NCBI GenBank assembly: GCA_024137785.1
Contig: JAHRHZ010000024.1
Coordinates: forward strand, 33,216,644-33,280,643
Length of the DNA stretch: 64,000 bases
Direction: 5' to 3'
Origin: Ginglymostoma cirratum
Lineage: Eukaryota
Of the stretch, positions 1 to 64,000 are shown in pieces (position 1 is the first letter of the stretch; each line of letters opens with the position of its first letter). The translations under genes were made by a program, and so were the position numbers. The notes beneath the pieces were generated by a model. That model saw nothing but the letters and a program-made list of their open reading frames with translations, did not search any database and was not told the DNA's origin.

Positions 1-317
1 TCTTCTTCATAGTTCACTGAAGTCAGCTGCTGCTCTTTGCAACTGATCAACCCCAAGATAGCAGAACTAGCTGTTTCAATGACATACAGCAACCATTTAA
101 TTGCTTTTTCTCAGCGTCCCCCTTTGGCTTACATTGTTTATAGCTGTCAAAACCCAGTTCCACCATTTGCTGTTGGCAGGACATGGCTCAATTTCAATAT
201 ATGTTCAATATATGTTCCTTTGGGATACCATTTTCTTCAGGTTTTCAGTAAATGTTTTCCAGTGTAGTCTGAGTGCCATGATGTACTCTGTGGTTTGCTA
301 ACATGCTTCAGCATTGG

Positions 318-450
318 TTTCCGAAGAGGATTCATATTGGACTGAAGAGTATAACTCTGTTTCACTCTCCAAAGATGCTGCCAAATCTACCAGCACTTTC
401 TGATTTTAATTCAGATTTCCAGCATCCACAATATTTTGCTTTTATTTTAG
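318..450 (+). mobile_element. Old degenerate Penelope-like terminal fragment
   Basis: ttccgaagaggattcatattggactgaagagtataactctgtttcactctccaaagatgctgcc...ttccagcatccac resembles the right arm of the 5920-6153 element. Confidence 0.55.
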
Positions 451-831
451 TATTGCTTTATATCTGTGTACATATTGCTTCAACTGCTTCCTAAGCTGAA
501 AGATGTTGTGCTTCTCTTTTTTCCAGACACTGTCACCTCCAAATCTTGCACATCAGAAATATGATTCCCAAGTTTATTGTACCTTCAACCTCTGCATCAT
601 CACGTAAAGTATGAATATTCTGGTGTTTATTTTTCAGGTCACTTGTTGACTATTCCCTTCCTTTGTGCTGCATATCTTTGCCTAGTGATTTGGGCTTTCC
701 ACAAGCACTGCAGCTTGATTGTTACAAAGGATATTTTGTCCTATCTGGGATTACATGTGGTCATCCATAGGGCTCAGACAATTTTCTCTCCATCTGGCAT
801 GTGGTCTTTGTTGCTATTTCATGACATCAAC

Positions 832-1685
832 CCTGATTGGAATGTAGCAAATATCACCTCACTATTTAAGAAGAAAAGGAAGAGACATAAGGGGAAACTA
901 CAGACCTGTTATTTTAACGTTAGTTGTCAGGAAAATGTTTGAATCTATGAGAAGGAATGTGATAAATATACACTTCAAGAATAATGATTGACTGGGCAGT
1001 GATGATTGTGAATGGGAAATTGCGGTTAATGAACCAGTTGGGATCATTTGAGGATGTCACTGGCAGCATCGATGAGGGGGAGCATCCTTGGATTTTCAGA
1101 AGGTTTTTGCTCAACACTAAAGCTCATCGGATTGGAGGTAATGCATTAACATGGATTAACGATTAACCAACAGGCAGAAAACAGAGTGTATGAATAAATG
1201 GGTCAGTCTTCCACTGCCAGGCTGTGATTACAGGACTACTCCAATGATCAGTACTTAATCCCCAGCTAGTCACAATTTAGATCTGGACACAGAAACCAAA
1301 TGTAATACTGCCAAATTTGCAGATTACACAAAGTTAAAAGGTAGAAACGCATGTTCAGAAGATGAAAAATGGCTTCAAGGAACTTGGACAAATTTAGTGA
1401 ACGAGCAAGAACATGGCAGGTGGAATATAATGTGAAAAAAATGTGACGTTATTCTATTGGGTTCTGAATCTTTGGAATTCTCAGAGAGTGGAATTTCACA
1501 GAGGACTGTGGAAGCATGTCATTATATAATGTTTCAGGTAGACATTGATACCACTGACATAAAGGAAGAATGGGGATAACATGGGATAAAGGTATTGAAA
1601 TGGAAATGGAAGATCAGACAAAATTGTATTGAACAGTGGACCAGACTCAACAAGTTGAATGGGCTACTCCAGTTCCTATCCTTTT
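832..1685 (+). mobile_element. CR1/HER1-type LINE remnant (RT fragment plus 3' end, internally deleted)
   Basis: Frameshifted translation DWNVANITSLFKK..NYRPV, GKLRLMNQLGSFEDVT, KFADYTKL (FADD motif); CR1-like 3' tail gttgaatgggctactccagttcctat. Confidence 0.9.
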
Positions 1686-1984
1686 GTCTTGAATGAAGCT
1701 GTATGAGTAGTTCATGCCTTTATCTGTCTACTGATGGCTTTGAGAGATCTGGCAACATCAACAGCCTTCAACATTATGAGCTTGCCCTTTCTCTACAAAT
1801 TAGTTGATCTACCAGTCTCTGATCAGGTGCTTGAAATATATATTTTTTGTTACATTTCATTATCTAACAAAGAAATCATTAACGTGTTCAAAGAGAATGG
1901 AGCAAACTGATTATAAACAGGTTATGTATCTTTAAAAGCAAACTTGATAAAAACTTGTCCTATGATCACACTTGTCAAGACCAC

Positions 1985-2310
1985 TGGCTGTCCCAAAGCA
2001 CTTTACTGCTAATGTAGTACTTGTGAAGTGTTGTCACGAATCACAGAGGCTAATTTTATGCACTTTAAACACTCACAAACTGCACTACAATAATGAACAG
2101 ATAATGTATTGCCGTGATATCGATTGAGGGATGGCAGGACACTGGAGATAGCTGCCCTGCTCTTCTTCAAAAGAGTGCTACAGGATCTAGTATATCCACC
2201 TGTGCAGGCAGGATGGCATCTGAAAGACAGCACCCTGACAGTACAACACATCCCCAGTCCTGCAGCAGTTTTTGTACTTTAAGTGCTGAACCCGGAAACA
2301 GCTGACAGCC
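1985..2310 (-). mobile_element. Deu-domain SINE (SacSINE1/AmnSINE1-like), degenerate
   Basis: caaagcactttac...ataatgaacagataat...tgaggg...ccctgctcttcttcaaaagagtgc...atccacctg...catctgaaagacagcacc; similar to the copy at 62925-63375. Family name from recall. Confidence 0.7.
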
Positions 2311-2961
2311 ATTGCAAGCTTAAGATTGTGTGGTTCCAGAATGTTCAACAGTCAGATTTAAAGAGTTTTCTTCTTCTTTGAGAAAGACTCAGGAACTGAA
2401 AACCATGAAAGTTGTGTGGAAAACAACCAACCTAATACGAGTAGATCATCATTTCTGACTGTTGATTAAATTACATTGGCTGTAGTTGCAAGTACATCAC
2501 TCCCTAAACTGCAAACAGATGAATTTGATGGCTGCTGCCCATGTAACCATGATCCAACTCATAAGCTGCAAGAACCAACCATTAGTGGTGGTATCTTGGT
2601 TTTTAATTTCCATTCAGCAGCAACAGGTCAATCCTAAAATTTTAAGCCATCTGGGATCTTCAAATATTTAGGATATTGTCCTCTCTGCACGTTTCCATCA
2701 CATCCTACATTTGTTTACTAATTGTTAGCCTTTTCCCAATACCTGAGATTTCCAGAGGACAAGTCGTTTCTCCCATTCAGTCTACATGGGTTCCTATTTT
2801 GACTTGAAGAAGCTTCATTGAGATAAACAAGATGAAAATTCAAAATACACTGATCAATAAATTTTCATTAAACTAGTAACATGCAGAGCTACATACAAGC
2901 AAGAAGATGAGTGAGAGCCAGGTTTAACAAAATAAACACCAGTCGATTACCTGGCCCTGCA

Positions 2962-3155
2962 TCGACAGCAGACAGAATCAATTTTCATCAGAAGCTGTTT
3001 TATATATAATTCAGCAAATACCATTATTAACTGGAAATAAGAAAGTACATTTCCACAGCTGACAAGTTTGTCTAAAAAATCAACTTCAAAAGTCAAAGCA
3101 ACACAAACAAAATCCAATAAAATTTGAAGATGAGCAAAGAAGGCAAGTAAAAAAA
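2962..3155 (+). repeat. Copy 1 of ~190-bp local direct duplication
   Basis: agcagacagaatcaattttcatca...cacagctgacaagtttgtctaaaaaatcaacttcaaaagtcaaa...ggcaagtaaaaaaa recurs at 4430-4623. Confidence 0.9.
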
Positions 3156-3584
3156 TCTATGCGCAATTAGAAACATGGGCAACGTAAAGTGGTAATCAAA
3201 GAAAACATGGATTGGCAGCGTTTCACACAAGGGTGTACACAATTCAATGGTGAGATAACAAACGTCAACAATGCAAGAAAAAAGTGCAGCTACAGTCCAG
3301 CATCAAAAATTCTATTGTTTGCAATAAATCTTTTTGCATGAACCTATCACTTGGCCAGCATCATAGTTACATTTTGATTTGCTTCCACACGCAATGTGAT
3401 ATACTTTCTTTTCTGCAATGAAGAATGCAGGAAGGCATACCATGAGCAGCACCAGACATCTCTAAAAATGAGTTGTCAACCTGATGAAGCCACTAAACAG
3501 GGCTACTTGCACGTCAAGAAGCATGAGCAGCAAATAATAAGATAGGGGTCAGCATTTCCACAACCAGCAGATCAGAGGTGTGAG

Positions 3585-3937
3585 TAAGGGGGAGGTGATA
3601 GTCTCGGTGTATTATCACTGGATTGTTAATCCACAGACCCAGCTAATGTTTTAGGGACCCAGGTTCGAATCCTGCCATGACAGATGGTGGAATCTAAGTT
3701 CAAAAGAAAAAAAGTTGGAATTAAGAGTCTAATGCTGACCATGAATCCATTGTCAATTGTCAGGAAAAAGCCACCTGGATTCACTAATGTCCTTCAGGGA
3801 AGGAAACTGATCCTTCCCTGGTCTGGCCTACATATGACTCCATACCCACAGTAATGCAGTTGATTCTTAATTAGGGATGTACAACAAATGCAGGCCTAGC
3901 CAGTGACACCCACATCCCAGGAATGGATAAACAAAAG
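3585..3937 (+). mobile_element. tRNA-derived SINE (~350 bp) sharing its 3' tail with the 3410-5895 LINE family; inserted in that LINE
   Basis: B-box ggttcgaatcc; body cagggaaggaaactg..ctggtctggcctaca..gactcca; tail ttagggatg..aaatgcaggcctagccagtgacacccacatccc. LINE sequence continues on both sides. Confidence 0.85.
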
Positions 3938-4429
3938 ATTTAAGCTCTGCATCCTGCCACATCTAGCCATGAATGGTGGTGGACAATCAAACAACTCACT
4001 GGAGGAGGAGGATCTGTAAATATCCCCATTGCCAATGATGGGACAGACCAGTGCATTAATGTAAAAGGTAACACTGAAGCTTTCACAACAATCTTCATCC
4101 CAAAGTGTCGAATCGATGATCCATCTTGGTCACCTCTAGAAGACCAACACCAGCATCACAGATACCAATCTTAAGCCAATTTATTTCACTCCGTGTGATA
4201 TCATGAAATGGCTGGAGGTAGTGTATATTGCAAAGGTATGAGGCATGACGACATTCCAACAAGAGTACTAAAGATTTGTGCTCCAGAACTTGCTATGCTC
4301 TTAGTTAAACTGTTCCAAGACAACTACAACACTGGAATCTGCCCAGTAATATGGAAAATTGCCCTGATATGTCCTGTACATAAAAGACACAACAAATTCA
4401 ACCTAGCCAATTACCAGCCCCAGCAATCG

Positions 4430-4623
4430 TCGAAAGCAGACAGAATCAATTTTCATCAAAACTCACTTTATATATAATATAGCAAATACCAACGTGTAAC
4501 TAGAAATCAGAAAGTTCATCTTCACAGCTGACAAGTTTGTCTAAAAATCAACTTCAAAAGTCAAAAAGATATAAACAACGTCAAATAAAATTTGGACATC
4601 AGCAGAGGAGGCAAGTAAAAAAA
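4430..4623 (+). repeat. Copy 2 of ~190-bp local duplication, interrupting LINE RT
   Basis: Aligns with 2962-3155; sits between the LINE codons ..ANYQP and VTEGVIN.. Confidence 0.9.
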
Positions 4624-5004
4624 GTGACGGAAGGTGTTATCAATAATGCCATCAAGGTAATAACCTGCTCAGTTATGTGTAAAAAGAACATGCTCACGGA
4701 CACCTAATTTGGCTTTCTCCAGGGTCACTCAGCTTCTAACCTCATTAGAAGCCTTGGTTCAAACATGGACAAAAGAGCTGAATTCCTGAGGTGAGATGAG
4801 AGTGATATTGATATTAAGGGTACATTTAAATAACAGCAGCAACAAGGAGCTCCAACAAAACTGAAGTCAATGGGAATCGGTGGGGGGGGGGAGGAAAACT
4901 CTGCTGTTTGGAGTCATACCTGTGGCACAAAGGAAGGTGGTTGCGGTTATTGGGCGTCAGTCATCTCAGCTCCAGGGCACCTCGGCAGGACTTCATCAAT
5001 GTAG

Positions 5005-5124
5005 GCATTTTTCTTATCAACCTGATCAGAGATGTTATTACTCATTACTGAAGCAGGTGGGACTTGTACTTAGGCCTCCTAGCTCAGAGGTGGGTTTACT
5101 ACCACTACACCACAAAAACCCTTG
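5005..5124 (-). mobile_element. Short (~120 bp) tRNA-derived SINE, copy 1
   Basis: Reverse complement: tgtggtgtagtggtag (A box)...aagtacaagtcccacctgct (B-box-like)...caggttgataagaaaaat; degenerate TSD cttcatcaatgtag/gttcatcagagtaa. Confidence 0.8.
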
Positions 5125-5919
5125 GTTCATCAGAGTAATCACCTAGGCCCAACCATCTTCAGCTGCTTTGTCAATTAACTTCCCTTCATCATAAGGTCAG
5201 AAGTGGTGATGTTTGCTGTTGATTGTATAACGTTCAGCAACATTCACAATACCTCATATACTGAAGCAGTTGGTGTTCAAATGCAACAATATCCTGGATA
5301 ATATCAGGGGCACATGAGTGACAATTAACACCATATGAGTGTGAGGCAATGACAAAATCCAATGCAAGAATTATCTAACAAGAGGGATCTAAACACTACC
5401 CTTGGCATTCAAAGGAATTACCATCACTGAAGGCCCCACTTACCAACATTCTGGTGCTACCATTGACCAGAAACTGAACTAGACCAGCTAGATAAATACA
5501 GTGGCTAAAAGAAAGAGTAGGAACCATATAGCAAGTAACTCACCTCCTGACTATCCCACCACAATTGACAAGATGAGATGGATGGCAGAAATTCACCAAG
5601 GCTCCTGAAACTGCACCTTTCAAACTAGTCACCATATCCATCTAGAAGGACAAAGATATCAACCACATGGGAACACAATGACCTCCAAGATCTCCTCCAA
5701 ATCATTGCTACCTTGACATGGAAATATATCACTGGGTCAAAATCTTCGAACCCCCTTCGTAACAGCATTGCCGGTGTACCAACATCAAACAGACTGCAGT
5801 GGTTCAAGAAGGCAGCTTTCTGCTACCTTCTCAATTGTGAATAGGACTGGGGAATAAATGTTGGCCCAGGCAGCAACGCGCACATGAGTTACTTCTAAAA
5901 AAACTACACAAGTACTGTT

Positions 5920-6153
5920 AAAAACTGGAAGAACTGTAGATGCTGTAAATCAGGAACAAAAACAAAGTTGCTGGAAAAGCTCAACAGGTCTGGCAGCATC
6001 TATGAAGGAAAAAACAGAGTTAACATTTCGGGTCCAGTGACCCTTCCACAGAACAGTTCTGAGGAAGGGTCACCGGACCCGAAACGTTAACTCTGTTTTT
6101 GCCTTCACAGATGCTGCCAGACCTGCTGAGCTTTTTCAGCAACTTTGTTTTTG
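5920..6153. mobile_element. Palindromic Penelope-derived element with 15-bp TSD
   Basis: Arms ~5957-6053 and ~6056-6153 are near-perfect reverse complements. TSD tacacaagtactgtt (5905-5919) / tatacaagtactgtt (6154-6168). Confidence 0.9.
6055..6092 (+). ncRNA. Minimal type-I hammerhead ribozyme motif
   Basis: AGTT-CTGAGGA-a-GGGTC-accg-GACCC-GAAAC-GTT-AACT: stem I AGTT/AACT, core CUGANGA/GAAA, 5-bp stem II, palindromic ACGT stem III. Confidence 0.8.
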
Positions 6154-7139
6154 TATACAAGTACTGTTCTTCGTCTCTGAGAACGATTGTGCGTCCAAGA
6201 GCAATTACTTGCTTATTCATGTGCAGTTCACTTACGATCAGAAACAGTGCATGATATCTTATACTGGAGTGTCTATTCTAATGAATTACTCATTCCTGTA
6301 TGTAGTTAGAGGGTAAGATTCACTGAACAAATATCAAAAATGTCGATACATGTCCCAGCTCTGCAAACCCGAAGTGGGAAGTACAAATTTTGGCAAAATT
6401 TGGATTCTTGTTCTCAGGTCGTGTTTCTGCAAGTCATGACTCGTGATGCTGGAAAGTATGCTGCCAGATACTGAGGTAGGCTGGGAGCATAACCATCAGT
6501 GTACCAGCACTTTGTCAGAGACTTTCCAATCACAATGAAACAAAGTAACCACCTTCCAGTCTACACCCTCCCCATGCCATCAAATCGGAATGTAGCCGTA
6601 GAAAATACATGTAGGCTATTTGCCCTTTCATGTCTGCTCTGCAAATCAATACAATCACAGCTGACCAGGCAACTCAGTACCCTGTATGTGCCTTCTCCTT
6701 CTATCCTTTGACCTCTTTAGCCTCAAGTAACATATTTGACTCTTTCTTGAAAAGTCTAACTCCTTCTTCAAAATGCTCTCTAATCATGCCCATGACTTCT
6801 CATGCTGGCCATTCCAATCAATGCACGACAACACACCTTTACAATGTCAAAGTCAACTAGGTGCCTTCCCCACGTACCAGTTTTCTCTCACACCTACCAT
6901 CCCTACTCATTCATTATCTATTACAGGTAGATCTCAAGAAATAACTTTTATCTTGGCATCGATATTAAGTGCCAAATTGAAGAATTCATTATTTCAAAGA
7001 CAGAACACTCTCGCTGATAGAAATTCATTCATTACACTTCGATGAATATCTCACAAAATCATGCGTTAGAATTCAACTGAGGCCAAGAGAAGGCAAAAAC
7101 TTTGTATTTAGTGATTACAAAATGCACTTCCACCAATAT

Positions 7140-7375
7140 CACGTGAGACAGATTAAGTGGGTGGGAACCAAACTGGCTTATAGAGTATCATACGGAAAAA
7201 AATAGGACATTGTATGCTTTGGTAAGAAGAATAGAAAAACAAATCATATTTAAATTGACAGAGACTGGAGAATACTGTAGCACAGAGCAATCAGGATTTC
7301 CTGATATATGAATCAAAGAAAGGCACCATAGATGCACATCAAGGGATTAGAAAGGCAATTAAAATGTTGGGGCCG
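7140..7375 (+). mobile_element. CR1/HER1-type LINE fragment
   Basis: gattaagtgggtggg..tttggtaagaagaatagaaaa..attagaaaggcaattaaaatgttgg, typical CR1 post-RT region. Confidence 0.7.
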
Positions 7376-7410
7376 AACGTTTCTCTCTCAAAGCAAAACT
7401 TAACATATAG

Positions 7411-7954
7411 TTCTAAGGTTTTGGAGTAGATCTGTAGCTCGGGTTGTGGGTGTTGAGGTTGGTTGGCTCGCCGAGCTGGNNNNNNNNNNNNNNNNNNNNN
7501 NNNNNNNNNNNNNNNNNNNNNNNNNNNNNNNNNNNNNNNNNNNNNNNNNNNNNNNNNNNNNNNNNNNNNNNNNNNNNNNNNNNNNNNNNNNNNNNNNNNN
7601 NNNNNNNNNNNNNNNNNNNNNNNNNNNNNNNNNNNNNNNNNNNNNNNNNNNNNNNNNNNNNNNNNNNNNNNNNNNNNNNNNNNNNNNNNNNNNNNNNNNN
7701 NNNNNNNNNNNNNNNNNNNNNNNNNNNNNNNNNNNNNNNNNNNNNNNNNNNNNNNNNNNNNNNNNNNNNNNNNNNNNNNNNNNNNNNNNNNNNNNNNNNN
7801 NNNNNNNNNNNNNNNNNNNNNNNNNNNNNNNNNNNNNNNNNNNNNNNNNNNNNNNNNNNNNNNNNNNNNNNNNNNNNNNACTGAGGATGTTACCAAGCAG
7901 GTAACGAAACGTCTGCGGAACAACAAACCAGCTCGGCGAGCCAACCAACCTCAA
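7411..7954. mobile_element. Self-inverted Penelope-like insertion (second family) spanning a 400-N gap, 10-bp TSD
   Basis: ttgaggttggttggctcgccgagctgg (left of gap) is the exact reverse complement of ccagctcggcgagccaaccaacctcaa (right). TSD taacatatag at 7401-7410 and 7955-7964. Confidence 0.85.
7880..7915 (+). ncRNA. Minimal type-I hammerhead ribozyme motif
   Basis: CTGAGGA-t-GTTACC-aagca-GGTAAC-GAAAC-GTC: 6-bp stem II, GUC cleavage triplet; the 5' strand of stem I is mostly in the gap. Confidence 0.8.
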
Positions 7955-8727
7955 TAACATATAGCTGTTACTTGAATGCATAACTATTCTCTTCTGACTT
8001 ATTATTCCTACACCATTTTCACGTGGACTTTGTTGGGTCAGGAACGCATTCCAAGTTCCAAGATTTACCAAGTTTTGGATCCCCATCCTGAGCATCAGAG
8101 GAATACTGTATTTCATTTCGTGCTCTTTTGGTGTGACATGGGTTTTTGGAAAACAAAAACAACACACAGCTCCTTGGAGAGTTTGTGACCACTGTGAGAA
8201 CACTGCTGAGGATATAGTAACATCCTAAAGATGAGGTGTAAAATGTTTTCATACTGTCATATGTTTCTGTAAGGCACTGTTTTGTAATGTGGGTTCATTT
8301 TTAATGCAGTGATTTACTGAAGAGACCAGTCCTGCAAAGGTTAATTAACGCCCACATTCATGAGCTTTCTTTAATCATTGTCCCACATTTCACTATTTTT
8401 CCATTGGCAGAAAGAAGTGCCAGAAAATAAAAATAAAAATAGAAAAAGATGAAGGCCCACCAGCCTCTGCAGTCATGTTCTGTCCTATCATTTAAACTGA
8501 CCAACAGCTCAAGCTGTTTAAAATAAACCTTGTCTTTGAAGTTCAAAAAAAATTGTTGCATCTGCTCCCGTCCACTGATCGACAAGCACTCAGCTTGGAT
8601 TTGGAAAACTGACACCTCCTGCTCTTTTCAGACAACACAGCCTGATGCTTCTGTTATGACAGCTTCGTGGGTGTGAATAGTTGGCTGTGTTTCAAAAGCT
8701 TTCAGGATGTCCCATCCCCTATAATTA

Positions 8728-8975
8728 CATAGTACAGACAGAACAAAAACAGGCCATTTATTTCAAAACACCAGTGCTCTCTTCTAAGGACTCCTCCCCA
8801 TTTTTTTTCCAAATCTAATTCTTTCATTGTAACTCTCTATTCACGTGTAGCTATCGAGCTCCTTTTTAAATGCATTCACACTATTTGCTTCAACCACTTG
8901 GTTCCCCATTCTGCATTCTTACAATTCCATGGGTAAAGAGGTTTTATTTCTAAATTCCCATTTGGATTTGTCTCC
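8728..8975 (-). mobile_element. CR1 LINE 3' end fragment
   Basis: catagtacag..caggccatt..aaatgcattcacactatttgcttcaaccact..gggtaaagaggtttt..aattccc. Confidence 0.65.
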
Positions 8976-9518
8976 AATCATGACCTTGATGGAATTCTCG
9001 AGGATGGCATGACAGGTTTGGGGATACTGGGGTAGGGGTGGGAAGGTGGTTGTGACGCTCAGTGTTAATTAGGTACATTCAAGCACTGAAGCAGCTGCCT
9101 AGCAGCTCACCTCCTGAAGTCTTGAAAATTTAACCAGAGCAAGCAATCATTGGAAGCCGCGTTATGTTGAACCGAAGTGGTACAACGGAAAATGTTTAGG
9201 CATGTTGAAAAGCATTCAGGTTTTGTCAAAACTTTATACATGACAACAATCTTTTACTATCATTAACATTTCTCTACTTTATCAGAGTTTCCAACTCTCC
9301 ATTTTTCAAGGGCAATCTGAAGATTCAGGCATGTTCTTCATTTTAAAATCAAGCACATTTGGTAGCCCCATAAAACAGCTGCAAAATGGACCACAAAATG
9401 ATCCACCTCCCTGGTGACCCATCTCTTTTCCGACTCCCCAGTCATTATTTGGCTGTCAACCCTGGGGCTGCTGACCAATGAATCCATTGACTCCACCAAA
9501 ATGCAATTAAACCTCTTT

Positions 9519-9680
9519 ATTGGCCATGCTAAATTGTCCTATTGTATCCAGGGATATGTAAGGTAGGTATATTTGCCATGGTAAATCGAAGTTACAGGGA
9601 TAGGGTGGGATGCTCTACAAAGGGTTGGTGAAGATTCAATGGGCCAAATAACCTCTGTCCACACTGTAGGGATTCTATGG
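9519..9680 (+). mobile_element. HE1-type SINE 3' fragment
   Basis: ttggccatgctaaattg...gggtgggatgctct...cacactgtagggattctatg, shared with 28198-28492. Confidence 0.8.
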
Positions 9681-10834
9681 CTCTAATAGCAGCAGCTTGG
9701 GTAAAGATATTATTGATTGCTTCAAAACAGCACGGTGATAACAGAAACTAAAGACCTCTGGACAATTCAGTCACCATGGAAACTTGCAGATCCAAAGCTG
9801 AAAGTTGAGAAAAGAGCCTGTATGAACTTGAGAATTAAAAACATGAGCTGCAAACACTATTATAAAATCTTCGCTTCCTTAATACAAGCATTCTCCAGAG
9901 TGGTCACTTTGCACCACAGCAATCCACGATTAATACCATTCTGTGTTCTTTCACATGTGGGGGAAGCTTAACTGTTCAAAATCATAGCAGCAAAGCTCAA
10001 GGTGGTTAAACACACATTCTCTTTCCCACCACAAGATGCATAATTACTGAATCATGTATTTTTCATTCGCTATGCAAATTTATATAAGCAGATATATGCT
10101 TAATATTTACCTTCAACAACTAATCACTTCACTGCATTTCCACTCATGCCACTTGCATATTTGTTGTTAAGAAAAACTACAGTTTTTCACTGCTGGAGCA
10201 GCAGATTTTTCATGTCATGGACGGAATGTTCCTGTATTCAATAGAATCTATTCTCCTATACCAAGCAACAAATCCTGTGCATTCACTTCTCAATAGTGTA
10301 CTTGTACATTTCAAGTTTGATATCCAAATGTTTTAGCAGCTAAAGTGAGGCAACTGTCCACTGTCTCCCCACTCTCCTGCAAACAAATCAGTTTCTAAAT
10401 CATTTACATTCTCATCAATCTGCTTTAGCCATTCTTTTCTAAGAATGGAAAAGGCTAATTAACCTTTCGTTTGAACAAAGGGAATCATGCAGTCCTCTAA
10501 TTCCATCTCCAGGGATTACACTGATAATTATAACAATCTGCAATCTTAGTATATGCACAAATTGAATTCTCTGCTTTCCTGTAAAATAAGTAGTGAGGCT
10601 TTTGGAAAATATTATTGCAACCTTTATCCTCTCATTATTGTTCTGAAATTGCAAGGGACTTTTCAGTCAAATCAAAACATCTCTATTTATTTAGCAATAG
10701 TACACCAACAATGGTGAATCATTTTCAAATCAATCTTTCAAACATAATCTTTGGAAGAAATCTTGCATTTCATTGGAAAATTGTGAAATTGTTCTTATAA
10801 CTGATGCAACAGTAAAAAGGTTTTTAAAAAAGTA

Positions 10835-10935
10835 AACAAACACGAGATCGCAGGAGAAACTCAGAAGGTCTGACAGCATCTGTGTGGAGAGAAAGATAAT
10901 GACATTGAGTCCAATTTGACTCTTCTTTGTAACAT
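10835..10935 (-). mobile_element. Degenerate Penelope-like terminal fragment
   Basis: ggagaaactcagaaggtctgacagcatctgtgtggagagaaa..gagtccaatttgactcttctt resembles the left arm of 5920-6153. Confidence 0.6.
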
Positions 10936-13477
10936 TCAGTTTCAACGTCACCCAGGTTTTGGAGCATGTGTGGACCAGGGTATGGGGAAGAATGACCCAA
11001 AAAAAGTACGGGATAAGTTCAAGGGGAAGGCCGACACAAAAACACTATAATTGGCTCCTAGAGTAATTAAATGCATTTCTGTACAAATAATAGCTGAAAG
11101 GGTATACAGCAAGAAAACAAATAAATTGGGTTAATTCAGCTTGTTGGCAAATGGCATTTTTCTCCTGATGAAGCAGCTTTTCTAAGTAGTTAAACATATA
11201 AGTCAGTTACACATAGGTATTGTAGTGTATTTCAAATATAGCAGATGGTTCTTACATGAAGTTCTAAAAGAATTAACAGTAGCCTCTTTTACAAAAAAAA
11301 GTAAAAGCTCTCTCATGTGCATTGTCATTGGTCATGACCCAATTCACATCGCATTTAACTCCCTGCGTTTTTAATCGGACTCTGGTTTGTATATTCAAAG
11401 AGGTATGGTACTACTTGCATTTTAAAGGAAGCAGCAGTAAAAGCAATCTCCTATAATGGGAGATAAAGTAGATGATCTGTTTGTCTCCCGCAATACTTTC
11501 CTGCATACGCTTCTGACCCATTAATATCTCAGAAATGTTTCCTGCATTGATAGCTCACGTTTCCATCCACATTTCCGCTCCTGTGATACTTGGAAGCCTA
11601 TCAGTTCATGACTACTGAGTTGCACATTAGGAAGTAATCAGAGCAATCCAGAGACGCCTACTGCAGCTGGGTTAGATCCAGCAGTCAACATGGAAAGTCA
11701 ACCCAACAACTGTGAAAATAATTTGATTTATTCACGCACAGAAGGCAAACACCAATAATTACACACTCCAAGATACTTTTTGAGAGCTTAAATTGCATGA
11801 TCCCCGTATTAGTTTACTAAAAAAAAGTCCATTCTCCAATCATGATGAATTTTGTGCTGACAATTTTAGTGTGCTTATGCTCTTGTTATGAAAAGATTTC
11901 TTGATTAGTTATGCAGCTTTAGAAAACCTAATCAAACTGAAAATTAAATGATGAGGAGATTTCAGCACACCTCTTAATTCTTCCCTTAGGAAAAAAATTT
12001 GACAACACAGCATTCAAACAATCTGCTATCAAATGTTCACAGATATGACCATATTTTGCATATCATTTATTCATGAAGGATGGTGGACATGAGTGGTTGA
12101 AAGGTTTTCTATGTATTAATCAACCTCGTCGGTTGCAACAATGCTAAACAAACTTACAGGACATTCTAGAGCATATAAAAGACTTATATTACTAAACTTA
12201 AATGAATGATTTAATTGAGATGGACAATGACTGTCCAACTGCAAGTGATATACAAATGCTAGCTTAGCAGCTATTCATCCACAGCACCACCAAATGCTCA
12301 TTCTACTTTAACAATAGAACAAAAGCCACTCCCCTGTTGTGAAACTAAAGGGTGAGCTCGTATCCACCTGGCCAGCTCATCATGGTGGCGACAGATCACT
12401 GGCTCAAGGTGAACCCCACCAGGGAACACGTCCCACCGAAACAGACTGCTGGGCCGAACAAATAGACTGGGCAGTAGTACCCACTGCTGGAACACAAGGT
12501 CAGATTTCAAGGTGTCACCAGGAGTTTGGGGTGAGGTGTTATTTAATAGGATAGGTGTGCACAGGACAGTGAAAGTGGAAAGACAATTGGGGAGGATGAG
12601 AGTGTGAGTGAAGATTACCTCAAGGTGGTGTCCTTCATTCGACACAAAGGTTTGGAATGAAAACAATGTTGTGCCTTGCCTGGCCATCAACCCACCCCAT
12701 ATCAGGTTGGACAGCTGGCACCTATGAATGCACAATTAACAGCAGAATGAGACACTGAAGTCACTATGAACTGGTCACTTATCTCCCCAATACCACACAA
12801 TCAGGTGGTCTTCCCAATTCCTCCTCTAAAACTGGCTAAATTGCTGCTGGGGTAGTGGTGCGCAAGCAGGCTTAGGTAACAATATTCTTATCATTGCCAC
12901 TAGATTTTGGCCCCCACCCCTCTCATCTGACATCCCGCCACTCCACAGTCTTTGCAATTCATCTCTCATGTCCTAATTTTGATAGTGGCAAGTGCTCTTC
13001 AAGGCGAGAGAGTTGACTAAAAGCAATCAACAATTTTAATTGGGTCCTCAGTTGGATGGGTTCTGACATCAAACTTGCAAGCTACTAGTGCTGGAGATGA
13101 GATCCCCTTCACAATGCTTTCCATGACAACATGCCAGGGCAGGAGTCTTGATTGCTAATGCTGACATCTTATAATTGACTAGGTAACACTGTCTATGCCA
13201 GCACAGTCTGGATAGTCCAACTGACTTGAAAACCTGAAGTGTCACATCCTCCATCACAAGAATTCAGGACCACCACAGGCTTTCAGAAAAAGTCAACGAC
13301 CCACTATACATGGAAGGCATAATCACAGGTGGGCCTTGGTGACAATTCTATTTTCAGGAGTATTATAAAATTAGATGCTCTTTACTATATTTCTGGATTT
13401 CTATACCACTGTTGCTGTCATAGTGGCATACAAGTCTCAGTACAGCAAAGGCATAAATATTAATCCGCCTCAAGATG

Positions 13478-13562
13478 GACTTTATTTCTCATTCTTCGAT
13501 GGGATGTAAGCATCACCAGCAAGGCCAGCATTTATTGCCCATCGCTAGTTACCCTTGATCTG
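13478..13562 (-). mobile_element. SINE/LINE shared 3' tail fragment
   Basis: tgggatgtaagcatcaccagcaaggccagcatttattgcccatc is the reverse complement of the tail of 3585-3937 and 55120-55465. Confidence 0.7.
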
Positions 13563-13674
13563 AATGACTTGCTCAAATGTGATGGATGACTTGGGGGCTG
13601 CAAAGTATTCAGCTTGCATCATGGCAAAACAGTTCAAATGCCAATTAGGGTTCTCTCCTTCCAAAGCACAACTG

Positions 13675-13940
13675 CTTTCTTTATCAAATGAACAAATTAG
13701 CCAAGGAATTTATCAACCCTAGGGTAGTTGCTGACTGGAACTTGCTGAGCAGTTTGGTGGAGGTGGCAAAAACATAAAATTAATTTAAAAGGAACCTGAT
13801 CTGCGCATAAAATGCAATCTTACTGACAACATGCTTGAAGGTGGGTTTAGAATAGGTAGCTCATTCTTCTCCGGTCAATACAAATGTGATTGGGTTGAAT
13901 GGCTTCCAACTGTACCATAACTGTTCCTTGGTTCTAACTG
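13675..13940 (+). mobile_element. Old CR1 LINE 3' end
   Basis: agggtagttg..tggaacttgctg..gtggaggtggc..atttaaaaggaacctgat..gggttgaatggcttcc..tgtacc. Confidence 0.6.
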
Positions 13941-14286
13941 ATTAACTGAAGAACCACCCTTTCACAAGCACTGTAACAAGAAATAAAATAAAAATGACAT
14001 TTGATGCCTCAATCACATGTGGTACACTGCACTCCATTAAACACTGGAATTTTTACTATGCGTAATACAGTTTAGAAACAATTATAAACATGAACGAACT
14101 GGAGTTGAATTCCCCAAAACTCTTGCTGACTTAGCACTGAAATTCTTCCTGTCCAAAATGAAGAAACACAAGACTATTGCATAAGGAAATGGGCTAATGT
14201 TGGAGACTGCAATAAGGTCCACCCAATCTGATAATGTCAACTGGCTTGGCTGAGCATAAAACAAAACCTCTTAGGATCCTGTGGAG

Positions 14287-14402
14287 GGCTTTTGTTCCAC
14301 AGCAGTAGCATTCCTACCTACAAAACAGAAGACCTCGGTTCAAATCCCATCTGCTTCAGATATGGATCATGACACTTCAAACAGGTTGGTTAAAAATCAT
14401 TG
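14287..14402 (+). mobile_element. Short tRNA-derived SINE, copy 2
   Basis: ggttcaaatccca B box, caggttggttaaaaat end; TSD aggatcctgtggag (14273-14286) / aggatcccatggag (14403-14416). Confidence 0.8.
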
Positions 14403-17400
14403 AGGATCCCATGGAGTGCAGATCCATATCCAGAAATCTCTTTTTTTATTACTAGTGATAATGCTCAAGTGGCTGATGGAACTTGTACCTGAATGCCAAC
14501 GAATATATTGCTTCTAGTTAAGCCAAAAGCCTCTTCATATTTAGACTTATTCGTGGTTGTACCTCTATCACTACAAACCTATTGAGTCCTCAGGCCCAGT
14601 CAGGGAAGGGGAATGGTGGCAGCATGCTTCAATCCACAAGTACGACTGACACAAGTGGATACATAAAGCCACTTTGATTTATTTTGGATTTATCTTAAAA
14701 CAACATGAATATTTTCAAAATCTATCAGAAATTTATTCTTAAAAACAACACGAGTAAATATCTCTAAATTAGACAAAATTAGACAGAGCCTCAAAATGGG
14801 CATTGGCAAACTGTTAAAGAGTAAAATTCTGAATCAGTTGACTAATGACAGGGCATGTTTCATTTTATTATTGTAATTAGCTGAGCAATTAAATTAATTA
14901 TTTGATTGGTACTGATGCCGTTGCTCATGCTTAAATGTGTAACCATTAATTCTTTAACATTCCTCCTCTGGCACATTCACAACAACTGAGGGCATGAAAG
15001 CATATTGAACACTCCTTCTCACAAAGAGATAGGTACTTAGATTAAATACTACCACCTTTTCAATGAATATCGTGCACAAAAATTCCAAAAATAAAAATGC
15101 TTTGAATCAATTTAATTCAATTTAAGTCAATTCATAGTGAAGCAACATAACATATTTCAGCATGCTAGCTCACACCTTGAGTCAGACAATCATGCATTAC
15201 AGTTCAGGAAATAAAGGAACAATAACATAGCAAAAATATTTCCATCTTTCCTGAAAATCATTATTTCAGGATAAAACTGCACAGATCTCGCTATAAGATA
15301 TTTATCATATGTTATTTCATCCTCAGCCACAGAGGAGATTACAATAGTGCAGAGCAGTAAGAGAAGAGTTTTGTGCAGAAGGGGAATGTATTCAGTCTTG
15401 CTGATGAAGACCGTACTGTGGCTGTTGATCCTCTTCTTCAGTGTATTCCTTTGAGAGCGGTTGCTTCTCTTTCCACTAGTGCAACGTCTTCTTTGTTATA
15501 GCGAAACAGAATGACAAATAGACTGATTTTGTACTTCAAAATCATGATTTTGCAAAAACAAAACCATGCAGTGGAATAGTCTGTTCTTTTCCAGTTTGGG
15601 GAGTATTGCTACATCTCACTTGTGACTGAGTTATCAACCACAAGTAGAATTATTTTGATCATATAGCTAAGTCATAAAAAAGTGACAACTGAAAATGCCT
15701 GAGGAAAAAAGAAAACACAGATACACTATTACAGGAGCAAAATAATATAACTAGATTTGCAGCTGGGGTTTTTGGGCATCATTTAATGAACAGCACATCC
15801 AGAAATATTTCAGTAAATTGGAAATTACAGTCTTAACTCCCAGTGCTACTATCAAAAAAGTTCTCACAATCAAAAAATTGACAATGAGAAACGTGAACAT
15901 TGCTGAGAGATGACGAGAAGTTGAAGCTTTTTGTCCTGCGCTCATCAGAACTACGACATGGAAAACAGACTTTAACCAAGAGAAGATATTTGAAGCAGCA
16001 TGCAAAAGAGTCTTGATGAGTTGGGCAATCACTGGCTTGGAGATGCAGCAATGTTATGTAGGCAAGAGGGTTGTGTATGTACATTGCAACTTGTTCAACA
16101 AAGTAGTCATGGAGAAGCCATATTCCCATGGCAACACCCTGATCAATCAGAATCTACATGCCTGGCTTGAGCATTAAGACTGACATTTAACTGCTCTTGC
16201 TGCACCTCCCAGCCAAACGATGGCCCAACTAATGAGCAGCCTCTTCAAATGCTGTATATAATGATGTAGCCTTTTACAAGTGTGTTTCTTGATTCTTGGT
16301 CCCAATGAATGAAAAATAAGAAGCTTCAATGCCCAACCTTTGACACCTTTTAGCAATGTTGAAGTTTTCTTCTATCAAACATTTAAAGTGAGAAATAAAT
16401 GTACTGCAGTGAAATTGTAAATTATCAGTCGGCCTGCCACTGACATAGCATGTGCAAAGAGACTCCAATAACATGAACCTGCTTCATCCTATTGACTAAG
16501 CTGGTTGAAAACAAGGTAATATATTTTATCTAAGTAACATATTTGACTGCTAAATTGCATGAAAACACAGGCTTTAGACTGTAGAAAGAAACATTTCCAG
16601 TTTTCATAAAAGATCAAACAAAGTTACTTTCTAGAACTTATTTAAACTTTCCTCACTTCACTGCAATGCTTATTACTTATTGCTAATGAGAACTGAGCTC
16701 CTTGTTGAACGTCTAATACATGGCAGGTATTCTCCAAATCACCATTAGCTTTCTCAGCAGCAGACTCCCACCCAGTCCTGCACTCTCAGGTCAACGAACT
16801 ATCCTATTAAGCTGAATATGATGACTGACCCCATGTAATTCGAACTGACTTTGAACCGAGACACTTGGAAGTCATGATGCAACGTGAAATTGATAAGTCT
16901 ACAGTTTTGGAATTGTTCGGAGTCTTTCTACTTTGCTGCTTGGACAGTTCTGGTACAAATATAATGCTAAATGTGAATCACTTCGAGAGCTATCAATCAC
17001 CATCCTGTCTAATGTTTCAGGTGACTTCATAGGTCTTCATCTACTTATATTCATGTTATTATCAATATTTGATGATCCCCAATCAAAAAATGGTGCAACA
17101 GAGGCACCAATCACGTCATTTAAATAAAAAGTGGTCACAAGTGTCTGACACATTTAAACACAGTTGTGACAATAAGATGCTTGATGAGTATTTGCCATGC
17201 ACCAAGAGCAGCTTTCAACATAAATTCAAAAACAGTCAATCTTGCATGACATTATTTTTTGACAGCTATCACATTCAACATAAATAAATACCCAAACAAA
17301 AAGGATTACATATTTAGAAAATTGGACAATTCAACCAACTGGAGGGTTCTAACGAAAACAATGACGGTGGTCAAACAGGACAGGGAAAATTCTTTAATAA

Positions 17401-17404
17401 AGAG

Positions 17405-17570
17405 AAGGGCCTTGTGTTCAGTTGACAAGAGAGCCAACATGTGATTGAGAATAAAGCCAAGAATGTAGGATTCAATCCCCATTCTGGCTGTGGTAGACTT
17501 GCAGGCCCACTTCCTATCTCTGCCTTGAAGGAGTAGTAGATATATACCATGGTTTGGCGACTGTTGAATA
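17405..17570 (+). mobile_element. Degenerate tRNA-derived SINE (family also at 33388 and 57620)
   Basis: ttcagttg..gccaagaatgtaggattcaatccccattctggctgtggtagac. Confidence 0.5.
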
Positions 17571-17949
17571 ATTGAGTGTGCTACTTGGAGAAAATGATGT
17601 CAAGTACAGACTGGGAAGGTCATTTAGCCCATCATTGCTCATCAATTTAGAAAAATCACTCAGGTATTTCTAACATTTCTTGGAAGATTTCAGAGATTTT
17701 TGGAAACCCAAAATTGAAAATCTGCTCTACATGCAGCATCCGACTGCCTTTCTGCCTTTAAGCAAGATAATTGGTGCAAAAATGTAACAGTAGCACTCTC
17801 CAGAACACCAGACTGATGAATTATCAATTCAATAACATTTGTGCTACGATTGTGCTAATGCTGGATTAATTATGCTGCAGTACTTTAGGAAGTAACTGAT
17901 GAAATCAGTCACATTTGCACAAATAACAGATCCTTAGAGCAATGGAGCT

Positions 17950-18542
17950 AGCACGACAGTTTCACACAGCAGTTAGTAAAACATATGCAGCCCTTAGGTT
18001 TTATACTTAGAGGCATCGAGTAAAAAAGGCAAGATATTAAGCCAAACTGGTCTAATGAAAACTGGTTCAGCCCCAGCAGGAACATTAGGCACCACATTTC
18101 AAGGATACCAAAGAGATGGAGATGTGCAGAGGAGATCTACCAAAATGTACAATTACACTGAAACACAGGAGGAGATGGGCTTAGTCTCCCGAGAGCAAAG
18201 AAAGCTGAGGAGATGTATAAGCATTTAAAATCATGAAGGCTTCAGTTAAAGTAAATAAAGAGAAATTATTTCCAAAGGCTAAACAATCAATAATCTGAGA
18301 ACACAAACTTACAGTGATTGGAAGATCTGGAACAAATACACAACGTGAGGAAAGATGTTTTTATACAGCATGGCATGAGGGTGTAAAACACAGTGCCCTC
18401 AATTTCAAGTGTAAAATTAACAGAGAATTAGATAAATGCTGATGGAGAAAATATTACAAGGATGAGGAAACAGCATCGTCAACTTTGATTACTCTTCCGA
18501 AGAACCAGTGCAGACCCTCTGGGCTGAATGACATCCTTTTTG
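17950..18542 (+). mobile_element. CR1/HER1-type LINE 3' fragment
   Basis: actggttcagccccagcagg..caccacatttc..gtgcagaggagatctaccaaaatg..gcatttaaaatcatgaagg..gggctgaatgacatcct. Confidence 0.8.
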
Positions 18543-18547
18543 AAGGA

Positions 18548-19235
18548 CTTTTTAAAAATTAATTTACAAGATGTGAGTAATGCTGGTTGGGCCAGCATTT
18601 ATTGGTCATCCCCAGTTATCCTTGAGATGGTGACGGGGAATCGTGTTCTTGAACCACTGGAGTCCACGTGCTATAGGGAGACCCTCAATGCCATAAGGGA
18701 GGGAGTTCCAGGATCTTGACCCAGTGACACTGAAGAAACAGTAATATATTTCCCAGTCAAGATAGTGAGTGGTTTGGAGGGGATCTTGCAGATAGTAATC
18801 CGTGTCTGTTATCAATGTGCCTGCTGCCCTTGTCCTTTTAGATGCAAGTAGCTGTAGGTTTGAAAGTCGATCTCTAAGAAGCCTTGATGAATTTCTGCAG
18901 TACGTCTTGTAGATGATACACAATGCTGCTTAGTGTCAGTGGGGAAGAGAATGCATGTTTGTGGATGTGGGCCAAATAGATGACTTTGTCCTGGGTGGTG
19001 TCAAGCTTCTCAAGTGTTGTTGAAGTTGCGTTGATCCAGGCAAGTGGAGATAATTCCATCACATTCCTGACTTGGGCCCTGTTGATGGTGGACAGGCACT
19101 AGGGAGTTAAGAAGATAGTCACTCACTGCAATATTCCGAGCCTCTGACCTGCTCTTGTAGCCACTGTATCTATTTATCTAGTCCAGTTCAATTTCTAGGC
19201 AATGGTAACTCCCAGGATGTTGATTATACAAATTC
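18548..19235 (-). mobile_element. CR1-clade LINE (3410-type family) 3' fragment
   Basis: Reverse complement matches 5440-5890 and 32480-33010; ORF 18874..19062 MMELSPLAWINATSTTLEKLDTTQDK. Confidence 0.85.
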
Positions 19236-20576
19236 AAAAAATCTTTCTTGAAGGACCTTAAGAAGAACCTTATGAAAAAGAGGGGGGGTGAGGAGGGAGA
19301 AAAGGAGAAGGAAACATGTAAAGGAAGGAAGAGTGATAGGAATGATATTTTCTAGAACGACAGGGGAAGGAAAATATCACACCACACTGGTGTCAAATGT
19401 CATAAACAGTATGTATTGGGGATAAGGAACTTGACTTACTGTCACATCATCTCAAAAATGGCAGGGATGGTCCAAAATTTTCCATCCAATCGGCTGGTGT
19501 GAGCAATGCCCGTTATCATCAGATCATACTTGGAACATTCTGGCCACTGCCTTGTCTTCTAAAGCCCTTTTCCAGCAATATGCATCTGAAACATTGCAGC
19601 TCACTCTGCAAGAGACAGTCCCTGAAGCAACACTAGTGCACCTAGGTGAAGGATGTTCCAGCTATATCACAATGAGCGATCAAATGATTTCTTTTTGGTA
19701 CTCAAACAGTGGGCTATCTACTGCACTGACGTCAATGGATTATAAAACTGGACTGGAACAGCAAACCAGAAATCCATTGACAACTGGAATCTATACAAAC
19801 CTATCAGTTTATATTATAATAATATTACTCCAATGAGTTAATATTGTGCACAAAGTGACTACAATTGGTTGCTGAAATATTTCCTGTTCAAAATTGAGCA
19901 ATTTCCTACAGAGGTACACTCAAGTCAACAATGCATCCTGCTGGTAGATCAACTACAGTGAATGACTTCTGCCTAAGAAAGTGTTACAAGAACTGAAGTT
20001 CTCTGCACTGGTTTAATTTGGACTCGCTCCCAATGGAGCCCTGTTAATGCCAAATCCGCCCAATCAATTTAATTCTGTTATTCCACAGTCATTGCTGCTC
20101 TGCTGTTTAGTAGGAAGCACTGTTGCCTTTGGCAACGTTCAGTTCAATTATTAAACCCACAGCATCAGGGTAAGCTGAAAAATGGTAACATTCTTCCTTC
20201 TTCCTGAACAGACATTCCGACACTTAGCAGGCATTTTTTTACAAGCAATGGAAACAACCTTTTCTTATTGCTGTTAGCACATGATACATCCTTGACCTAG
20301 AGCAAACAGGACACTCAATCACTTTCAGCCAATTTGAAAGAAATGGTATCAGCAAAAGTAAGCAAGGCATCACATCAAATTAAATAAGACAGAACTATCA
20401 GCCACAATACTGTGCACAGATGTGAATCTCTACGCATTTGCTCATGCGTAAGCAGACATACGTGTACCATTAAGACTGTATTTTTTTTGCTGTGTAAAAT
20501 AATGGACTGAAATGGGGAAAGAACTGTTTTAAAACCAGTGTTCTAAAAGATTGCTGCATGTTTCATAAAGCAAGTA

Positions 20577-21078
20577 ATGTGACACTTAGGGCAAGCATCG
20601 TGCAACCGGCTGTAAATTATGTGTTGAAAACAAACTGGAGCCTCGGGGGTTCTGTGAACAAACACAGCTGGGTGCCAACTAGAAGTCAATTGGTCTATGG
20701 ACTAGTGGCCAGTTGTGATCATAAAAGCCTTTTGCCTGCCAACAGTCATGTGACTGATTTTCATGCAACTGAACAGCTCGGGGCAGGGAAAAAGATTTAA
20801 GTATTTTGATGTCCACCAGCCCAGGAGCTGTCTCTTTGTTCTTTGCCATCAAAACCTATTTTAGATCTGAAGAAAACCAGTTTATCTTTTCTTCAGCATT
20901 TGTTATAATCTGTGACTTTTAACTGATATGTCAGTGACCTTTTGTAAACGAACCAGCCACCATGTGTATCTTGAAAACAAGCAGAAGCATCTGGAGAAAG
21001 TAAAACAAATTTTTGACCAGTATAAGAATCATACAAATCATCTCAGCAACTCGATGAGGAACGAATGAACTCCAACCA
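20577..21078. mobile_element. Possible LTR-like fragment
   Basis: Begins tgtgac and has LTR-like composition, but no partner CA end or TSD was identified. Confidence 0.25.
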
Positions 21079-21084
21079 TTTTTT

Positions 21085-21154
21085 TGTGTGTGTGTGTACA
21101 TGTCATGTGTCTAAGAGACACTGACAGAGTGAGAGCATGAGAGAGAGTGAGAAC

Positions 21155-21186
<32 letters not shown>

Positions 21187-21445
21187 GTGAGACAGAGTGA
21201 GACCGAGACAGAGAGAGTGAGATTGAGACAGAGAGAGTGAGATTGAGACAGAGAGAGTGAGATTGAGACAGGGTGAGAGAGACTGAGAGTGAGACAGAGT
21301 GAGAGTGAGAGAGTGAGACTGAGACAGTGAGACAGTAAGAAGGTTGAGACAGAGTTAGAAGAGTGAGACAGTGAGAGAGAGAGTGAGAAGAGTGAGACAG
21401 AGAGAGAGAGTGCGAGACAGAAAGAGTGACAGAGTGAGAGACAGC
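21085..21445 (+). repeat. (GT)n/(GA)n compound microsatellite with internal 20-bp tandem unit
   Basis: gagattgagacagagagagt repeated about 3 times around 21219-21275 within a GA-rich tract. Confidence 0.95.
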
Positions 21446-22009
21446 ATATTTTATAGCCACCTACCTGTCACTGGAGATGAACTCTTTGCAATAAACAGTC
21501 AGTCATTCTTGTTTAGTATAGAATCCTGGACCATACTAAGTGGCAATGAAGACCTGACTGACATTTCAGGAAATGAGGCTGAAGACAGACCTTGAGCATA
21601 CATGAGGAACAGAGCTGGACCGCACAATTCAAACAAGTGGCAGTAGATGAACTGTGTAATTGGGGAAGAAGCAGGCAGCCGTACATTTGAGGGAAGGAAT
21701 AGATGGACTACAACTGAGGAAGTAAGCAAGGAACCGAGTGTGCTCCCGATGAAGTGTGGAAGTCAATCAGAATAACTTTGAAAAATGTTCTGGCTTCGTT
21801 CCAATAATTTTTAAGACAGTGAATCATTGGATACCAGACATCTAGGGGCTGACAGGCATGCTGTTCGATTCCAATTACATCCAGACCCATGAAGCAGAGA
21901 TACATTAGACTGGATTTGTCAATGCACCATGTAACTACGAAGGACTGCAGAAATATTTCTGGGAATTTTATTGATCTGGCATCCTTCCATCCCTGACAGC
22001 TAAGGGACA

Positions 22010-22475
22010 AGGAGCCAACAATCCAACATTGGTTGAAGAGGTTAATCCTCAACTACAAGTGCCACACATGAAGCTAGTGCGTTATTGCAGATTCCCCTTT
22101 GCAGTGTTGGCGCATGTGCCAAGTAACTACAGACACAGCACCTTGCTGGCTCGTGTGCTTGAAGCGGACCTTGTGCAAGTTTTTGGTTGTCTGGCTTCAT
22201 ATACCTTCCCATTCAGAAAATCCTTGGTTGTGACTATCTTCCAGACTGTAGTCAGGCCAGCGCCTCTTTCTGTAAGTACAAACTCATTTGGGAGCCCTAG
22301 CTTTGAGAGGACTGCCACACTCATGATAGTGATATAGTCAGCATGTCCCATAGAAATCAAAGATGAAAACAGTTGAGCTTTTGTTGGTCGCTGTAGGTCA
22401 ACCATGTTTCATGGGTATATAGCAAGGTGCTGACAACACAGATCTTTGTCATCTTGGTCCAAGACTCAACCTAAT
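22010..22475 (-). mobile_element. RTE-clade LINE 3' fragment
   Basis: Frameshifted minus translation: TKICVVSTLLYTHETWLTY..LNCFHL..VAVLSK.GLP..KDFL.G..TSFMCGTC..RINLFNQ, resembling the RTE pattern ACVVSTLLYGSETW..LNSFHL..C..C.R...SRIGLFSH. Confidence 0.75.
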
Positions 22476-22495
22476 GTTATTCTGTCCAGGGTTTG

Positions 22496-23862
22496 TGTCA
22501 GAATGAGCAAAAATCCCCATATTCTGAAATCCTGGACCAAAATCCAGGACTTTCCAAATAACTTTTAGAAGTTAAAAAAGAAAGCAGCTGGGCTACGCTC
22601 CAGGAAAATTACACAGCCAGTTAGCTACTTGGAACCATTGTTCAACCCGAAAATCCAATACACACATCCACTCTAAAAGAACAACCAACCAGACATAAAC
22701 CCCACCCAACTCAGTTAGAATATGGCCTCTGCAGATACCAGACATTCAGCTTCCATCAATATTCATGCACAGAGCTACGGACAATCCACTTAATCAAAAT
22801 ACATTTACAACTATTCTTAACTATCAGGAAGCCAGCTGCCTCAAAAGGGAACAGCAGTAACACAACGGGAAGTGCAGATTTGGCACTGAGACCCGCAATT
22901 AGTATAACTGTAGGGCCCAGCCTCACCTGGAAGAGCTACCTCGCCAAGAGCTATCTGCACAGCTACCTCCAAGACAGCGATTTTCCACGGGAACTATCCC
23001 TGCAGCTACCCCAAGGAGAGGGTTCCAAAAGAGCTACTACCCCGACAGCCATCCCCATGGCCATGTCCAGAAGACGATTCCCAGATAGCTACTGTCAGTG
23101 AGAACTATCATCACAGCTATCCCCCAAAACCTACCAACACAGGCCTGTTCCGTACCAGGGGAACCAAAGCAACCGACCCAACCAGCAGACCTGATAATCA
23201 AGGACCTCCGAAAACCACTGACCCAATTGACAAGGCCTCAGACACATCCTGAGGCGAAAACCGGCTCGCAAAATCACTACAAAGTAAGAGAAACAAAGTA
23301 CTCAACTGGATAAATCCAAAACATGTCCTACCACATCAGCGGACTGAAAGCCTACACCGTCTGAAGTCTCCACTGAAGCACCGGCTACAGCAAACGGGAG
23401 TGGCCAGCTATATTTTAAGATCAGGTATAATCCCCAGTGGTGAGTTTATATTCTCGAGACCCCAAATTATCCAACCTAGCTAACATAGAGGGGGAGGTGG
23501 GTGGTGACAGTGCAGGAAACCCCCAACGGTATGAAACCTGATAAAAGTTTCTGGTGATTAAAACCCTGTTGTTTAGCTTCTAATAGTATTTAACCCATGT
23601 TTAATTTAATAGTGTATTTAAGTGCTCTCCTTTATATAAGTGATAGTGTCAATTTCAGTGTTTTGCATTTGCCTTTTATTTCTTGTAATATACTTTTTTT
23701 TGTATTTAATAAATGCAAGAGATTCTTTTGCCCCCGAAACACCTGTTTACTGCCTTCATTTCACATTCCTAAATAAGTCCGCTGTCAGAACCAGGGATCT
23801 GAGGGTGATTCGACCCACTTAAAAACCAGCAGTTTTCCTGATCGTAAACCAAAACCTTTACA
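22496..23862 (+). mobile_element. Solo LTR (1367 bp) of a Gypsy/ERV-type element
   Basis: Begins TGTCAG, ends TTTACA; 4-bp TSD tttg at 22492-22495 and 23863-23866; TATA-like agtataa ~22901; AATAAA at 23708-23713; more CpG than the flanks. Confidence 0.75.
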
Positions 23863-24367
23863 TTTGAGAGTCAATCAAAGGTGGCAGTTCCTTTCCCTGC
23901 GCATTTGTCAAGTTCTGCATCAAAGGACAGAACATTTATCAATATTAACCAAGGAAGCAGAACTTCTTCCTCACTTCTGGTGTGTACAATACAGTGTGAG
24001 CAAGAGTGGAAACACAACAACTTCTTACAAGGCCACGATTTATTTGACACTTACAGTCAGAGAAAACAGAGATAAGCACAATGTCAAGGACAGAACACAA
24101 GGTTTATTTATCTTTACTTTCAGCCTGAATAGATTATAGAAGTTGCCATTTGACCTAGTGTGCCAGGAGACTCCTCGAAGTCTGCAAGGAAGGTGAAGAT
24201 CAGAAACATGGAGAAGATTACGCCAAACTGAGTGAAAGCTAGGACCCAGCCCTATTTCATGCTATTCTTCAATCTGAAACTGCTGGAACTGACATCATTA
24301 AACTGTGTAGTGATGAGTCTGTTTTCCTGCAAGGAGTGGATGGGATAGAATTGTTTGATATCCCATT

Positions 24368-24512
24368 TCCTTTATTCATTCACGGGATGAGGGCATCACT
24401 GGCCAAGCAGCATTTATTGCCCAAAGGGCAGGTGAGAATCAACCACATTGCTGTGGGTCTGGAGTCACATGTAGGCCAGACCAGGTAAGGATGGCAGTTT
24501 CCTTCCCTAAAG
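24368..24512 (-). mobile_element. 3' half of 3585-type SINE
   Basis: ttattcattcacgggatgagggcatcactggcc..gggtctggagtcacatgtaggccagaccaggtaaggatggcagtttccttccctaaa. Confidence 0.85.
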
Positions 24513-25199
24513 AGAAATTATTTTCTCATTTTCTGAGTGAAGACTGTAACCTGTTCCCTGCAGCTCTGTAGTTGCTCTAAGAGATGGTCATGTCCATAAA
24601 CAATTTGTTTAAGATGTCAATCTAATCTTCAAATTACATGAAATCTCATTTACACCAAACTTAAGACAACTGTGGCAAGAGCAGAGATCGGGTAGGCAAG
24701 TGCAAATGCGCTCCTCAGTAGGGTGCATTGATTTCACTGGCAACATATTAAGAGCTTGCCTTCTGACTATGGGAAATTCACTGAGATGGACAGCCATTGG
24801 GAGCTCTGAGAGGCTGACCAGCTCTGACCTGGCAGGAACAGACAAGCAGCACTCAAGCAGTTTTATTTGATGCAAAATAAGTGCAAGTTTAGTCAAAATA
24901 TGACAGAGTAAGGGAGTTTTCATAACCAACCTTGTTTTACCCTACCCCAGGTCCCAGCCTGCTGTTCACCCTAGTCACTCAGAAGCTCAAGCTCTTTTCA
25001 GTCTTTTATTGTCAAAGACAGATAGGAGCCATTGCAATGACATGCAATTCAGGCTAGGATCTATTTCAATTCCCATCTACTAATGGTGTAGCAGGCCAAC
25101 ATCAGAATATCTCATGGCAGCCTGGAGACCAAGACATTACCCAAGCAGGATCACCCCATCGTCCAAGTCACATCCCTGTTGGGAAGATCATGCCTATGA

Positions 25200-25870
25200 C
25201 ATTACTGGGAAAGGTACAAAAGGCGATCAACAAAAATTACACTAAAAATGGGAGGATATTAATGTCAGGAAAGACTGAACAGACCAAAATCTATTTCCTT
25301 CTGCAGGGAGTAACCTAATGCAGATCTCAAAAATTACAAAAGCATTGGAAAGTGTAGGCGCAGAGCAGATCTTTTTCACTTGGGAAGAGTCTAAAGCTGA
25401 AGTCCTAAATACAAGTGACTCTCTAATAATTCCAATCAGGAAGCAGAGATTAGCTAGAAAGTGAACACAGAATAGATGAGGTGAACAGCATCAATACATT
25501 TAAGACAAATGTACATAAGGAAAACAGAAGGATATTCAGATAGGATTTGATGAATTAAGGTTGAGGGTGGTGTTAATTGTGCCCCAGGGTGAGGACATCC
25601 CACTTGCCCTGGAGGTGAGTCATTACATGCAGAAAGATATATAAAATGAGCCACTTAATAAATCTGCGGTGTAATTAAACCAGGAGATGTACGCTTATAG
25701 TGTTTTACTTCGCAAATAAATACAGGACTGACTTTGTCCTCTCAAAGCTAGAATTCATCTTTCACCAACTGGCTTCTTGGAACAGAACAGCAGACTCATG
25801 TAGAGCATAAACTCCGTCATAGGCCAGCTGGACTCAATGGCCTGCCCATGTGCTGTACATTCTATTCAAT
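25200..25870 (+). mobile_element. Old CR1 LINE 3' fragments, interrupted at ~25570-25770
   Basis: gggaaaggtacaaaaggcgat..gggaagagtctaaa..gcatcaatacattt..ggatattcagatagg..catgtagagcataaac..ggccagctgg..aatggcctg..tgtgctgta. Confidence 0.6.
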
Positions 25871-26888
25871 TCTTTCATTCTGCCTTTGTAAAGTGTTTGA
25901 ATATGGTTGATCTACAGTGACAATCAGACAGGCAGAGTCTGTTCCAGGTTGTATATTAACAAATAATGAAAATGTAAAAGATACATAGATGTGTACAGCA
26001 CAAAAGGAGACCATTGTCAACATTTGCTCAAGCAATCCAAACTAACCCTCTGCTGTTGTCACCCCCTTAGATACATTGTCTGCCTCTGCTCCAAGTGTTT
26101 ATCCAATAGGCGATAGAACAGACTTAATTCAACACCTTATTACATTATTGGTAAACAAAATGCACATCAAGAAGTGCCACTAAAGAATACAATATGATCA
26201 AACAACCTGCAAATGCATTGATTACTGTGTCAATGTGCTCATTCTGAGTCAGCTTATCCATAAGTCATTAATTTGAAAATTGAACAGTCTGCAGATTTCT
26301 GTCTTAAAATATCGATCTAATTTTCTACATGTTAATAAGTTATTACTTCAACTGCCATCTTAACCTAGGGTCTAAGTTTTCCAAATATTGACAGTTTTTA
26401 TGCAAAATGTGACTTCACAAAGTTTTTCTCAGGGTTTACAGAAAAATGTTAGGATGCAGTTATGTGTGTGGTCAGACGTAAGAGATTACTAAATTAGTTC
26501 AGCCATTCATTTCAAAATCTTCAAATTAGTCACTTATTTTAGATAGAAGAGTGTTGCTCTGCGTAATCTGCCAGCCAACAAAATCATATTCTTACAAATC
26601 AGTCCTTTCAAATACCTGTGTTCATTTGATTTTAATAGGTCATTAATTACAAAGAAAAGCACTCAGTCCCATTTTTCTTCTGCTAAAGAGAGACCAACTG
26701 TAGCATCCAAGCCTGGAGGCCCAGCGAAAAATTTCAAACTAGCTTTAAAAACCTCATCCAATTTTTATTTCCCAATTCTACCTATTTCATAGATAGTAGG
26801 AACTGCAGATGCTGCAGAATCTGAGATAACAAGGTGTAGAACTGGATGAACACAGCAGGCCAAGCAGCATCAGAGGAGCAGGAAGGCT

Positions 26889-26916
26889 GACGTTTCGGGC
26901 CTAGACCCTTCTTCAG
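26889..26916 (-). ncRNA. Minimal hammerhead core in the PLE terminus
   Basis: Reverse complement CTGAAGA-a-GGGTC-ta-GGCCC-GAAAC-GTC; stem I weak. Confidence 0.65.
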
Positions 26917-28067
26917 AAATGGGGGAGGGGAAGGGGGTTCTGAAATAAATAGAGAGAGGGGGGGAGGCGGATAGAAGATGGATAGAGGAGAAGATAGGTG
27001 GAGAGGAGACAGACAGGTCAAAGAGGCGGGGATGGAGCCAGTAAAGGTGAGTGTGGGAGGAGGTGTAGGGGCAGGTGTAGCACTTCCTGCGGTTGCAGGG
27101 AAAAGTGCCGGGTGAAGTGGGGCTGGAGGGAAGTATAGAGCGAACAAGGGAGTCATGGAGAGAGTGGTACCTCTGGAAAGCAGACAAGGGTGGGGAGGGA
27201 AAAATGTCCTTGGTGGTGGGGTCAGATTGCAGATGGCAGAAGTGTCGGAGGATGATGCGTTGGATCCGGAGGTTGGTGGGGTGGTACGTGAGGACGAGGG
27301 GGATTCTGTTTTGGTTCTTATTGCGGGGACAGGGTGTGAGGGATGAGTTGCAGGAAATGCGGGAGACACGGTCGAGGGCGTTCTCGACCACTGAGTGGGG
27401 GGAAGTTGCGGTCCTTGAAAAACGAGGACATCTGAGATGTATGGGAGTGGAATGCCTCATCCTGGGAGCAAATGAGGCAGAGGTGAAGGAATTGGGAATA
27501 GGGGGTGGAATTTTTGCAGGAAGGATGGTGGGAGGAGGTGTATTCCAGGTAGCTGTGGGAGTCGGTGGGCTTGAAATGGACATCTGTCTCTAGGTGATTG
27601 CCGGAGATGGAGACAGAGAGGTCCAGGAAGGAGAGAGAGGTACTAGAGATGGTCCAGGTGAACTTAAGGTTGGGGTGGAAGGTGTTGGTGAAGTGGATGA
27701 ACTGTTTGAGCTCCTCCCGGGAGCACAAGGCTTCAAAAACCCCCTTCCCCCTACCGCATCCCAAAACCAGCCCAGCTTGTCCCCGCCTCCCTAACCTGTC
27801 CTTCCTCTCGCCTATCCCCTCCTCCCACCTCAAGCCCCACCCCCATCTCCTATCTACTAACCTCACCCCACCCCCTTGACCTGTCTGTCCTCTCTGAATT
27901 GACCTATCTCCTCCACAACTCCCCCACCTACACTCACCTTTACTGGCTCCATCCCCGCCTCTTTGACCTGTCTGTCTCCTCTTCACCTATCTTCTCTTCT
28001 ATCCATCTTCTATCCGCCTCCCCCTCTCTCCCTATTTATTTCAGAACCCTCTTCCCCTCCCCCATTT

Positions 28068-28095
28068 CTGATGAAGGGTCTAGGCCCGAAACGTC
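28068..28095 (+). ncRNA. Minimal hammerhead core in the inverted PLE terminus
   Basis: CTGATGA-a-GGGTC-ta-GGCCC-GAAAC-GTC; stem I weak. Confidence 0.65.
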
Positions 28096-28197
28096 AGCTT
28101 TCCTGCTCCTCTGATGCTGCTTGGCCTGCTGTGTTCATCCAGCTCTGCACCTTGTTATCTCTACTTTTTCATGTTTGTTCTTTTCTTAATTTCTATA

Positions 28198-28492
28198 ACA
28201 GTGGCTCAGTGGTTAGCACTGCTGCCTCACAGCACTAGGGACCTGGGTTCAATTCCACCCTCAAGCAACTGTCTGTGTGGAGTTTGCACATTCTCCCAGT
28301 GTCTGCATGGGTTTCTTCTGGGTGCTCCGGTTTCCTCCCACAGTCCAAAGATGCGCAGGTTAGGTGGATTAGCCATGCTAAATTGCCCATAGTGTTCAGG
28401 TATGTGTAGAACAGGTGGGTTATAGGGGGATGGGTTGGTGTGGACTTGTTGAGCCGAAGGGCCTGTTTCCACACTGTAGGGATTGTATGATC
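28198..28492 (+). mobile_element. HE1-type V-SINE, near full length
   Basis: gtggctcagtggttagcactgctgcctcacagc (A box), ggttcaattcc (B box), V-domain ctgtgtggagtttgcacattctccc..gggtgctccggtttcctcccacagtccaaaga, tail ccgaagggcctgtttccacactgtagggatt. Confidence 0.92.
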
Positions 28493-30488
28493 TATAACTG
28501 ATCAACCTCAAACAATTCTTACTGTTTCGTCAAACCAAGTATTTTGGTATGCTCTTACAGATTGAAAAAAAGACACACAGGGCTATGAAACTTATGTTTC
28601 AGAACGTAAACACAACATCTTACCAGCAATGACATTCAAATGACCAATACCACCAAATGACATCATTCAGTCACATTACTGCAGTGTCTCAGTACTGTCA
28701 AGCACACAATCAGAGACAACAAGAGGAATAAAAGGCCCTTCCATAGCTTCATTTTAAACAGAAAGGAAATTACTATTCTATTCATCCAATGCAACTAGAC
28801 ATGGATGTATTAATTCAGCTGCTGAAGCAGATGCATTGAGCTGTAACATCAATCCGTCCAGTACACGACGAAAAAATATCAGATCAACTGAATTAATATC
28901 AGCTGTCAGCACACAAATGTTGAGAACCCTTCTTTCTATTTCTGTCACTGTCCCCTTTCTATCCCTTAAAAAACCTGCCAACTATCCACTGGGCATTTTG
29001 TGGTGCTTTCAGCACAAATAGACCCAAGAAGAAAAGGTTTGCATTCACTGCCCTTTTAGAAAGCAGCATTTCCTTTTCACAATTGTAATGTAGTGCTGTC
29101 ATCAATTGACCGCTATTAGATCCCAAACTATTACATATTGCATTATTTTCTCACATACATTTATTGCAGTTTTTAATAATAATGCTGCCAATTAGGTATT
29201 GTCAATATTAATACTGAAAAGAAATATGTATTCTCATATCACTTTCACATTTATAAAGATCCTTTGCACTCCATATGTTTTTTTTCCACTACTTAGTTTT
29301 TTTTCACAAAGTTGAAATATTATTTCTGAAGGTTCAAAGACTTAAAGCATAGAAACATTATTTTAAGCTTGAAATTGCTGGGCTTTTATACTGAGACCAG
29401 TACACTTGGCAGAAATCTCTGGCAACGAGAGCGCAGATGGCTCAACAGAGCAGTGAATGCATCGCAATGCAAGTGGCATATGGTTACTGTACTCTGCTCC
29501 CACATAGCGGAAGCTTCTTGAGCAGGCTTTTTGCTATCCATTTCCAACAAACTGTAAATGTGTGTTCATTTTATGATATATTAATAGGCCAATGCTGTCC
29601 ACTACTGATACAACTATCTCATAGTTCTTCAGCCTTTAGGTTCATCTTCCTTTCATTATAGTCAAAGGGTAACAGACAAGCTGTTGAGCAACAGGAACCT
29701 ACTTTTAACTCAAGTGCCAATGCCACTGAAAGAGTCGGGACCATCATGCAATACGCTGGTGTTAATCATTTGTTTCTCACATTAAAAAGAGAATCAAAAT
29801 GGAGAAGAGAGGACAGATCACACAACACAAAATCCTTCATTCAAAAAGTATACCTGCATTGCACTTAAGAACACAAATTCATAAGTCACTTCCAAATTAC
29901 AGCAAAAGATGTCTCTCTTATTACTTGAGGTTACCTTTTGCTAACCCTGGGTGACAAACTTGAAAGGGAGTTCAGTGCAACACAATATCCTAAAAATAAA
30001 GAACTGCACTACCTAGATAGGATTGTAAATATCTGGGTCCATAGAATTAACTGAAGTACATCACATCAACTGGAGTAGCACTGGGTTTGCTGAACATGGG
30101 AAGTTTTGCTAAAGTGGTGAGTGAAATTTGCCCCTCTGCTCATGTTGCTCCCAGTACCAGGGTACACAAGACAGCTGTATAGTGTGCCAGCCTGGACAAG
30201 ACAGTATATGGTATTGGTAGTTTCTTGCAGACAGTGAATACTGAAAGCATGTGAGCTTGTGACAAGAAACAATGAAAACATGCACAGCAGTCAGATTTCT
30301 GATGCAGGCTCCACTTCCAACTGTGCGAAGAAAAAAACATGGCAGCAAAATCTAAAGATAGGCTTATGTATCCCTGCAGACCTTCTGTTATAATTTGGAG
30401 AAGTTTAATGAGGGCATGCAGGGGCCTGAACAAGGGGAGGAGAACAGGGTATAAGAAATCCCACAAAATAAGGTTAGAGTAGACTTAC

Positions 30489-30552
30489 CTTCCGCATTAG
30501 CAAGTAGTAGGAAGCACAGGAACACCACCAGTGGCCTGATTTTATGCATCAT
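30489..30552 (-). CDS. PTPRD: First coding exon (CDS part) encoding a signal peptide MMHKIRPLVVFLCFLLLANAE + 1 nt; probable type IIa receptor protein tyrosine phosphatase delta
   Basis: Minus strand reads ...gccaagctgtcgg ATG ATG CAT AAA ATC AGG CCA CTG GTG GTG TTC CTG TGC TTC CTA CTA CTT GCT AAT GCG GAA G|gtaagt: consensus donor, phase 1. It has a basic n-region, a hydrophobic core and an A-N-A cleavage motif. It has the same 21-codon+1 layout and M.H..R...AE pattern as the human PTPRD N-terminus as I recall it ([21 protein letters not shown]). Paralogs PTPRS/PTPRF are not excluded without a search. Confidence 0.75.
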
Positions 30553-30656
30553 CCGACAGCTTGGCACCAGCAGCCGTTGGCAGCCTCGTTCTCACTGTCT
30601 TACAAGCTGCTGCAAGTAAGTGCAGTCTGAAACTAGAGATGCTGTGTGCTCAGAAT
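30553..30656 (-). other. PTPRD: 5'UTR portion (104 nt) of the same exon; splice acceptor AG at 30657-30658
   Basis: Minus strand: actgattttattttttgacattgtatttttgcag|attctgagc..., i.e. a branch-like ctgat, a T-rich tract and CAG. No ATG in the UTR part. Whole exon 30489-30656 = 168 nt. Confidence 0.7.
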
Positions 30657-32479
30657 CTGCAAAAATACAATGTCAAAAAATAAAATCAGTATTTGAAACT
30701 CCAGAACATCCTCTTACATTTTCAAACCATTTACCATTAAAATGTGGTTGTCAAATTAGGGAGAGTACAACAACAGCGCTGCCCAAACAGAAGAGATCAA
30801 AAGGAACATTGTACCATGTAAATCACCATTCCATTGGAGAAGGCTTTGTCGTTTCCAGACAGACATCATGTAGAATGAAGCCAAAACTAAACAAAAAACT
30901 GAAACGCTGATCAGCTCTTTGAATTCCACTTTCTTAGCCAGTGTCCATGTTCCTCTGTCAGTGCAATCCTCCAGACCAAATTAATCAAGTATGCAGGTGC
31001 CCAGCACATAAGAGATTGGCACAAGCACTCTTCTCCCTCCTCTACCATCGTACTGGGACAGTAAATGCCAAGTATAGTCTGATCCTGTCATTTTCAATCT
31101 GTATCCTAAACAACATTGCACAGCAGCCAGATGCTTTGTAACATTCCCAGATCTGTTGCAAATGTAGGTAACACAGAAAAGCGCATACAAAAGGGAGGAG
31201 ACTTCTGAATGAAGTATGCAATCAGCACTGATGGGGGTCCTGAATCAATGCCAGCACCCCCCACATAGTAAGCAGAGTGCTGCTTCTGTTATTGATGTAT
31301 CAAAATCATGCTTCAAAATTAATCTTAAATACATTATACAACGACACGTCATCTCCAATATAGAGATACATTTGTCACATAAAATAGTCAACATGTTGTT
31401 GCAAAGGCTCAGCAGCTTGATGATGCTTTACTTAAATAATGGGACAAAAATACAAGACGAAAATCATAGTTGACATTGCACTAGCATCAGCGGCAATACA
31501 TCTCAGCAAATGTGCCAGCCTACTGCCACTGACCCATCATCTCAAAGAGAGACTGATAATTAAATGTTTTCAAATTAATCATTTTATATAATTTTCATTG
31601 ATCAGTTCACACCGACAGCAACTTTTCTTTTAACTGACAAATGCAGAAGGAATTTTTTTAAAGCCAAATTTCAAAACTGGAACTTGCAATGAGCTGGTTG
31701 GTTCTCTTTTGGACAAAAAGCAACAATCATTCAGCAGACGCAAAGAGTGAGAGACAATGCAAAAAATAACTGAGAAGGATAGTTAGCATAATCACAAAAT
31801 GCAGTAGATATCCTTCCAAAGACTTGAGATAGGTATTATTTCGTGGAATGGGTTTATAGATAATGTAGAGCAAGACAAAGCAAATGGATTGAGAAAGAGA
31901 GGGAAAGCAGGTTCCAAGTTAAAACAGCGAAGTTGAGAAAGAGAGCGATTTCAAGAAAAAGACTAAACTATTTCAATCTAGTAGCTTGTCTTTGTACTTC
32001 TCATCACCTTTACCAACACTGCCATAATCTAGTCGCAAACAACACTGTTTTCACATCCCCTTTAAACAATATCCTCATTTTTGCGAATTACCAAGACAAT
32101 TCAGGTAAAGATTCTAAGATTCATATCCAAGCAAACTTGTCATCCTGGGTGTGATAAGGTCATCATTGTTTGTAACTCAGGGACTTGCAAGCTTCACATT
32201 TTCATAAGTTTTGGAAGATCTTTGCAAAATCAATTACTGTCCCAATGAAAACTGGTGCCATATTTTGATGGGTGAGTTTTGACGTTAGGTTAAAACTTGG
32301 CAGCTTTGGAGGGAAAATCAAGGCCCAGGAGACTGCAACTCCCATTAGCTGACCCCATCAGGATTCAGACCTCTCTCAGAGGGACCAGGGGTTTCCTGGA
32401 TTTGGAAGTTCCAATCCAGAGGACTGTCAGCTTGGGAGAGAAGCAAGTGTACATACAGTAAGAATTATTACTTTAATCT

Positions 32480-33010
32480 TGTTTGATGAATATTCAAGAT
32501 GATGAAATTGAAATGCTTGCAGGCAAAGTTAAGTACTGCAGTTGGATGTATGACGACCAAAACCTTGGGGGGCACCAGTAACCAAAAACCAAACTGGACT
32601 AACCACATAAATACTATAACTCTAAAAGCAGGTCAGACGCTCAAGATGCTGCAGGAAATAACTCATCTCCTAACTTCCCACAGCCTGTCCATCAGCTACA
32701 AGGCACCAGCCAGGAATGTGATGGAATACTCCCCACTGACCTAAATGAGTGCTGCTCCAACAACACTCAAGGAGCTTGACATCAACCAGGACAAAGCAAC
32801 CTGCTTGACTGGCACCACATCCATGAACATCCACTTCCTCCACCATTAATGCTCAGAAGCAGCCATGCGTACCACATACAAGATGCTCTACAGCAACTCA
32901 CCAAAGATCTTTAGACAGCACCTTCCAAATTCACAATCAATTCCATCCAAAAGAACAAATACAGGGAAACACCACCATCTGTAACTTTCCTCCAAATCAG
33001 TCACTGATCC
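32480..33010 (+). mobile_element. CR1-clade LINE (3410-type family) fragment
   Basis: QKPNWTNHINT..KAGQTL..HLLTSHSLSISYKAPARNVMEYSPL. Confidence 0.85.
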
Positions 33011-33387
33011 TGTTCCATAGGAATTCACTTGGTTCTTACGATAAAGTCAAATAAGAGCATCAAAACAAAGAAGCTGGAAAAGGAAGATACAGGAGTGGAA
33101 ATAAGGTACCACAGTGGAAAAGGGGCAGATCCAAGTGAACACAAACACACAGGGAAAGGCAGAGAAATAATACGAACAGTAGAAAAGCCAGAAGACAGGC
33201 AGTATGAAACCCAGGAATGGGAACTTGATTAGTAGTGAAACGGGCAAAAAAATTATTTGGGAGCTTGATTTCAAATAAGATATAATGTGGCATCTGTTTT
33301 CAACTGTTCTCTGCCTATTCATTCATCTGGTGAAAATCACCTCTTCACGTCAGTTTAATCAGACACATGAAACTTATAATAGTTTAA

Positions 33388-33602
33388 AGGGGTTGGCTAG
33401 TGCAATTGGCTGGTTTACCGTGTCAAGTAATGCCAACAGTATGGATCCAATTCCCACACTGGCTGAGGTAATTATGAAGTACCATCATTTTGAACCTCTC
33501 CCCTGAGGTGAGATAACCCTCAAATGAAACCACCACCAGTCATCTCTCTCTCATGAGGCAGCAGCCTATGGTTTGGTAGGACGTTGGCAACTCTTATCTT
33601 TT
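33388..33602 (+). mobile_element. tRNA-derived SINE, degenerate
   Basis: taatgccaacagtatggatccaattcccacactggctgaggt..aaaccaccaccagtcatctctctc..gcagcctatggt; similar to 57620. Confidence 0.6.
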
Positions 33603-35453
33603 TAAAGAAGTTTACCACTCACTTATATTCAAAACCAAGAATTAAAATTGTTTAAGCTAAGCTTGGGCTGAACTTTCCCTCGGGAAATATTGGAATTGAA
33701 GATTCTTCGCATTCAAAGTGGAAACTCCTGTCAATACTGACTGTGAAGTAGGGCCATTGGTCCTTAAAGAGAATTTTCACCTTGGTTGTCAACCTTTGTT
33801 CAGGAAACATTTAACAATTGGAATTAGGATCCACAGATGATTACTTGCAAGGTCGGTGATCTGTTTCATAGCTGACCCCAGTTTATTCTAACACACGAGC
33901 TGTGTTGCACACAGGTTAGAACAGCATGCAGTTCACCGAGGCTACAAGTGTTCCAAAATACTACTACAGGAATGTCATGTGGCAAAGTAGCATTACTTTC
34001 ACTGCTGACTGTGAAGTATCATAGTTTATTTCATTGACAAAACATCAGACTCTTCTGATTTACGATAAGTTAATGCATGATTACAAGAAGATTCCAATAC
34101 CTACAGAAATAGCCAGGATGTATTTGAAAACATTCCATTAAACATTACACTAGCTAAAACAGAGAGCAATATGTAATATATTTGGTTTTCAATAGACTGC
34201 AAGGCCAGAGAAAAGACAGATACTGACTCTTCATTTCATGGTTATGCCACAGTGAAGGAGATGATGATGTGCACTGTGCTCTCTATGTTAATAGCATCAC
34301 AAACATCACTAGAAGATTTCTTACATTGACTATTTCTGATTAAAAAGCCATAAAAGTTCTAAGAGAACCTGTTCACTTGTTCTTCAATGTACAGTAGGAT
34401 CATTGCACTATTAATCTGCAATAAACAGAAGTAGTCTTGTCCTACAATCAGTGAATCTAATATGCCCAAAAAGGTTGATCCAAAAGTAGATGTACAACAT
34501 TAAATATCTGTATCTAATTCACCTTGGAACTGAAACTTAAAATATCACAACTTACATCTGTCTTGTCAGTTGTATACTTGGTATCATCACTTACACAATA
34601 TCTAACTTCAATTACATGGTTTCAACTTATCCCATTTCATGCATCACTTAGAAGTGCACTTACAATGGGAACCTTTGCCCCTCATGAAATATTTTCTGTT
34701 TCTATTTGCAACAGAAAAAAAATCTATTTCCTTCTTTTCCATGTTAAGCAATTATTCAGCTTCAGATTCACTTCCACCCATTAATCCTTTTTTTTAGTTC
34801 CTTCACTGCCTCCAACTTCCAAATTTCCAAATGAGCATCTGTTATCACATTTCTAACAGTTATCAAAATCCACAAAATAGGTTGTACAAAGAGCTTTGCA
34901 GATCATTCTTCCACTGCCTTAGCAAAAGTGCAGCCCAGCACAGCCTTCATTCCACCCCATGACAACACTAAAGAAAACCGCAGGGAAGAAGCCACTAAGT
35001 AAAAATCTCGATTCCCACTCAAAGCTAATAAGAGCATTGGAATCCAGCACTCAATATGCTGATCAGATCTGTGTTCCAGGGTCTATCAAAAGACAAAAAA
35101 AAGTATCCAGCCTTGTACAGAAGATACTGGCAGACATGGAGCAGACTGCCCACGGATGGACTGACTCAAGCCACCTTGAGAGCTCTAATGACTGAAACAT
35201 ACAACAAATCCCAAAATACTTGTTAATGTATTCTACCAATGCTATTTTAGAGCAGCAAATTGAACATTTAAGAAACTATTGTGGACAAAAGCAATATTGA
35301 TACCAAATAATGGGAGAGCTCACTGAGGAACTTCTTGAGCTGCATCCTACATTTGAAAAACAGTTGGACACGTCAGTTGGGGCAACTGGTGCTCAGCAAT
35401 GAAACTTCCTTATTCAGACACACAGGTCTTGTATACTACAACCACAGGTAGAG

Positions 35454-35485
35454 TAGCGCCCCCTCTGTGCCAAACGCAAGTGCAG
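35454..35485 (-). promoter_or_regulatory. Candidate CTCF-binding site with upstream motif
   Basis: Minus strand CTGCACTTGC-gttt-GGCACAGAGGGGGCGCTA; the 3' core AGGGGGCGCTA matches the consensus, the 5' core is imperfect. Confidence 0.4.
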
Positions 35486-36543
35486 CAGTGTGACACCTTA
35501 TTCCATTTACTAGGTTCTCTGAGTCACATCAATGTGACCTAACAAATTAAAGGCCAGCTCATAGTGTGGACTCAAACCTAAGAGAAAAGATGAACTGTGA
35601 TTGCCCCATACTCCTGTCACACAGAAACCTTACAAATCGCAGATAGCAGAGGCTTTCATCAATACATAAGCTCACGGCCAAAATGTGGAAATGAAAGTAA
35701 ATATTTCACTGCACAATTGTATTCCTCTCAGCACTATTTACATTTGTTAATTGCAACACCTTCCGAAAAGATTAAGAGAATTATTTCACACAGATGATGC
35801 AATTATATGTGGCATAAAACTATTACTTCAAAGATCTGTGGGGTCCTGGAATAGAAAGGAAAGTGCCAGAAAAACAAGAGAAACAAAGTGTCAAAAATCA
35901 ATTTGGTAAACCTTTCCTAGAAAGCTGACTCCTCTCAGAAGGACTATAAAGCTGATGGTTATTTACTGTGATTTTCAGTCCACTTCCCCATCCTTCACAG
36001 AACTGAATTTGAAAAGCTCCAGAAAATCAGACATAGTTGTGAGTAATTATTGAAGAGTAGAGGACACTCAGAGTAAAGTACAATTTCTTAAAAGCACTCC
36101 TTAGGCAATACAAGAATAGCAACTTACCACTGTACCGTTAGACTCTATATTATTCCAACAAAGGTGGTCTTATTTTTTAGTCCGAACACCTCACTGTTAC
36201 TTAAAACTCTTTTTTTCTTATTATAACATCATTCCTACAATACAATTCATCTCTAAAGGCTTCATAGTGTCTGTTTGTCACCTCTCATTCTTGTTGAAAA
36301 CCTCATCAATTTAACAGACATTAAAAAAATACAATGTAATAGCGATAAGGCACATTAGTGCAGTCAACATTTCTAGAGATCTTCTCTTTCTTCCTCTCTG
36401 CTCAATCTCATAAACACGAACCAAGTCAAAGAAATACAACTTTCACATCAACATTGGACAAACCACTTCACATAATAGAGTGCAGTGATTCCAGAATGTG
36501 ACATTTACCTGGTCTGTCCAAAACAAGGCTGAAGAATAATTAA

Positions 36544-37007
36544 GAGATAACAAGGTGTANNNNNNNNNNNNNNNNNNNNNNNNNNNNNNNNNNNNNNNNN
36601 NNNNNNNNNNNNNNNNNNNNNNNNNNNNNNNNNNNNNNNNNNNNNNNNNNNNNNNNNNNNNNNNNNNNNNNNNNNNNNNNNNNNNNNNNNNNNNNNNNNN
36701 NNNNNNNNNNNNNNNNNNNNNNNNNNNNNNNNNNNNNNNNNNNNNNNNNNNNNNNNNNNNNNNNNNNNNNNNNNNNNNNNNNNNNNNNNNNNNNNNNNNN
36801 NNNNNNNNNNNNNNNNNNNNNNNNNNNNNNNNNNNNNNNNNNNNNNNNNNNNNNNNNNNNNNNNNNNNNNNNNNNNNNNNNNNNNNNNNNNNNNNNNNNN
36901 NNNNNNNNNNNNNNNNNNNNNNNNNNNNNNNNNNNNNNNNNNNNNNNNNNNNNNNNNNNTACACCTTGTTATCTCAGATTCTCCAGCATCTGCAGTTCCT
37001 ACTATCT
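36544..37007. mobile_element. Self-inverted PLE-derived insertion (26791 family) spanning a 400-N gap
   Basis: gagataacaaggtgta[N400]tacaccttgttatctc...actatct; TSD ctgaagaataat at 36529-36540 and 37008-37019. Confidence 0.85.
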
Positions 37008-37695
37008 CTGAAGAATAATAAACACCTATTTACTTCTATTGAGTCAATGATGGTACACGACGTAGAAAATCAATACATTCCTTTTATTACACTATTAAAT
37101 AAATCAGGAGGACTCGTAATAGTGTTCAGACTTTTTAATGACAAACAGTTGCTTTTACCTAAAACAGTACAGGAATAAGCTAGTACAAAGAAGCCATTCA
37201 GCCCACTGGGCCTATCCCACTATTCACAACTGAACATCCGCTCCAATGCCTTTTTCTTCTCCCACCGGCACATTCCAGAAAACTCTTGGTATGGAGAAAT
37301 CTGACAATCTCTACTTTAAACATACCTTCTGAAATAGGTATTGTCTCACTGACTTTCTCTTTCACCTTTCCTCTTGTCACCATCTTCTCTTTAGAAGGCA
37401 TAACATATCATAAGAATACTACTCAAAGAACACTGTCACATAGGTAAACAGTGAGCCTTGGTGGAAAGTAGTGACAGACTTGTCACAAGATGGCACAGGC
37501 CAGCTCCAGAGGAGGAAGACCATCTTATCTATCTCAGAAACATCAACAGCCTTCTCTCACAGAATTCAATTGTCTATTACCTGATTTCATTTCTTTTGCA
37601 TTTCCTGTTGGTAAAGCTATATTTATTGTACCTGTTGAATGTGTGAAGTAACTTGCTACTGTCGGTCAAAAAGTTTCCCTCACTAGTTTATCCTG

Positions 37696-37852
37696 GTGTG
37701 GAGGTGCCAGTGTTGGACTGTGGTGGACAAAGTCAGAAATCACACAGCACCAGGTTACAGTCCAACAGGTTTATTTGAAAACACAAGCTTTCAGAGCCTC
37801 AGTTCTTCCTCAGGTGCTAGGCCTAACACCTGAAGAAGGACTGAAACTCTGA
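37696..37852 (-). mobile_element. Short PLE-derived element (fourth family) with inverted partial end and perfect 12-bp TSD
   Basis: TSD tagtttatcctg at 37684-37695 and 37853-37864; cagagcctcagttcttcctcaggtg is inverted relative to cacctgaagaaggactgaaactctga. Confidence 0.85.
37782..37816 (-). ncRNA. Minimal hammerhead motif, partly degenerate
   Basis: Reverse complement CAC-CTGAGGA-agaactgaggctct-GAAA-GCTT-GTG: stem I CAC/GTG, palindromic AAGCTT stem III, mismatched stem II. Confidence 0.6.
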
Positions 37853-38329
37853 TAGTTTATCCTGTGTTAACTTGAAGCACTAACCCAGTTGAATCTCTCC
37901 TATACCATTTACTACCGATGTGTCTGTGAGGTCGCATCTGAGTTAATTTGTGTCAAGGCTGAAATACCCATTCTTGTTTGCAATGGCAACAGTGGGAGTT
38001 ATCATGGCTCCTTCTTCCTGGTAATGGTTGGCACTGCAAATTCGGTATTGAGCTTGCCTCTTGCCCAAATAGGATAGTTGCATTTCAAGGTGGCATCATA
38101 CAAGTGACACGGCTGGGACATAAGTCAGGCAGCATGCTGGAAGTTCAGTTCACAAGCTCTCACAGTAGGCAGCCACTAATGTAAATCAGAAATGGCAGCA
38201 GTGCCACCAGTGATCCCTGGACTCTCAACTCAACACCTTACTCCACAACAACATCACCCCAGTATCAAGAATCTGCTGTTTTATATCCCTAAATCACAGA
38301 GAATCTAAGCTTACATTGTTCTAGGATTT

Positions 38330-39750
38330 TCACCTCCATTATTGTTCCAGGAATTTTGTTCTATCCATTGAAGATTCTTGCTGTCAAAAAAATTTCTGAT
38401 ATTTGACTTCTGCCAGTTTAAATCCATATCCCCTCATCAAACTCCTGATATTTAAACTGATGTAATATTCCAGTTTTATTCCATCCGTCAAGGTATTCTT
38501 TCAGACATCTCCTTTTCTGAATTAAAAAATATTACTCCCAAGTTTCTCCCACCGTCTGTCAAAACTCAGACCACTTGTTTAACCCTCAAGTTTTCACTCA
38601 CTCTATCTTAGCTGAAACAGTTCAGCACAACTGGGAATTGTTTCACTGTCACAGAGGACCTTCACTTTCTTGCCTAGACAGCTATATTTTGCATGCAGTT
38701 AGGAACTATTTGTAACACATTGCGTATCGAATCATTCCTGAATGTGAGCCCATCCTTCAATGAATACCCTCATCCTTGCTATTTTCAGCCAGACTAATCT
38801 GATATTGAACTCAGTGGTCACTATTTAAAGTGAAGCATCATCCATTTAAGGCAGAAATGAGCAGAAATGTCTCTCTCAAGAGAGTCAACTGTTTTTCAAA
38901 TGCTGCTTCTACCACCTTTTGAGGAAGAAAATCTTGGAATACTTTTAAGGAAGAAGCAGACAGATTCTTAAGAAGCAAGAGTAAAAGATTATCAAGGATG
39001 GGAGGGTGGGGTGGCAGTGTGGGTTGACAGGAATGTGCAGTAATCAGATAAGCCATGATCTTGATCTTATTGAATAATGAAGCATACTAGAGAGTCCGAG
39101 TGGACTACTCCTGCTCCTAATTTGATTCTTTTATTTAATCACCTCGTAAATTGTCCAAAACAGCAACTCCTAAGATTTTCCTTCCTTCGGTGATAGCTGT
39201 AATATGGAATCACTTCATTGGAAACAGTCCACAAAGCACTGGCGAGCCTAGTCATGTACAGATCATCAAAATGTCTAGAACATGTTCAGAAAATAACTCA
39301 AAAGGTGAATGGAATTTTTTTTTTCTACAGGAGGATGACAACACAAGAGTTTCAATGCTACGCTTCAGCTGTTCAAGTCTGGTTAAACTACACCAGACAG
39401 TAAGCAATTCAAGGCACCACACCTTGTGGAACAGGTACGAGCTCTCTGAAGTTAAACACGTACCAGAATGATACTTGAAATAAGCATTAATTCACAATCT
39501 CAAGGCTGACGAACATGGTCCTTTCTGGGATGAAATTAGTAACCATTTCCTCACACAAAGGATGGTAAAGATATGAAGCTGTCTTGCACAAACAGCAATT
39601 AATGCAAGATCCACAATTAATTTTGATACCAAGATTCATGGTTGCGGCAAAAGACAAGTATTTGGAATTAGGTTACACATCCACCATCACATTACTGAAT
39701 GGCATAATAGACTTGGGAGATTAAATGGCCTCCTCCTGTTTCTATGGAGT
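38330..39750. mobile_element. Cluster of old CR1 LINE fragments (minus ~38330-38770; plus 3' ends ~38830-39125 and ~39250-39750)
   Basis: Tails gagtggactactcctgctcctaatt and aaatggcctcctcctgtttctatg; ttcctcacacaaaggatggt. Confidence 0.65.
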
Positions 39751-42700
39751 AACGAAATGCAAATGAAAAGCTACCATAATTTGGTGTTCCCTATGAACTC
39801 CATGAATTTGAGAATGAAATTCAATCACTGTGGACCACTTAGCTATTCAAATCTCTTCAATATCTTCTTAATTTCAATGATTTTCTAGCAAATGCATAAT
39901 TGCTTCCCCACTGTTTGCAAAGATACAATTTGGTTCATATCACACTGGTTGTTAAAAGTAGTCCAGTTGATGGAACAATTGTGATAATCACTAAAAATGC
40001 ATGGTAATGTTTATTGATCTTATTGCCAAGTGATTCGAACAAGTACAATTGCCTTTATTTTAATCAGTTGCCATATCCTTATACATTATCTGGTAGAAGC
40101 TTTTAACTATTTTGACATCAAAAACATAAAGCAGAATCATCCCCCCCAACCCCTGAAAAGGCAGTGAGGCAAGGAGAAGGAAGGGGATGTTAATCAGCAC
40201 AGTTGGAATTGAAGAAGCACATACCACGTAGCTACCACCACAGAAATTAAGTTCGGGGTAGGGAAGCCCAAGTTTGACTTGACTGCCAATGATGACTACT
40301 TTCTGCCTCATCCCATCTAGGTTAAAATTCCTACAGTTTCAGGCAGGAAGAGAAAGAGTCGCGTACCAGCCTCATGAAGCTGTGTGGGCAGACTGCCAGT
40401 TTCTTTGCGGGGTCCGGGAGGGGAATGAAAGGAGACATGGAGACAGAGTCTGCCATAGTGCTGCCGAGTTCTGGAGATGCCAGTCTCTTATTGGTCAGCA
40501 GATTCAGGTGAGCAGGACTTTCTGCTCCAGGGCTACAAGTCCTGGCAGAAGGCCCATTGCCAACCAACCAGCTGCCTGATTGCTGGAACATACAGCTGGC
40601 TCTTGAGTTACCTTCCTGGAAAATCCTTGGTATTAGTTGAAAAACAAGAAAATCTCAGCCAAAGCCGGTGAACTCCCATTAACTTTTACATTTCAAGATT
40701 TACAAAGAACAAATGTACTTATGAAGCAAATCTAGCTGGAGGGAGAAAAGAAAATTGTGCTTTATTAATGAATGTAAACAATGTACAACTTTTGTTTTGA
40801 TCATACCAGTCTCCCTGCAGACTATCAGAATATTTTGTCAGGATTGCTGGGAAACTGTGCAAATTTAAAAATGATCAGCTAAACAACTGGAGGCATGGTC
40901 AATGCAGAGATTTGAAAATCAATTTCTTACATTTGCATTCAAATACTCATCTCTGAGTCATCTGAGTCAACACAAAGGTCAACTTAATGATAAACTGGCC
41001 TCATGTCAGGTTTCTTTACAGTGCAGGTTGATTACTTCAACTCATGTCTGGTCAGACAGAACCCCTTTTCTATTGCTCATTCCTGCCCCTCTCAGGACTT
41101 TAACAGGCTTGCTTGAAAGAGTGTTCTAACCACATGCTTGGATACTGTGGCGCTTGACATTTAGAGAGCAGGAGAGGACAGATAAAGACCCAAGTTTCTG
41201 CAATGCCAACAAGAGTCTCTACTTTGGTCAAAATGCAGCCGGGGCCAATCTAGAAGTCCTGCCACAGATCTGCCATTTTTGCTGGGTAGGATTAGGAGGC
41301 ACATATATCCATGGTTCAAACAGTCAAATGCACACGCTAAAACACTGCTGCTTTCAGTCAGATCAATTTTGAACAGTGAGATTTCCAAAACAGAACTTCT
41401 GCACTTCAGACTCGAAGTAGCTTCTAAACCGTGCCGTCACCTGCTCAGAGACTAAGAGAAAGGAAAATTAGGAGAACGCTGTTCAGAGCTAGCCAAAGTT
41501 CTAAAGTTTACAGAGTCCTTTAGATCCACTGAATAGGGCCAGAGACATGTTTCACAGATGCTCAGTGTCCTTTGCAAGGGACCAAATATCCTTTGATTTG
41601 TTCAAAATAGAAAAGAATATGTATAAAAAGCTGACAACCGCACTCAAGTTGTCAAGCTCTCAGAAACTATCAGACAAACTATTTGACAAGCCCTCAAGTT
41701 TAAACATTCTACTATTGATACTTTTCAAAGTAAAACTATACGCAGTCTTTAAAAAACAAACAACAATAGTTTCCATTTCACTCTTCATTGATACAACTTT
41801 ACAGCCAACGCTAAAGCACGTGTTGCTTTATGATAGTGAATTATACAGTAAATCATGATCACACATCATATATCAGTTCACAGTTTGAATGAAAGCTATA
41901 TGTCTTTGAAGTGGAACTAATTTTTTTTGTTTTTAAAGGAATTAACTAGTTGAAGGAAGTGATTTCTTTTAAAAATCCACGAGAATGATGTTTTTAAATG
42001 GCAAATTCATCGATAGGAAACTAAGAATTATGCCTTATTTCATCTGTACAAGGATCCTTGCTATTACTGCACATGTATACAGTGTGAGAGTTGGCAAGGA
42101 AAGTGCAAGAGAAACGGCAATTGTCAGGGTATTGTGTTAGCTTGGCATTTAGTTGGCAGAGACATTAATGGGCCATTGTGGTTGGTCAGAGATTATGAGG
42201 GAGCACAGGTGGACAGTACAGTGTTGGTATGGAGGCATCAGAACACATAAGGCATGTGCGGAGGTTGCATGGGTTGTCACGACCGGAGCACGGTGTGTGA
42301 GAGTGCAGTTAGGGCTTCTTTTTTGCTTTACTGCACTTTTCTTTTTAAAAGACAGCTGCAACAAAATTCCAGAGCAGGAAGACAGACTTTTTTCACAGTC
42401 CACCTCTGCAACTGGAGTGGTGACCAATACAAAAATAGTGTGGGCCCAAAGGCTGAAAGTCAATGGAAGAACAAATGCACAACGAGGACATGCGAGCACA
42501 AAAACACTTGAAATTTTTCATCTTCAAGACACTTAAAAGGCCCTCACACCTGAAGATACAAACTTGACAAAAAAGGTATAAGTCTGTTGGGCACTGGAGC
42601 CTGTACACAAGAGGACTGAAAAGTGATTTGTCCCTTCACATGACTCTATTTACAAAGGCAAAGGACTCTTTGACTTCACATGCCTGCCCTAAACGCAAAT

Positions 42701-43099
42701 GGATGGGGCAGCTGATTTCAAAACTGGCAGAAGTTCAGGCAAATAATCTCCAGCAGATTATTCGGCTGGAGTCCTTCCAAAGCGGGTTATAAAGAGGGGA
42801 AAGGTCAAGCCCCATCTCTTCAAAATTTTTATTTCTCACCAAAACTAAAACTCACGCTGAAAACTAAGTAAGAAGTAAGAAATAAATTAAAAAGCTGCAC
42901 CTTTACAAAGACAATGTTTGTTTAAAGAACCAGCATTAACTTAATACTTTTCATCTTAATGCTTGAATGGGCAAAAACATATTGCGGGCAATTCATTCAC
43001 ATCTGGATTTCTAACAACCAGACCTTTCCTACTGATTTAAAATGCATGATTTACTATTTAATTATGAAAAAATATTGTGAACTTGGTGTCTTTTATGAA

Positions 43100-43222
43100 T
43101 TATACAGAATGTAGAACAGTACAGCACAGGAACAGACTGTTCAGCCCATGATGCTGTGCCGAACATGATGCCAAATTAAACTAATCCCTTCTGCCTGCCC
43201 TTTGCCCATATCCCTCCACATT
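43100..43222 (-). mobile_element. CR1 LINE 3' end
   Basis: gaacagtacagcacaggaacagac..ttcagcccatgatgctgtgccgaac..cccatatccctcca. Confidence 0.8.
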
Positions 43223-44209
43223 AACTTCCACATTCTTGAAAAATTTCCTACAGAAATGGAACACAAAAATTCTTTTTCCAACCTTTGACACAGTGCACCT
43301 GAAAAAAAGTATCTAAACAGAAATACATACCAAAGTTAATAGTGTGTTTTCCTCAGCCTTTGATGCACTATCTCAAAGTTTTGGAATGAAGTAAATGCAT
43401 TTTCAACACACCTCTTAAAAACATTTTCACTTACTTTTCGAGCTAATTCTGTGATTTACTGCAACGGTCATCTTACTAGTTTTGAATGAGCAAAGTGTCT
43501 GAATCAGACAGACATAGCTCCAACATGTAAACATCTGTCAATGTTTCAAGGATTAGTCATCTGTAGTTATAATGCTACCTGGATATTTGAATCTATTCTA
43601 CCATATTGCTATTGCTGCTCTCGAACCATCTTCACAATGGAACTGCTTGCAGGAAGTAGGAAAAAGCACAGCATCTAACAGCTATTCTTTACAGGGTGTG
43701 ACTTCAACTTCAAAGTTTTGCTTGCAACAAACAGCTCCATTGCAAAACAACAGTTGTGTACTCTGCTGCATAGTGCTTTTTGTATGTTGCTATTACCATG
43801 TTCCAATCAAAATCTCTAGAGCATTTCTGCAATTCTTTCCAGGGTGTTCAATGACTACCAATGGATAGGATTGGCCAAGAGCTTATTGATAAAACAGAAA
43901 ATTATGATACTTCAGTTAGAGAAAGAAAAGTACAGCTATGTTGAAAATCATCAGGAACTGACACTCTAAGATTATGGCACTCATCTTAATACTTGGAGTT
44001 CAGCACAACGATTGACGTTTTAAGATGATCAAAGACATTTATCATTCCATCAAGATCACAAGAAACATATCATCGCTACTTTAACACAACCTTAGTTTCC
44101 GCAACATTGGAGATCTAATCACCAGCTAAACAAAGCATACAGTCACTATCTTAGGTGAGATGCACTAACTGCAACTGTACTGCAGACCACTTAACTGCAC
44201 TTGCAAACT

Positions 44210-45040
44210 ATCACAGAATAATTATGTTGCAAGAGGCTGCTCAGACCATTGCTCCTGCACCAACTCTTCAAACAAGTATTATTATCAAGTGTCAATCTCC
44301 TGCTTTTTCCCCACAACCTTGCATGCTATTTTTATCCAAATAATCATTTAATGCCCTCTTAAATACTGATTTGAACCTGTCAATGTTTTCCATACCCTAA
44401 CTACTTACAGACTACTCATATCATCCTTGCTTTTTTTGCACATCATTTTAAATCTACACCCTTTCGTTCTTTTTCCTTTCCCAAGCAGGAACAGTTTCCC
44501 CTATCTACTCTATCCAATCTGCTCATGATTTGAAAAACCTAATCAGACCTCATTTCACTTTCCTGCTCTTCAAGGAGAGTCCCATCTTCTTCAATCTATT
44601 CTCACAACTGAAGTTTCTCATTCCTGGAACCATTCTTGTAAATTGTTTCTGCATTTATGTTTCCCATAATGTACACAATATTCCAACTGAAGTTCAACAA
44701 GTGTCTTATACAACTTCAACATCACCTCCTTGCTCTTGTACTCTATGCCATAAATAATAAAGCTGAGAACATTTCTGAAGAAGGGTCCTGACCGAAAACA
44801 TCAGCTTTCCTGCTCTTCTGATGCTGTCTGGCCTGCTGTGCTCCTCCAGCTCCACATTGTGTTATCTCTGACTCCAGCATCAGCAGTTCTTATACTATTG
44901 CTGAGAACGCTGTTTACTTTATTTATTGTTCTCTCTACCTGTCCTCTGATCTGTGCACATCTGCACCCATTGCTCCTACACCCCTTTTCGAGTTGGACCC
45001 CCCTCCCCTCCCCAGCCATTTTATACTGTATGTGTCGGAT
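44210..45040 (-). mobile_element. CR1 LINE 3' fragment interrupted by a PLE-derived insert
   Basis: acagtttcccctatctactctatcca..tcatgatttgaaaaacctaatcagac..cctggaaccattcttgtaaat..tgctcttgtactctatgcc. Confidence 0.8.
44771..44899 (+). mobile_element. Single-arm PLE terminal insertion (26791 family) with 9-bp TSD
   Basis: Starts at a degenerate hammerhead ctgaagaagggtcctgaccgaaaacatc; TSD gctgagaac at 44762-44770 and 44900-44908. Confidence 0.85.
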
Positions 45041-46023
45041 CTAGTTCCAGCTCCTTGCAAATATGTCACATTAGGAGCCCAAATGACAATTTTAAATGGA
45101 TGTTAGTGTCATTCTTAGCACATACAAGATTATTTAGCAAATGCTGTTCATTTGCAGAAGCACGTATAACACTAGGTGCGATGTTTGCAGTTTTGCAAGT
45201 TGGCTGTGTATGGTCAATTCCTTGCTTGTTGAGAACAGCCAAAGTGATATATTGTTTGATGTGATACACAAACACATGGCCTAAATGCTAGCATCATGCT
45301 AGTACTGAAATTCATGCACTACATTAATCATTTCTGTACTTAACAGGACAGTTAACAGTTTTTGTTAGTTTAATTTCTGAGGGCAATGCCTTCACCAAAA
45401 AAAACCTGGTAGTTAACTGTCAGTCATTATCTAACTGGCGCATTGACTACCACAACACACCTATTACTGGCAAGCCTATACACAAACCAATTAGTTCTCT
45501 TTGAAAGACTAAAAATGTTGTTGACCCTTTGTACTGATATTTGCTGAAAATTTCTTTGATGAGAAGAGGCATTTTTTCCAACAAACTATGTATTTTTAAG
45601 CAATATACAACAATTAGAGTAGAACTTTATTGGCAGCCATCAAAGAAGAGGATAATTAATACAGAAATACATCTTTGATATAAAAAGAAAGTGCCCTCAG
45701 ATATATTTACAAAAAGAAATGAAGATGTAGTATTGGTAGCTGAGGCAGAGCATCTATTGTTGACCACAGGCAGTTACTACAACTTATTTTTACTGCAAAA
45801 TAGATAGTATCCCGGTAGGCTACATCATTACATCTGTCAAAATTTTCTGCCCAAAAATGTGAAATAGCATTACAAAGAAGTTATAAAAAGAATGAAATCA
45901 CAACAAGATGTAACTCAGATTAGTCAATGCTGAAATGGAACTCAATTTTCTGAGGTGTATTACTGCAGAAATGCAAATCCTCAGCTCATGAGTTTATTAC
46001 AATTGAATGGAGAAATATTCTTT

Positions 46024-46337
46024 CATCATAGAATCCCTACAGCATGGAAACAAGTCCTTTGGCGCAACAAGTCCACACTGACCCTTGGAGCATCCCACCC
46101 AGCCCATCCCCTTATAACCCACCAAAGCTACACATCCCTGAACACAAGTAATTTAGCATGGCCAATCCACCTAACCTGCACATCTCTGGACCGTGGGAGG
46201 AAACCAAAGCACCCGGAGGGGACCCACACAGACATGGGGAGAATGTGCAAACTCTGCACAGGCAGTCACCCGAGGGTGAAATCGAACCCAGGTCCCTGGT
46301 GCTGTGAGGCAGCAGTGCTAACCACTGAGCCACCATG
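46024..46337 (-). mobile_element. HE1-type V-SINE, near full length
   Basis: Reverse complement of 28198-28492; both translate VAQWLALLPHSTRDLGSI. Confidence 0.92.
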
Positions 46338-48344
46338 CAGCCCTTCTTTGACTTTGTATTGCTCACTGCCAATGTTTTGGGACACACATTGTTGAAAAAT
46401 TTTCAAGAAAATTAATGTTCTAGCTGTTATAGTTAGGGAAGGAAAAGTTGTTTTGATAGTGGTAAATGACGGATGATCAAATTTTAACTTACATCATTTG
46501 ATCACTATACCACAGACCTTTCATGGACTAAAACTGGTTCCAAAAAGGAAGGGATTTAAAACAGCAACAGTTGTTTGCCAACCAGCTTCATGAAGCCCAT
46601 GAGGAATAAACAAAACTATCCACATTGAGTGCAACCTTGGCTTCATTCTGCCTGCTGGCATGCAGCCATACCAAGGTTCCACACACTGTGATCTGCATTG
46701 GCACACCAATCCTGTATTGACAGCTAGCTCCAGAAGTCAGTAGCTTCACACAGGAACCTCAGAGACCCGCACAGCAGACAGAAAATTAGACAGAACATTG
46801 ATTAAGAGTATCATTTTATCGAGAGACATCAACACCAAGCAAGTGAGTCAGCTTCCAGAAATTCGCAACTGCAAACTTCCATGATAATTTCACATTCTGA
46901 GAGATAAAAGACTCCCCTTCCAGTTAGTCAGCTTGGAAAGGTAATTAATCCAGATTCAGGAATACACATAGTGAATTCTACTTCAACAGCAGTCTTTGAG
47001 CAACAGAGATGGGAAGAAGAAAAATTAATTTGTCCTAACATGAGCTGGAACGCTTTCTCTTCCTGCCTGTTTCTCCCAATTTCATGGAATACAACACCCA
47101 GTTGAAAGTAAAGTTTTAAAATAGCTATTCAACAAAACTCTAAAGTTATATAGATTGTACTACTGCTAAGGAAACAAGTCAACAATTGAACAACTGTGGT
47201 CTCAGGTTAAGAATCTAACATTTTACGTATTCCAAGGGCTGTATAACTTTTTTGGTTTTAATTTTCCTGTCTGTACTAAATACATATCCTTTTAAACTTA
47301 TTACCCTGTGCTCATGTGTTTGCTTGATGTCATGATTTATTTTGTTCCTCAGGGTTAGTAGGTAACAAAAGTTGTCTTTCATTCCAAAAAAAGTCAGTAA
47401 TTTGTTCCTTCATTTGTGAGAGAACTGCGTTTTAACTGAGGTTTGATGACTGCATGTAAAGAAGAAGCAACCGGGAGGTTGTTTAAAAAATGGTAGCTGA
47501 TTTTTTGTCTTCACCAATTTGCACCATGGTTCTGAGAGCTGAGAAACACCCCAAAACACTCTACAAGGGCATTAATAAAATTTGATGCTGAATTCCATAA
47601 GTAGATATTAGATCAGACAAACGGAGGTTGGTTTGAGGAGTATCTTAAAGAGTGGAGAGAGGGTTGGCTAAATGTGGATCTTGAGGGAAAATTGATCATT
47701 CAAACCTTAGAGTGATGATGCCTTTTTGGGACCAATGCATTTCCACTGATACACGTGCAATTGCAGAATAATGATTATGAACTATCTAAGTTGGGAAAAT
47801 CCAATATTACCCATTTGTATTGCACATAAATATGCCACTGTAATGAATTTTATCTCATCTGAATAATTTGGCTTATTGATGGTAGAGATCGTATGTTGGA
47901 ATAAATAAATATACATAGGCTTTAGTTTAATCAACAATAAAATTGATTCAGCATTGTGTTCTCCCATTAATTTTCAACCTGTATTGCTGCTATTAGATTT
48001 CTTCTCATTAATCTCCTCAGTTAATGGATCAGAATTTCCATTGAGCAACATTAAAACAATTAATTCATTTCTATGAATTATTCCCAGCAAATACTTACCT
48101 CAGTGCTTTACAAAAAAAAACTGTCCCAAGGTAAACTAGAAATAACTTATGCACTGCCCATAGAAGTCTATTATGTTCTACCAGAGTGATCTAGAAGATT
48201 TATCCATGCACAATTTCATGGAAAGCTGAGTGAAAGATTACTATAATGAGCATCCATGTGCAAAACCTGAGCGGTACTTCTCTGATTTAAAAACAAAGCA
48301 TTCCAATGTGGTGCTATGCATTTAATACCAATTATGAAGCTCGT

Positions 48345-48455
48345 CACAGAAACTACCATCGAGTTCACTAATGCCCTTTAGTGAAGGGAATCTGCCATCT
48401 TACCTGGTCTGACCTAACATGCATGCAGACTAGACTCTTAACTACCCACTGAAAA
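48345..48455 (+). mobile_element. Internal fragment of 3585-type SINE
   Basis: gttcactaatgcccttt..gaagggaatctgccatcttacctggtctgacct. Confidence 0.65.
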
Positions 48456-49956
48456 AGAAATGGCACTTTAGCAACTGAGCCTCAAAGAACCCTGGTCTGT
48501 GTGAGGATCTTCACAAACCTTATAAAAACTCTACAGTGCAATATTCTGTAACATTCCTCCAGTTACATATTCACCACAATTCCCTTCCTTGATAAAAAGT
48601 ACACCGTGCCACCCTTGCAGGCCGATTGTTTATGTGCTGATAATATTTCATGAAAGCCTTCTGATAGATAATGTGAATGAGACTTATTCAGCATACAAAT
48701 ATCGATTAAAACAGCAAATATAATGCATCAGACTTGCAAACAGCAAACATGTACCACTTCTGATAAAACAATTTATCGATATTTGTTACCAATGCAGGGC
48801 AACTCCACTTCAAATGACCATGTTGCGCCGAGGGATAGAGCTTTGCTTTCAGAACTTCAAACAAAATTGCAAGAAACTATCGCTTTTTCCACAAAAAGAG
48901 CTGTGTTATTAAAATGATAAGTGATTTGGTAGTTTAAAATGCCCGCTGGGCAGCTTGCTATACAATATTCATCATATCTATTGGATCTGCTTAACACTGG
49001 AGCTCCTACTGGTTTTGAAATATAACAAAAAAATCATACATTTTCTTTCCATTTTCCAATCTCTTGCTTTCAATATTGAAGCAGACACAAATGTTTGCTT
49101 CCAACAGATGTAAAGCTAATTTACTTCATTATGCTATGTTTTTGCACTAAAATAAATATTTCATACATTTATCATCGAAGGATATCCAGTTTTAAAAATC
49201 GATCATTTGGTACCCATTCAATGTGCCACATGTGGCTTTATGAGCTGCAAAAAAAAGTGATTCAATCTGTAATCGTTGAAAGTGTAAGGTAATTCTCCTG
49301 CACAACATAAAACAGGAAAACAAAACAGTAAATTCCCTCACCTTCCCAAAAACAAAACTGGAATTCTCACAATGGTGAGCTCGGACTGCTTATGATACAC
49401 ATTTAATTCTTGATTCTGATTAAAAAGAAACATTTTTAAATACAGCAAGGCCATTCACGTTCACACTATACATTACTGTCCATTTGATGCTGATGACATT
49501 CATCGTTCTTTCCAAAACGTGCAATCTGATTTTCTAGTGGGTATTGTGAACCTTGAGTTCAGGAAACAATATTCCAAAACAGGTACTGTGCTGATCAATA
49601 TCTTGTTTACAGTGGAGGGAAAATAAAAAGCAGCTGGACTAATTTAATTGATATTTTGGTTTTGCAGAAAATCAGACAGCTGAAGTGAAAATCAAGAGAA
49701 GAGTTTCAGTTTTTAAAAGTAGACTCAAAAAGGTAATTGCTAAATTATTTACGATTATTTTCTCGCATTCAGTCAGCTGGTCTTCACCCTTCAGTAGCTA
49801 AACTGAGATGGAGGAATGTAGTAACTGAGGAACAAAACTGTAAACTTCTATTTCCGATCTGGTGCATCACTCAGTGCACAGTACTGCCTGCCAACCCAGC
49901 ATTACTGGTCATTGCTAGTAACCGGAACAAGCAATCATAAACAGCATTATGTACAG

Positions 49957-50070
49957 TTTCTTTCTTTTAAATCAACCTCTTCAGATGTAGCACCTTTACC
50001 GCAAGTGGTACTTGTACCCATACCTTCTGGCCCAGAAGTAGGGCCACTACCACAGTGCCACAAGACCCAC
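49957..50070 (-). mobile_element. Short tRNA-derived SINE, copy 3
   Basis: aatcaacctcttcagatg..gtacttgtaccc..ccactaccacagtgccacaagaccc; degenerate TSD agcattatgtacag / agcatcaagtgtacag. Confidence 0.7.
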
Positions 50071-50341
50071 AAGCATCAAGTGTACAGCCAGTAAGTTACA
50101 GAAATTAGCCCCAGTTAATTCCAATTATTTATAATTTGTCAGGAGCATTTAAAATTCATTACAGAAAGAGTCAGTCCTTCACAAATAGCAAACGTGGCAG
50201 ACAGCATAGGTGTAATTCATGATGCATGCAAAGTGCACACTTTTACTCCAGGAATTAAGTATCACCTGTTTTTTGCTTCTGACCCATAGACAAGCAAAGA
50301 TTGGATTCACAGTCAGCAAAAAAGGGTATATAGAAAATATT

Positions 50342-50494
50342 TTCAGAGATAGTAGGAACTGCAGATGCTGGAGAATCTGAGATAACAAGGTGTAGGGCTG
50401 GATGAACACAGCAGGCCAAGCAGCATCAGAAGAGCAGGAAGGCTGACGTTTCGGGCCTAGAAGGGTCTAGGCCCAGCTCTACACCTTGTTATCG
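50342..50494 (-). mobile_element. Collapsed self-inverted PLE-derived element (26791 family), 12-bp TSD
   Basis: Left arm near-identical to 26791-26905; right arm reduced to aagggtctaggccc+agctctacaccttgttatc; TSD atagaaaatatt at 50330-50341 and 50495-50506. Confidence 0.88.
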
Positions 50495-51407
50495 ATAGAA
50501 AATATTGCTCCGGTAGGCAAGTTTGTAAAAAGTGGACATGCAAACAGTGAGACATTACTGCACAAACCGCAGTGATAGGTGCATTCTCTCAGTCTGAAGA
50601 CAGCCAGTCTGAATGGCTCCATTAAACAATGCAACTGTAACTGTCACCATTCAAGTTTCAATGGTGAAGATTTGTAATGCATTTAAGAAATACATGATAC
50701 AAACAAATTCCATTGAAAACTTTCCTAGCAACAGTTGCCTACCAAAACTAGTTGCAGTGCGACATTCCCAAATATGAATGAACTTGCATAATTGGATAAC
50801 TGTTCTGTACGAATTAGTGGAATCTTGCCACTGGATATTAATATTAACATTTCAAAATCAGAAAATCCTGTGATCCCAGGGACCACCCCCTCCAGCTCTC
50901 CCACCAACCATTTGGTGAAATGACCTCCAAGCAACCGGAGTCCATATTATCAGATGGCAAAATCACAAAAGTGTTCCTGACAACTAGCATTTGTGCAGGA
51001 TCATAAGCTGCCTACCTATTCTTATGAATTTATTAAGGGGAGCACTTTTGATTAAAGTTGAGGGCAATTCAAATCTAACTTTCAAATCATTTCTCAAAAT
51101 TATCATATGGTCTTTTTTATTGGCATCATTGTTCTTGCTGTTTACACTTTCTCACATTTTATTGATCACCACCCCTAAATAATAGCTTAGGAAATCTTGA
51201 GGAACAAACACGCTACATCTGACGCCCTTCTGTCTCCAGGAACATATCCAGTTGTGTTTTTTTTTGAAACCATCCCCCTTTTGGATCCTTTTGTCTGCTT
51301 CGCTAACTTGGCTTATTTAACACCGTTTTTTAAATCAACTGCTATAAATAACACACAAGGATCTCTAAACAGCTCCACAGCAGTTCAGCGGGTACGTATG
51401 TGAATTA

Positions 51408-51500
51408 TTTGTTATCAACCTGTTCAAACACACCTTTGGAGCCGCTGGGACTTGAATCCAGACCTCCTGCTCTGAGATCGGGACACTGTCACTGCACCAT
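51408..51500 (-). mobile_element. Short tRNA-derived SINE, copy 4
   Basis: atcaacctgttca..tgggacttgaatccagacctcctg..gggacactgtcactgcacca. Confidence 0.75.
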
Positions 51501-54500
51501 ATATATATGCAAATATTCTACTGGGTCATGTAAACAAGAGAGAATACTCATTTTTTTTGCTTTTTGTAGAGAAATTGTAAATACAAAGGGGCACATTTCC
51601 AATTACGCTCCCAACTGCAGAAGAAACAGTCCTCCAAAGGAAACTTAACTCTTAGCTCTTCTTTCTGTTATTAGCAGACCGTGAAGTGCAAAGACAAGGG
51701 GCATGGGAATGTCACTGTTCAGTTCAATATCCCCCTGAGCTAGGAAAACTGAGCAACTTCGGAAAATGTATATAGTGATGGCTTAATCATCCACATGCAC
51801 ACATCCTATGAAGGCATGTAGCAAGTCATGTGAACAGCACTGGGGAAGAACATGCAGTTTGAGGTGCTCTCCGAGGTGTACTGTTCACACACTGTAATCA
51901 CACTGAGCAAGCCTGTGCAGATTGAACAATACACAATGCGCAGCTACTATACAGCATTAAGCCTACAGAATTCTCTGGCTAAAATCCTGGTGTTTGGTTC
52001 AGCTCAGAGAGCAACAAAACAGCATGCTTGCCATTCTGAACCATCACACTACCAAAGTTTGGCATGGTCATCCAATACCACGACAATACAAACACACAGT
52101 GAAAGACTGCCCTGTTAGAAAACCATAACATTGCTTTTAAAATAATGTAATAATGAAGGAGTGTCTATCTTTGGCCCAGCTTAACTTTCTAGAGTTAAGA
52201 AGAAGGCTGTTTATAAATAAGAATAAAGTGGATTGAAGGTAGACAGGCAACAAAATCCAGGGAACCAGATTATCACTAATAAATGAAGAAAGATTTCCTT
52301 TAATGGGGAAGAGCAAAGTAATTTAAATGTTATTACACATAACTGCCATAGATTATTATGTAATTTCAGACTGTGGACATAAATGGATTGACATTCAGAA
52401 AGGGAAATGTAACTATTACAGGCCATTATCAGATTGTTTGTCAAGGTGACGACTGTTGACATTTTGACTGTTGAAGCCTTTGTAGAAATTAGTTCACTTC
52501 AGGAGAAGATCAGATTGATAAATGTCCCAGTTTTGGCAGGTAGTCCAATGCTACTGCAGATGTACCAAACTCTGTGAGTATTACATATGCCAAGTGTAAA
52601 TATCATCCTGAAACATGCATTTCAAACCTCTCACTGTATACCGAGGAACAATAAGATGACTGACTGGATGCATCTAAAGAAAACATTCAATTGTAAGAAA
52701 TCCTGAAAGCAGCATTCCAAACAGCACAAACTGGCCTCTGATGGATCCTTTCCAAGTTTCATTTTACAAGTATTGTGTGGTTCAGTATATATTATTTTAC
52801 TGAATCATTTTCAAATGTACAACAAAATAAATTTGTCTGGCAGTTTGAGCTTGTGCTAAGGAGTATAATATTCTGACATTTTACATTTCCTACATCGACA
52901 GGAGGCTCAGTGGGCAAGCTACGCTCTATTCATCATGCTGTTTACCGAGAATAGGTGGTATGGTTACAGCTGGACTCAAAAGCATGGAAAAGGCAGCAGT
53001 TTTGGATTGGAGGAGAAAGCATAAACTGTACTACTAAACTCTGATAATTTTGAGAATAGAATCCTAATTTGAATATTCGAGGTGTGTAAGGTGTGGTAGG
53101 GAAGACCAAATCAAAAAGACTCTTTTTTTCAATGCTTCCTAAGAAATTGGTGATTCCAATGCAAGAGTGGAACTAACACCTTTCAAAACTAGTCAACACT
53201 GAGCAATAAGGACACCACCTCATGACATCATGTAAAACAAATAAATAGCTCAAATAAAATATGCAGTGCTAGTACCGATGGATTATCACATTATACATTA
53301 TCATACATTTATTTGACAGCGATGATCAGAGATAGTGTGATACAGAGAAGCAAAGGTCACTCTGTTATAACATCATTGCACTACAGTGCTAACAGTGAGC
53401 TTTCATCTCTCTACTCTTCAGTTTGCACTGGATCATTTTATTTTTCTATTCATTGTTTCTCAATTAGCTCAACTTTTATTGGTAACAACTAAACCTATTT
53501 ATCAAAGTGGAATCAAAAAATATCATCATTCGGCTAAGGTGCTTGCTCAAGTCTGCAAGACAGTGAGATATTTTACTCCATTATTTGGACCCAAGATTTA
53601 GAAATTAGAATTACCTTCTTTCCAACTTCAATTTTAATTTCTATGCAACCTGCATTGTGTCTTAGATCTAGAAAATAATGTGGAAAATGCAAAAGGACAT
53701 GACCATTCACTCTATGATTATATCCAGCGAGTAGATGAGACATGCACACTAGAAGACACATTTAATGGCCGGCTAGTTGCTATCAACAAAAGGAGGTAAG
53801 GGAGTGAGGAAAGGAAAAATCTCAGAGCTCTTGCCAATAAACCACTACCTCATGATCACTGGGCAAAAGCAGGATTAAATGCAGCTATAACTCAACCACA
53901 GTCAAATAACATGAACAATGGAGACCTTAATGAAGGTAACTAGCCACTCACAGACTGAACAATTGGGAAGACTCAACCCCTTTTAGATGAAGGCAAGAAA
54001 ACTGGGACAAACAGCAAAGTCAAAATGTCACTGAGCCATAGGAAATCATAGGTTTCTTCGCTTGAGGAATCTCGGAGCATATGAAGGCAGATATTCAATT
54101 CTACTGTAAAAAAGATCTTTGCGACATTACTCCATGGACTGATATGACATGTAAATTATTCAGGGTGCTGGGTATTATTATTTATGTTTAACAGTTTTAC
54201 TAGAATGTTTTTACTCCACAATTTTTTTTTCAATTTTACTGCTGAGATCTAGAAGCATCTCAAAATACATTATGGTTAAGAGCAAAATGACTTATTTCCA
54301 TTTCTCCGCAGCATGGAGGTTTAATTCAAAGGTGGCCATGCTTCCCAAAGAATGTCATCTTCAGTGGGTTGACACCAGAATGATCATCATCTTAATTGTG
54401 TCTTACATCCTATGCTAGATAACATTGGAACACTGTCATTTTCTTGCTGGCCATTTGGTTGCTGTAATCATTCCTCAGGAGCTCAATAAAGTGGATTTTG

Positions 54501-54779
54501 AAAGTTGCAGCAGCAAGACAAAATGCAGATCCAGAAATGGTGTTTCTGAAGCCTGATTTGATGCCAATGGTGTCTGCTCTGTTGAGGCACAACGTGGTAG
54601 GTATGCATTGGTATACAACTTCGGGATGTATTTTCATTTAAAGCACCCACTTACAGGCATTGGTTTGAGCATATATAATTTGAAAAATGGCATTTATTTT
54701 AAGCAGATGGTGACGTAAGAGGTTTGGAAGTAAAGTTCTGGCTTTATTCTACAGTTCAATCATGTACATTAACTTTATA

Positions 54780-55040
54780 AAATGAACCTTGGCCAAGACA
54801 GGTTGTGTTCAGGGATAACTCCACTAGCTGTTGAACAAAACAGTGTTGTAGGATCCTTCACATCCAGACAAATGGACAAATGGGGCCTTGGTTCTTAACA
54901 TTCCATCTGAAAGAGTGCATCAATAACAGTGCAACCCTGGGATATCAACCTCAGTTTATGTGCACAAGCACCAGAAAATAGCAAAAATGCAGAATCTTGA
55001 GACTTCGAAGCAAGTTGGCCAACAAATCAGCTAAGATTGA
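54780..55040 (-). mobile_element. Deu-domain SINE fragment
   Basis: ttggccaagaca..ggatccttcacatcc..ggggccttggtt..catctgaaagag..acagtgca..gtttatgtgcacaag. Confidence 0.55.
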
Positions 55041-55119
55041 CACTTTCAAGCAGTGAATATATTTTGACAGAGCAATGGAAGATGTTTAGAATTTACACTT
55101 CGAATTTTAAAGAGAGATG

Positions 55120-55465
55120 AAGGCCTGCCGGTATTATGACTAGACTGTTAATCCAGAGACCCAGGCAATATTCTGGGCACCCGAGTCTGAATCCTGCCAT
55201 GGCAAAATTTGAATTCCTTAAAAAAAACTGGAATTACCTATCTAATGATGACCATGAATCTACTGTCAATTGTCAGGAAAAACCCATCCGGTTCAATGAT
55301 ATCCTGAGAGAAGGAAATCTGCAATCCTTACCTGGTCTGGACTACATGTGACTCCAGATCTACAGTGATGACACAGACTCTTAACTGACCTCTGGGCAAT
55401 TAGGGATGGACAATAAATGCTGGCCTAGCCAGTAATGCCCTCATGTTGTGAATGAATAAAAAACA
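55120..55465 (+). mobile_element. 3585-type tRNA-derived SINE, near full length
   Basis: Colinear with 3585-3937 (ttaatccagagacccag..gaatcctgccatgg..tgaccatgaatc..tgtcaggaaaaa..aataaatgctggcctagccag..gaatgaataaaaa). Confidence 0.88.
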
Positions 55466-56491
55466 AATCTTGGCCACAGATAAGTGAACCTTGCCAATTT
55501 CTCCACTACTGAACATTATCCAGCAAATCCTGCTCTAAAATACAGTTGCAGTACACATGAAGTGAGCACAGGATCAGGTACAGCTGTGAAATCTGCCATC
55601 ATTCATTATCTTCAAGTTTGTATACATGCCATTAAAGTAACTGATTTCAAAGTCAGCTGAGACAGTAAAGATGAGAACCAAAAAGCTGCTTCACTTGAAT
55701 GAAGAAACTGCTAAATCACTATTTCACAGTAAGTGAATGGACTTTTGTTTTCCACAACAACAGTCTGGTGCACAGGCTCACAGTTACAGAGAATGGCTAT
55801 CAATTTCCTTTTGGGCAACTGTCTGGAATTGCAAATTCAAATCTGTTATTAATTTTAATAGCTAGCCAAAGGATACCCTGGAGACCGCTTCATGAATTTT
55901 CACATCACTGAGAAATCAGTTAAGTAAGCTTCGAAGGCTCGTGCAGAATGCAACTTTTGAAACAATACATTATTCATGCAGAGTTAGCAGTATTCGCAAT
56001 TCAGTCTCAGCCTCTTTTTCTTTCCCCCATTCCCTCTTTCTTGCAACTCACCATTTTCAATCTGTCTAAGTAGATCAACAGTCCTAACATTTTGATTCTT
56101 TTGAGCACACACGTCCTGCCAGTCTTGATTCAGGTTGAGGGTGACAATAGTGAATCTACTGGTGTTTTATTTCTTCTAGAAAAATATATTTTCCAAAATA
56201 TTTTATGACAGCAAGTCTTTAGGAAAAAGAAGTTGTTCGCAAAACAACACCGTGCACCCCCTAAGATCAAGTGATACGTAATTTACTTTGTAAAATCAAT
56301 TAGAACTGCAGTACCAAGATCAAAATAAAGATATCAACCGTAGATAACATGATATGGTCAGTATTTAGTCCTGTTTTACATCAATATCAGGCAAGTTTTG
56401 ATGCCTTACATCCAGCATATGTAATTATTTTCTGAAAAACATACCAGTGTGCAGATGGCACCATACTTGCTATAAATTAACACCTATATAG

Positions 56492-56606
56492 GTATTTTTC
56501 TAATCATCCTTTTTAGAGATGTTATTACATGCCTCTGGAGTCATTAGGACTTCAACCTGGTCCTCCTGGTCCAGAAATAGGGACATTACCATTGTGCCAC
56601 GACAGC
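56492..56606 (-). mobile_element. Short tRNA-derived SINE, copy 5
   Basis: ttttctaatca..agagatgttattacatgcctctggag..ggacttcaacctgg..gggacattaccattgtgccac. Confidence 0.75.
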
Positions 56607-56739
56607 TATTTGCAGTAAAGGTTATGTACATCATTTAGCTAAACACAATTAACAATTACATAACCTGTCACAGCACCATCTACAGGACCAACAGTTACTT
56701 ACAATACTCTCCTTGAAACACGGACCAAATTTCAAGTAG

Positions 56740-57020
56740 AATATGGAGAGGAGTTTACGGGAATGAGAAGGATGAAGTGACAGAGCAGAGAGGAAAGAAA
56801 GGAATGTCAGGAGAAGGTAGGTGGAAGAGAGAGCAAAAGGAATCAAGACCAGTGTGGGTCAAGCGGAGCAGGGGAAGGAAGAGGCATACAGAAGCCAGGG
56901 AAGCAGCAGCTAACGGAGTAGAGGATAGAGAGGGGGGAAACGAGAGAACCAAGGAAAGGAATTAATCATGGACATCAAAAGGAAGGGAGGAAGAGACAGT
57001 GGGGAAGAGAGAGGAACCTC
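56740..57020 (+). repeat. Purine-rich low-complexity tract
   Basis: GA-rich degenerate simple sequence. Confidence 0.7.
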
Positions 57021-57164
57021 TCCCTCTTGTCTAATTTACTAACCCTGTCCAACATGGCTGCTGGCCGAGTGAAACAATGAATGCTCCACAACAACATTAG
57101 ACGATCACCACCTCCACGTACATGTAGATGCAACTTGTTATTCAGTTGCCTTTCACTATCTATG

Positions 57165-57283
57165 TTGTGGTGCAGTGATAGTTTTCCTCCCTCTGGACCA
57201 AAAGGGCCCAGGTTCAAGCCCTACTTGCTCCAGGAGGTGTACTGCAACATCGCTGAACAGAGTGATTCAAAAAAAATCTCAAA
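57165..57283 (+). mobile_element. Short tRNA-derived SINE, copy 6
   Basis: tgtggtgcagtgatag..ccaggttcaagccc..tgaacagagtgattcaaaaaaa; flanking direct repeat atctatgttgt at 57158-57168 and 57284-57294. Confidence 0.8.
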
Positions 57284-57619
57284 ATCTATGTTGTTTTAGT
57301 AGCTATCTTTGGCTGAAATTAAAATCAGAAACCTCCAATACTGTGCCAACTACATATACAATAAGTACTGTGGTTAATATTTAATACTTCTTTGAGTTTT
57401 TCCACACAAATTGTATCTCATGGAACTTACAGTACATTTCAAGATGGAATATTGAACCTTCTGGGGAACTTTAATACTGGAAGAGATAATCAGACACATT
57501 ACCTTTTTCAAAAATATGCTTAATTCATTCACGAAACTGAATACTGTCGGTGCAAATGTTTTTTCACCACCTTAATCCCTTAAAGTTAATACAGAAAATT
57601 GACACAGTAACCTGAATTA

Positions 57620-57760
57620 AGGGGGGGGGTCAACTAGCTCAGTTGGCAAAGTAGTTCAGGTGCCAGTCAGAGTAATGCCAACAGCATGACTTCAATGCCC
57701 ATTCAAGCCGAGGTAGACGAGGATCCTGTCTCCTTATCCCACCCTTTGAAAGTAGAACAC
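57620..57760 (+). mobile_element. tRNA-derived SINE, degenerate
   Basis: ctagctcagttggc (A box)..taatgccaacagcatgacttcaatgccca..gaggtagac. Confidence 0.6.
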
Positions 57761-58604
57761 AATGGCAAATTACCTCCGACCAAAACAAAATCATTAAGCT
57801 GAAGCGTCAATAGATGATAAGTCTGAAAACTTGTCGTCAGTAGATCACAGGTGAAAAATCTTCTAACTTAAGAAACCTGGCTGCACCAGTTTTGGGGTAC
57901 TTCTTACCATTGTGCCAAAAATCACTAATTCAACACATCCTTCCCAGATGCATTCTCAGGCCTTCCTCACAATCACTCGATAACCAACCGCATAGAAAAT
58001 GTTCACAGTAACTTGCATTGCCCTTAGATTTTCCATTTGAATAGCACATGTCCGTAGTCTGCATGCTCAAAGGCATGCCTGAAAAAATAAATTCCAAATT
58101 CTGCAACACAATGTGCATACAATTGATGCCTGTGGAACGATCTAGCATTCTGCACTGCCAGCAAAGACTTCAAGCCTCTTCAAAGGTATCAGCTGACAGA
58201 GGCAACTTGTTTTCCCTAATTGCTGAATACAAACAAATGGGAATAAAGACGGTGTGAAGAAGTAGGTTATAAGAATAATCTGCAATCACAGATTATGAGT
58301 GCCATTCCATGACAAATGACAAACACTTAGCTCAACATCAAAATGAAGCAACATCACAAACAGATATAACTGTCCAGTGGAAGAGTCAAAAAAGAGGATC
58401 TATGTTCAAAAGGCAACACATGCTTTTCATTTTAATTAACTCAATGCATGGTATAATAAAGCACTGCTGCAATTTGCAGAAGGTAGATTTGAATTATTAT
58501 TGCTGTGATTTGAATCTAAGACTCCTTTAACAACCCTCCCATATAAAAGTCAAATTCCAAACAGTCATATAAGATTTACTGCTGTCTGTAATGAGTATGC
58601 CAGT

Positions 58605-59875
58605 GCTATTCTTTCTTCAGCTGTGCAATTTGAGCATCCCTCACTAGGCCAGCATTTACTGTCCTTGAAAAGGTGGCAGAGAGCTGCCTTCTTGGCCTGC
58701 TGCAGTCCTTGTAGTGTAGTTACACAAACAGTGATGTTAATGCCCGAGACACCAGGCTCTGGCATTAAAGGAGCTTCAGTATATTGAAAGTCAGGATTAC
58801 TGTTGGTGGTGGTGCTCCTGTGGGTCTGTTGCTTCTTTTTTACTATGTGGTACAGGTTGTGGTTTTGGAAGGTGCTGGGCAAAGAGCTTTGGCAAGATGC
58901 TGCAGTCCATCCTGGAGGTGCTCCAAACAGCATCCAACATCAGTTCACATTGGCAGCAGTATCAGTCAAGCTGCGGCCTCAACTGTGTTGAGCTTGCATG
59001 TTACTGGAGCTGCACTCATCCAGGCAAATACTGGGTATTCCATCACATTCTTGACTTGTGGCTTGTCCCTAAATGGTGGATAGACACTAGGGAATCTAAG
59101 GGTCAGTTACATGCCACAAAATTCCACCTGTCTGAACTGCTCTTACAGCCAAAATATTTATGTGCCAATAACACAAGAATTATAGCATTTCAAACAGATA
59201 GCTCACCACCACCTTCTCATGGATAGTCAGGGTTGGGCAACAAATATTGCTCCAGCCAGTGAAGCTCACATCTTGTAAAAGATTTGAAAAAGTTGTGATT
59301 GGTCCAGTTCAATCTTCAGTCAATGCTAAGCCCCAGGATTTTGACAGTGGGGATTCAGCAGTGGAAATTTCACTGAATGTCAAAGGGAGATGGACTCTCT
59401 TGCTGGAGATGATCATGCCTGGAAACATGGGATGCGAATGTAAGTTATCATTTTTCAGTCCAAGGCTGAATGTTTTATCCAGGTGTTGTTGCATTCAGAG
59501 ATGGGCTGCTACAATATCTGAGGAGCTGTGAATGGTGCTGAACATTGGGCAATAGTCAGTGAACGTTCCCATTTCGACCCTAGGACAAAAGAAGCTCAAT
59601 GAAGCAGCTGAAGATGGTTGTGACAAAACCATTACACTTCTAAGGTTCTAACAGGCTCAATGTCTGTCGTCAATCTAGGTGTGATTTCAGCCAGTGGACT
59701 TTGCCTCAGTGGACTTTATTTTTCAAAAGCACCATGATGCCAGAATTCAAACCTTTTGTCCATTCTTGGATGAAGGCTGCAATGAGACAAGTAGCCAAGT
59801 AGATTATTGTAGATTAAGTGCTGCTCGTGAGCATTGTCAATGACACCTGGCATCACTTGGCTGATGATTCAGAAC
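58605..59875 (-). mobile_element. CR1-clade LINE (3410-type family) fragment with an opposite-strand 3' tail piece at ~59175-59292
   Basis: ggccagcatttactgtccttg..gagctgccttcttg..tgcactcatccaggcaa..ttccatcacattcttgacttgtg..gaagcagctgaagatggttg; insert gctcaccaccaccttctc..gggcaacaaat. Confidence 0.8.
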
Positions 59876-60916
59876 AGAATCCGAAACTGCTTTGATCAAC
59901 TCAATGCAGCATTCACCTTTGAATGCTCCATCCTACATTAGTGTACAGTTGAAATCATTATACATTCAGCAGAGCTTGTCACTTTGCATATCATTATGCC
60001 ATAACAATTTACATTAAAGGCATGTCTATTTGTTGACTATTCTATATGGATATGCATTCAATTGTGTGTGGTTGTCCATTTACTAACATCGTTAACAGTA
60101 ATACACATAAATTTTAAAGTAGATGTGTAAATTTTTAAGACTTAAAATGCAAGGTTTCAGTAAACTCAAGGTTTGGTGTTTTTTTAAGCAGTGTTTATTC
60201 ACAACACTTCAAAGCCATGCACAAATATCTACCTTTCTGCCTCAAAATAGTAAGAAGAAAATAATATGTTGTTCAAATCATGTTAACTTTAATGAATCAA
60301 TTGCTCAAAATGTCATACAATGTAAAAAGTTAACAACAATGTTGTGCAATACAGTGTCTACACAAGAAACTGCACTAGATATAAGCTGCAACAATACACA
60401 ATATTCAATCAATTATGACAGGAATATACATTTCCCTAGTGATTACAAAAGATTCTCATTTAATTTGCCATATTAAACCCGAAATAGCAAGCTGTCACAG
60501 CTGTTGGACCAATCTAAGACTTGGCTGGATCCCAACTGTACAGACTAAGTGAGTTTTAAGACCAATCATTTGTCTATGTCAAAACTGGTTGGCCTTTTCC
60601 AGGGTGGCACTATAAGTGATGCACTGGACTTGGCGCCAAACATCATGAGAACTGAAAACTCAGACAAGGCTTTCCTAACAGGTCCATTTGGCAGTCAGCA
60701 TGTACAAGAATGGTGGGATAGCTCTTTGAAACAATCATAGCACAAGTTTTCACCAAATGAGAGAGAAGTGACTGGACAACACTACTTCAAAACTTAATAA
60801 CTAATCAAAGATAGAAACTAGGAAGATCACAGTTTTGATCTGGATTTGCAATAAATTCTAACCGTCATATAAAATTATATTGATGCACCATATGGCATCA
60901 GTATCAATAAACTGGA

Positions 60917-60948
60917 GGGTTAGTGTTAGTGTTAGGCTTAGGGTTAGG
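60917..60948 (+). repeat. Short degenerate (TTAGGG)n-like tract
   Basis: ggg TTAGTG TTAGTG TTAGGC TTAGGG TTAGG. Confidence 0.7.
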
Positions 60949-61984
60949 AATTCAAGCCCAATTCTCATATCTGGTCCATGGCTCTGACTGGAGATGTATA
61001 AACAAGTGAGGAGGTGTGCCAAATGAGGTTGCATGATGCCCAATGTGGCTGAGTATCCGACTAACAACATTGCACTGATAGATAATAGTTACTCAATCAA
61101 GCGATCAGTCACTTCTACCATCTAAGAGACCACAGGCAGGTTATTAACGCAAATACACAGGAATATTGGAATTAGGAGCAAAAGTAGGTAATTCAACCCT
61201 TCAGTATCAATTCTGCAACTGAACTGCAATGCTCAAGATCCTGTTCTGGAATAGAAATGCCCTTCAAGCAGATGCTGAGCCTGGTATCCAATTAGTAGTG
61301 CCAAGAATCTTCGGGCACGAAGCTGCATGTCAGTTTCCCACAGAAAAGCTATGCATCAGCCACGACGCCACCTTGTTGACTCAAGCTGGCAATATATCAG
61401 AAAGTCAAGAGGACAGATGACAGTTAATGAATGCGGCTGGGCCAAATTAAGGCAATGCAAAAGGTCCAGTGCAGGTCATCCAAAGGTCCACTAACTATTA
61501 ACATCAGAAGAACATTTCTGGACACCACATTGTGATGCCCTCAGCTGCACACTAATACTCGTCAGCTCATTACCCAGCTCTTAAAGACAACTCCTTGTTC
61601 TTTCTCGACTTGCTAATGCTACAAATTACCATCAGGATCCCAAGACAACCCTCAGGATCACAACTTTCAAGCTGTGCCTATACTGGGTCCCAATCCCAGC
61701 CGTGTTTGAAAATCTGGTCCCACATTCCTTCAAACTAAAAAGACTCATTGGAGAGGGACATAATAAATTACATTCAAAAAGAAGTCAAGGAAAGAGTCAG
61801 TCAATTTAATTTCATCAGATATAACCTGGAAGAGTCCCAGATATTACCCAGACCTCCTGAGGAAAATGGCCCTTTAGACAAAATCACTGATTCATCTTTC
61901 TCATATTTAAAGAAAAATTGTAGATTATTTGGCATGATTCACACTCTCAGGATATCCCAAAGCAATTAGCTAATTAATTAGATT

Positions 61985-62140
61985 TAAGTGGTCACTGTGT
62001 TTAGGTAGGCAAATGTGACAGCTTTCACACTATCAGCATGTTAAATGAAATCATCTGTTTTCTGACAATGTTCATTGAAGGGAAAAACATTGACCAAGTC
62101 ACTAATAGGAGACAAGAGATTCTGACAAGTATAATGAGAG
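61985..62140 (-). mobile_element. Deu-domain SINE fragment, very degenerate
   Basis: aagtggtcactgtg..gtaggcaaatg..atctgttttctgacaatgttcattgaaggg..cattgacca. Confidence 0.45.
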
Positions 62141-62924
62141 ATCTTCCAATGCCAATCACTCAAAATTTTATAGGCCTTTTTAGCAAGGATGCAGTGATAT
62201 GATATTGCTCTATCTTGCAGCCTCATGGCAAGATGAAGCCACATTAAATGCATTTTTAAATAAAAACAATGTTTTCCTTACCTCAGCAGGCTCTGTAATA
62301 AATCTTTAGCAGCAAGACAATGAAAATATTACATAGTACCAATGATGTCTGTGAAACGGTGAAACGTTGGCAAAGCCAAACTCGAAACTATAGTATAAAT
62401 AAACTCACTGAATAAACATTCAGTCTAATACATTAGTCAGAAAACTATTGGAAATGTTTTTATGGTTTAGATGCAAGTCCACTTAAGTACCCTTCTAATC
62501 CAGACATTATTAAGACTCTTAAACCATTTAAAAATTGGAATACCATTAAATGGTCTATTTCAGACTTGCCATATTGTTAGGCAGGTATGCAACAGGTATA
62601 GTACTACAAGCTTCTGCTGATCTGATTCAAAATCATCTTGTAAGAAACTTAGAGCCAAAGATTTCTTTCAAAATAAAGACACTGAAGATGAAGCAGTAAT
62701 ATTATCATGTCACTTCGTATCTATGTTGGAAAGCTGAAACAAGTTTTACTGGGACAACGATGCCCTCTAAAATAAAGCCAGTTTATTGGGTACAGTTAGA
62801 AATCATCTCTCTAGAAACAATTCCACTGATGTCAAGTTATGTTGATCCTCACCTTTGACAAAATTAATACATGCCAGCACTTTCACTGCATCCAGAATTA
62901 CAGGCTTCGGTAAATGATACCACT

Positions 62925-63375
62925 GAAGTGACAGATTTGCATTTATGTGGAGCTCTTCACAACCATGAGAAGTCTCAAAGTGCTTTACAGCCAATAAAAT
63001 ACTTAAAATCCTAGTAATGTAGGAAATGCAGCAGTCAATACGCACACATCAATCGCACACATATGGTAATGTGATAATGACCAGATTTCTGTGGTGTTCC
63101 CTGCAGGATAATTATTGGCCAAGGCTATTGGGGAAACAGCTCTTACACTACTTTGAAATGGTACCAATGGAATGTTTTACATTACATGAGTAAGCAAGTG
63201 AACGTTACATCCAAAAGACAGCTTCTCTGGCCATGCAACATTCCCTCAGTATCACAGCAAGGCGGCAACTTTGTTTTGTTTTGTATTCACGCTCCAGGCT
63301 GGACCTTGAAGTCAAAATCTTGTGATTCAAAGGCAAGAGAACTCAGATAGTTACCAATTATTCACTCTGAATCAG
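62925..63375 (-). mobile_element. Deu-domain SINE (SacSINE1/AmnSINE1-like), near full length
   Basis: ttgcatttat..tcaaagtgctttacagccaat..gtaatgtaggaaatgcagcag..aatgtgataatgaccagat..catccaaaagacagc..ttccctcagta..ttgtgattcaaaggcaagag. Confidence 0.75.
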
Positions 63376-63439
63376 AAGAGTGTCCTTTATTTCAATGAAA
63401 AGACAGCAGTACTGCTTGGCTCAACTGCAGCAGCATTGA

Positions 63440-63690
63440 AATATACCATAATCTTACGAAGTTTAACAGGGTAGATGGCTAAGGGGTGCAACAGGATGAG
63501 GATTCTGTAATCAGACAACTCAACATCTGAATAAGGAGTCAGCAATTTAGGGTCAAGGTGAGAAGGGATTTCTTCACTTAGGAGCGTGGAACTTGGCAAT
63601 TCTCTACTTCAGAAGATCAGCCAGAATGTAGTTAAATTGTATAGCAGGTTTGAAGGACTGAATGGCCTGCTGCTGTTTTAAATTATGCTT
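63440..63690 (+). mobile_element. Old CR1 LINE 3' end
   Basis: ttaacagggtagatg..ttagggtcaaggtgagaagggatttcttcact..gcaggtttgaaggactgaatggcctgctgctgttt. Confidence 0.7.
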
Positions 63691-63769
63691 ATTAACACCA
63701 TGAAATAAACGAAAGACTACCGTGGATACAGCAGGCAGTTTTGTTCAAGTTTGTGTTTCAATTAACGTA

Positions 63770-64000
63770 TAATTGAGCTATATGGACTTCGATTAGGCAG
63801 TCGACAAGGTTCCTCATGGTAGACTGGTTAGCAAGGTTAGATCACATGGAATGCAGGGAGAACTAGCCATTTGTATACAGAACTGGCTTGAAGGCAGACT
63901 GGGGGTGGTGGTAGAGGGTTGCCTTTCAGGCTGGAGGCCTGTGACCAGCAGTGTGCCACAAGGATTGGCACTGAATCCACTGCTTTTTGTCATTTATATA
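63770..64000 (+). mobile_element. Younger HER1/CR1 LINE RT fragment running off the window end
   Basis: [59 protein letters not shown]. Confidence 0.9.

Follow-up and report, generated by a model that had tools for sequence, protein, structure and literature searches.

Fold-back inserts in Ginglymostoma cirratum as probable twin-primed run-off copies from the RNA 5' end of a putative Neptune-type Penelope-like element

Within the window, meaning here the whole 64,000-nt stretch of Ginglymostoma cirratum DNA that was analysed, a 234-nt insert lies between two copies of a target-site duplication (TSD) at 5905-5919 and 6154-6168. A left arm on the minus strand (5956-6054) and a right arm on the plus strand (6056-6154, its last base common to the TSD) are inverted relative to each other, 99 nt each and complementary at 92 of 99 positions (93%), with one nucleotide between them. 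An earlier sequence-only reading of this DNA had described fold-back arms of about 97 bp, which are real, and a 15-bp TSD, which is present but not perfect (14 of 15 identical, one mismatch). The fold-back is not symmetric, however: a 36-bp extension at 5920-5955, on the left arm only, had been overlooked. If window position 6055, the fold-back centre, is numbered +1 of the element, both arms cover +2 to +100 (the left one in antisense), and the minus-strand extension covers ~+101 to +137 and, in full-length copies, runs on into the 5' UTR and ORF. This one-sided tail is a signature of Penelope-like elements (PLEs). The whole insert is predicted to form a single hairpin (-158 kcal/mol), and it is not a chance structure, because the best 40 of 4210 candidate places in the genome align with it over most or all of its length, with an identity of at least 87%. 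Five of the seven differences between the arms are C to T and none is A to G relative to the family's common state, and an ADAR scar was accordingly rejected for the window copy. The insertion adjoins the A-rich end of a decayed repeat (5400-5904), which we take to resemble the 3' end of a CR1-type LINE, and another copy (L116) sits in a similar repeat. Older fragments of related pLTR ends, 76-81% similar, occur at 352-383 and 10835-10884.

The plus strand carries an intact minimal type-I hammerhead motif (6055-6092), found in the sequence and by a descriptor scan, which is complete and starts at the fold-back centre just as had been claimed. Stem I pairs 6055-6058 with 6089-6092, the core CTGAGGA occupies 6059-6065, and there follow an unpaired A, a 5-bp stem II and GAAAC-GTT, with the predicted cut between 6088 and 6089 and AACGTT as the stem III palindrome. 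Core, stems and palindrome confirm a PLE-type motif, and the short stem I, the unpaired base before stem II and the palindromic 15.2-16.2 recall the minimal PLE hammerheads of PMC4209133. The mirror motif on the minus strand (6018-6055) is more decayed than the two substitutions originally counted: three arm differences fall inside the hammerhead, at 6062 (core A6), 6074 (loop II) and 6085 (the C of stem III), and the first A of stem I is missing. Searching Rfam at E<=10, as the sequence-only reading had proposed, yielded 10 weak matches, none of them to a hammerhead model: all were to miRNA and other models, driven by the hairpin and below gathering scores, and the miRNA matches were rejected as hairpin artefacts. 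Taken as a "ribozyme-bearing hairpin", the insert would be inert: stem II has a pairing probability of 0 in the predicted fold of the 234-nt transcript, and the hammerhead is predicted to be buried in the hairpin. Dimeric folding within one insert RNA is impossible since the two motifs lie on opposite strands; a hand-drawn active dimer reached -16 kcal/mol versus -24 kcal/mol for the best two-strand fold, a score that says nothing about cleavage. Cleavage by minimal PLE hammerheads is described as poor and as requiring either dimer formation or protein in the relevant passages of PMC4209133, PMC6765202 and PMC11167929. The first of these also mentions hammerhead pairs 100-700 bp apart on opposite strands, whereas the pair in the window stands back to back and is predicted to be locked in a hairpin.

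Comparison with about five other hammerhead families in the fetched DNA, qualitative in nature, showed that pairing in stems I and II is kept through different sequences while one stem III palindrome is swapped for another. Because the stems covary between families, the motif has been under selection in the parent elements; in the insert it would be a passenger, carried along with the first 38 nt of the element RNA, which it occupies. At 37821 on the minus strand a further family is represented by a decayed hammerhead-like motif whose stem III palindrome is AAGCTT and which has an intact relative at another locus (L162). Overlapping the 3' side of the intact hammerhead, window 6086-6112 (element +32 to +58) looks like a textbook splice acceptor, with a branch-like motif, a pyrimidine run and CAG right before an ATG. 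In full-length copies this acceptor-like site opens a short upstream ORF of ~30 codons, and a second such site lies just 5' of the ATG of the main ORF. Hairpins of this kind within host introns could serve as cryptic acceptors.

The insert belongs to a large family, of which it represents the shortest product. An exact 40-mer of the arm (+54 to +93) has 9,358 matches in the 4.36 Gb genome, and the perfect 19-bp centre occurs in 602 exact copies, head-to-head. In long copies the sequence continues upstream as a decayed ORF that contains RT motifs, a CX4CX2C linker (seen between RT and EN in L116, L068 and L168) and a GIY-YIG-like domain. Pfam RVT_1 matched three of five stretches (E=5e-5 to 0.05, below curated cut-offs and at the right position) and GIY-YIG one of five (E=0.005, below the curated cut-off), and a PDB search with the RT stretch found no relative. 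In different copies the +1 to +137 piece precedes the 5' UTR and ORF start or follows the ORF stop, a partial-tandem pLTR layout that, judged by sequence organization, is that of an endonuclease-positive (EN+) PLE. In PMC3846280 and PMC8557442, as far as the sections consulted go, the EN+ PLE unit comprises a pLTR, an adjacent inverted 5'-truncated copy, an optional 30-40-bp tail and a TSD. The family likewise has a single ORF with RT and C-terminal GIY-YIG (by motifs in decayed long copies), inverted 5'-truncated copies with the optional 30-40-bp tail, and a hammerhead motif in the pLTR. Its linker motif places the parent element as putatively Neptune-type, and the order of RT, CX2-5CxxC linker and C-terminal GIY-YIG, together with a pLTR hammerhead, matches the Neptune clade as outlined in PMC8557442. 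The long ORF begins some 40 nt past the tail. The sequence-only reading was therefore right to derive the insert from a PLE despite its MITE-like looks: the one-sided tail, the 12-16-bp TSDs and the variable junctions and lengths led us to reject a MITE. Two long insertions (L163:171-3407 and L164:116-3396) have one arm ending at +99 to +101 and the other at +137, and one long copy of the Neptune-type family (L104, ~745-800 and 240-345) harbours an inserted fold-back of a second PLE family.

Arm ends were surveyed in the first places of the 40-mer in genome order (~93 of 100 listed; 30 loci and 60 stretches), with no selection on breakpoint; L001-L030, which had been ranked by likeness to the window copy, were excluded from breakpoint and marker counts. 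The sample held 95 anchored arms in 89 loci, from which five beside N or masked sequence were dropped (n = 90). Anchored arms reach +93 by construction and have their outer ends at +137 or close to +100; for unanchored partner arms, ends at +67 to +96 occur as well. Solo copies have the same two outer ends without any fold-back, and the genome-order sample as a whole forms a continuum in which solos, uneven pairs and long copies intergrade. Exactly one tail is present in 25 of 29 head-to-head pairs in genome order (two tails in one, none in three; the set includes one pair from an older family) and in 38 of 41 perfect-centre fold-backs, a set in which masking of an arm may conceal a tail. Of the 29 pairs, 18 are flanked by a 12-16-bp duplication with a score of at least 10. 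Both 3' ends in the insert face outward, as would be expected if every target end had primed one cDNA.

Inner ends are not random, as plotting them relative to the hammerhead core made plain: 47 of the 90 arms start within 5 nt of +1 (-5 to +5), none starts at +33 to +37, and 15 start beyond -30. This wall at +1 is common to solo (33/60) and inverted (14/30) arms, many ends keep +1, +2 or even -1 to -3, and the other 43 arms start away from it. Of the 20 copies in which the ORF start is present, 13 extend to the pLTR, and the sense arms of these near full-length copies start at -466, -135, -88, -35, -1, +4, +4, +19, +25, +27, +28, +73 and +77; three thus begin at -1 to +4, and three more have an inverted partner that begins at -1 to +1. 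Because solo, near full-length and inverted copies stop at the same base, the breakpoint would be a property of the template end, not of the inversion. Junctions vary between copies. A targeted search for junctions between an arm that extends fully to +2 and a partner that breaks off near the cut returned 793 matches; most of the first 100 listed join at microhomologies near +22 to +31.

The motifs around +1 suggest what this template end may be. TATAAA stands at -29 in 16 of 23 long copies and as a one-base variant in five more, all being copies of one master and not independent, and the long copies have an initiator-type motif with its A at +1. The two motifs stand at the consensus TATA-to-initiator spacing. 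We infer that +1 is the transcription start, and hence the RNA 5' end. In 6 of 41 perfect centres a G replaces the +1 A, which may, as a hint only, be a copied cap. Four contig sets of presumed RNA have loose ends and strand switches at +1/+2, possibly genomic stumps in host RNA; such contigs cannot show RNA starts and were not counted as evidence for +1. The second PLE family, with 31,179 exact genomic matches of one 39-mer, has TATTTAT at -31 and an initiator-like CCATTT without AG (window 28033 and 28064). After 4 of 30 arms had been dropped for masking, 10 of the remaining 26 start at -5 to +5 and none between -5 and -50, and a single one starts exactly at the predicted cut site. A long head-to-head insertion of this second family occupies window 26793-28161, with hammerheads at 26924 (minus strand) and 28060 (plus strand); both of its arms reach far upstream of the hammerheads, and it has a tail on the left and none on the right. 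As to known PLE promoters, a rotifer pLTR is noted in PMC3846280 to contain TATA and initiator-like motifs, and Penelope of D. virilis has, according to PMC2377424, a TATA-less internal promoter.

We consider it probable that the insert consists of two short end-pieces of a Neptune-type PLE, set head to head within a TSD and derived from twin-primed cDNAs that ran off the 5' end of the RNA. The element RNA would carry two RT start sites, 100 and 137 nt from its 5' end and again in the 3' pLTR, at which both nicked target strands would prime cDNA in one insertion event; the outer end of the tail (5920-5955) would mark the first priming site and that of the right arm (6056-6154) the second. Priming at the 5' copies of these sites would give 100- and 137-nt run-off cDNAs ending at the RNA 5' end, nicks staggered by ~12-16 bp would give the TSD, and end joining of the two cDNAs the variable centre. 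Because the TATA box is absent, the product is predicted to be a promoterless, immobile dead end, made anew each time. This proposal draws on the observed family and its RT/GIY-YIG parent, the outer ends at +100/+137, the inner wall at +1, the varied junctions and the TATA/initiator motifs. By analogy it is also consistent with in vitro work on a related PLE, Poseidon rather than Neptune: the anole Poseidon experiments reported in PMC11167929 describe cutting and extension of both target strands, with two internal start sites bounding the tail.

The relation between the two arms bears on whether they were copied separately. At two subfamily markers the arms agree in 26/26 and 31/31 readable pairs of the genome-order and unselected sets. 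A hypervariable T-rich tract is identical in 11 of 31 arm pairs versus 2.8 expected, in a set that includes ranked loci, and in 2 of 13 versus 0.5 expected in the perfect-centre set; in the window copy itself the arms differ there. Both arms are thus likely to stem from one RNA, judging from these sequence comparisons, although marker agreement also follows from subfamilies active at different times or from later homogenisation of the arms. Among pairs whose arms differ in length by more than 5 nt, truncation goes further on the tail arm in 16 cases and on the other arm in 4 (p=0.012). At L174, L180 and L188 a nearly full-length arm breaks off at +25 to +77, and its inverted partner is complete to +1. 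Exact head-to-tail junctions, from the tail to the +1 region, exist only twice in the genome (L221 and L222).

Arm agreement and near-perfect centres, including the 602 exact junctions, would also be accounted for if an antisense transcript or cDNA folded back at its end and was extended, with the endonuclease resolving the ends, and palindromic junctions are read as self-priming on an antisense template in the account of PMC3846280. We nevertheless regard such self-priming as unlikely. A simple snap-back is disfavoured because a cDNA folding on itself cannot supply bases that were never copied, and a tail-primed cDNA that snapped back should leave the tail arm complete and the second one shorter, the opposite of the 16 versus 4 observed. 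Solo copies, moreover, have the same outer ends and inner wall with no fold-back, and in vitro, in the experiments covered in PMC11167929, sense RNA was copied from both target strands. A more specific form of twin-primed run-off, which we judge evenly balanced between being right and wrong, is a PLE counterpart of strong-stop cDNA: RT would start 100 and 137 nt inside the 5' end of the RNA, a dimeric enzyme would prime both target strands on a single RNA, the leading cDNA would reach the cap, and the trailing one would displace the leading one and stall. L177 and L186 contradict this trailing-arm rule, as do 4 of 20 asymmetric fold-backs.

The sequence-only reading had instead linked the position of the ribozyme to the insertion mechanism, and in both PLE families the wall is indeed the first base of stem I of a motif whose covarying stems point to selection. 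It is nonetheless improbable that the hammerhead fixes the breakpoint, whether through cleavage or through a fold or bound protein that stops RT. The fold-back centre lies 34 nt upstream of the cut, no arm among the 90 starts at +33 to +37, and ~5 of the first 100 listed junctions (hand count) fall at +35, no more than at neighbouring positions; ribozyme cleavage does not set breakpoints in the Neptune-type family. Since RT would come upon the structure from the 3' side, a stall would be expected at about +26 to +38, not past +1. For anole Poseidon, PMC11167929 reports in the sections covered that ribozyme mutants insert normally and that no RNA-seq reads ended at the cut.

Quite improbable, too, is a wall that reflects RNA processing at +2, at a 3' splice site or otherwise, instead of a transcription start. 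Long copies do carry a branch-like motif, a pyrimidine run and CAG ahead of +3, and an intron of D. virilis Penelope ends at helix I according to the part of PMC4209133 concerned, but many ends retain +1, +2 or even -1 to -3, no constant upstream exon was seen in the sampled copies, and the second PLE family has an identical wall without an AG, a pattern easier to reconcile with a transcription start than with a splice acceptor. It is barely tenable that the 234-bp hairpin moves independently and is copied whole, whether MITE-like or as a non-autonomous PLE. The overall length common to many copies and the 602 exact 19-bp centres might suggest it, but same-length copies had been ranked by likeness and the genome-order sample is a continuum, the ends are unequal (one-sided tail), the TATA box is lacking and the centre base is polarised either way (+1 A on the tail arm in 14 and on the other arm in 18 of the perfect-centre set).

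Twin priming is familiar from L1, in which the second target strand primes on the RNA and yields a head-to-head inversion inside the TSD; there the overlap between the two segments is minimal and the second site falls at random, whereas in the Neptune-type family both sites are fixed and both arms copy one stretch. The architecture of inverted pLTR, one tail and TSD is already in print (PMC8557442 and PMC3846280, as far as covered). The Adineta Pen2a insertion unit (PMC3846280; overview in PMC8557442) shares the head-to-head pLTRs, one-sided tail and TSD, and from what is described there the window insert differs in its arms of 100-137 nt without an ORF, in TSDs of 12-16 bp versus 8-10 and in inner ends that accumulate at one base. 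Anole Poseidon, as characterized in the passages of PMC11167929 covered, is alike in its two internal RT start sites bounding the tail, in cutting and extending both target strands and in not needing the ribozyme for insertion. Its ORF starts inside the hammerhead, in contrast to the ORF some 40 nt past the tail here, and those passages offered no explanation of inverted pairs or of a 5' wall. Non-LTR retrozymes (bioRxiv 10.64898/2026.07.22.740005, in the parts seen) are likewise non-coding, PLE-derived and equipped with a type-I hammerhead, but they are head-to-tail tandems; we rejected this class because it needs such units and the genome has 2 exact head-to-tail versus 602 head-to-head junctions. 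In the literature searched, with key reviews, Repbase and Dfam lying outside it, we found no proposal of twin priming or of run-off at the transcription start for PLEs.

In itself the insert is an unremarkable stump from a retroelement class already known, and its value lies in the record of end statistics. Such hairpins are liable to be mis-annotated as MITEs or miRNA precursors. For the formation of PLE inverted repeats and the completion of insertion, the end statistics give a direct prediction for the existing in vitro system: a capped RNA should yield products of 100 and 137 nt on both strands, irrespective of the ribozyme. If the strong-stop-like reading is true, it would replace the antisense self-priming model of PLE inverted repeats, and thousands of hairpins would locate the promoter and both start sites and show in which order synthesis proceeded.

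Follow-up and report, generated by a model that had tools for sequence, protein, structure and literature searches.

Short, often self-inverted copies of four Penelope-like element families in Ginglymostoma cirratum and their probable origin

A stretch of 64,000 nt of the Ginglymostoma cirratum genome (the window) contains a group of small inserts, several of which carry a hammerhead ribozyme motif. The question that they raise is whether such inserts are a mobile class of their own, similar to retrozymes, or simple by-products of Penelope-like elements (PLEs) formed by truncation and inversion. The short copies, which form no same-strand ribozyme tandem in the window, are very probably not retrozymes, nor are they random truncations, and the elements themselves are ordinary endonuclease-bearing (EN+) PLEs. 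We consider it likely that the inserts are the products of four such families, and that the short copies of two of them, families A and B, are run-off cDNAs of the capped 5' leader.

Inserts and parent families

An earlier note on this DNA had described seven inserts flanked by target-site duplications (TSDs), six of them fully or partly self-inverted. At least partial self-inversion is indeed found in six of the seven (Table 1). The TSD is clear for six, but doubtful for the insert at 26791, where it is just 9 bp long with one mismatch. No TSD was found around the two relics at 318 and 10835 in the window. The inserts at 7411 and 36544 are visible as outer arms only, because 400-N runs (7480-7879 and 36560-36959) fill most of each. 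N runs of 400, 100 and 10 recur elsewhere in the assembly, as expected of scaffold gaps. Thirty frames of the window gave no Pfam match, and no host exon was identified.

Table 1. Features of the window. Arm positions in all families are numbered from the C of the CUGA core, which is position 0.
Feature	Position	Strand	TSD	Description
Old B-like relic	318..445	+		Judged by eye
Family B head-to-head palindrome	5920..6153	.	15 bp, 1 mismatch (5905-5919/6154-6168)	Minus arm -3..+129 with tail, plus arm ~ -4..+95
Hammerhead motif, family B, intact	6059..6088	+		5-bp stem II, 4-bp stem I, ACGU palindrome; cut predicted after 6088
Family C (Poseidon-like) inverted insert	7411..7954	.	10 bp (7401-7410/7955-7964)	Tail-bearing minus arm 7411-7479, gap, plus arm 7880-7954
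Hammerhead motif, family C	7881..7913	+		6-bp stem II; gap hides the 5' strand of stem I
Old B-like relic	10835..10884	-		+47..+96, 80% identical
Family A inverted insert	26787..28161	.	Doubtful	Arms -154..+130 (minus) and -342..+94 (plus) with a broken piece of ORF between them
Hammerhead motif, family A	26889..26916	-		4-bp stem II, stem I of 2 bp only
Family A ORF piece, frameshifted	27050..27731	-		C-terminal end of RT plus CX4CxxC linker, matching aa 687-913 in the full-length family A frame; GIY-YIG part lost through internal jump
Hammerhead motif, family A, inverted arm	28068..28095	+		Strict descriptor match
Family A inverted insert	36544..37007	.	15 bp, 1 mismatch	16-nt (+94 type) and 48-nt (+130 type) arm ends flanking 400-N gap
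Family D insert	37696..37852	.	12 bp	Arms -7..+116 (minus) and -7 to ~+22 (plus, short), the latter ending at neither family D site
Hammerhead motif, family D	37785..37813	-		Weak stem II, AGCU palindrome
Family A single-arm copy, older	44771..44899	+	9 bp	Begins at -4
Family A insert	50342..50494	.	12 bp	Coreless minus arm +11..+130, followed on the plus strand by two short pieces, +8..+19 and ~+74..+92

The presence of at least four sequence-distinct families, and their Penelope origin, had also been proposed, and both are borne out. Judged by sequence, the four families A, B, C and D of the locus are real and distinct, the frames of the other three being clearly diverged from family A (identity 52-64% for B, 30-33% for C and 34% for D). 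In all four, long copies exist whose RT and/or GIY-YIG frames lie immediately upstream of the ribozyme. A full-length family A copy, L291, has a 13-bp TSD and an open frame of 1,049 codons, in which Pfam finds RVT_1 (E=4.7e-6, below the cut-off) and GIY-YIG (E=5.6e-5, above the cut-off). The majority sequences of sampled copies contain RT motif C and EN pieces in families B and C, and the linker and EN only in family D. The unit found in each family is the hammerhead motif plus ~75-130 nt after the ORF. In family A it is also found before the ORF, the pLTR having the same terminal module on both sides (L291, L293), and exact leader-to-ORF junctions of this family number 1,231 in the genome.

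A zinc-finger-like linker, CX2-5CxxC, is present between RT and EN in families A, B and D, and none was seen in C. Going by this motif alone, A, B and D would belong to the Neptune clade and C to the Penelope/Poseidon clade; the linker is not exclusive to Neptune, since Nematis has it too (PMC8557442). The tail of 30-40 nt at one end, the inverted 5' copy and the TSD are all present here. These features are common to published EN+ PLEs (PMC8557442, PMC3846280), as are the single RT and C-terminal GIY-YIG frame, the pLTR with a hammerhead, the heavy 5' truncation and the assembly gaps at inverted structures.

The ORF of Poseidon_Ac of Anolis starts at stem II (PMC11167929), whereas the first Met of the full-length family A frame lies ~35 nt past +130. 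An ORF start at an ATG in the core, as in Anolis, was rejected for family A, where the full-length frame begins after the tail; family B and one A subfamily have no ATG inside the core. A defective master with a shared frameshift (150 matches, with a recurring 316-aa frame) was rejected as an artefact of a frameshifted query. A longer C-run is found in 16/19 matches with the 316-aa frame, against 0/9 other copies.

Hammerhead motifs

It had been suggested that one ribozyme grammar is used in the locus with different stems. A strict descriptor, in which CUGANGA and one further nucleotide are followed by a stem II with 4 or more bp, GAAA, a palindrome and UH, matches 32 times in 660,190 readable bases. 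Dinucleotide shuffles totalling 3.3 Mb give 0 matches, and the suggestion stands for all four families. It does not extend to every insert: the minimal type I core (CUGANGA/GAAA/UH with the extra base, stem II and palindromic stem III) is intact four times in the window (at 6059, 7881, 26916 and 28068), spread over three inserts only. The motif at 44775, in the family A copy at 44771, has decayed and lost its palindrome. The inverted arm of the 5920 insert has an altered core, the 50342 insert starts at +11 and hence is without the ribozyme core, and no motif is visible outside the gap of the 36544 insert. An Rfam scan of the window gave no hammerhead family at E<=1; the top match, MIR5048, is under its gathering score and corresponds to the hairpin of the 5920 insert. 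Neither monomers nor dimers gave the catalytic fold in MFE folding, an expected outcome with minimal motifs.

Stems I, II and III show compensatory changes across the families. This conservation of the fold supports selection on the ribozyme, as the earlier note had argued, and would reflect selection in the active lineages; hammerhead conservation in PLE lineages is already published (PMC4209133). Among the inserted copies, a low-power comparison found no excess conservation of the ribozyme core. The motifs share with the minimal type I hammerheads of metazoan PLEs (PMC4209133) the extra base between 9 and 10.1, the G10.1-C11.1 pair, the palindromic 15.2-16.2 and the many sequence families per genome, as well as the occurrence mostly as single motifs, with some opposite-strand pairs 100-700 bp apart. 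They differ in having a stem II of 4-6 bp and a stem I of 2-5 bp. Sharks are unmentioned in the available parts of that survey.

Ends and pairing of the arms

The ends of the copies were analysed in a blind sample of 600 kb, consisting of four readable 100-kb blocks and two adjoining ones (8 of the first 12 were all N and were dropped). The 3' ends of families A and B lie at either of two fixed positions, +94 and +130. All 28 inverted A/B inserts pair one long with one short 3' end (P 3e-9), while the 3' ends of single-arm inserts are split 35/30 between long and short. In four of the 28, a tail-only arm halts at +87..+95, where the partner arm starts.

In A and B, 5' ends are most frequent at -5..-2, that is, 2-5 nt before the ribozyme core, with those of family B more scattered (-3..-6). 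In the same sample, 26/83 A arms and 19/49 B arms have their 5' end in -7..+2, against one A arm and two B arms in -30..-8, an excess with P 6e-13 (A) and 1e-8 (B). Both arms of the 5920 palindrome end at this hot spot. Among ORF-linked leaders, 8/41 end at -5..-2 (two of these adjoin N gaps) and one in -30..-6. In the contigs of 4/4 public RNA runs, the left loose end with the best support lies at the -3 boundary. Many arms end between +3 and +60, probably by early termination or resection at the joint. Simple truncation and inversion would be expected to leave heterogeneous ends; what is found is fixed 3' ends and, for A and B, a sharp 5' peak.

At the outer edge of this peak there is an excess of G. 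The base at -5 departs from the template in 3,324 A arms; among the first 100 of these it is G in 56, A in 34 and T in 10 (hand count), the expected share of G being 25%, and in family B it is G in 12/23 (P 0.004). An untemplated 5' G is a mark of copied caps in LINE-1 and SVA (PMC4859970), and could alternatively arise if the RT adds a terminal C on meeting a hard stop. The PLE literature, in the sections available, describes hammerheads, inverted pLTRs and the tail, and gives no cap-G signature on short copies. Among the matches listed, the hot spot is found in ~4-5 of 100 copies of family C and ~20 of 100 of family D; because it is rare in C and partial in D, run-off from a cap covers families A and B best. 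A splice acceptor was rejected as the source of the 5' end, family A having no AG at -4.

Origin of the short copies

We propose the following scheme. RNA polymerase II would start at the A at -4, in its initiator-like context, so that the ribozyme would sit at the very start of the capped RNA. The RT/GIY-YIG protein would nick the two strands of the target at points 9-16 bp apart, and reverse transcription would be primed internally from each nick, from one at +94 and from the other at +130. Where priming occurs on the 3'-end copy of these sites, long 5'-truncated copies would result. Where it occurs on the leader copy, synthesis would run for ~98 or 134 nt and end at the cap, which would be copied as a G at the end of the leader cDNA. 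Two cDNAs joined head to head via short microhomologies would give palindromes of 130-260 bp with a TSD, and one cDNA surviving alone would give a single-arm insert. That this amounts to a strong-stop-like product of shark-type Neptune elements in vivo, for which a protein dimer primes both nicks at two fixed sites in the capped, uncut leader of a single RNA, with some units perhaps promoter-competent and spreading by themselves, strikes us as an evenly balanced proposition.

The template RNA would be mostly uncut by the ribozyme. The cut is predicted at +27/+28 in family A and at +29/+30 in family B. There, 5' ends are weakly in excess: 622 ends lie at +28, against 148 at +27 and 195 at +30, and ~44 of the first 100 at +28 resemble small indel variants; one further count was swamped by the one-A subfamily. 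L291 and L335 begin exactly at the predicted cut site. In the blind sample 4/83 A and 2/49 B arms end at +23..+32, against the 26 and 19 at the upstream peak, some 30 nt before the cut. The sparse use of cleaved RNA, together with a 5' peak that lies before the core, argues that the ribozyme does not set the template's 5' end. Family A and B sequence is present in public RNA data from two organisms, the 22 runs listed being all assembled contigs, from which starts, cuts and circles are not readable.

If that proposition is correct, tens of thousands of genomic mini-palindromes preserve a trace of where transcription starts, of the cap and of twin priming. On the scheme itself, the short copies would map the position of the promoter. 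How PLE integration is completed, what causes the inversion and what the hammerhead does could then be addressed by countable rules, namely one arm per RT start site, a 5' end at the probable capped start and little use of cleaved RNA. Such units may be mis-called retrozymes, miRNA hairpins or new SINEs.

A self-propagating SINE-like family, with an internal promoter in the 130-nt unit, transcription from -4, short masters and mobilisation in trans, is an unlikely source of the short copies. Such a family would have ends fixed on both sides, as found here, and D. virilis Penelope has an internal promoter (PMC2377424). Family B also consists mostly of short copies: short arms outnumber long ones 22 to 2 when blind sample and window are taken together, and there are at least 8,146 matches with a non-template base at -12, a count that gives no long/short ratio since the template base was left out of the pattern. 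No variant private to short copies, however, was found in A, B or D over ~90 nt (28 A, 42 B and 14 D short arms), and permutation of short vs long copies gave p 0.98 for B and 0.12 for D. The subfamily mix of short A copies does differ from that of long ones (permutation p 0.007, the long set being search-biased), but all three A subfamilies hold both long and short members. The extra-T variants at the 5' end occur in ORF-linked leaders too (L300, L305, L319). Junction centres differ widely from copy to copy (50 listed of 955 palindromes), and the outer ends lie at the priming sites in 28/28 inverted inserts, unlike what copying of a pre-formed palindrome would give. Of the marks of an independent class, fixed ends are present (two 3' sites and the A/B 5' peak, the latter common to ORF-linked leaders), and private variants or shared junctions were not found.

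It is quite unlikely that the hot spot is an RT stop at RNA structure or a bound protein just before the hammerhead in the 3' pLTR copy, with C addition, and that the inversions arise by fold-back self-priming with resolution by the endonuclease. The 5' edge of helix I does lie at the peak, yet family C, whose helix I is the strongest (5 bp), has almost no hot spot, and the sequence upstream is C-rich in A and different in B, both stopping at an initiator-like A. ORF-linked leaders end at the same place. For palindromic PLE copies arranged head to head, self-priming has been put forward (PMC3846280), and for the tail, resolution by the endonuclease (PMC8557442); some junctions resemble short fold-backs or re-copying, but tail-only arms (+87..+130) are not copyable from a cDNA starting at +94. 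T-run length is equal between arms in 12/14 junctions (hand count), which fits copying of one RNA, and also fold-back copying or later gene conversion.

Cutting of the RNA by the ribozyme into monomers that circularise and reinsert, as in retrozymes, is very improbable. In its favour, all four families conserve the motif, retrozymes have their origin in pLTRs and are reported in one chondrichthyan (bioRxiv 2026.07.22.740005), there is the weak excess of ends at the cut site, and one three-unit same-strand array is present elsewhere in the genome. Against it, the copies retain sequence upstream of the cut that would be missing from a cleaved monomer, the inverted arm carries its ribozyme on the other strand, and no same-strand tandem is found in the window or within any of its inserts. 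Elsewhere, four same-strand pairs occur in 3/121 clusters, all with long pLTR units. The retrozyme-like independent class suggested in the earlier note finds no support, since arms are head to head, junctions vary, no private variants were found and the 5' end is common to ORF-linked leaders. The likeness to non-LTR retrozymes lies in being short, ORF-less and pLTR-related with a type I hammerhead; retrozymes are same-strand tandems with at least two ribozymes, expressed as circles, whereas the window inserts are single or head to head and flanked by TSDs (PMC7229834; bioRxiv 10.64898/2026.07.22.740005).

Run-off copying of the leader can be compared with two systems in which priming has been described. 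Poseidon_Ac has, in vitro, two internal RT start sites, with both strands nicked and extended and ribozyme cleavage dispensable, and no RNA-seq ends at the cut site (PMC11167929). As would be the case in families A and B, its two start sites bracket the tail; 5' ends and inversions are not addressed in the available text of that paper. For published EN+ PLEs in general, the accessible descriptions give a variable 5' truncation and report neither a sharp untemplated-G 5' end at the ribozyme edge nor, as counts, a strict pairing of one long with one short arm. In LINE-1, twin priming works alike, two nicks priming on one RNA to give an inversion, and an extra G likewise marks 5'-complete copies (PMC4859970). 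Unlike in LINE-1, the proposed priming sites here are fixed, internal and 36 nt apart, and they lie ~100-130 nt from the cap, so that complete products are tiny.

Inserts and hammerhead motifs in the window

All seven short inserts proposed in the earlier note as hammerhead-bearing, Penelope-derived mini-elements are present at their claimed positions, and each is named here by its window start (Table). In the assembly the window spans C24:33216644-33280643. TSDs of the claimed 9–15 bp are clear in six, that of 26791 (9 bp) being doubtful. The six inserts described as self-inverted are all at least partly so, with 7411 and 36544 each holding 400 N, resembling other runs of 400, 100 and 10 N elsewhere in the assembly.

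A strict minimal-hammerhead descriptor identified four intact motifs within the window, and matched 32 times in 660,190 readable bases, against none in 3.3 Mb of shuffled sequence. The four families do have the proposed common ribozyme grammar, with stems that vary and compensate: stem II is 4 bp long in A, 5 bp in B, 6 bp in C and 4–5 bp in D, the stem I pairs are TTT/AAG (A), AGTT/AACT (B), CTGCA/TGCGG (C) and AACAC/GTGTT (D), and the stem III palindrome is ACGT or AGCT. Core changes in inserted copies are about as frequent as at other non-CpG sites, in a comparison of low power (A, 8/414 versus 86/3,076; B, 4/90 versus 48/760). The weak stem II of the window-type D has 364 exact matches in the genome assembly, and that subfamily therefore spread with a weak stem II.

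Features of the window, with the family of each insert
Feature	Window position	Remarks
Insert, family A	26791	linker jumps straight to −154 at 27050–27070, GIY-YIG part missing
Insert, family A	36544	no motif visible
Insert, family A	44771	
Insert, family A	50342	no hammerhead core
Insert, family B	5920	
Relic, family B	318	
Relic, family B	10835	
Insert, family C	7411	
Insert, family D	37696	
Degenerate hammerhead motifs	37813; 44775	
Short repeat, two opposite-orientation copies	28201–28491; 46025–46333	87% over 184 nt; one copy begins 40 bp past insert 26791; presumably a tRNA-derived shark SINE
Old dispersed repeats	3592–3939; 13481–13558; 18558–19222; 24371–24512; 32558–32945; 55114–55468; 58628–59066	70–90% alike; probably LINE/SINE fragments
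Local direct duplication	2962–3155; 4430–4623	copies 1,468 bp apart, 84–90% alike

Parent elements

In longer copies of every family, Penelope-like element (PLE) frames lie directly upstream of the motif. A CX4CxxC linker is present in A, B and D and absent from C, a pattern which, by PMC8557442, points to Neptune (or Nematis) for the former and Penelope/Poseidon for the latter, these clade names being drawn from linker presence or absence.

Eight long family A candidates were fetched. L291 is a full-length copy, with a leader (the sequence ahead of the ORF) of +28 to +130, counting from the C of the CUGA core as 0, a 3' terminal module (pLTR) extending to +92, a 13-bp TSD and an open frame of 1,049 codons encoding RT and GIY-YIG. 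The exact leader-to-ORF junction occurs 1,231 times in the assembly. Together these show that the 'mini-element' sequence serves an autonomous element both as its 3' pLTR end and as its 5' leader. At about residues 190–300 the L291 frame has an Ala/Thr/Pro-rich low-complexity stretch, variable in length in family A, between the N-terminal domain and RT; in long family D copies (L260, L265, L266) a long CT/CA microsatellite separates ORF from pLTR.

Ends of the inserts

For a blind sample, twelve 100-kb blocks were taken unseen, the eight that were all N were dropped and two neighbours of readable blocks were included, giving 600 kb. It holds 113 inserts that overlap the terminal module, 73 of them gap-free and no longer than 260 bp. 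The 3' ends of A and B cluster at about +94 and +130. Every one of the 28 inserts made of exactly two opposed arms (A or B) joins a long 3' end to a short one, in contrast to single-arm inserts (35 long, 30 short; P = 3e-9). Window inserts 5920 and 26791 obey this pairing, and what can be seen of the ends of 36544 and 50342 is compatible with it. Four of the 28 have a long arm that consists of the tail alone, ending at +87 to +95 (one adjoins a gap), as also in the fetched copy L293.

Of the 83 A arms and 49 B arms in this sample, 26 and 19 respectively have their 5' end within −7 to +2, compared with one A and two B within −30 to −8, and four A and two B within +23 to +32. For families C and D the figures at this hot spot are 0/11 and 2/7; genome-wide hand counts over the first 100 copies listed are in line with this, at about 4–5 for C (1,759 copies in all) and about 20 for D (364 in all). 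Among 41 leader-ORF junctions (first 40 stretches listed), eight end at −5 to −2 (two touching gaps), one in −30 to −6, five extend further upstream and the others are scattered over +2 to +122; as the ORF side was covered for 40 nt only, these copies need not all be full length.

In 3,324 A arms an exact −4 to +19 match is preceded by a non-template base at −5. By hand count of the first 100 listed (contigs C1–C9) it is G in 56, A in 34 and T in 10, where 25% G is expected; many of the rows with A correspond to the other arm of a palindrome. Among the B matches listed, 23 arms keep A(−4) but not C(−5), and 12 of these show G. The A at −4 lies in CCATTTC in family A and TCAGTT in family B, both of which we take to match the initiator consensus. 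In LINE-1 and SVA, an untemplated 5' G is interpreted as a copied cap (PMC4859970).

Several A arms (e.g. at C4:20779515 and C4:34462580) begin with a repeated 7-nt unit, extra G first, as would be expected if the RT had shifted back on the RNA end and copied it again in the manner of telomerase. In long A arms the T-run ahead of the core measures three in 70 of the 76 scored, and at 5'-terminal arms (including L300, L305 and L319) it measures two to six, possibly through slippage at the transcription start; its length is equal between both arms in 12 of 14 head-to-head junctions. In contigs of all four public runs the left loose end with most support is at position 28065 (−3; 61, 54, 30 and 10 contigs), these being embedded copies in two other organisms and not RNA starts.

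Mechanism and alternatives

The observations on which a model can be built are the PLE parents, the two 3' sites and their strict pairing, the 5' peak, the G excess, and an end in common with ORF-linked leaders. From these we infer that the RNA starts, capped, at −4, and that both target strands are nicked, each nick priming at one of the two sites, as an Anolis PLE protein does in vitro (PMC11167929). With the leader copy as template, synthesis would run off at the cap, and the arms would then be joined via microhomology; the template could be either the full-length RNA or a leader made from any solo pLTR that carries a promoter.

The ribozyme itself may contribute some ends. L291 and L335 start exactly at the predicted hammerhead cut, and L322 may do so too. 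Genome-wide, under similar filters, 622 arms start at +28, versus 148 at +27 and 195 at +30. Of the first 100 listed, however, about 44 resemble small indel variants, and microhomology in A-rich sequence may inflate the count further. The excess at the cut site is weak and confounded, and a minor cleaved template is possible.

The suggestion of a non-autonomous, retrozyme-like class is not supported: the window has none of the same-strand ribozyme pairs that characterise retrozymes, which overall turn up in 3 of 121 clusters, and the diagnostic variants sought in short copies do not appear, none being private to them over the roughly 90 nt compared. All three A subfamilies include short as well as long copies. 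The subfamily mix of short and long copies differs for A (permutation p 0.007, with a long set enriched by the search method), with no difference for B (0.98) or D (0.12). Exact head-to-head junctions of one A variant number 955, with many distinct centres among the 50 listed. The short inserts are real features, of an ordinary element class and not retrozymes. As an insertion product they are regular, apparently under-described, and open the PLE mechanism to testing; a search by title and abstract opening, with subscription papers outside its coverage, found no report of cap-terminated short PLE copies.

The sole retrozyme-like array of the sample is L271 (C12:40105342-40106643), a family A insert flanked by a 15-bp TSD, in which one inverted arm accompanies three pLTR units that share a strand. 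These units span −110, −101 and −121 to +130, and two continue into the beginning of the ORF.
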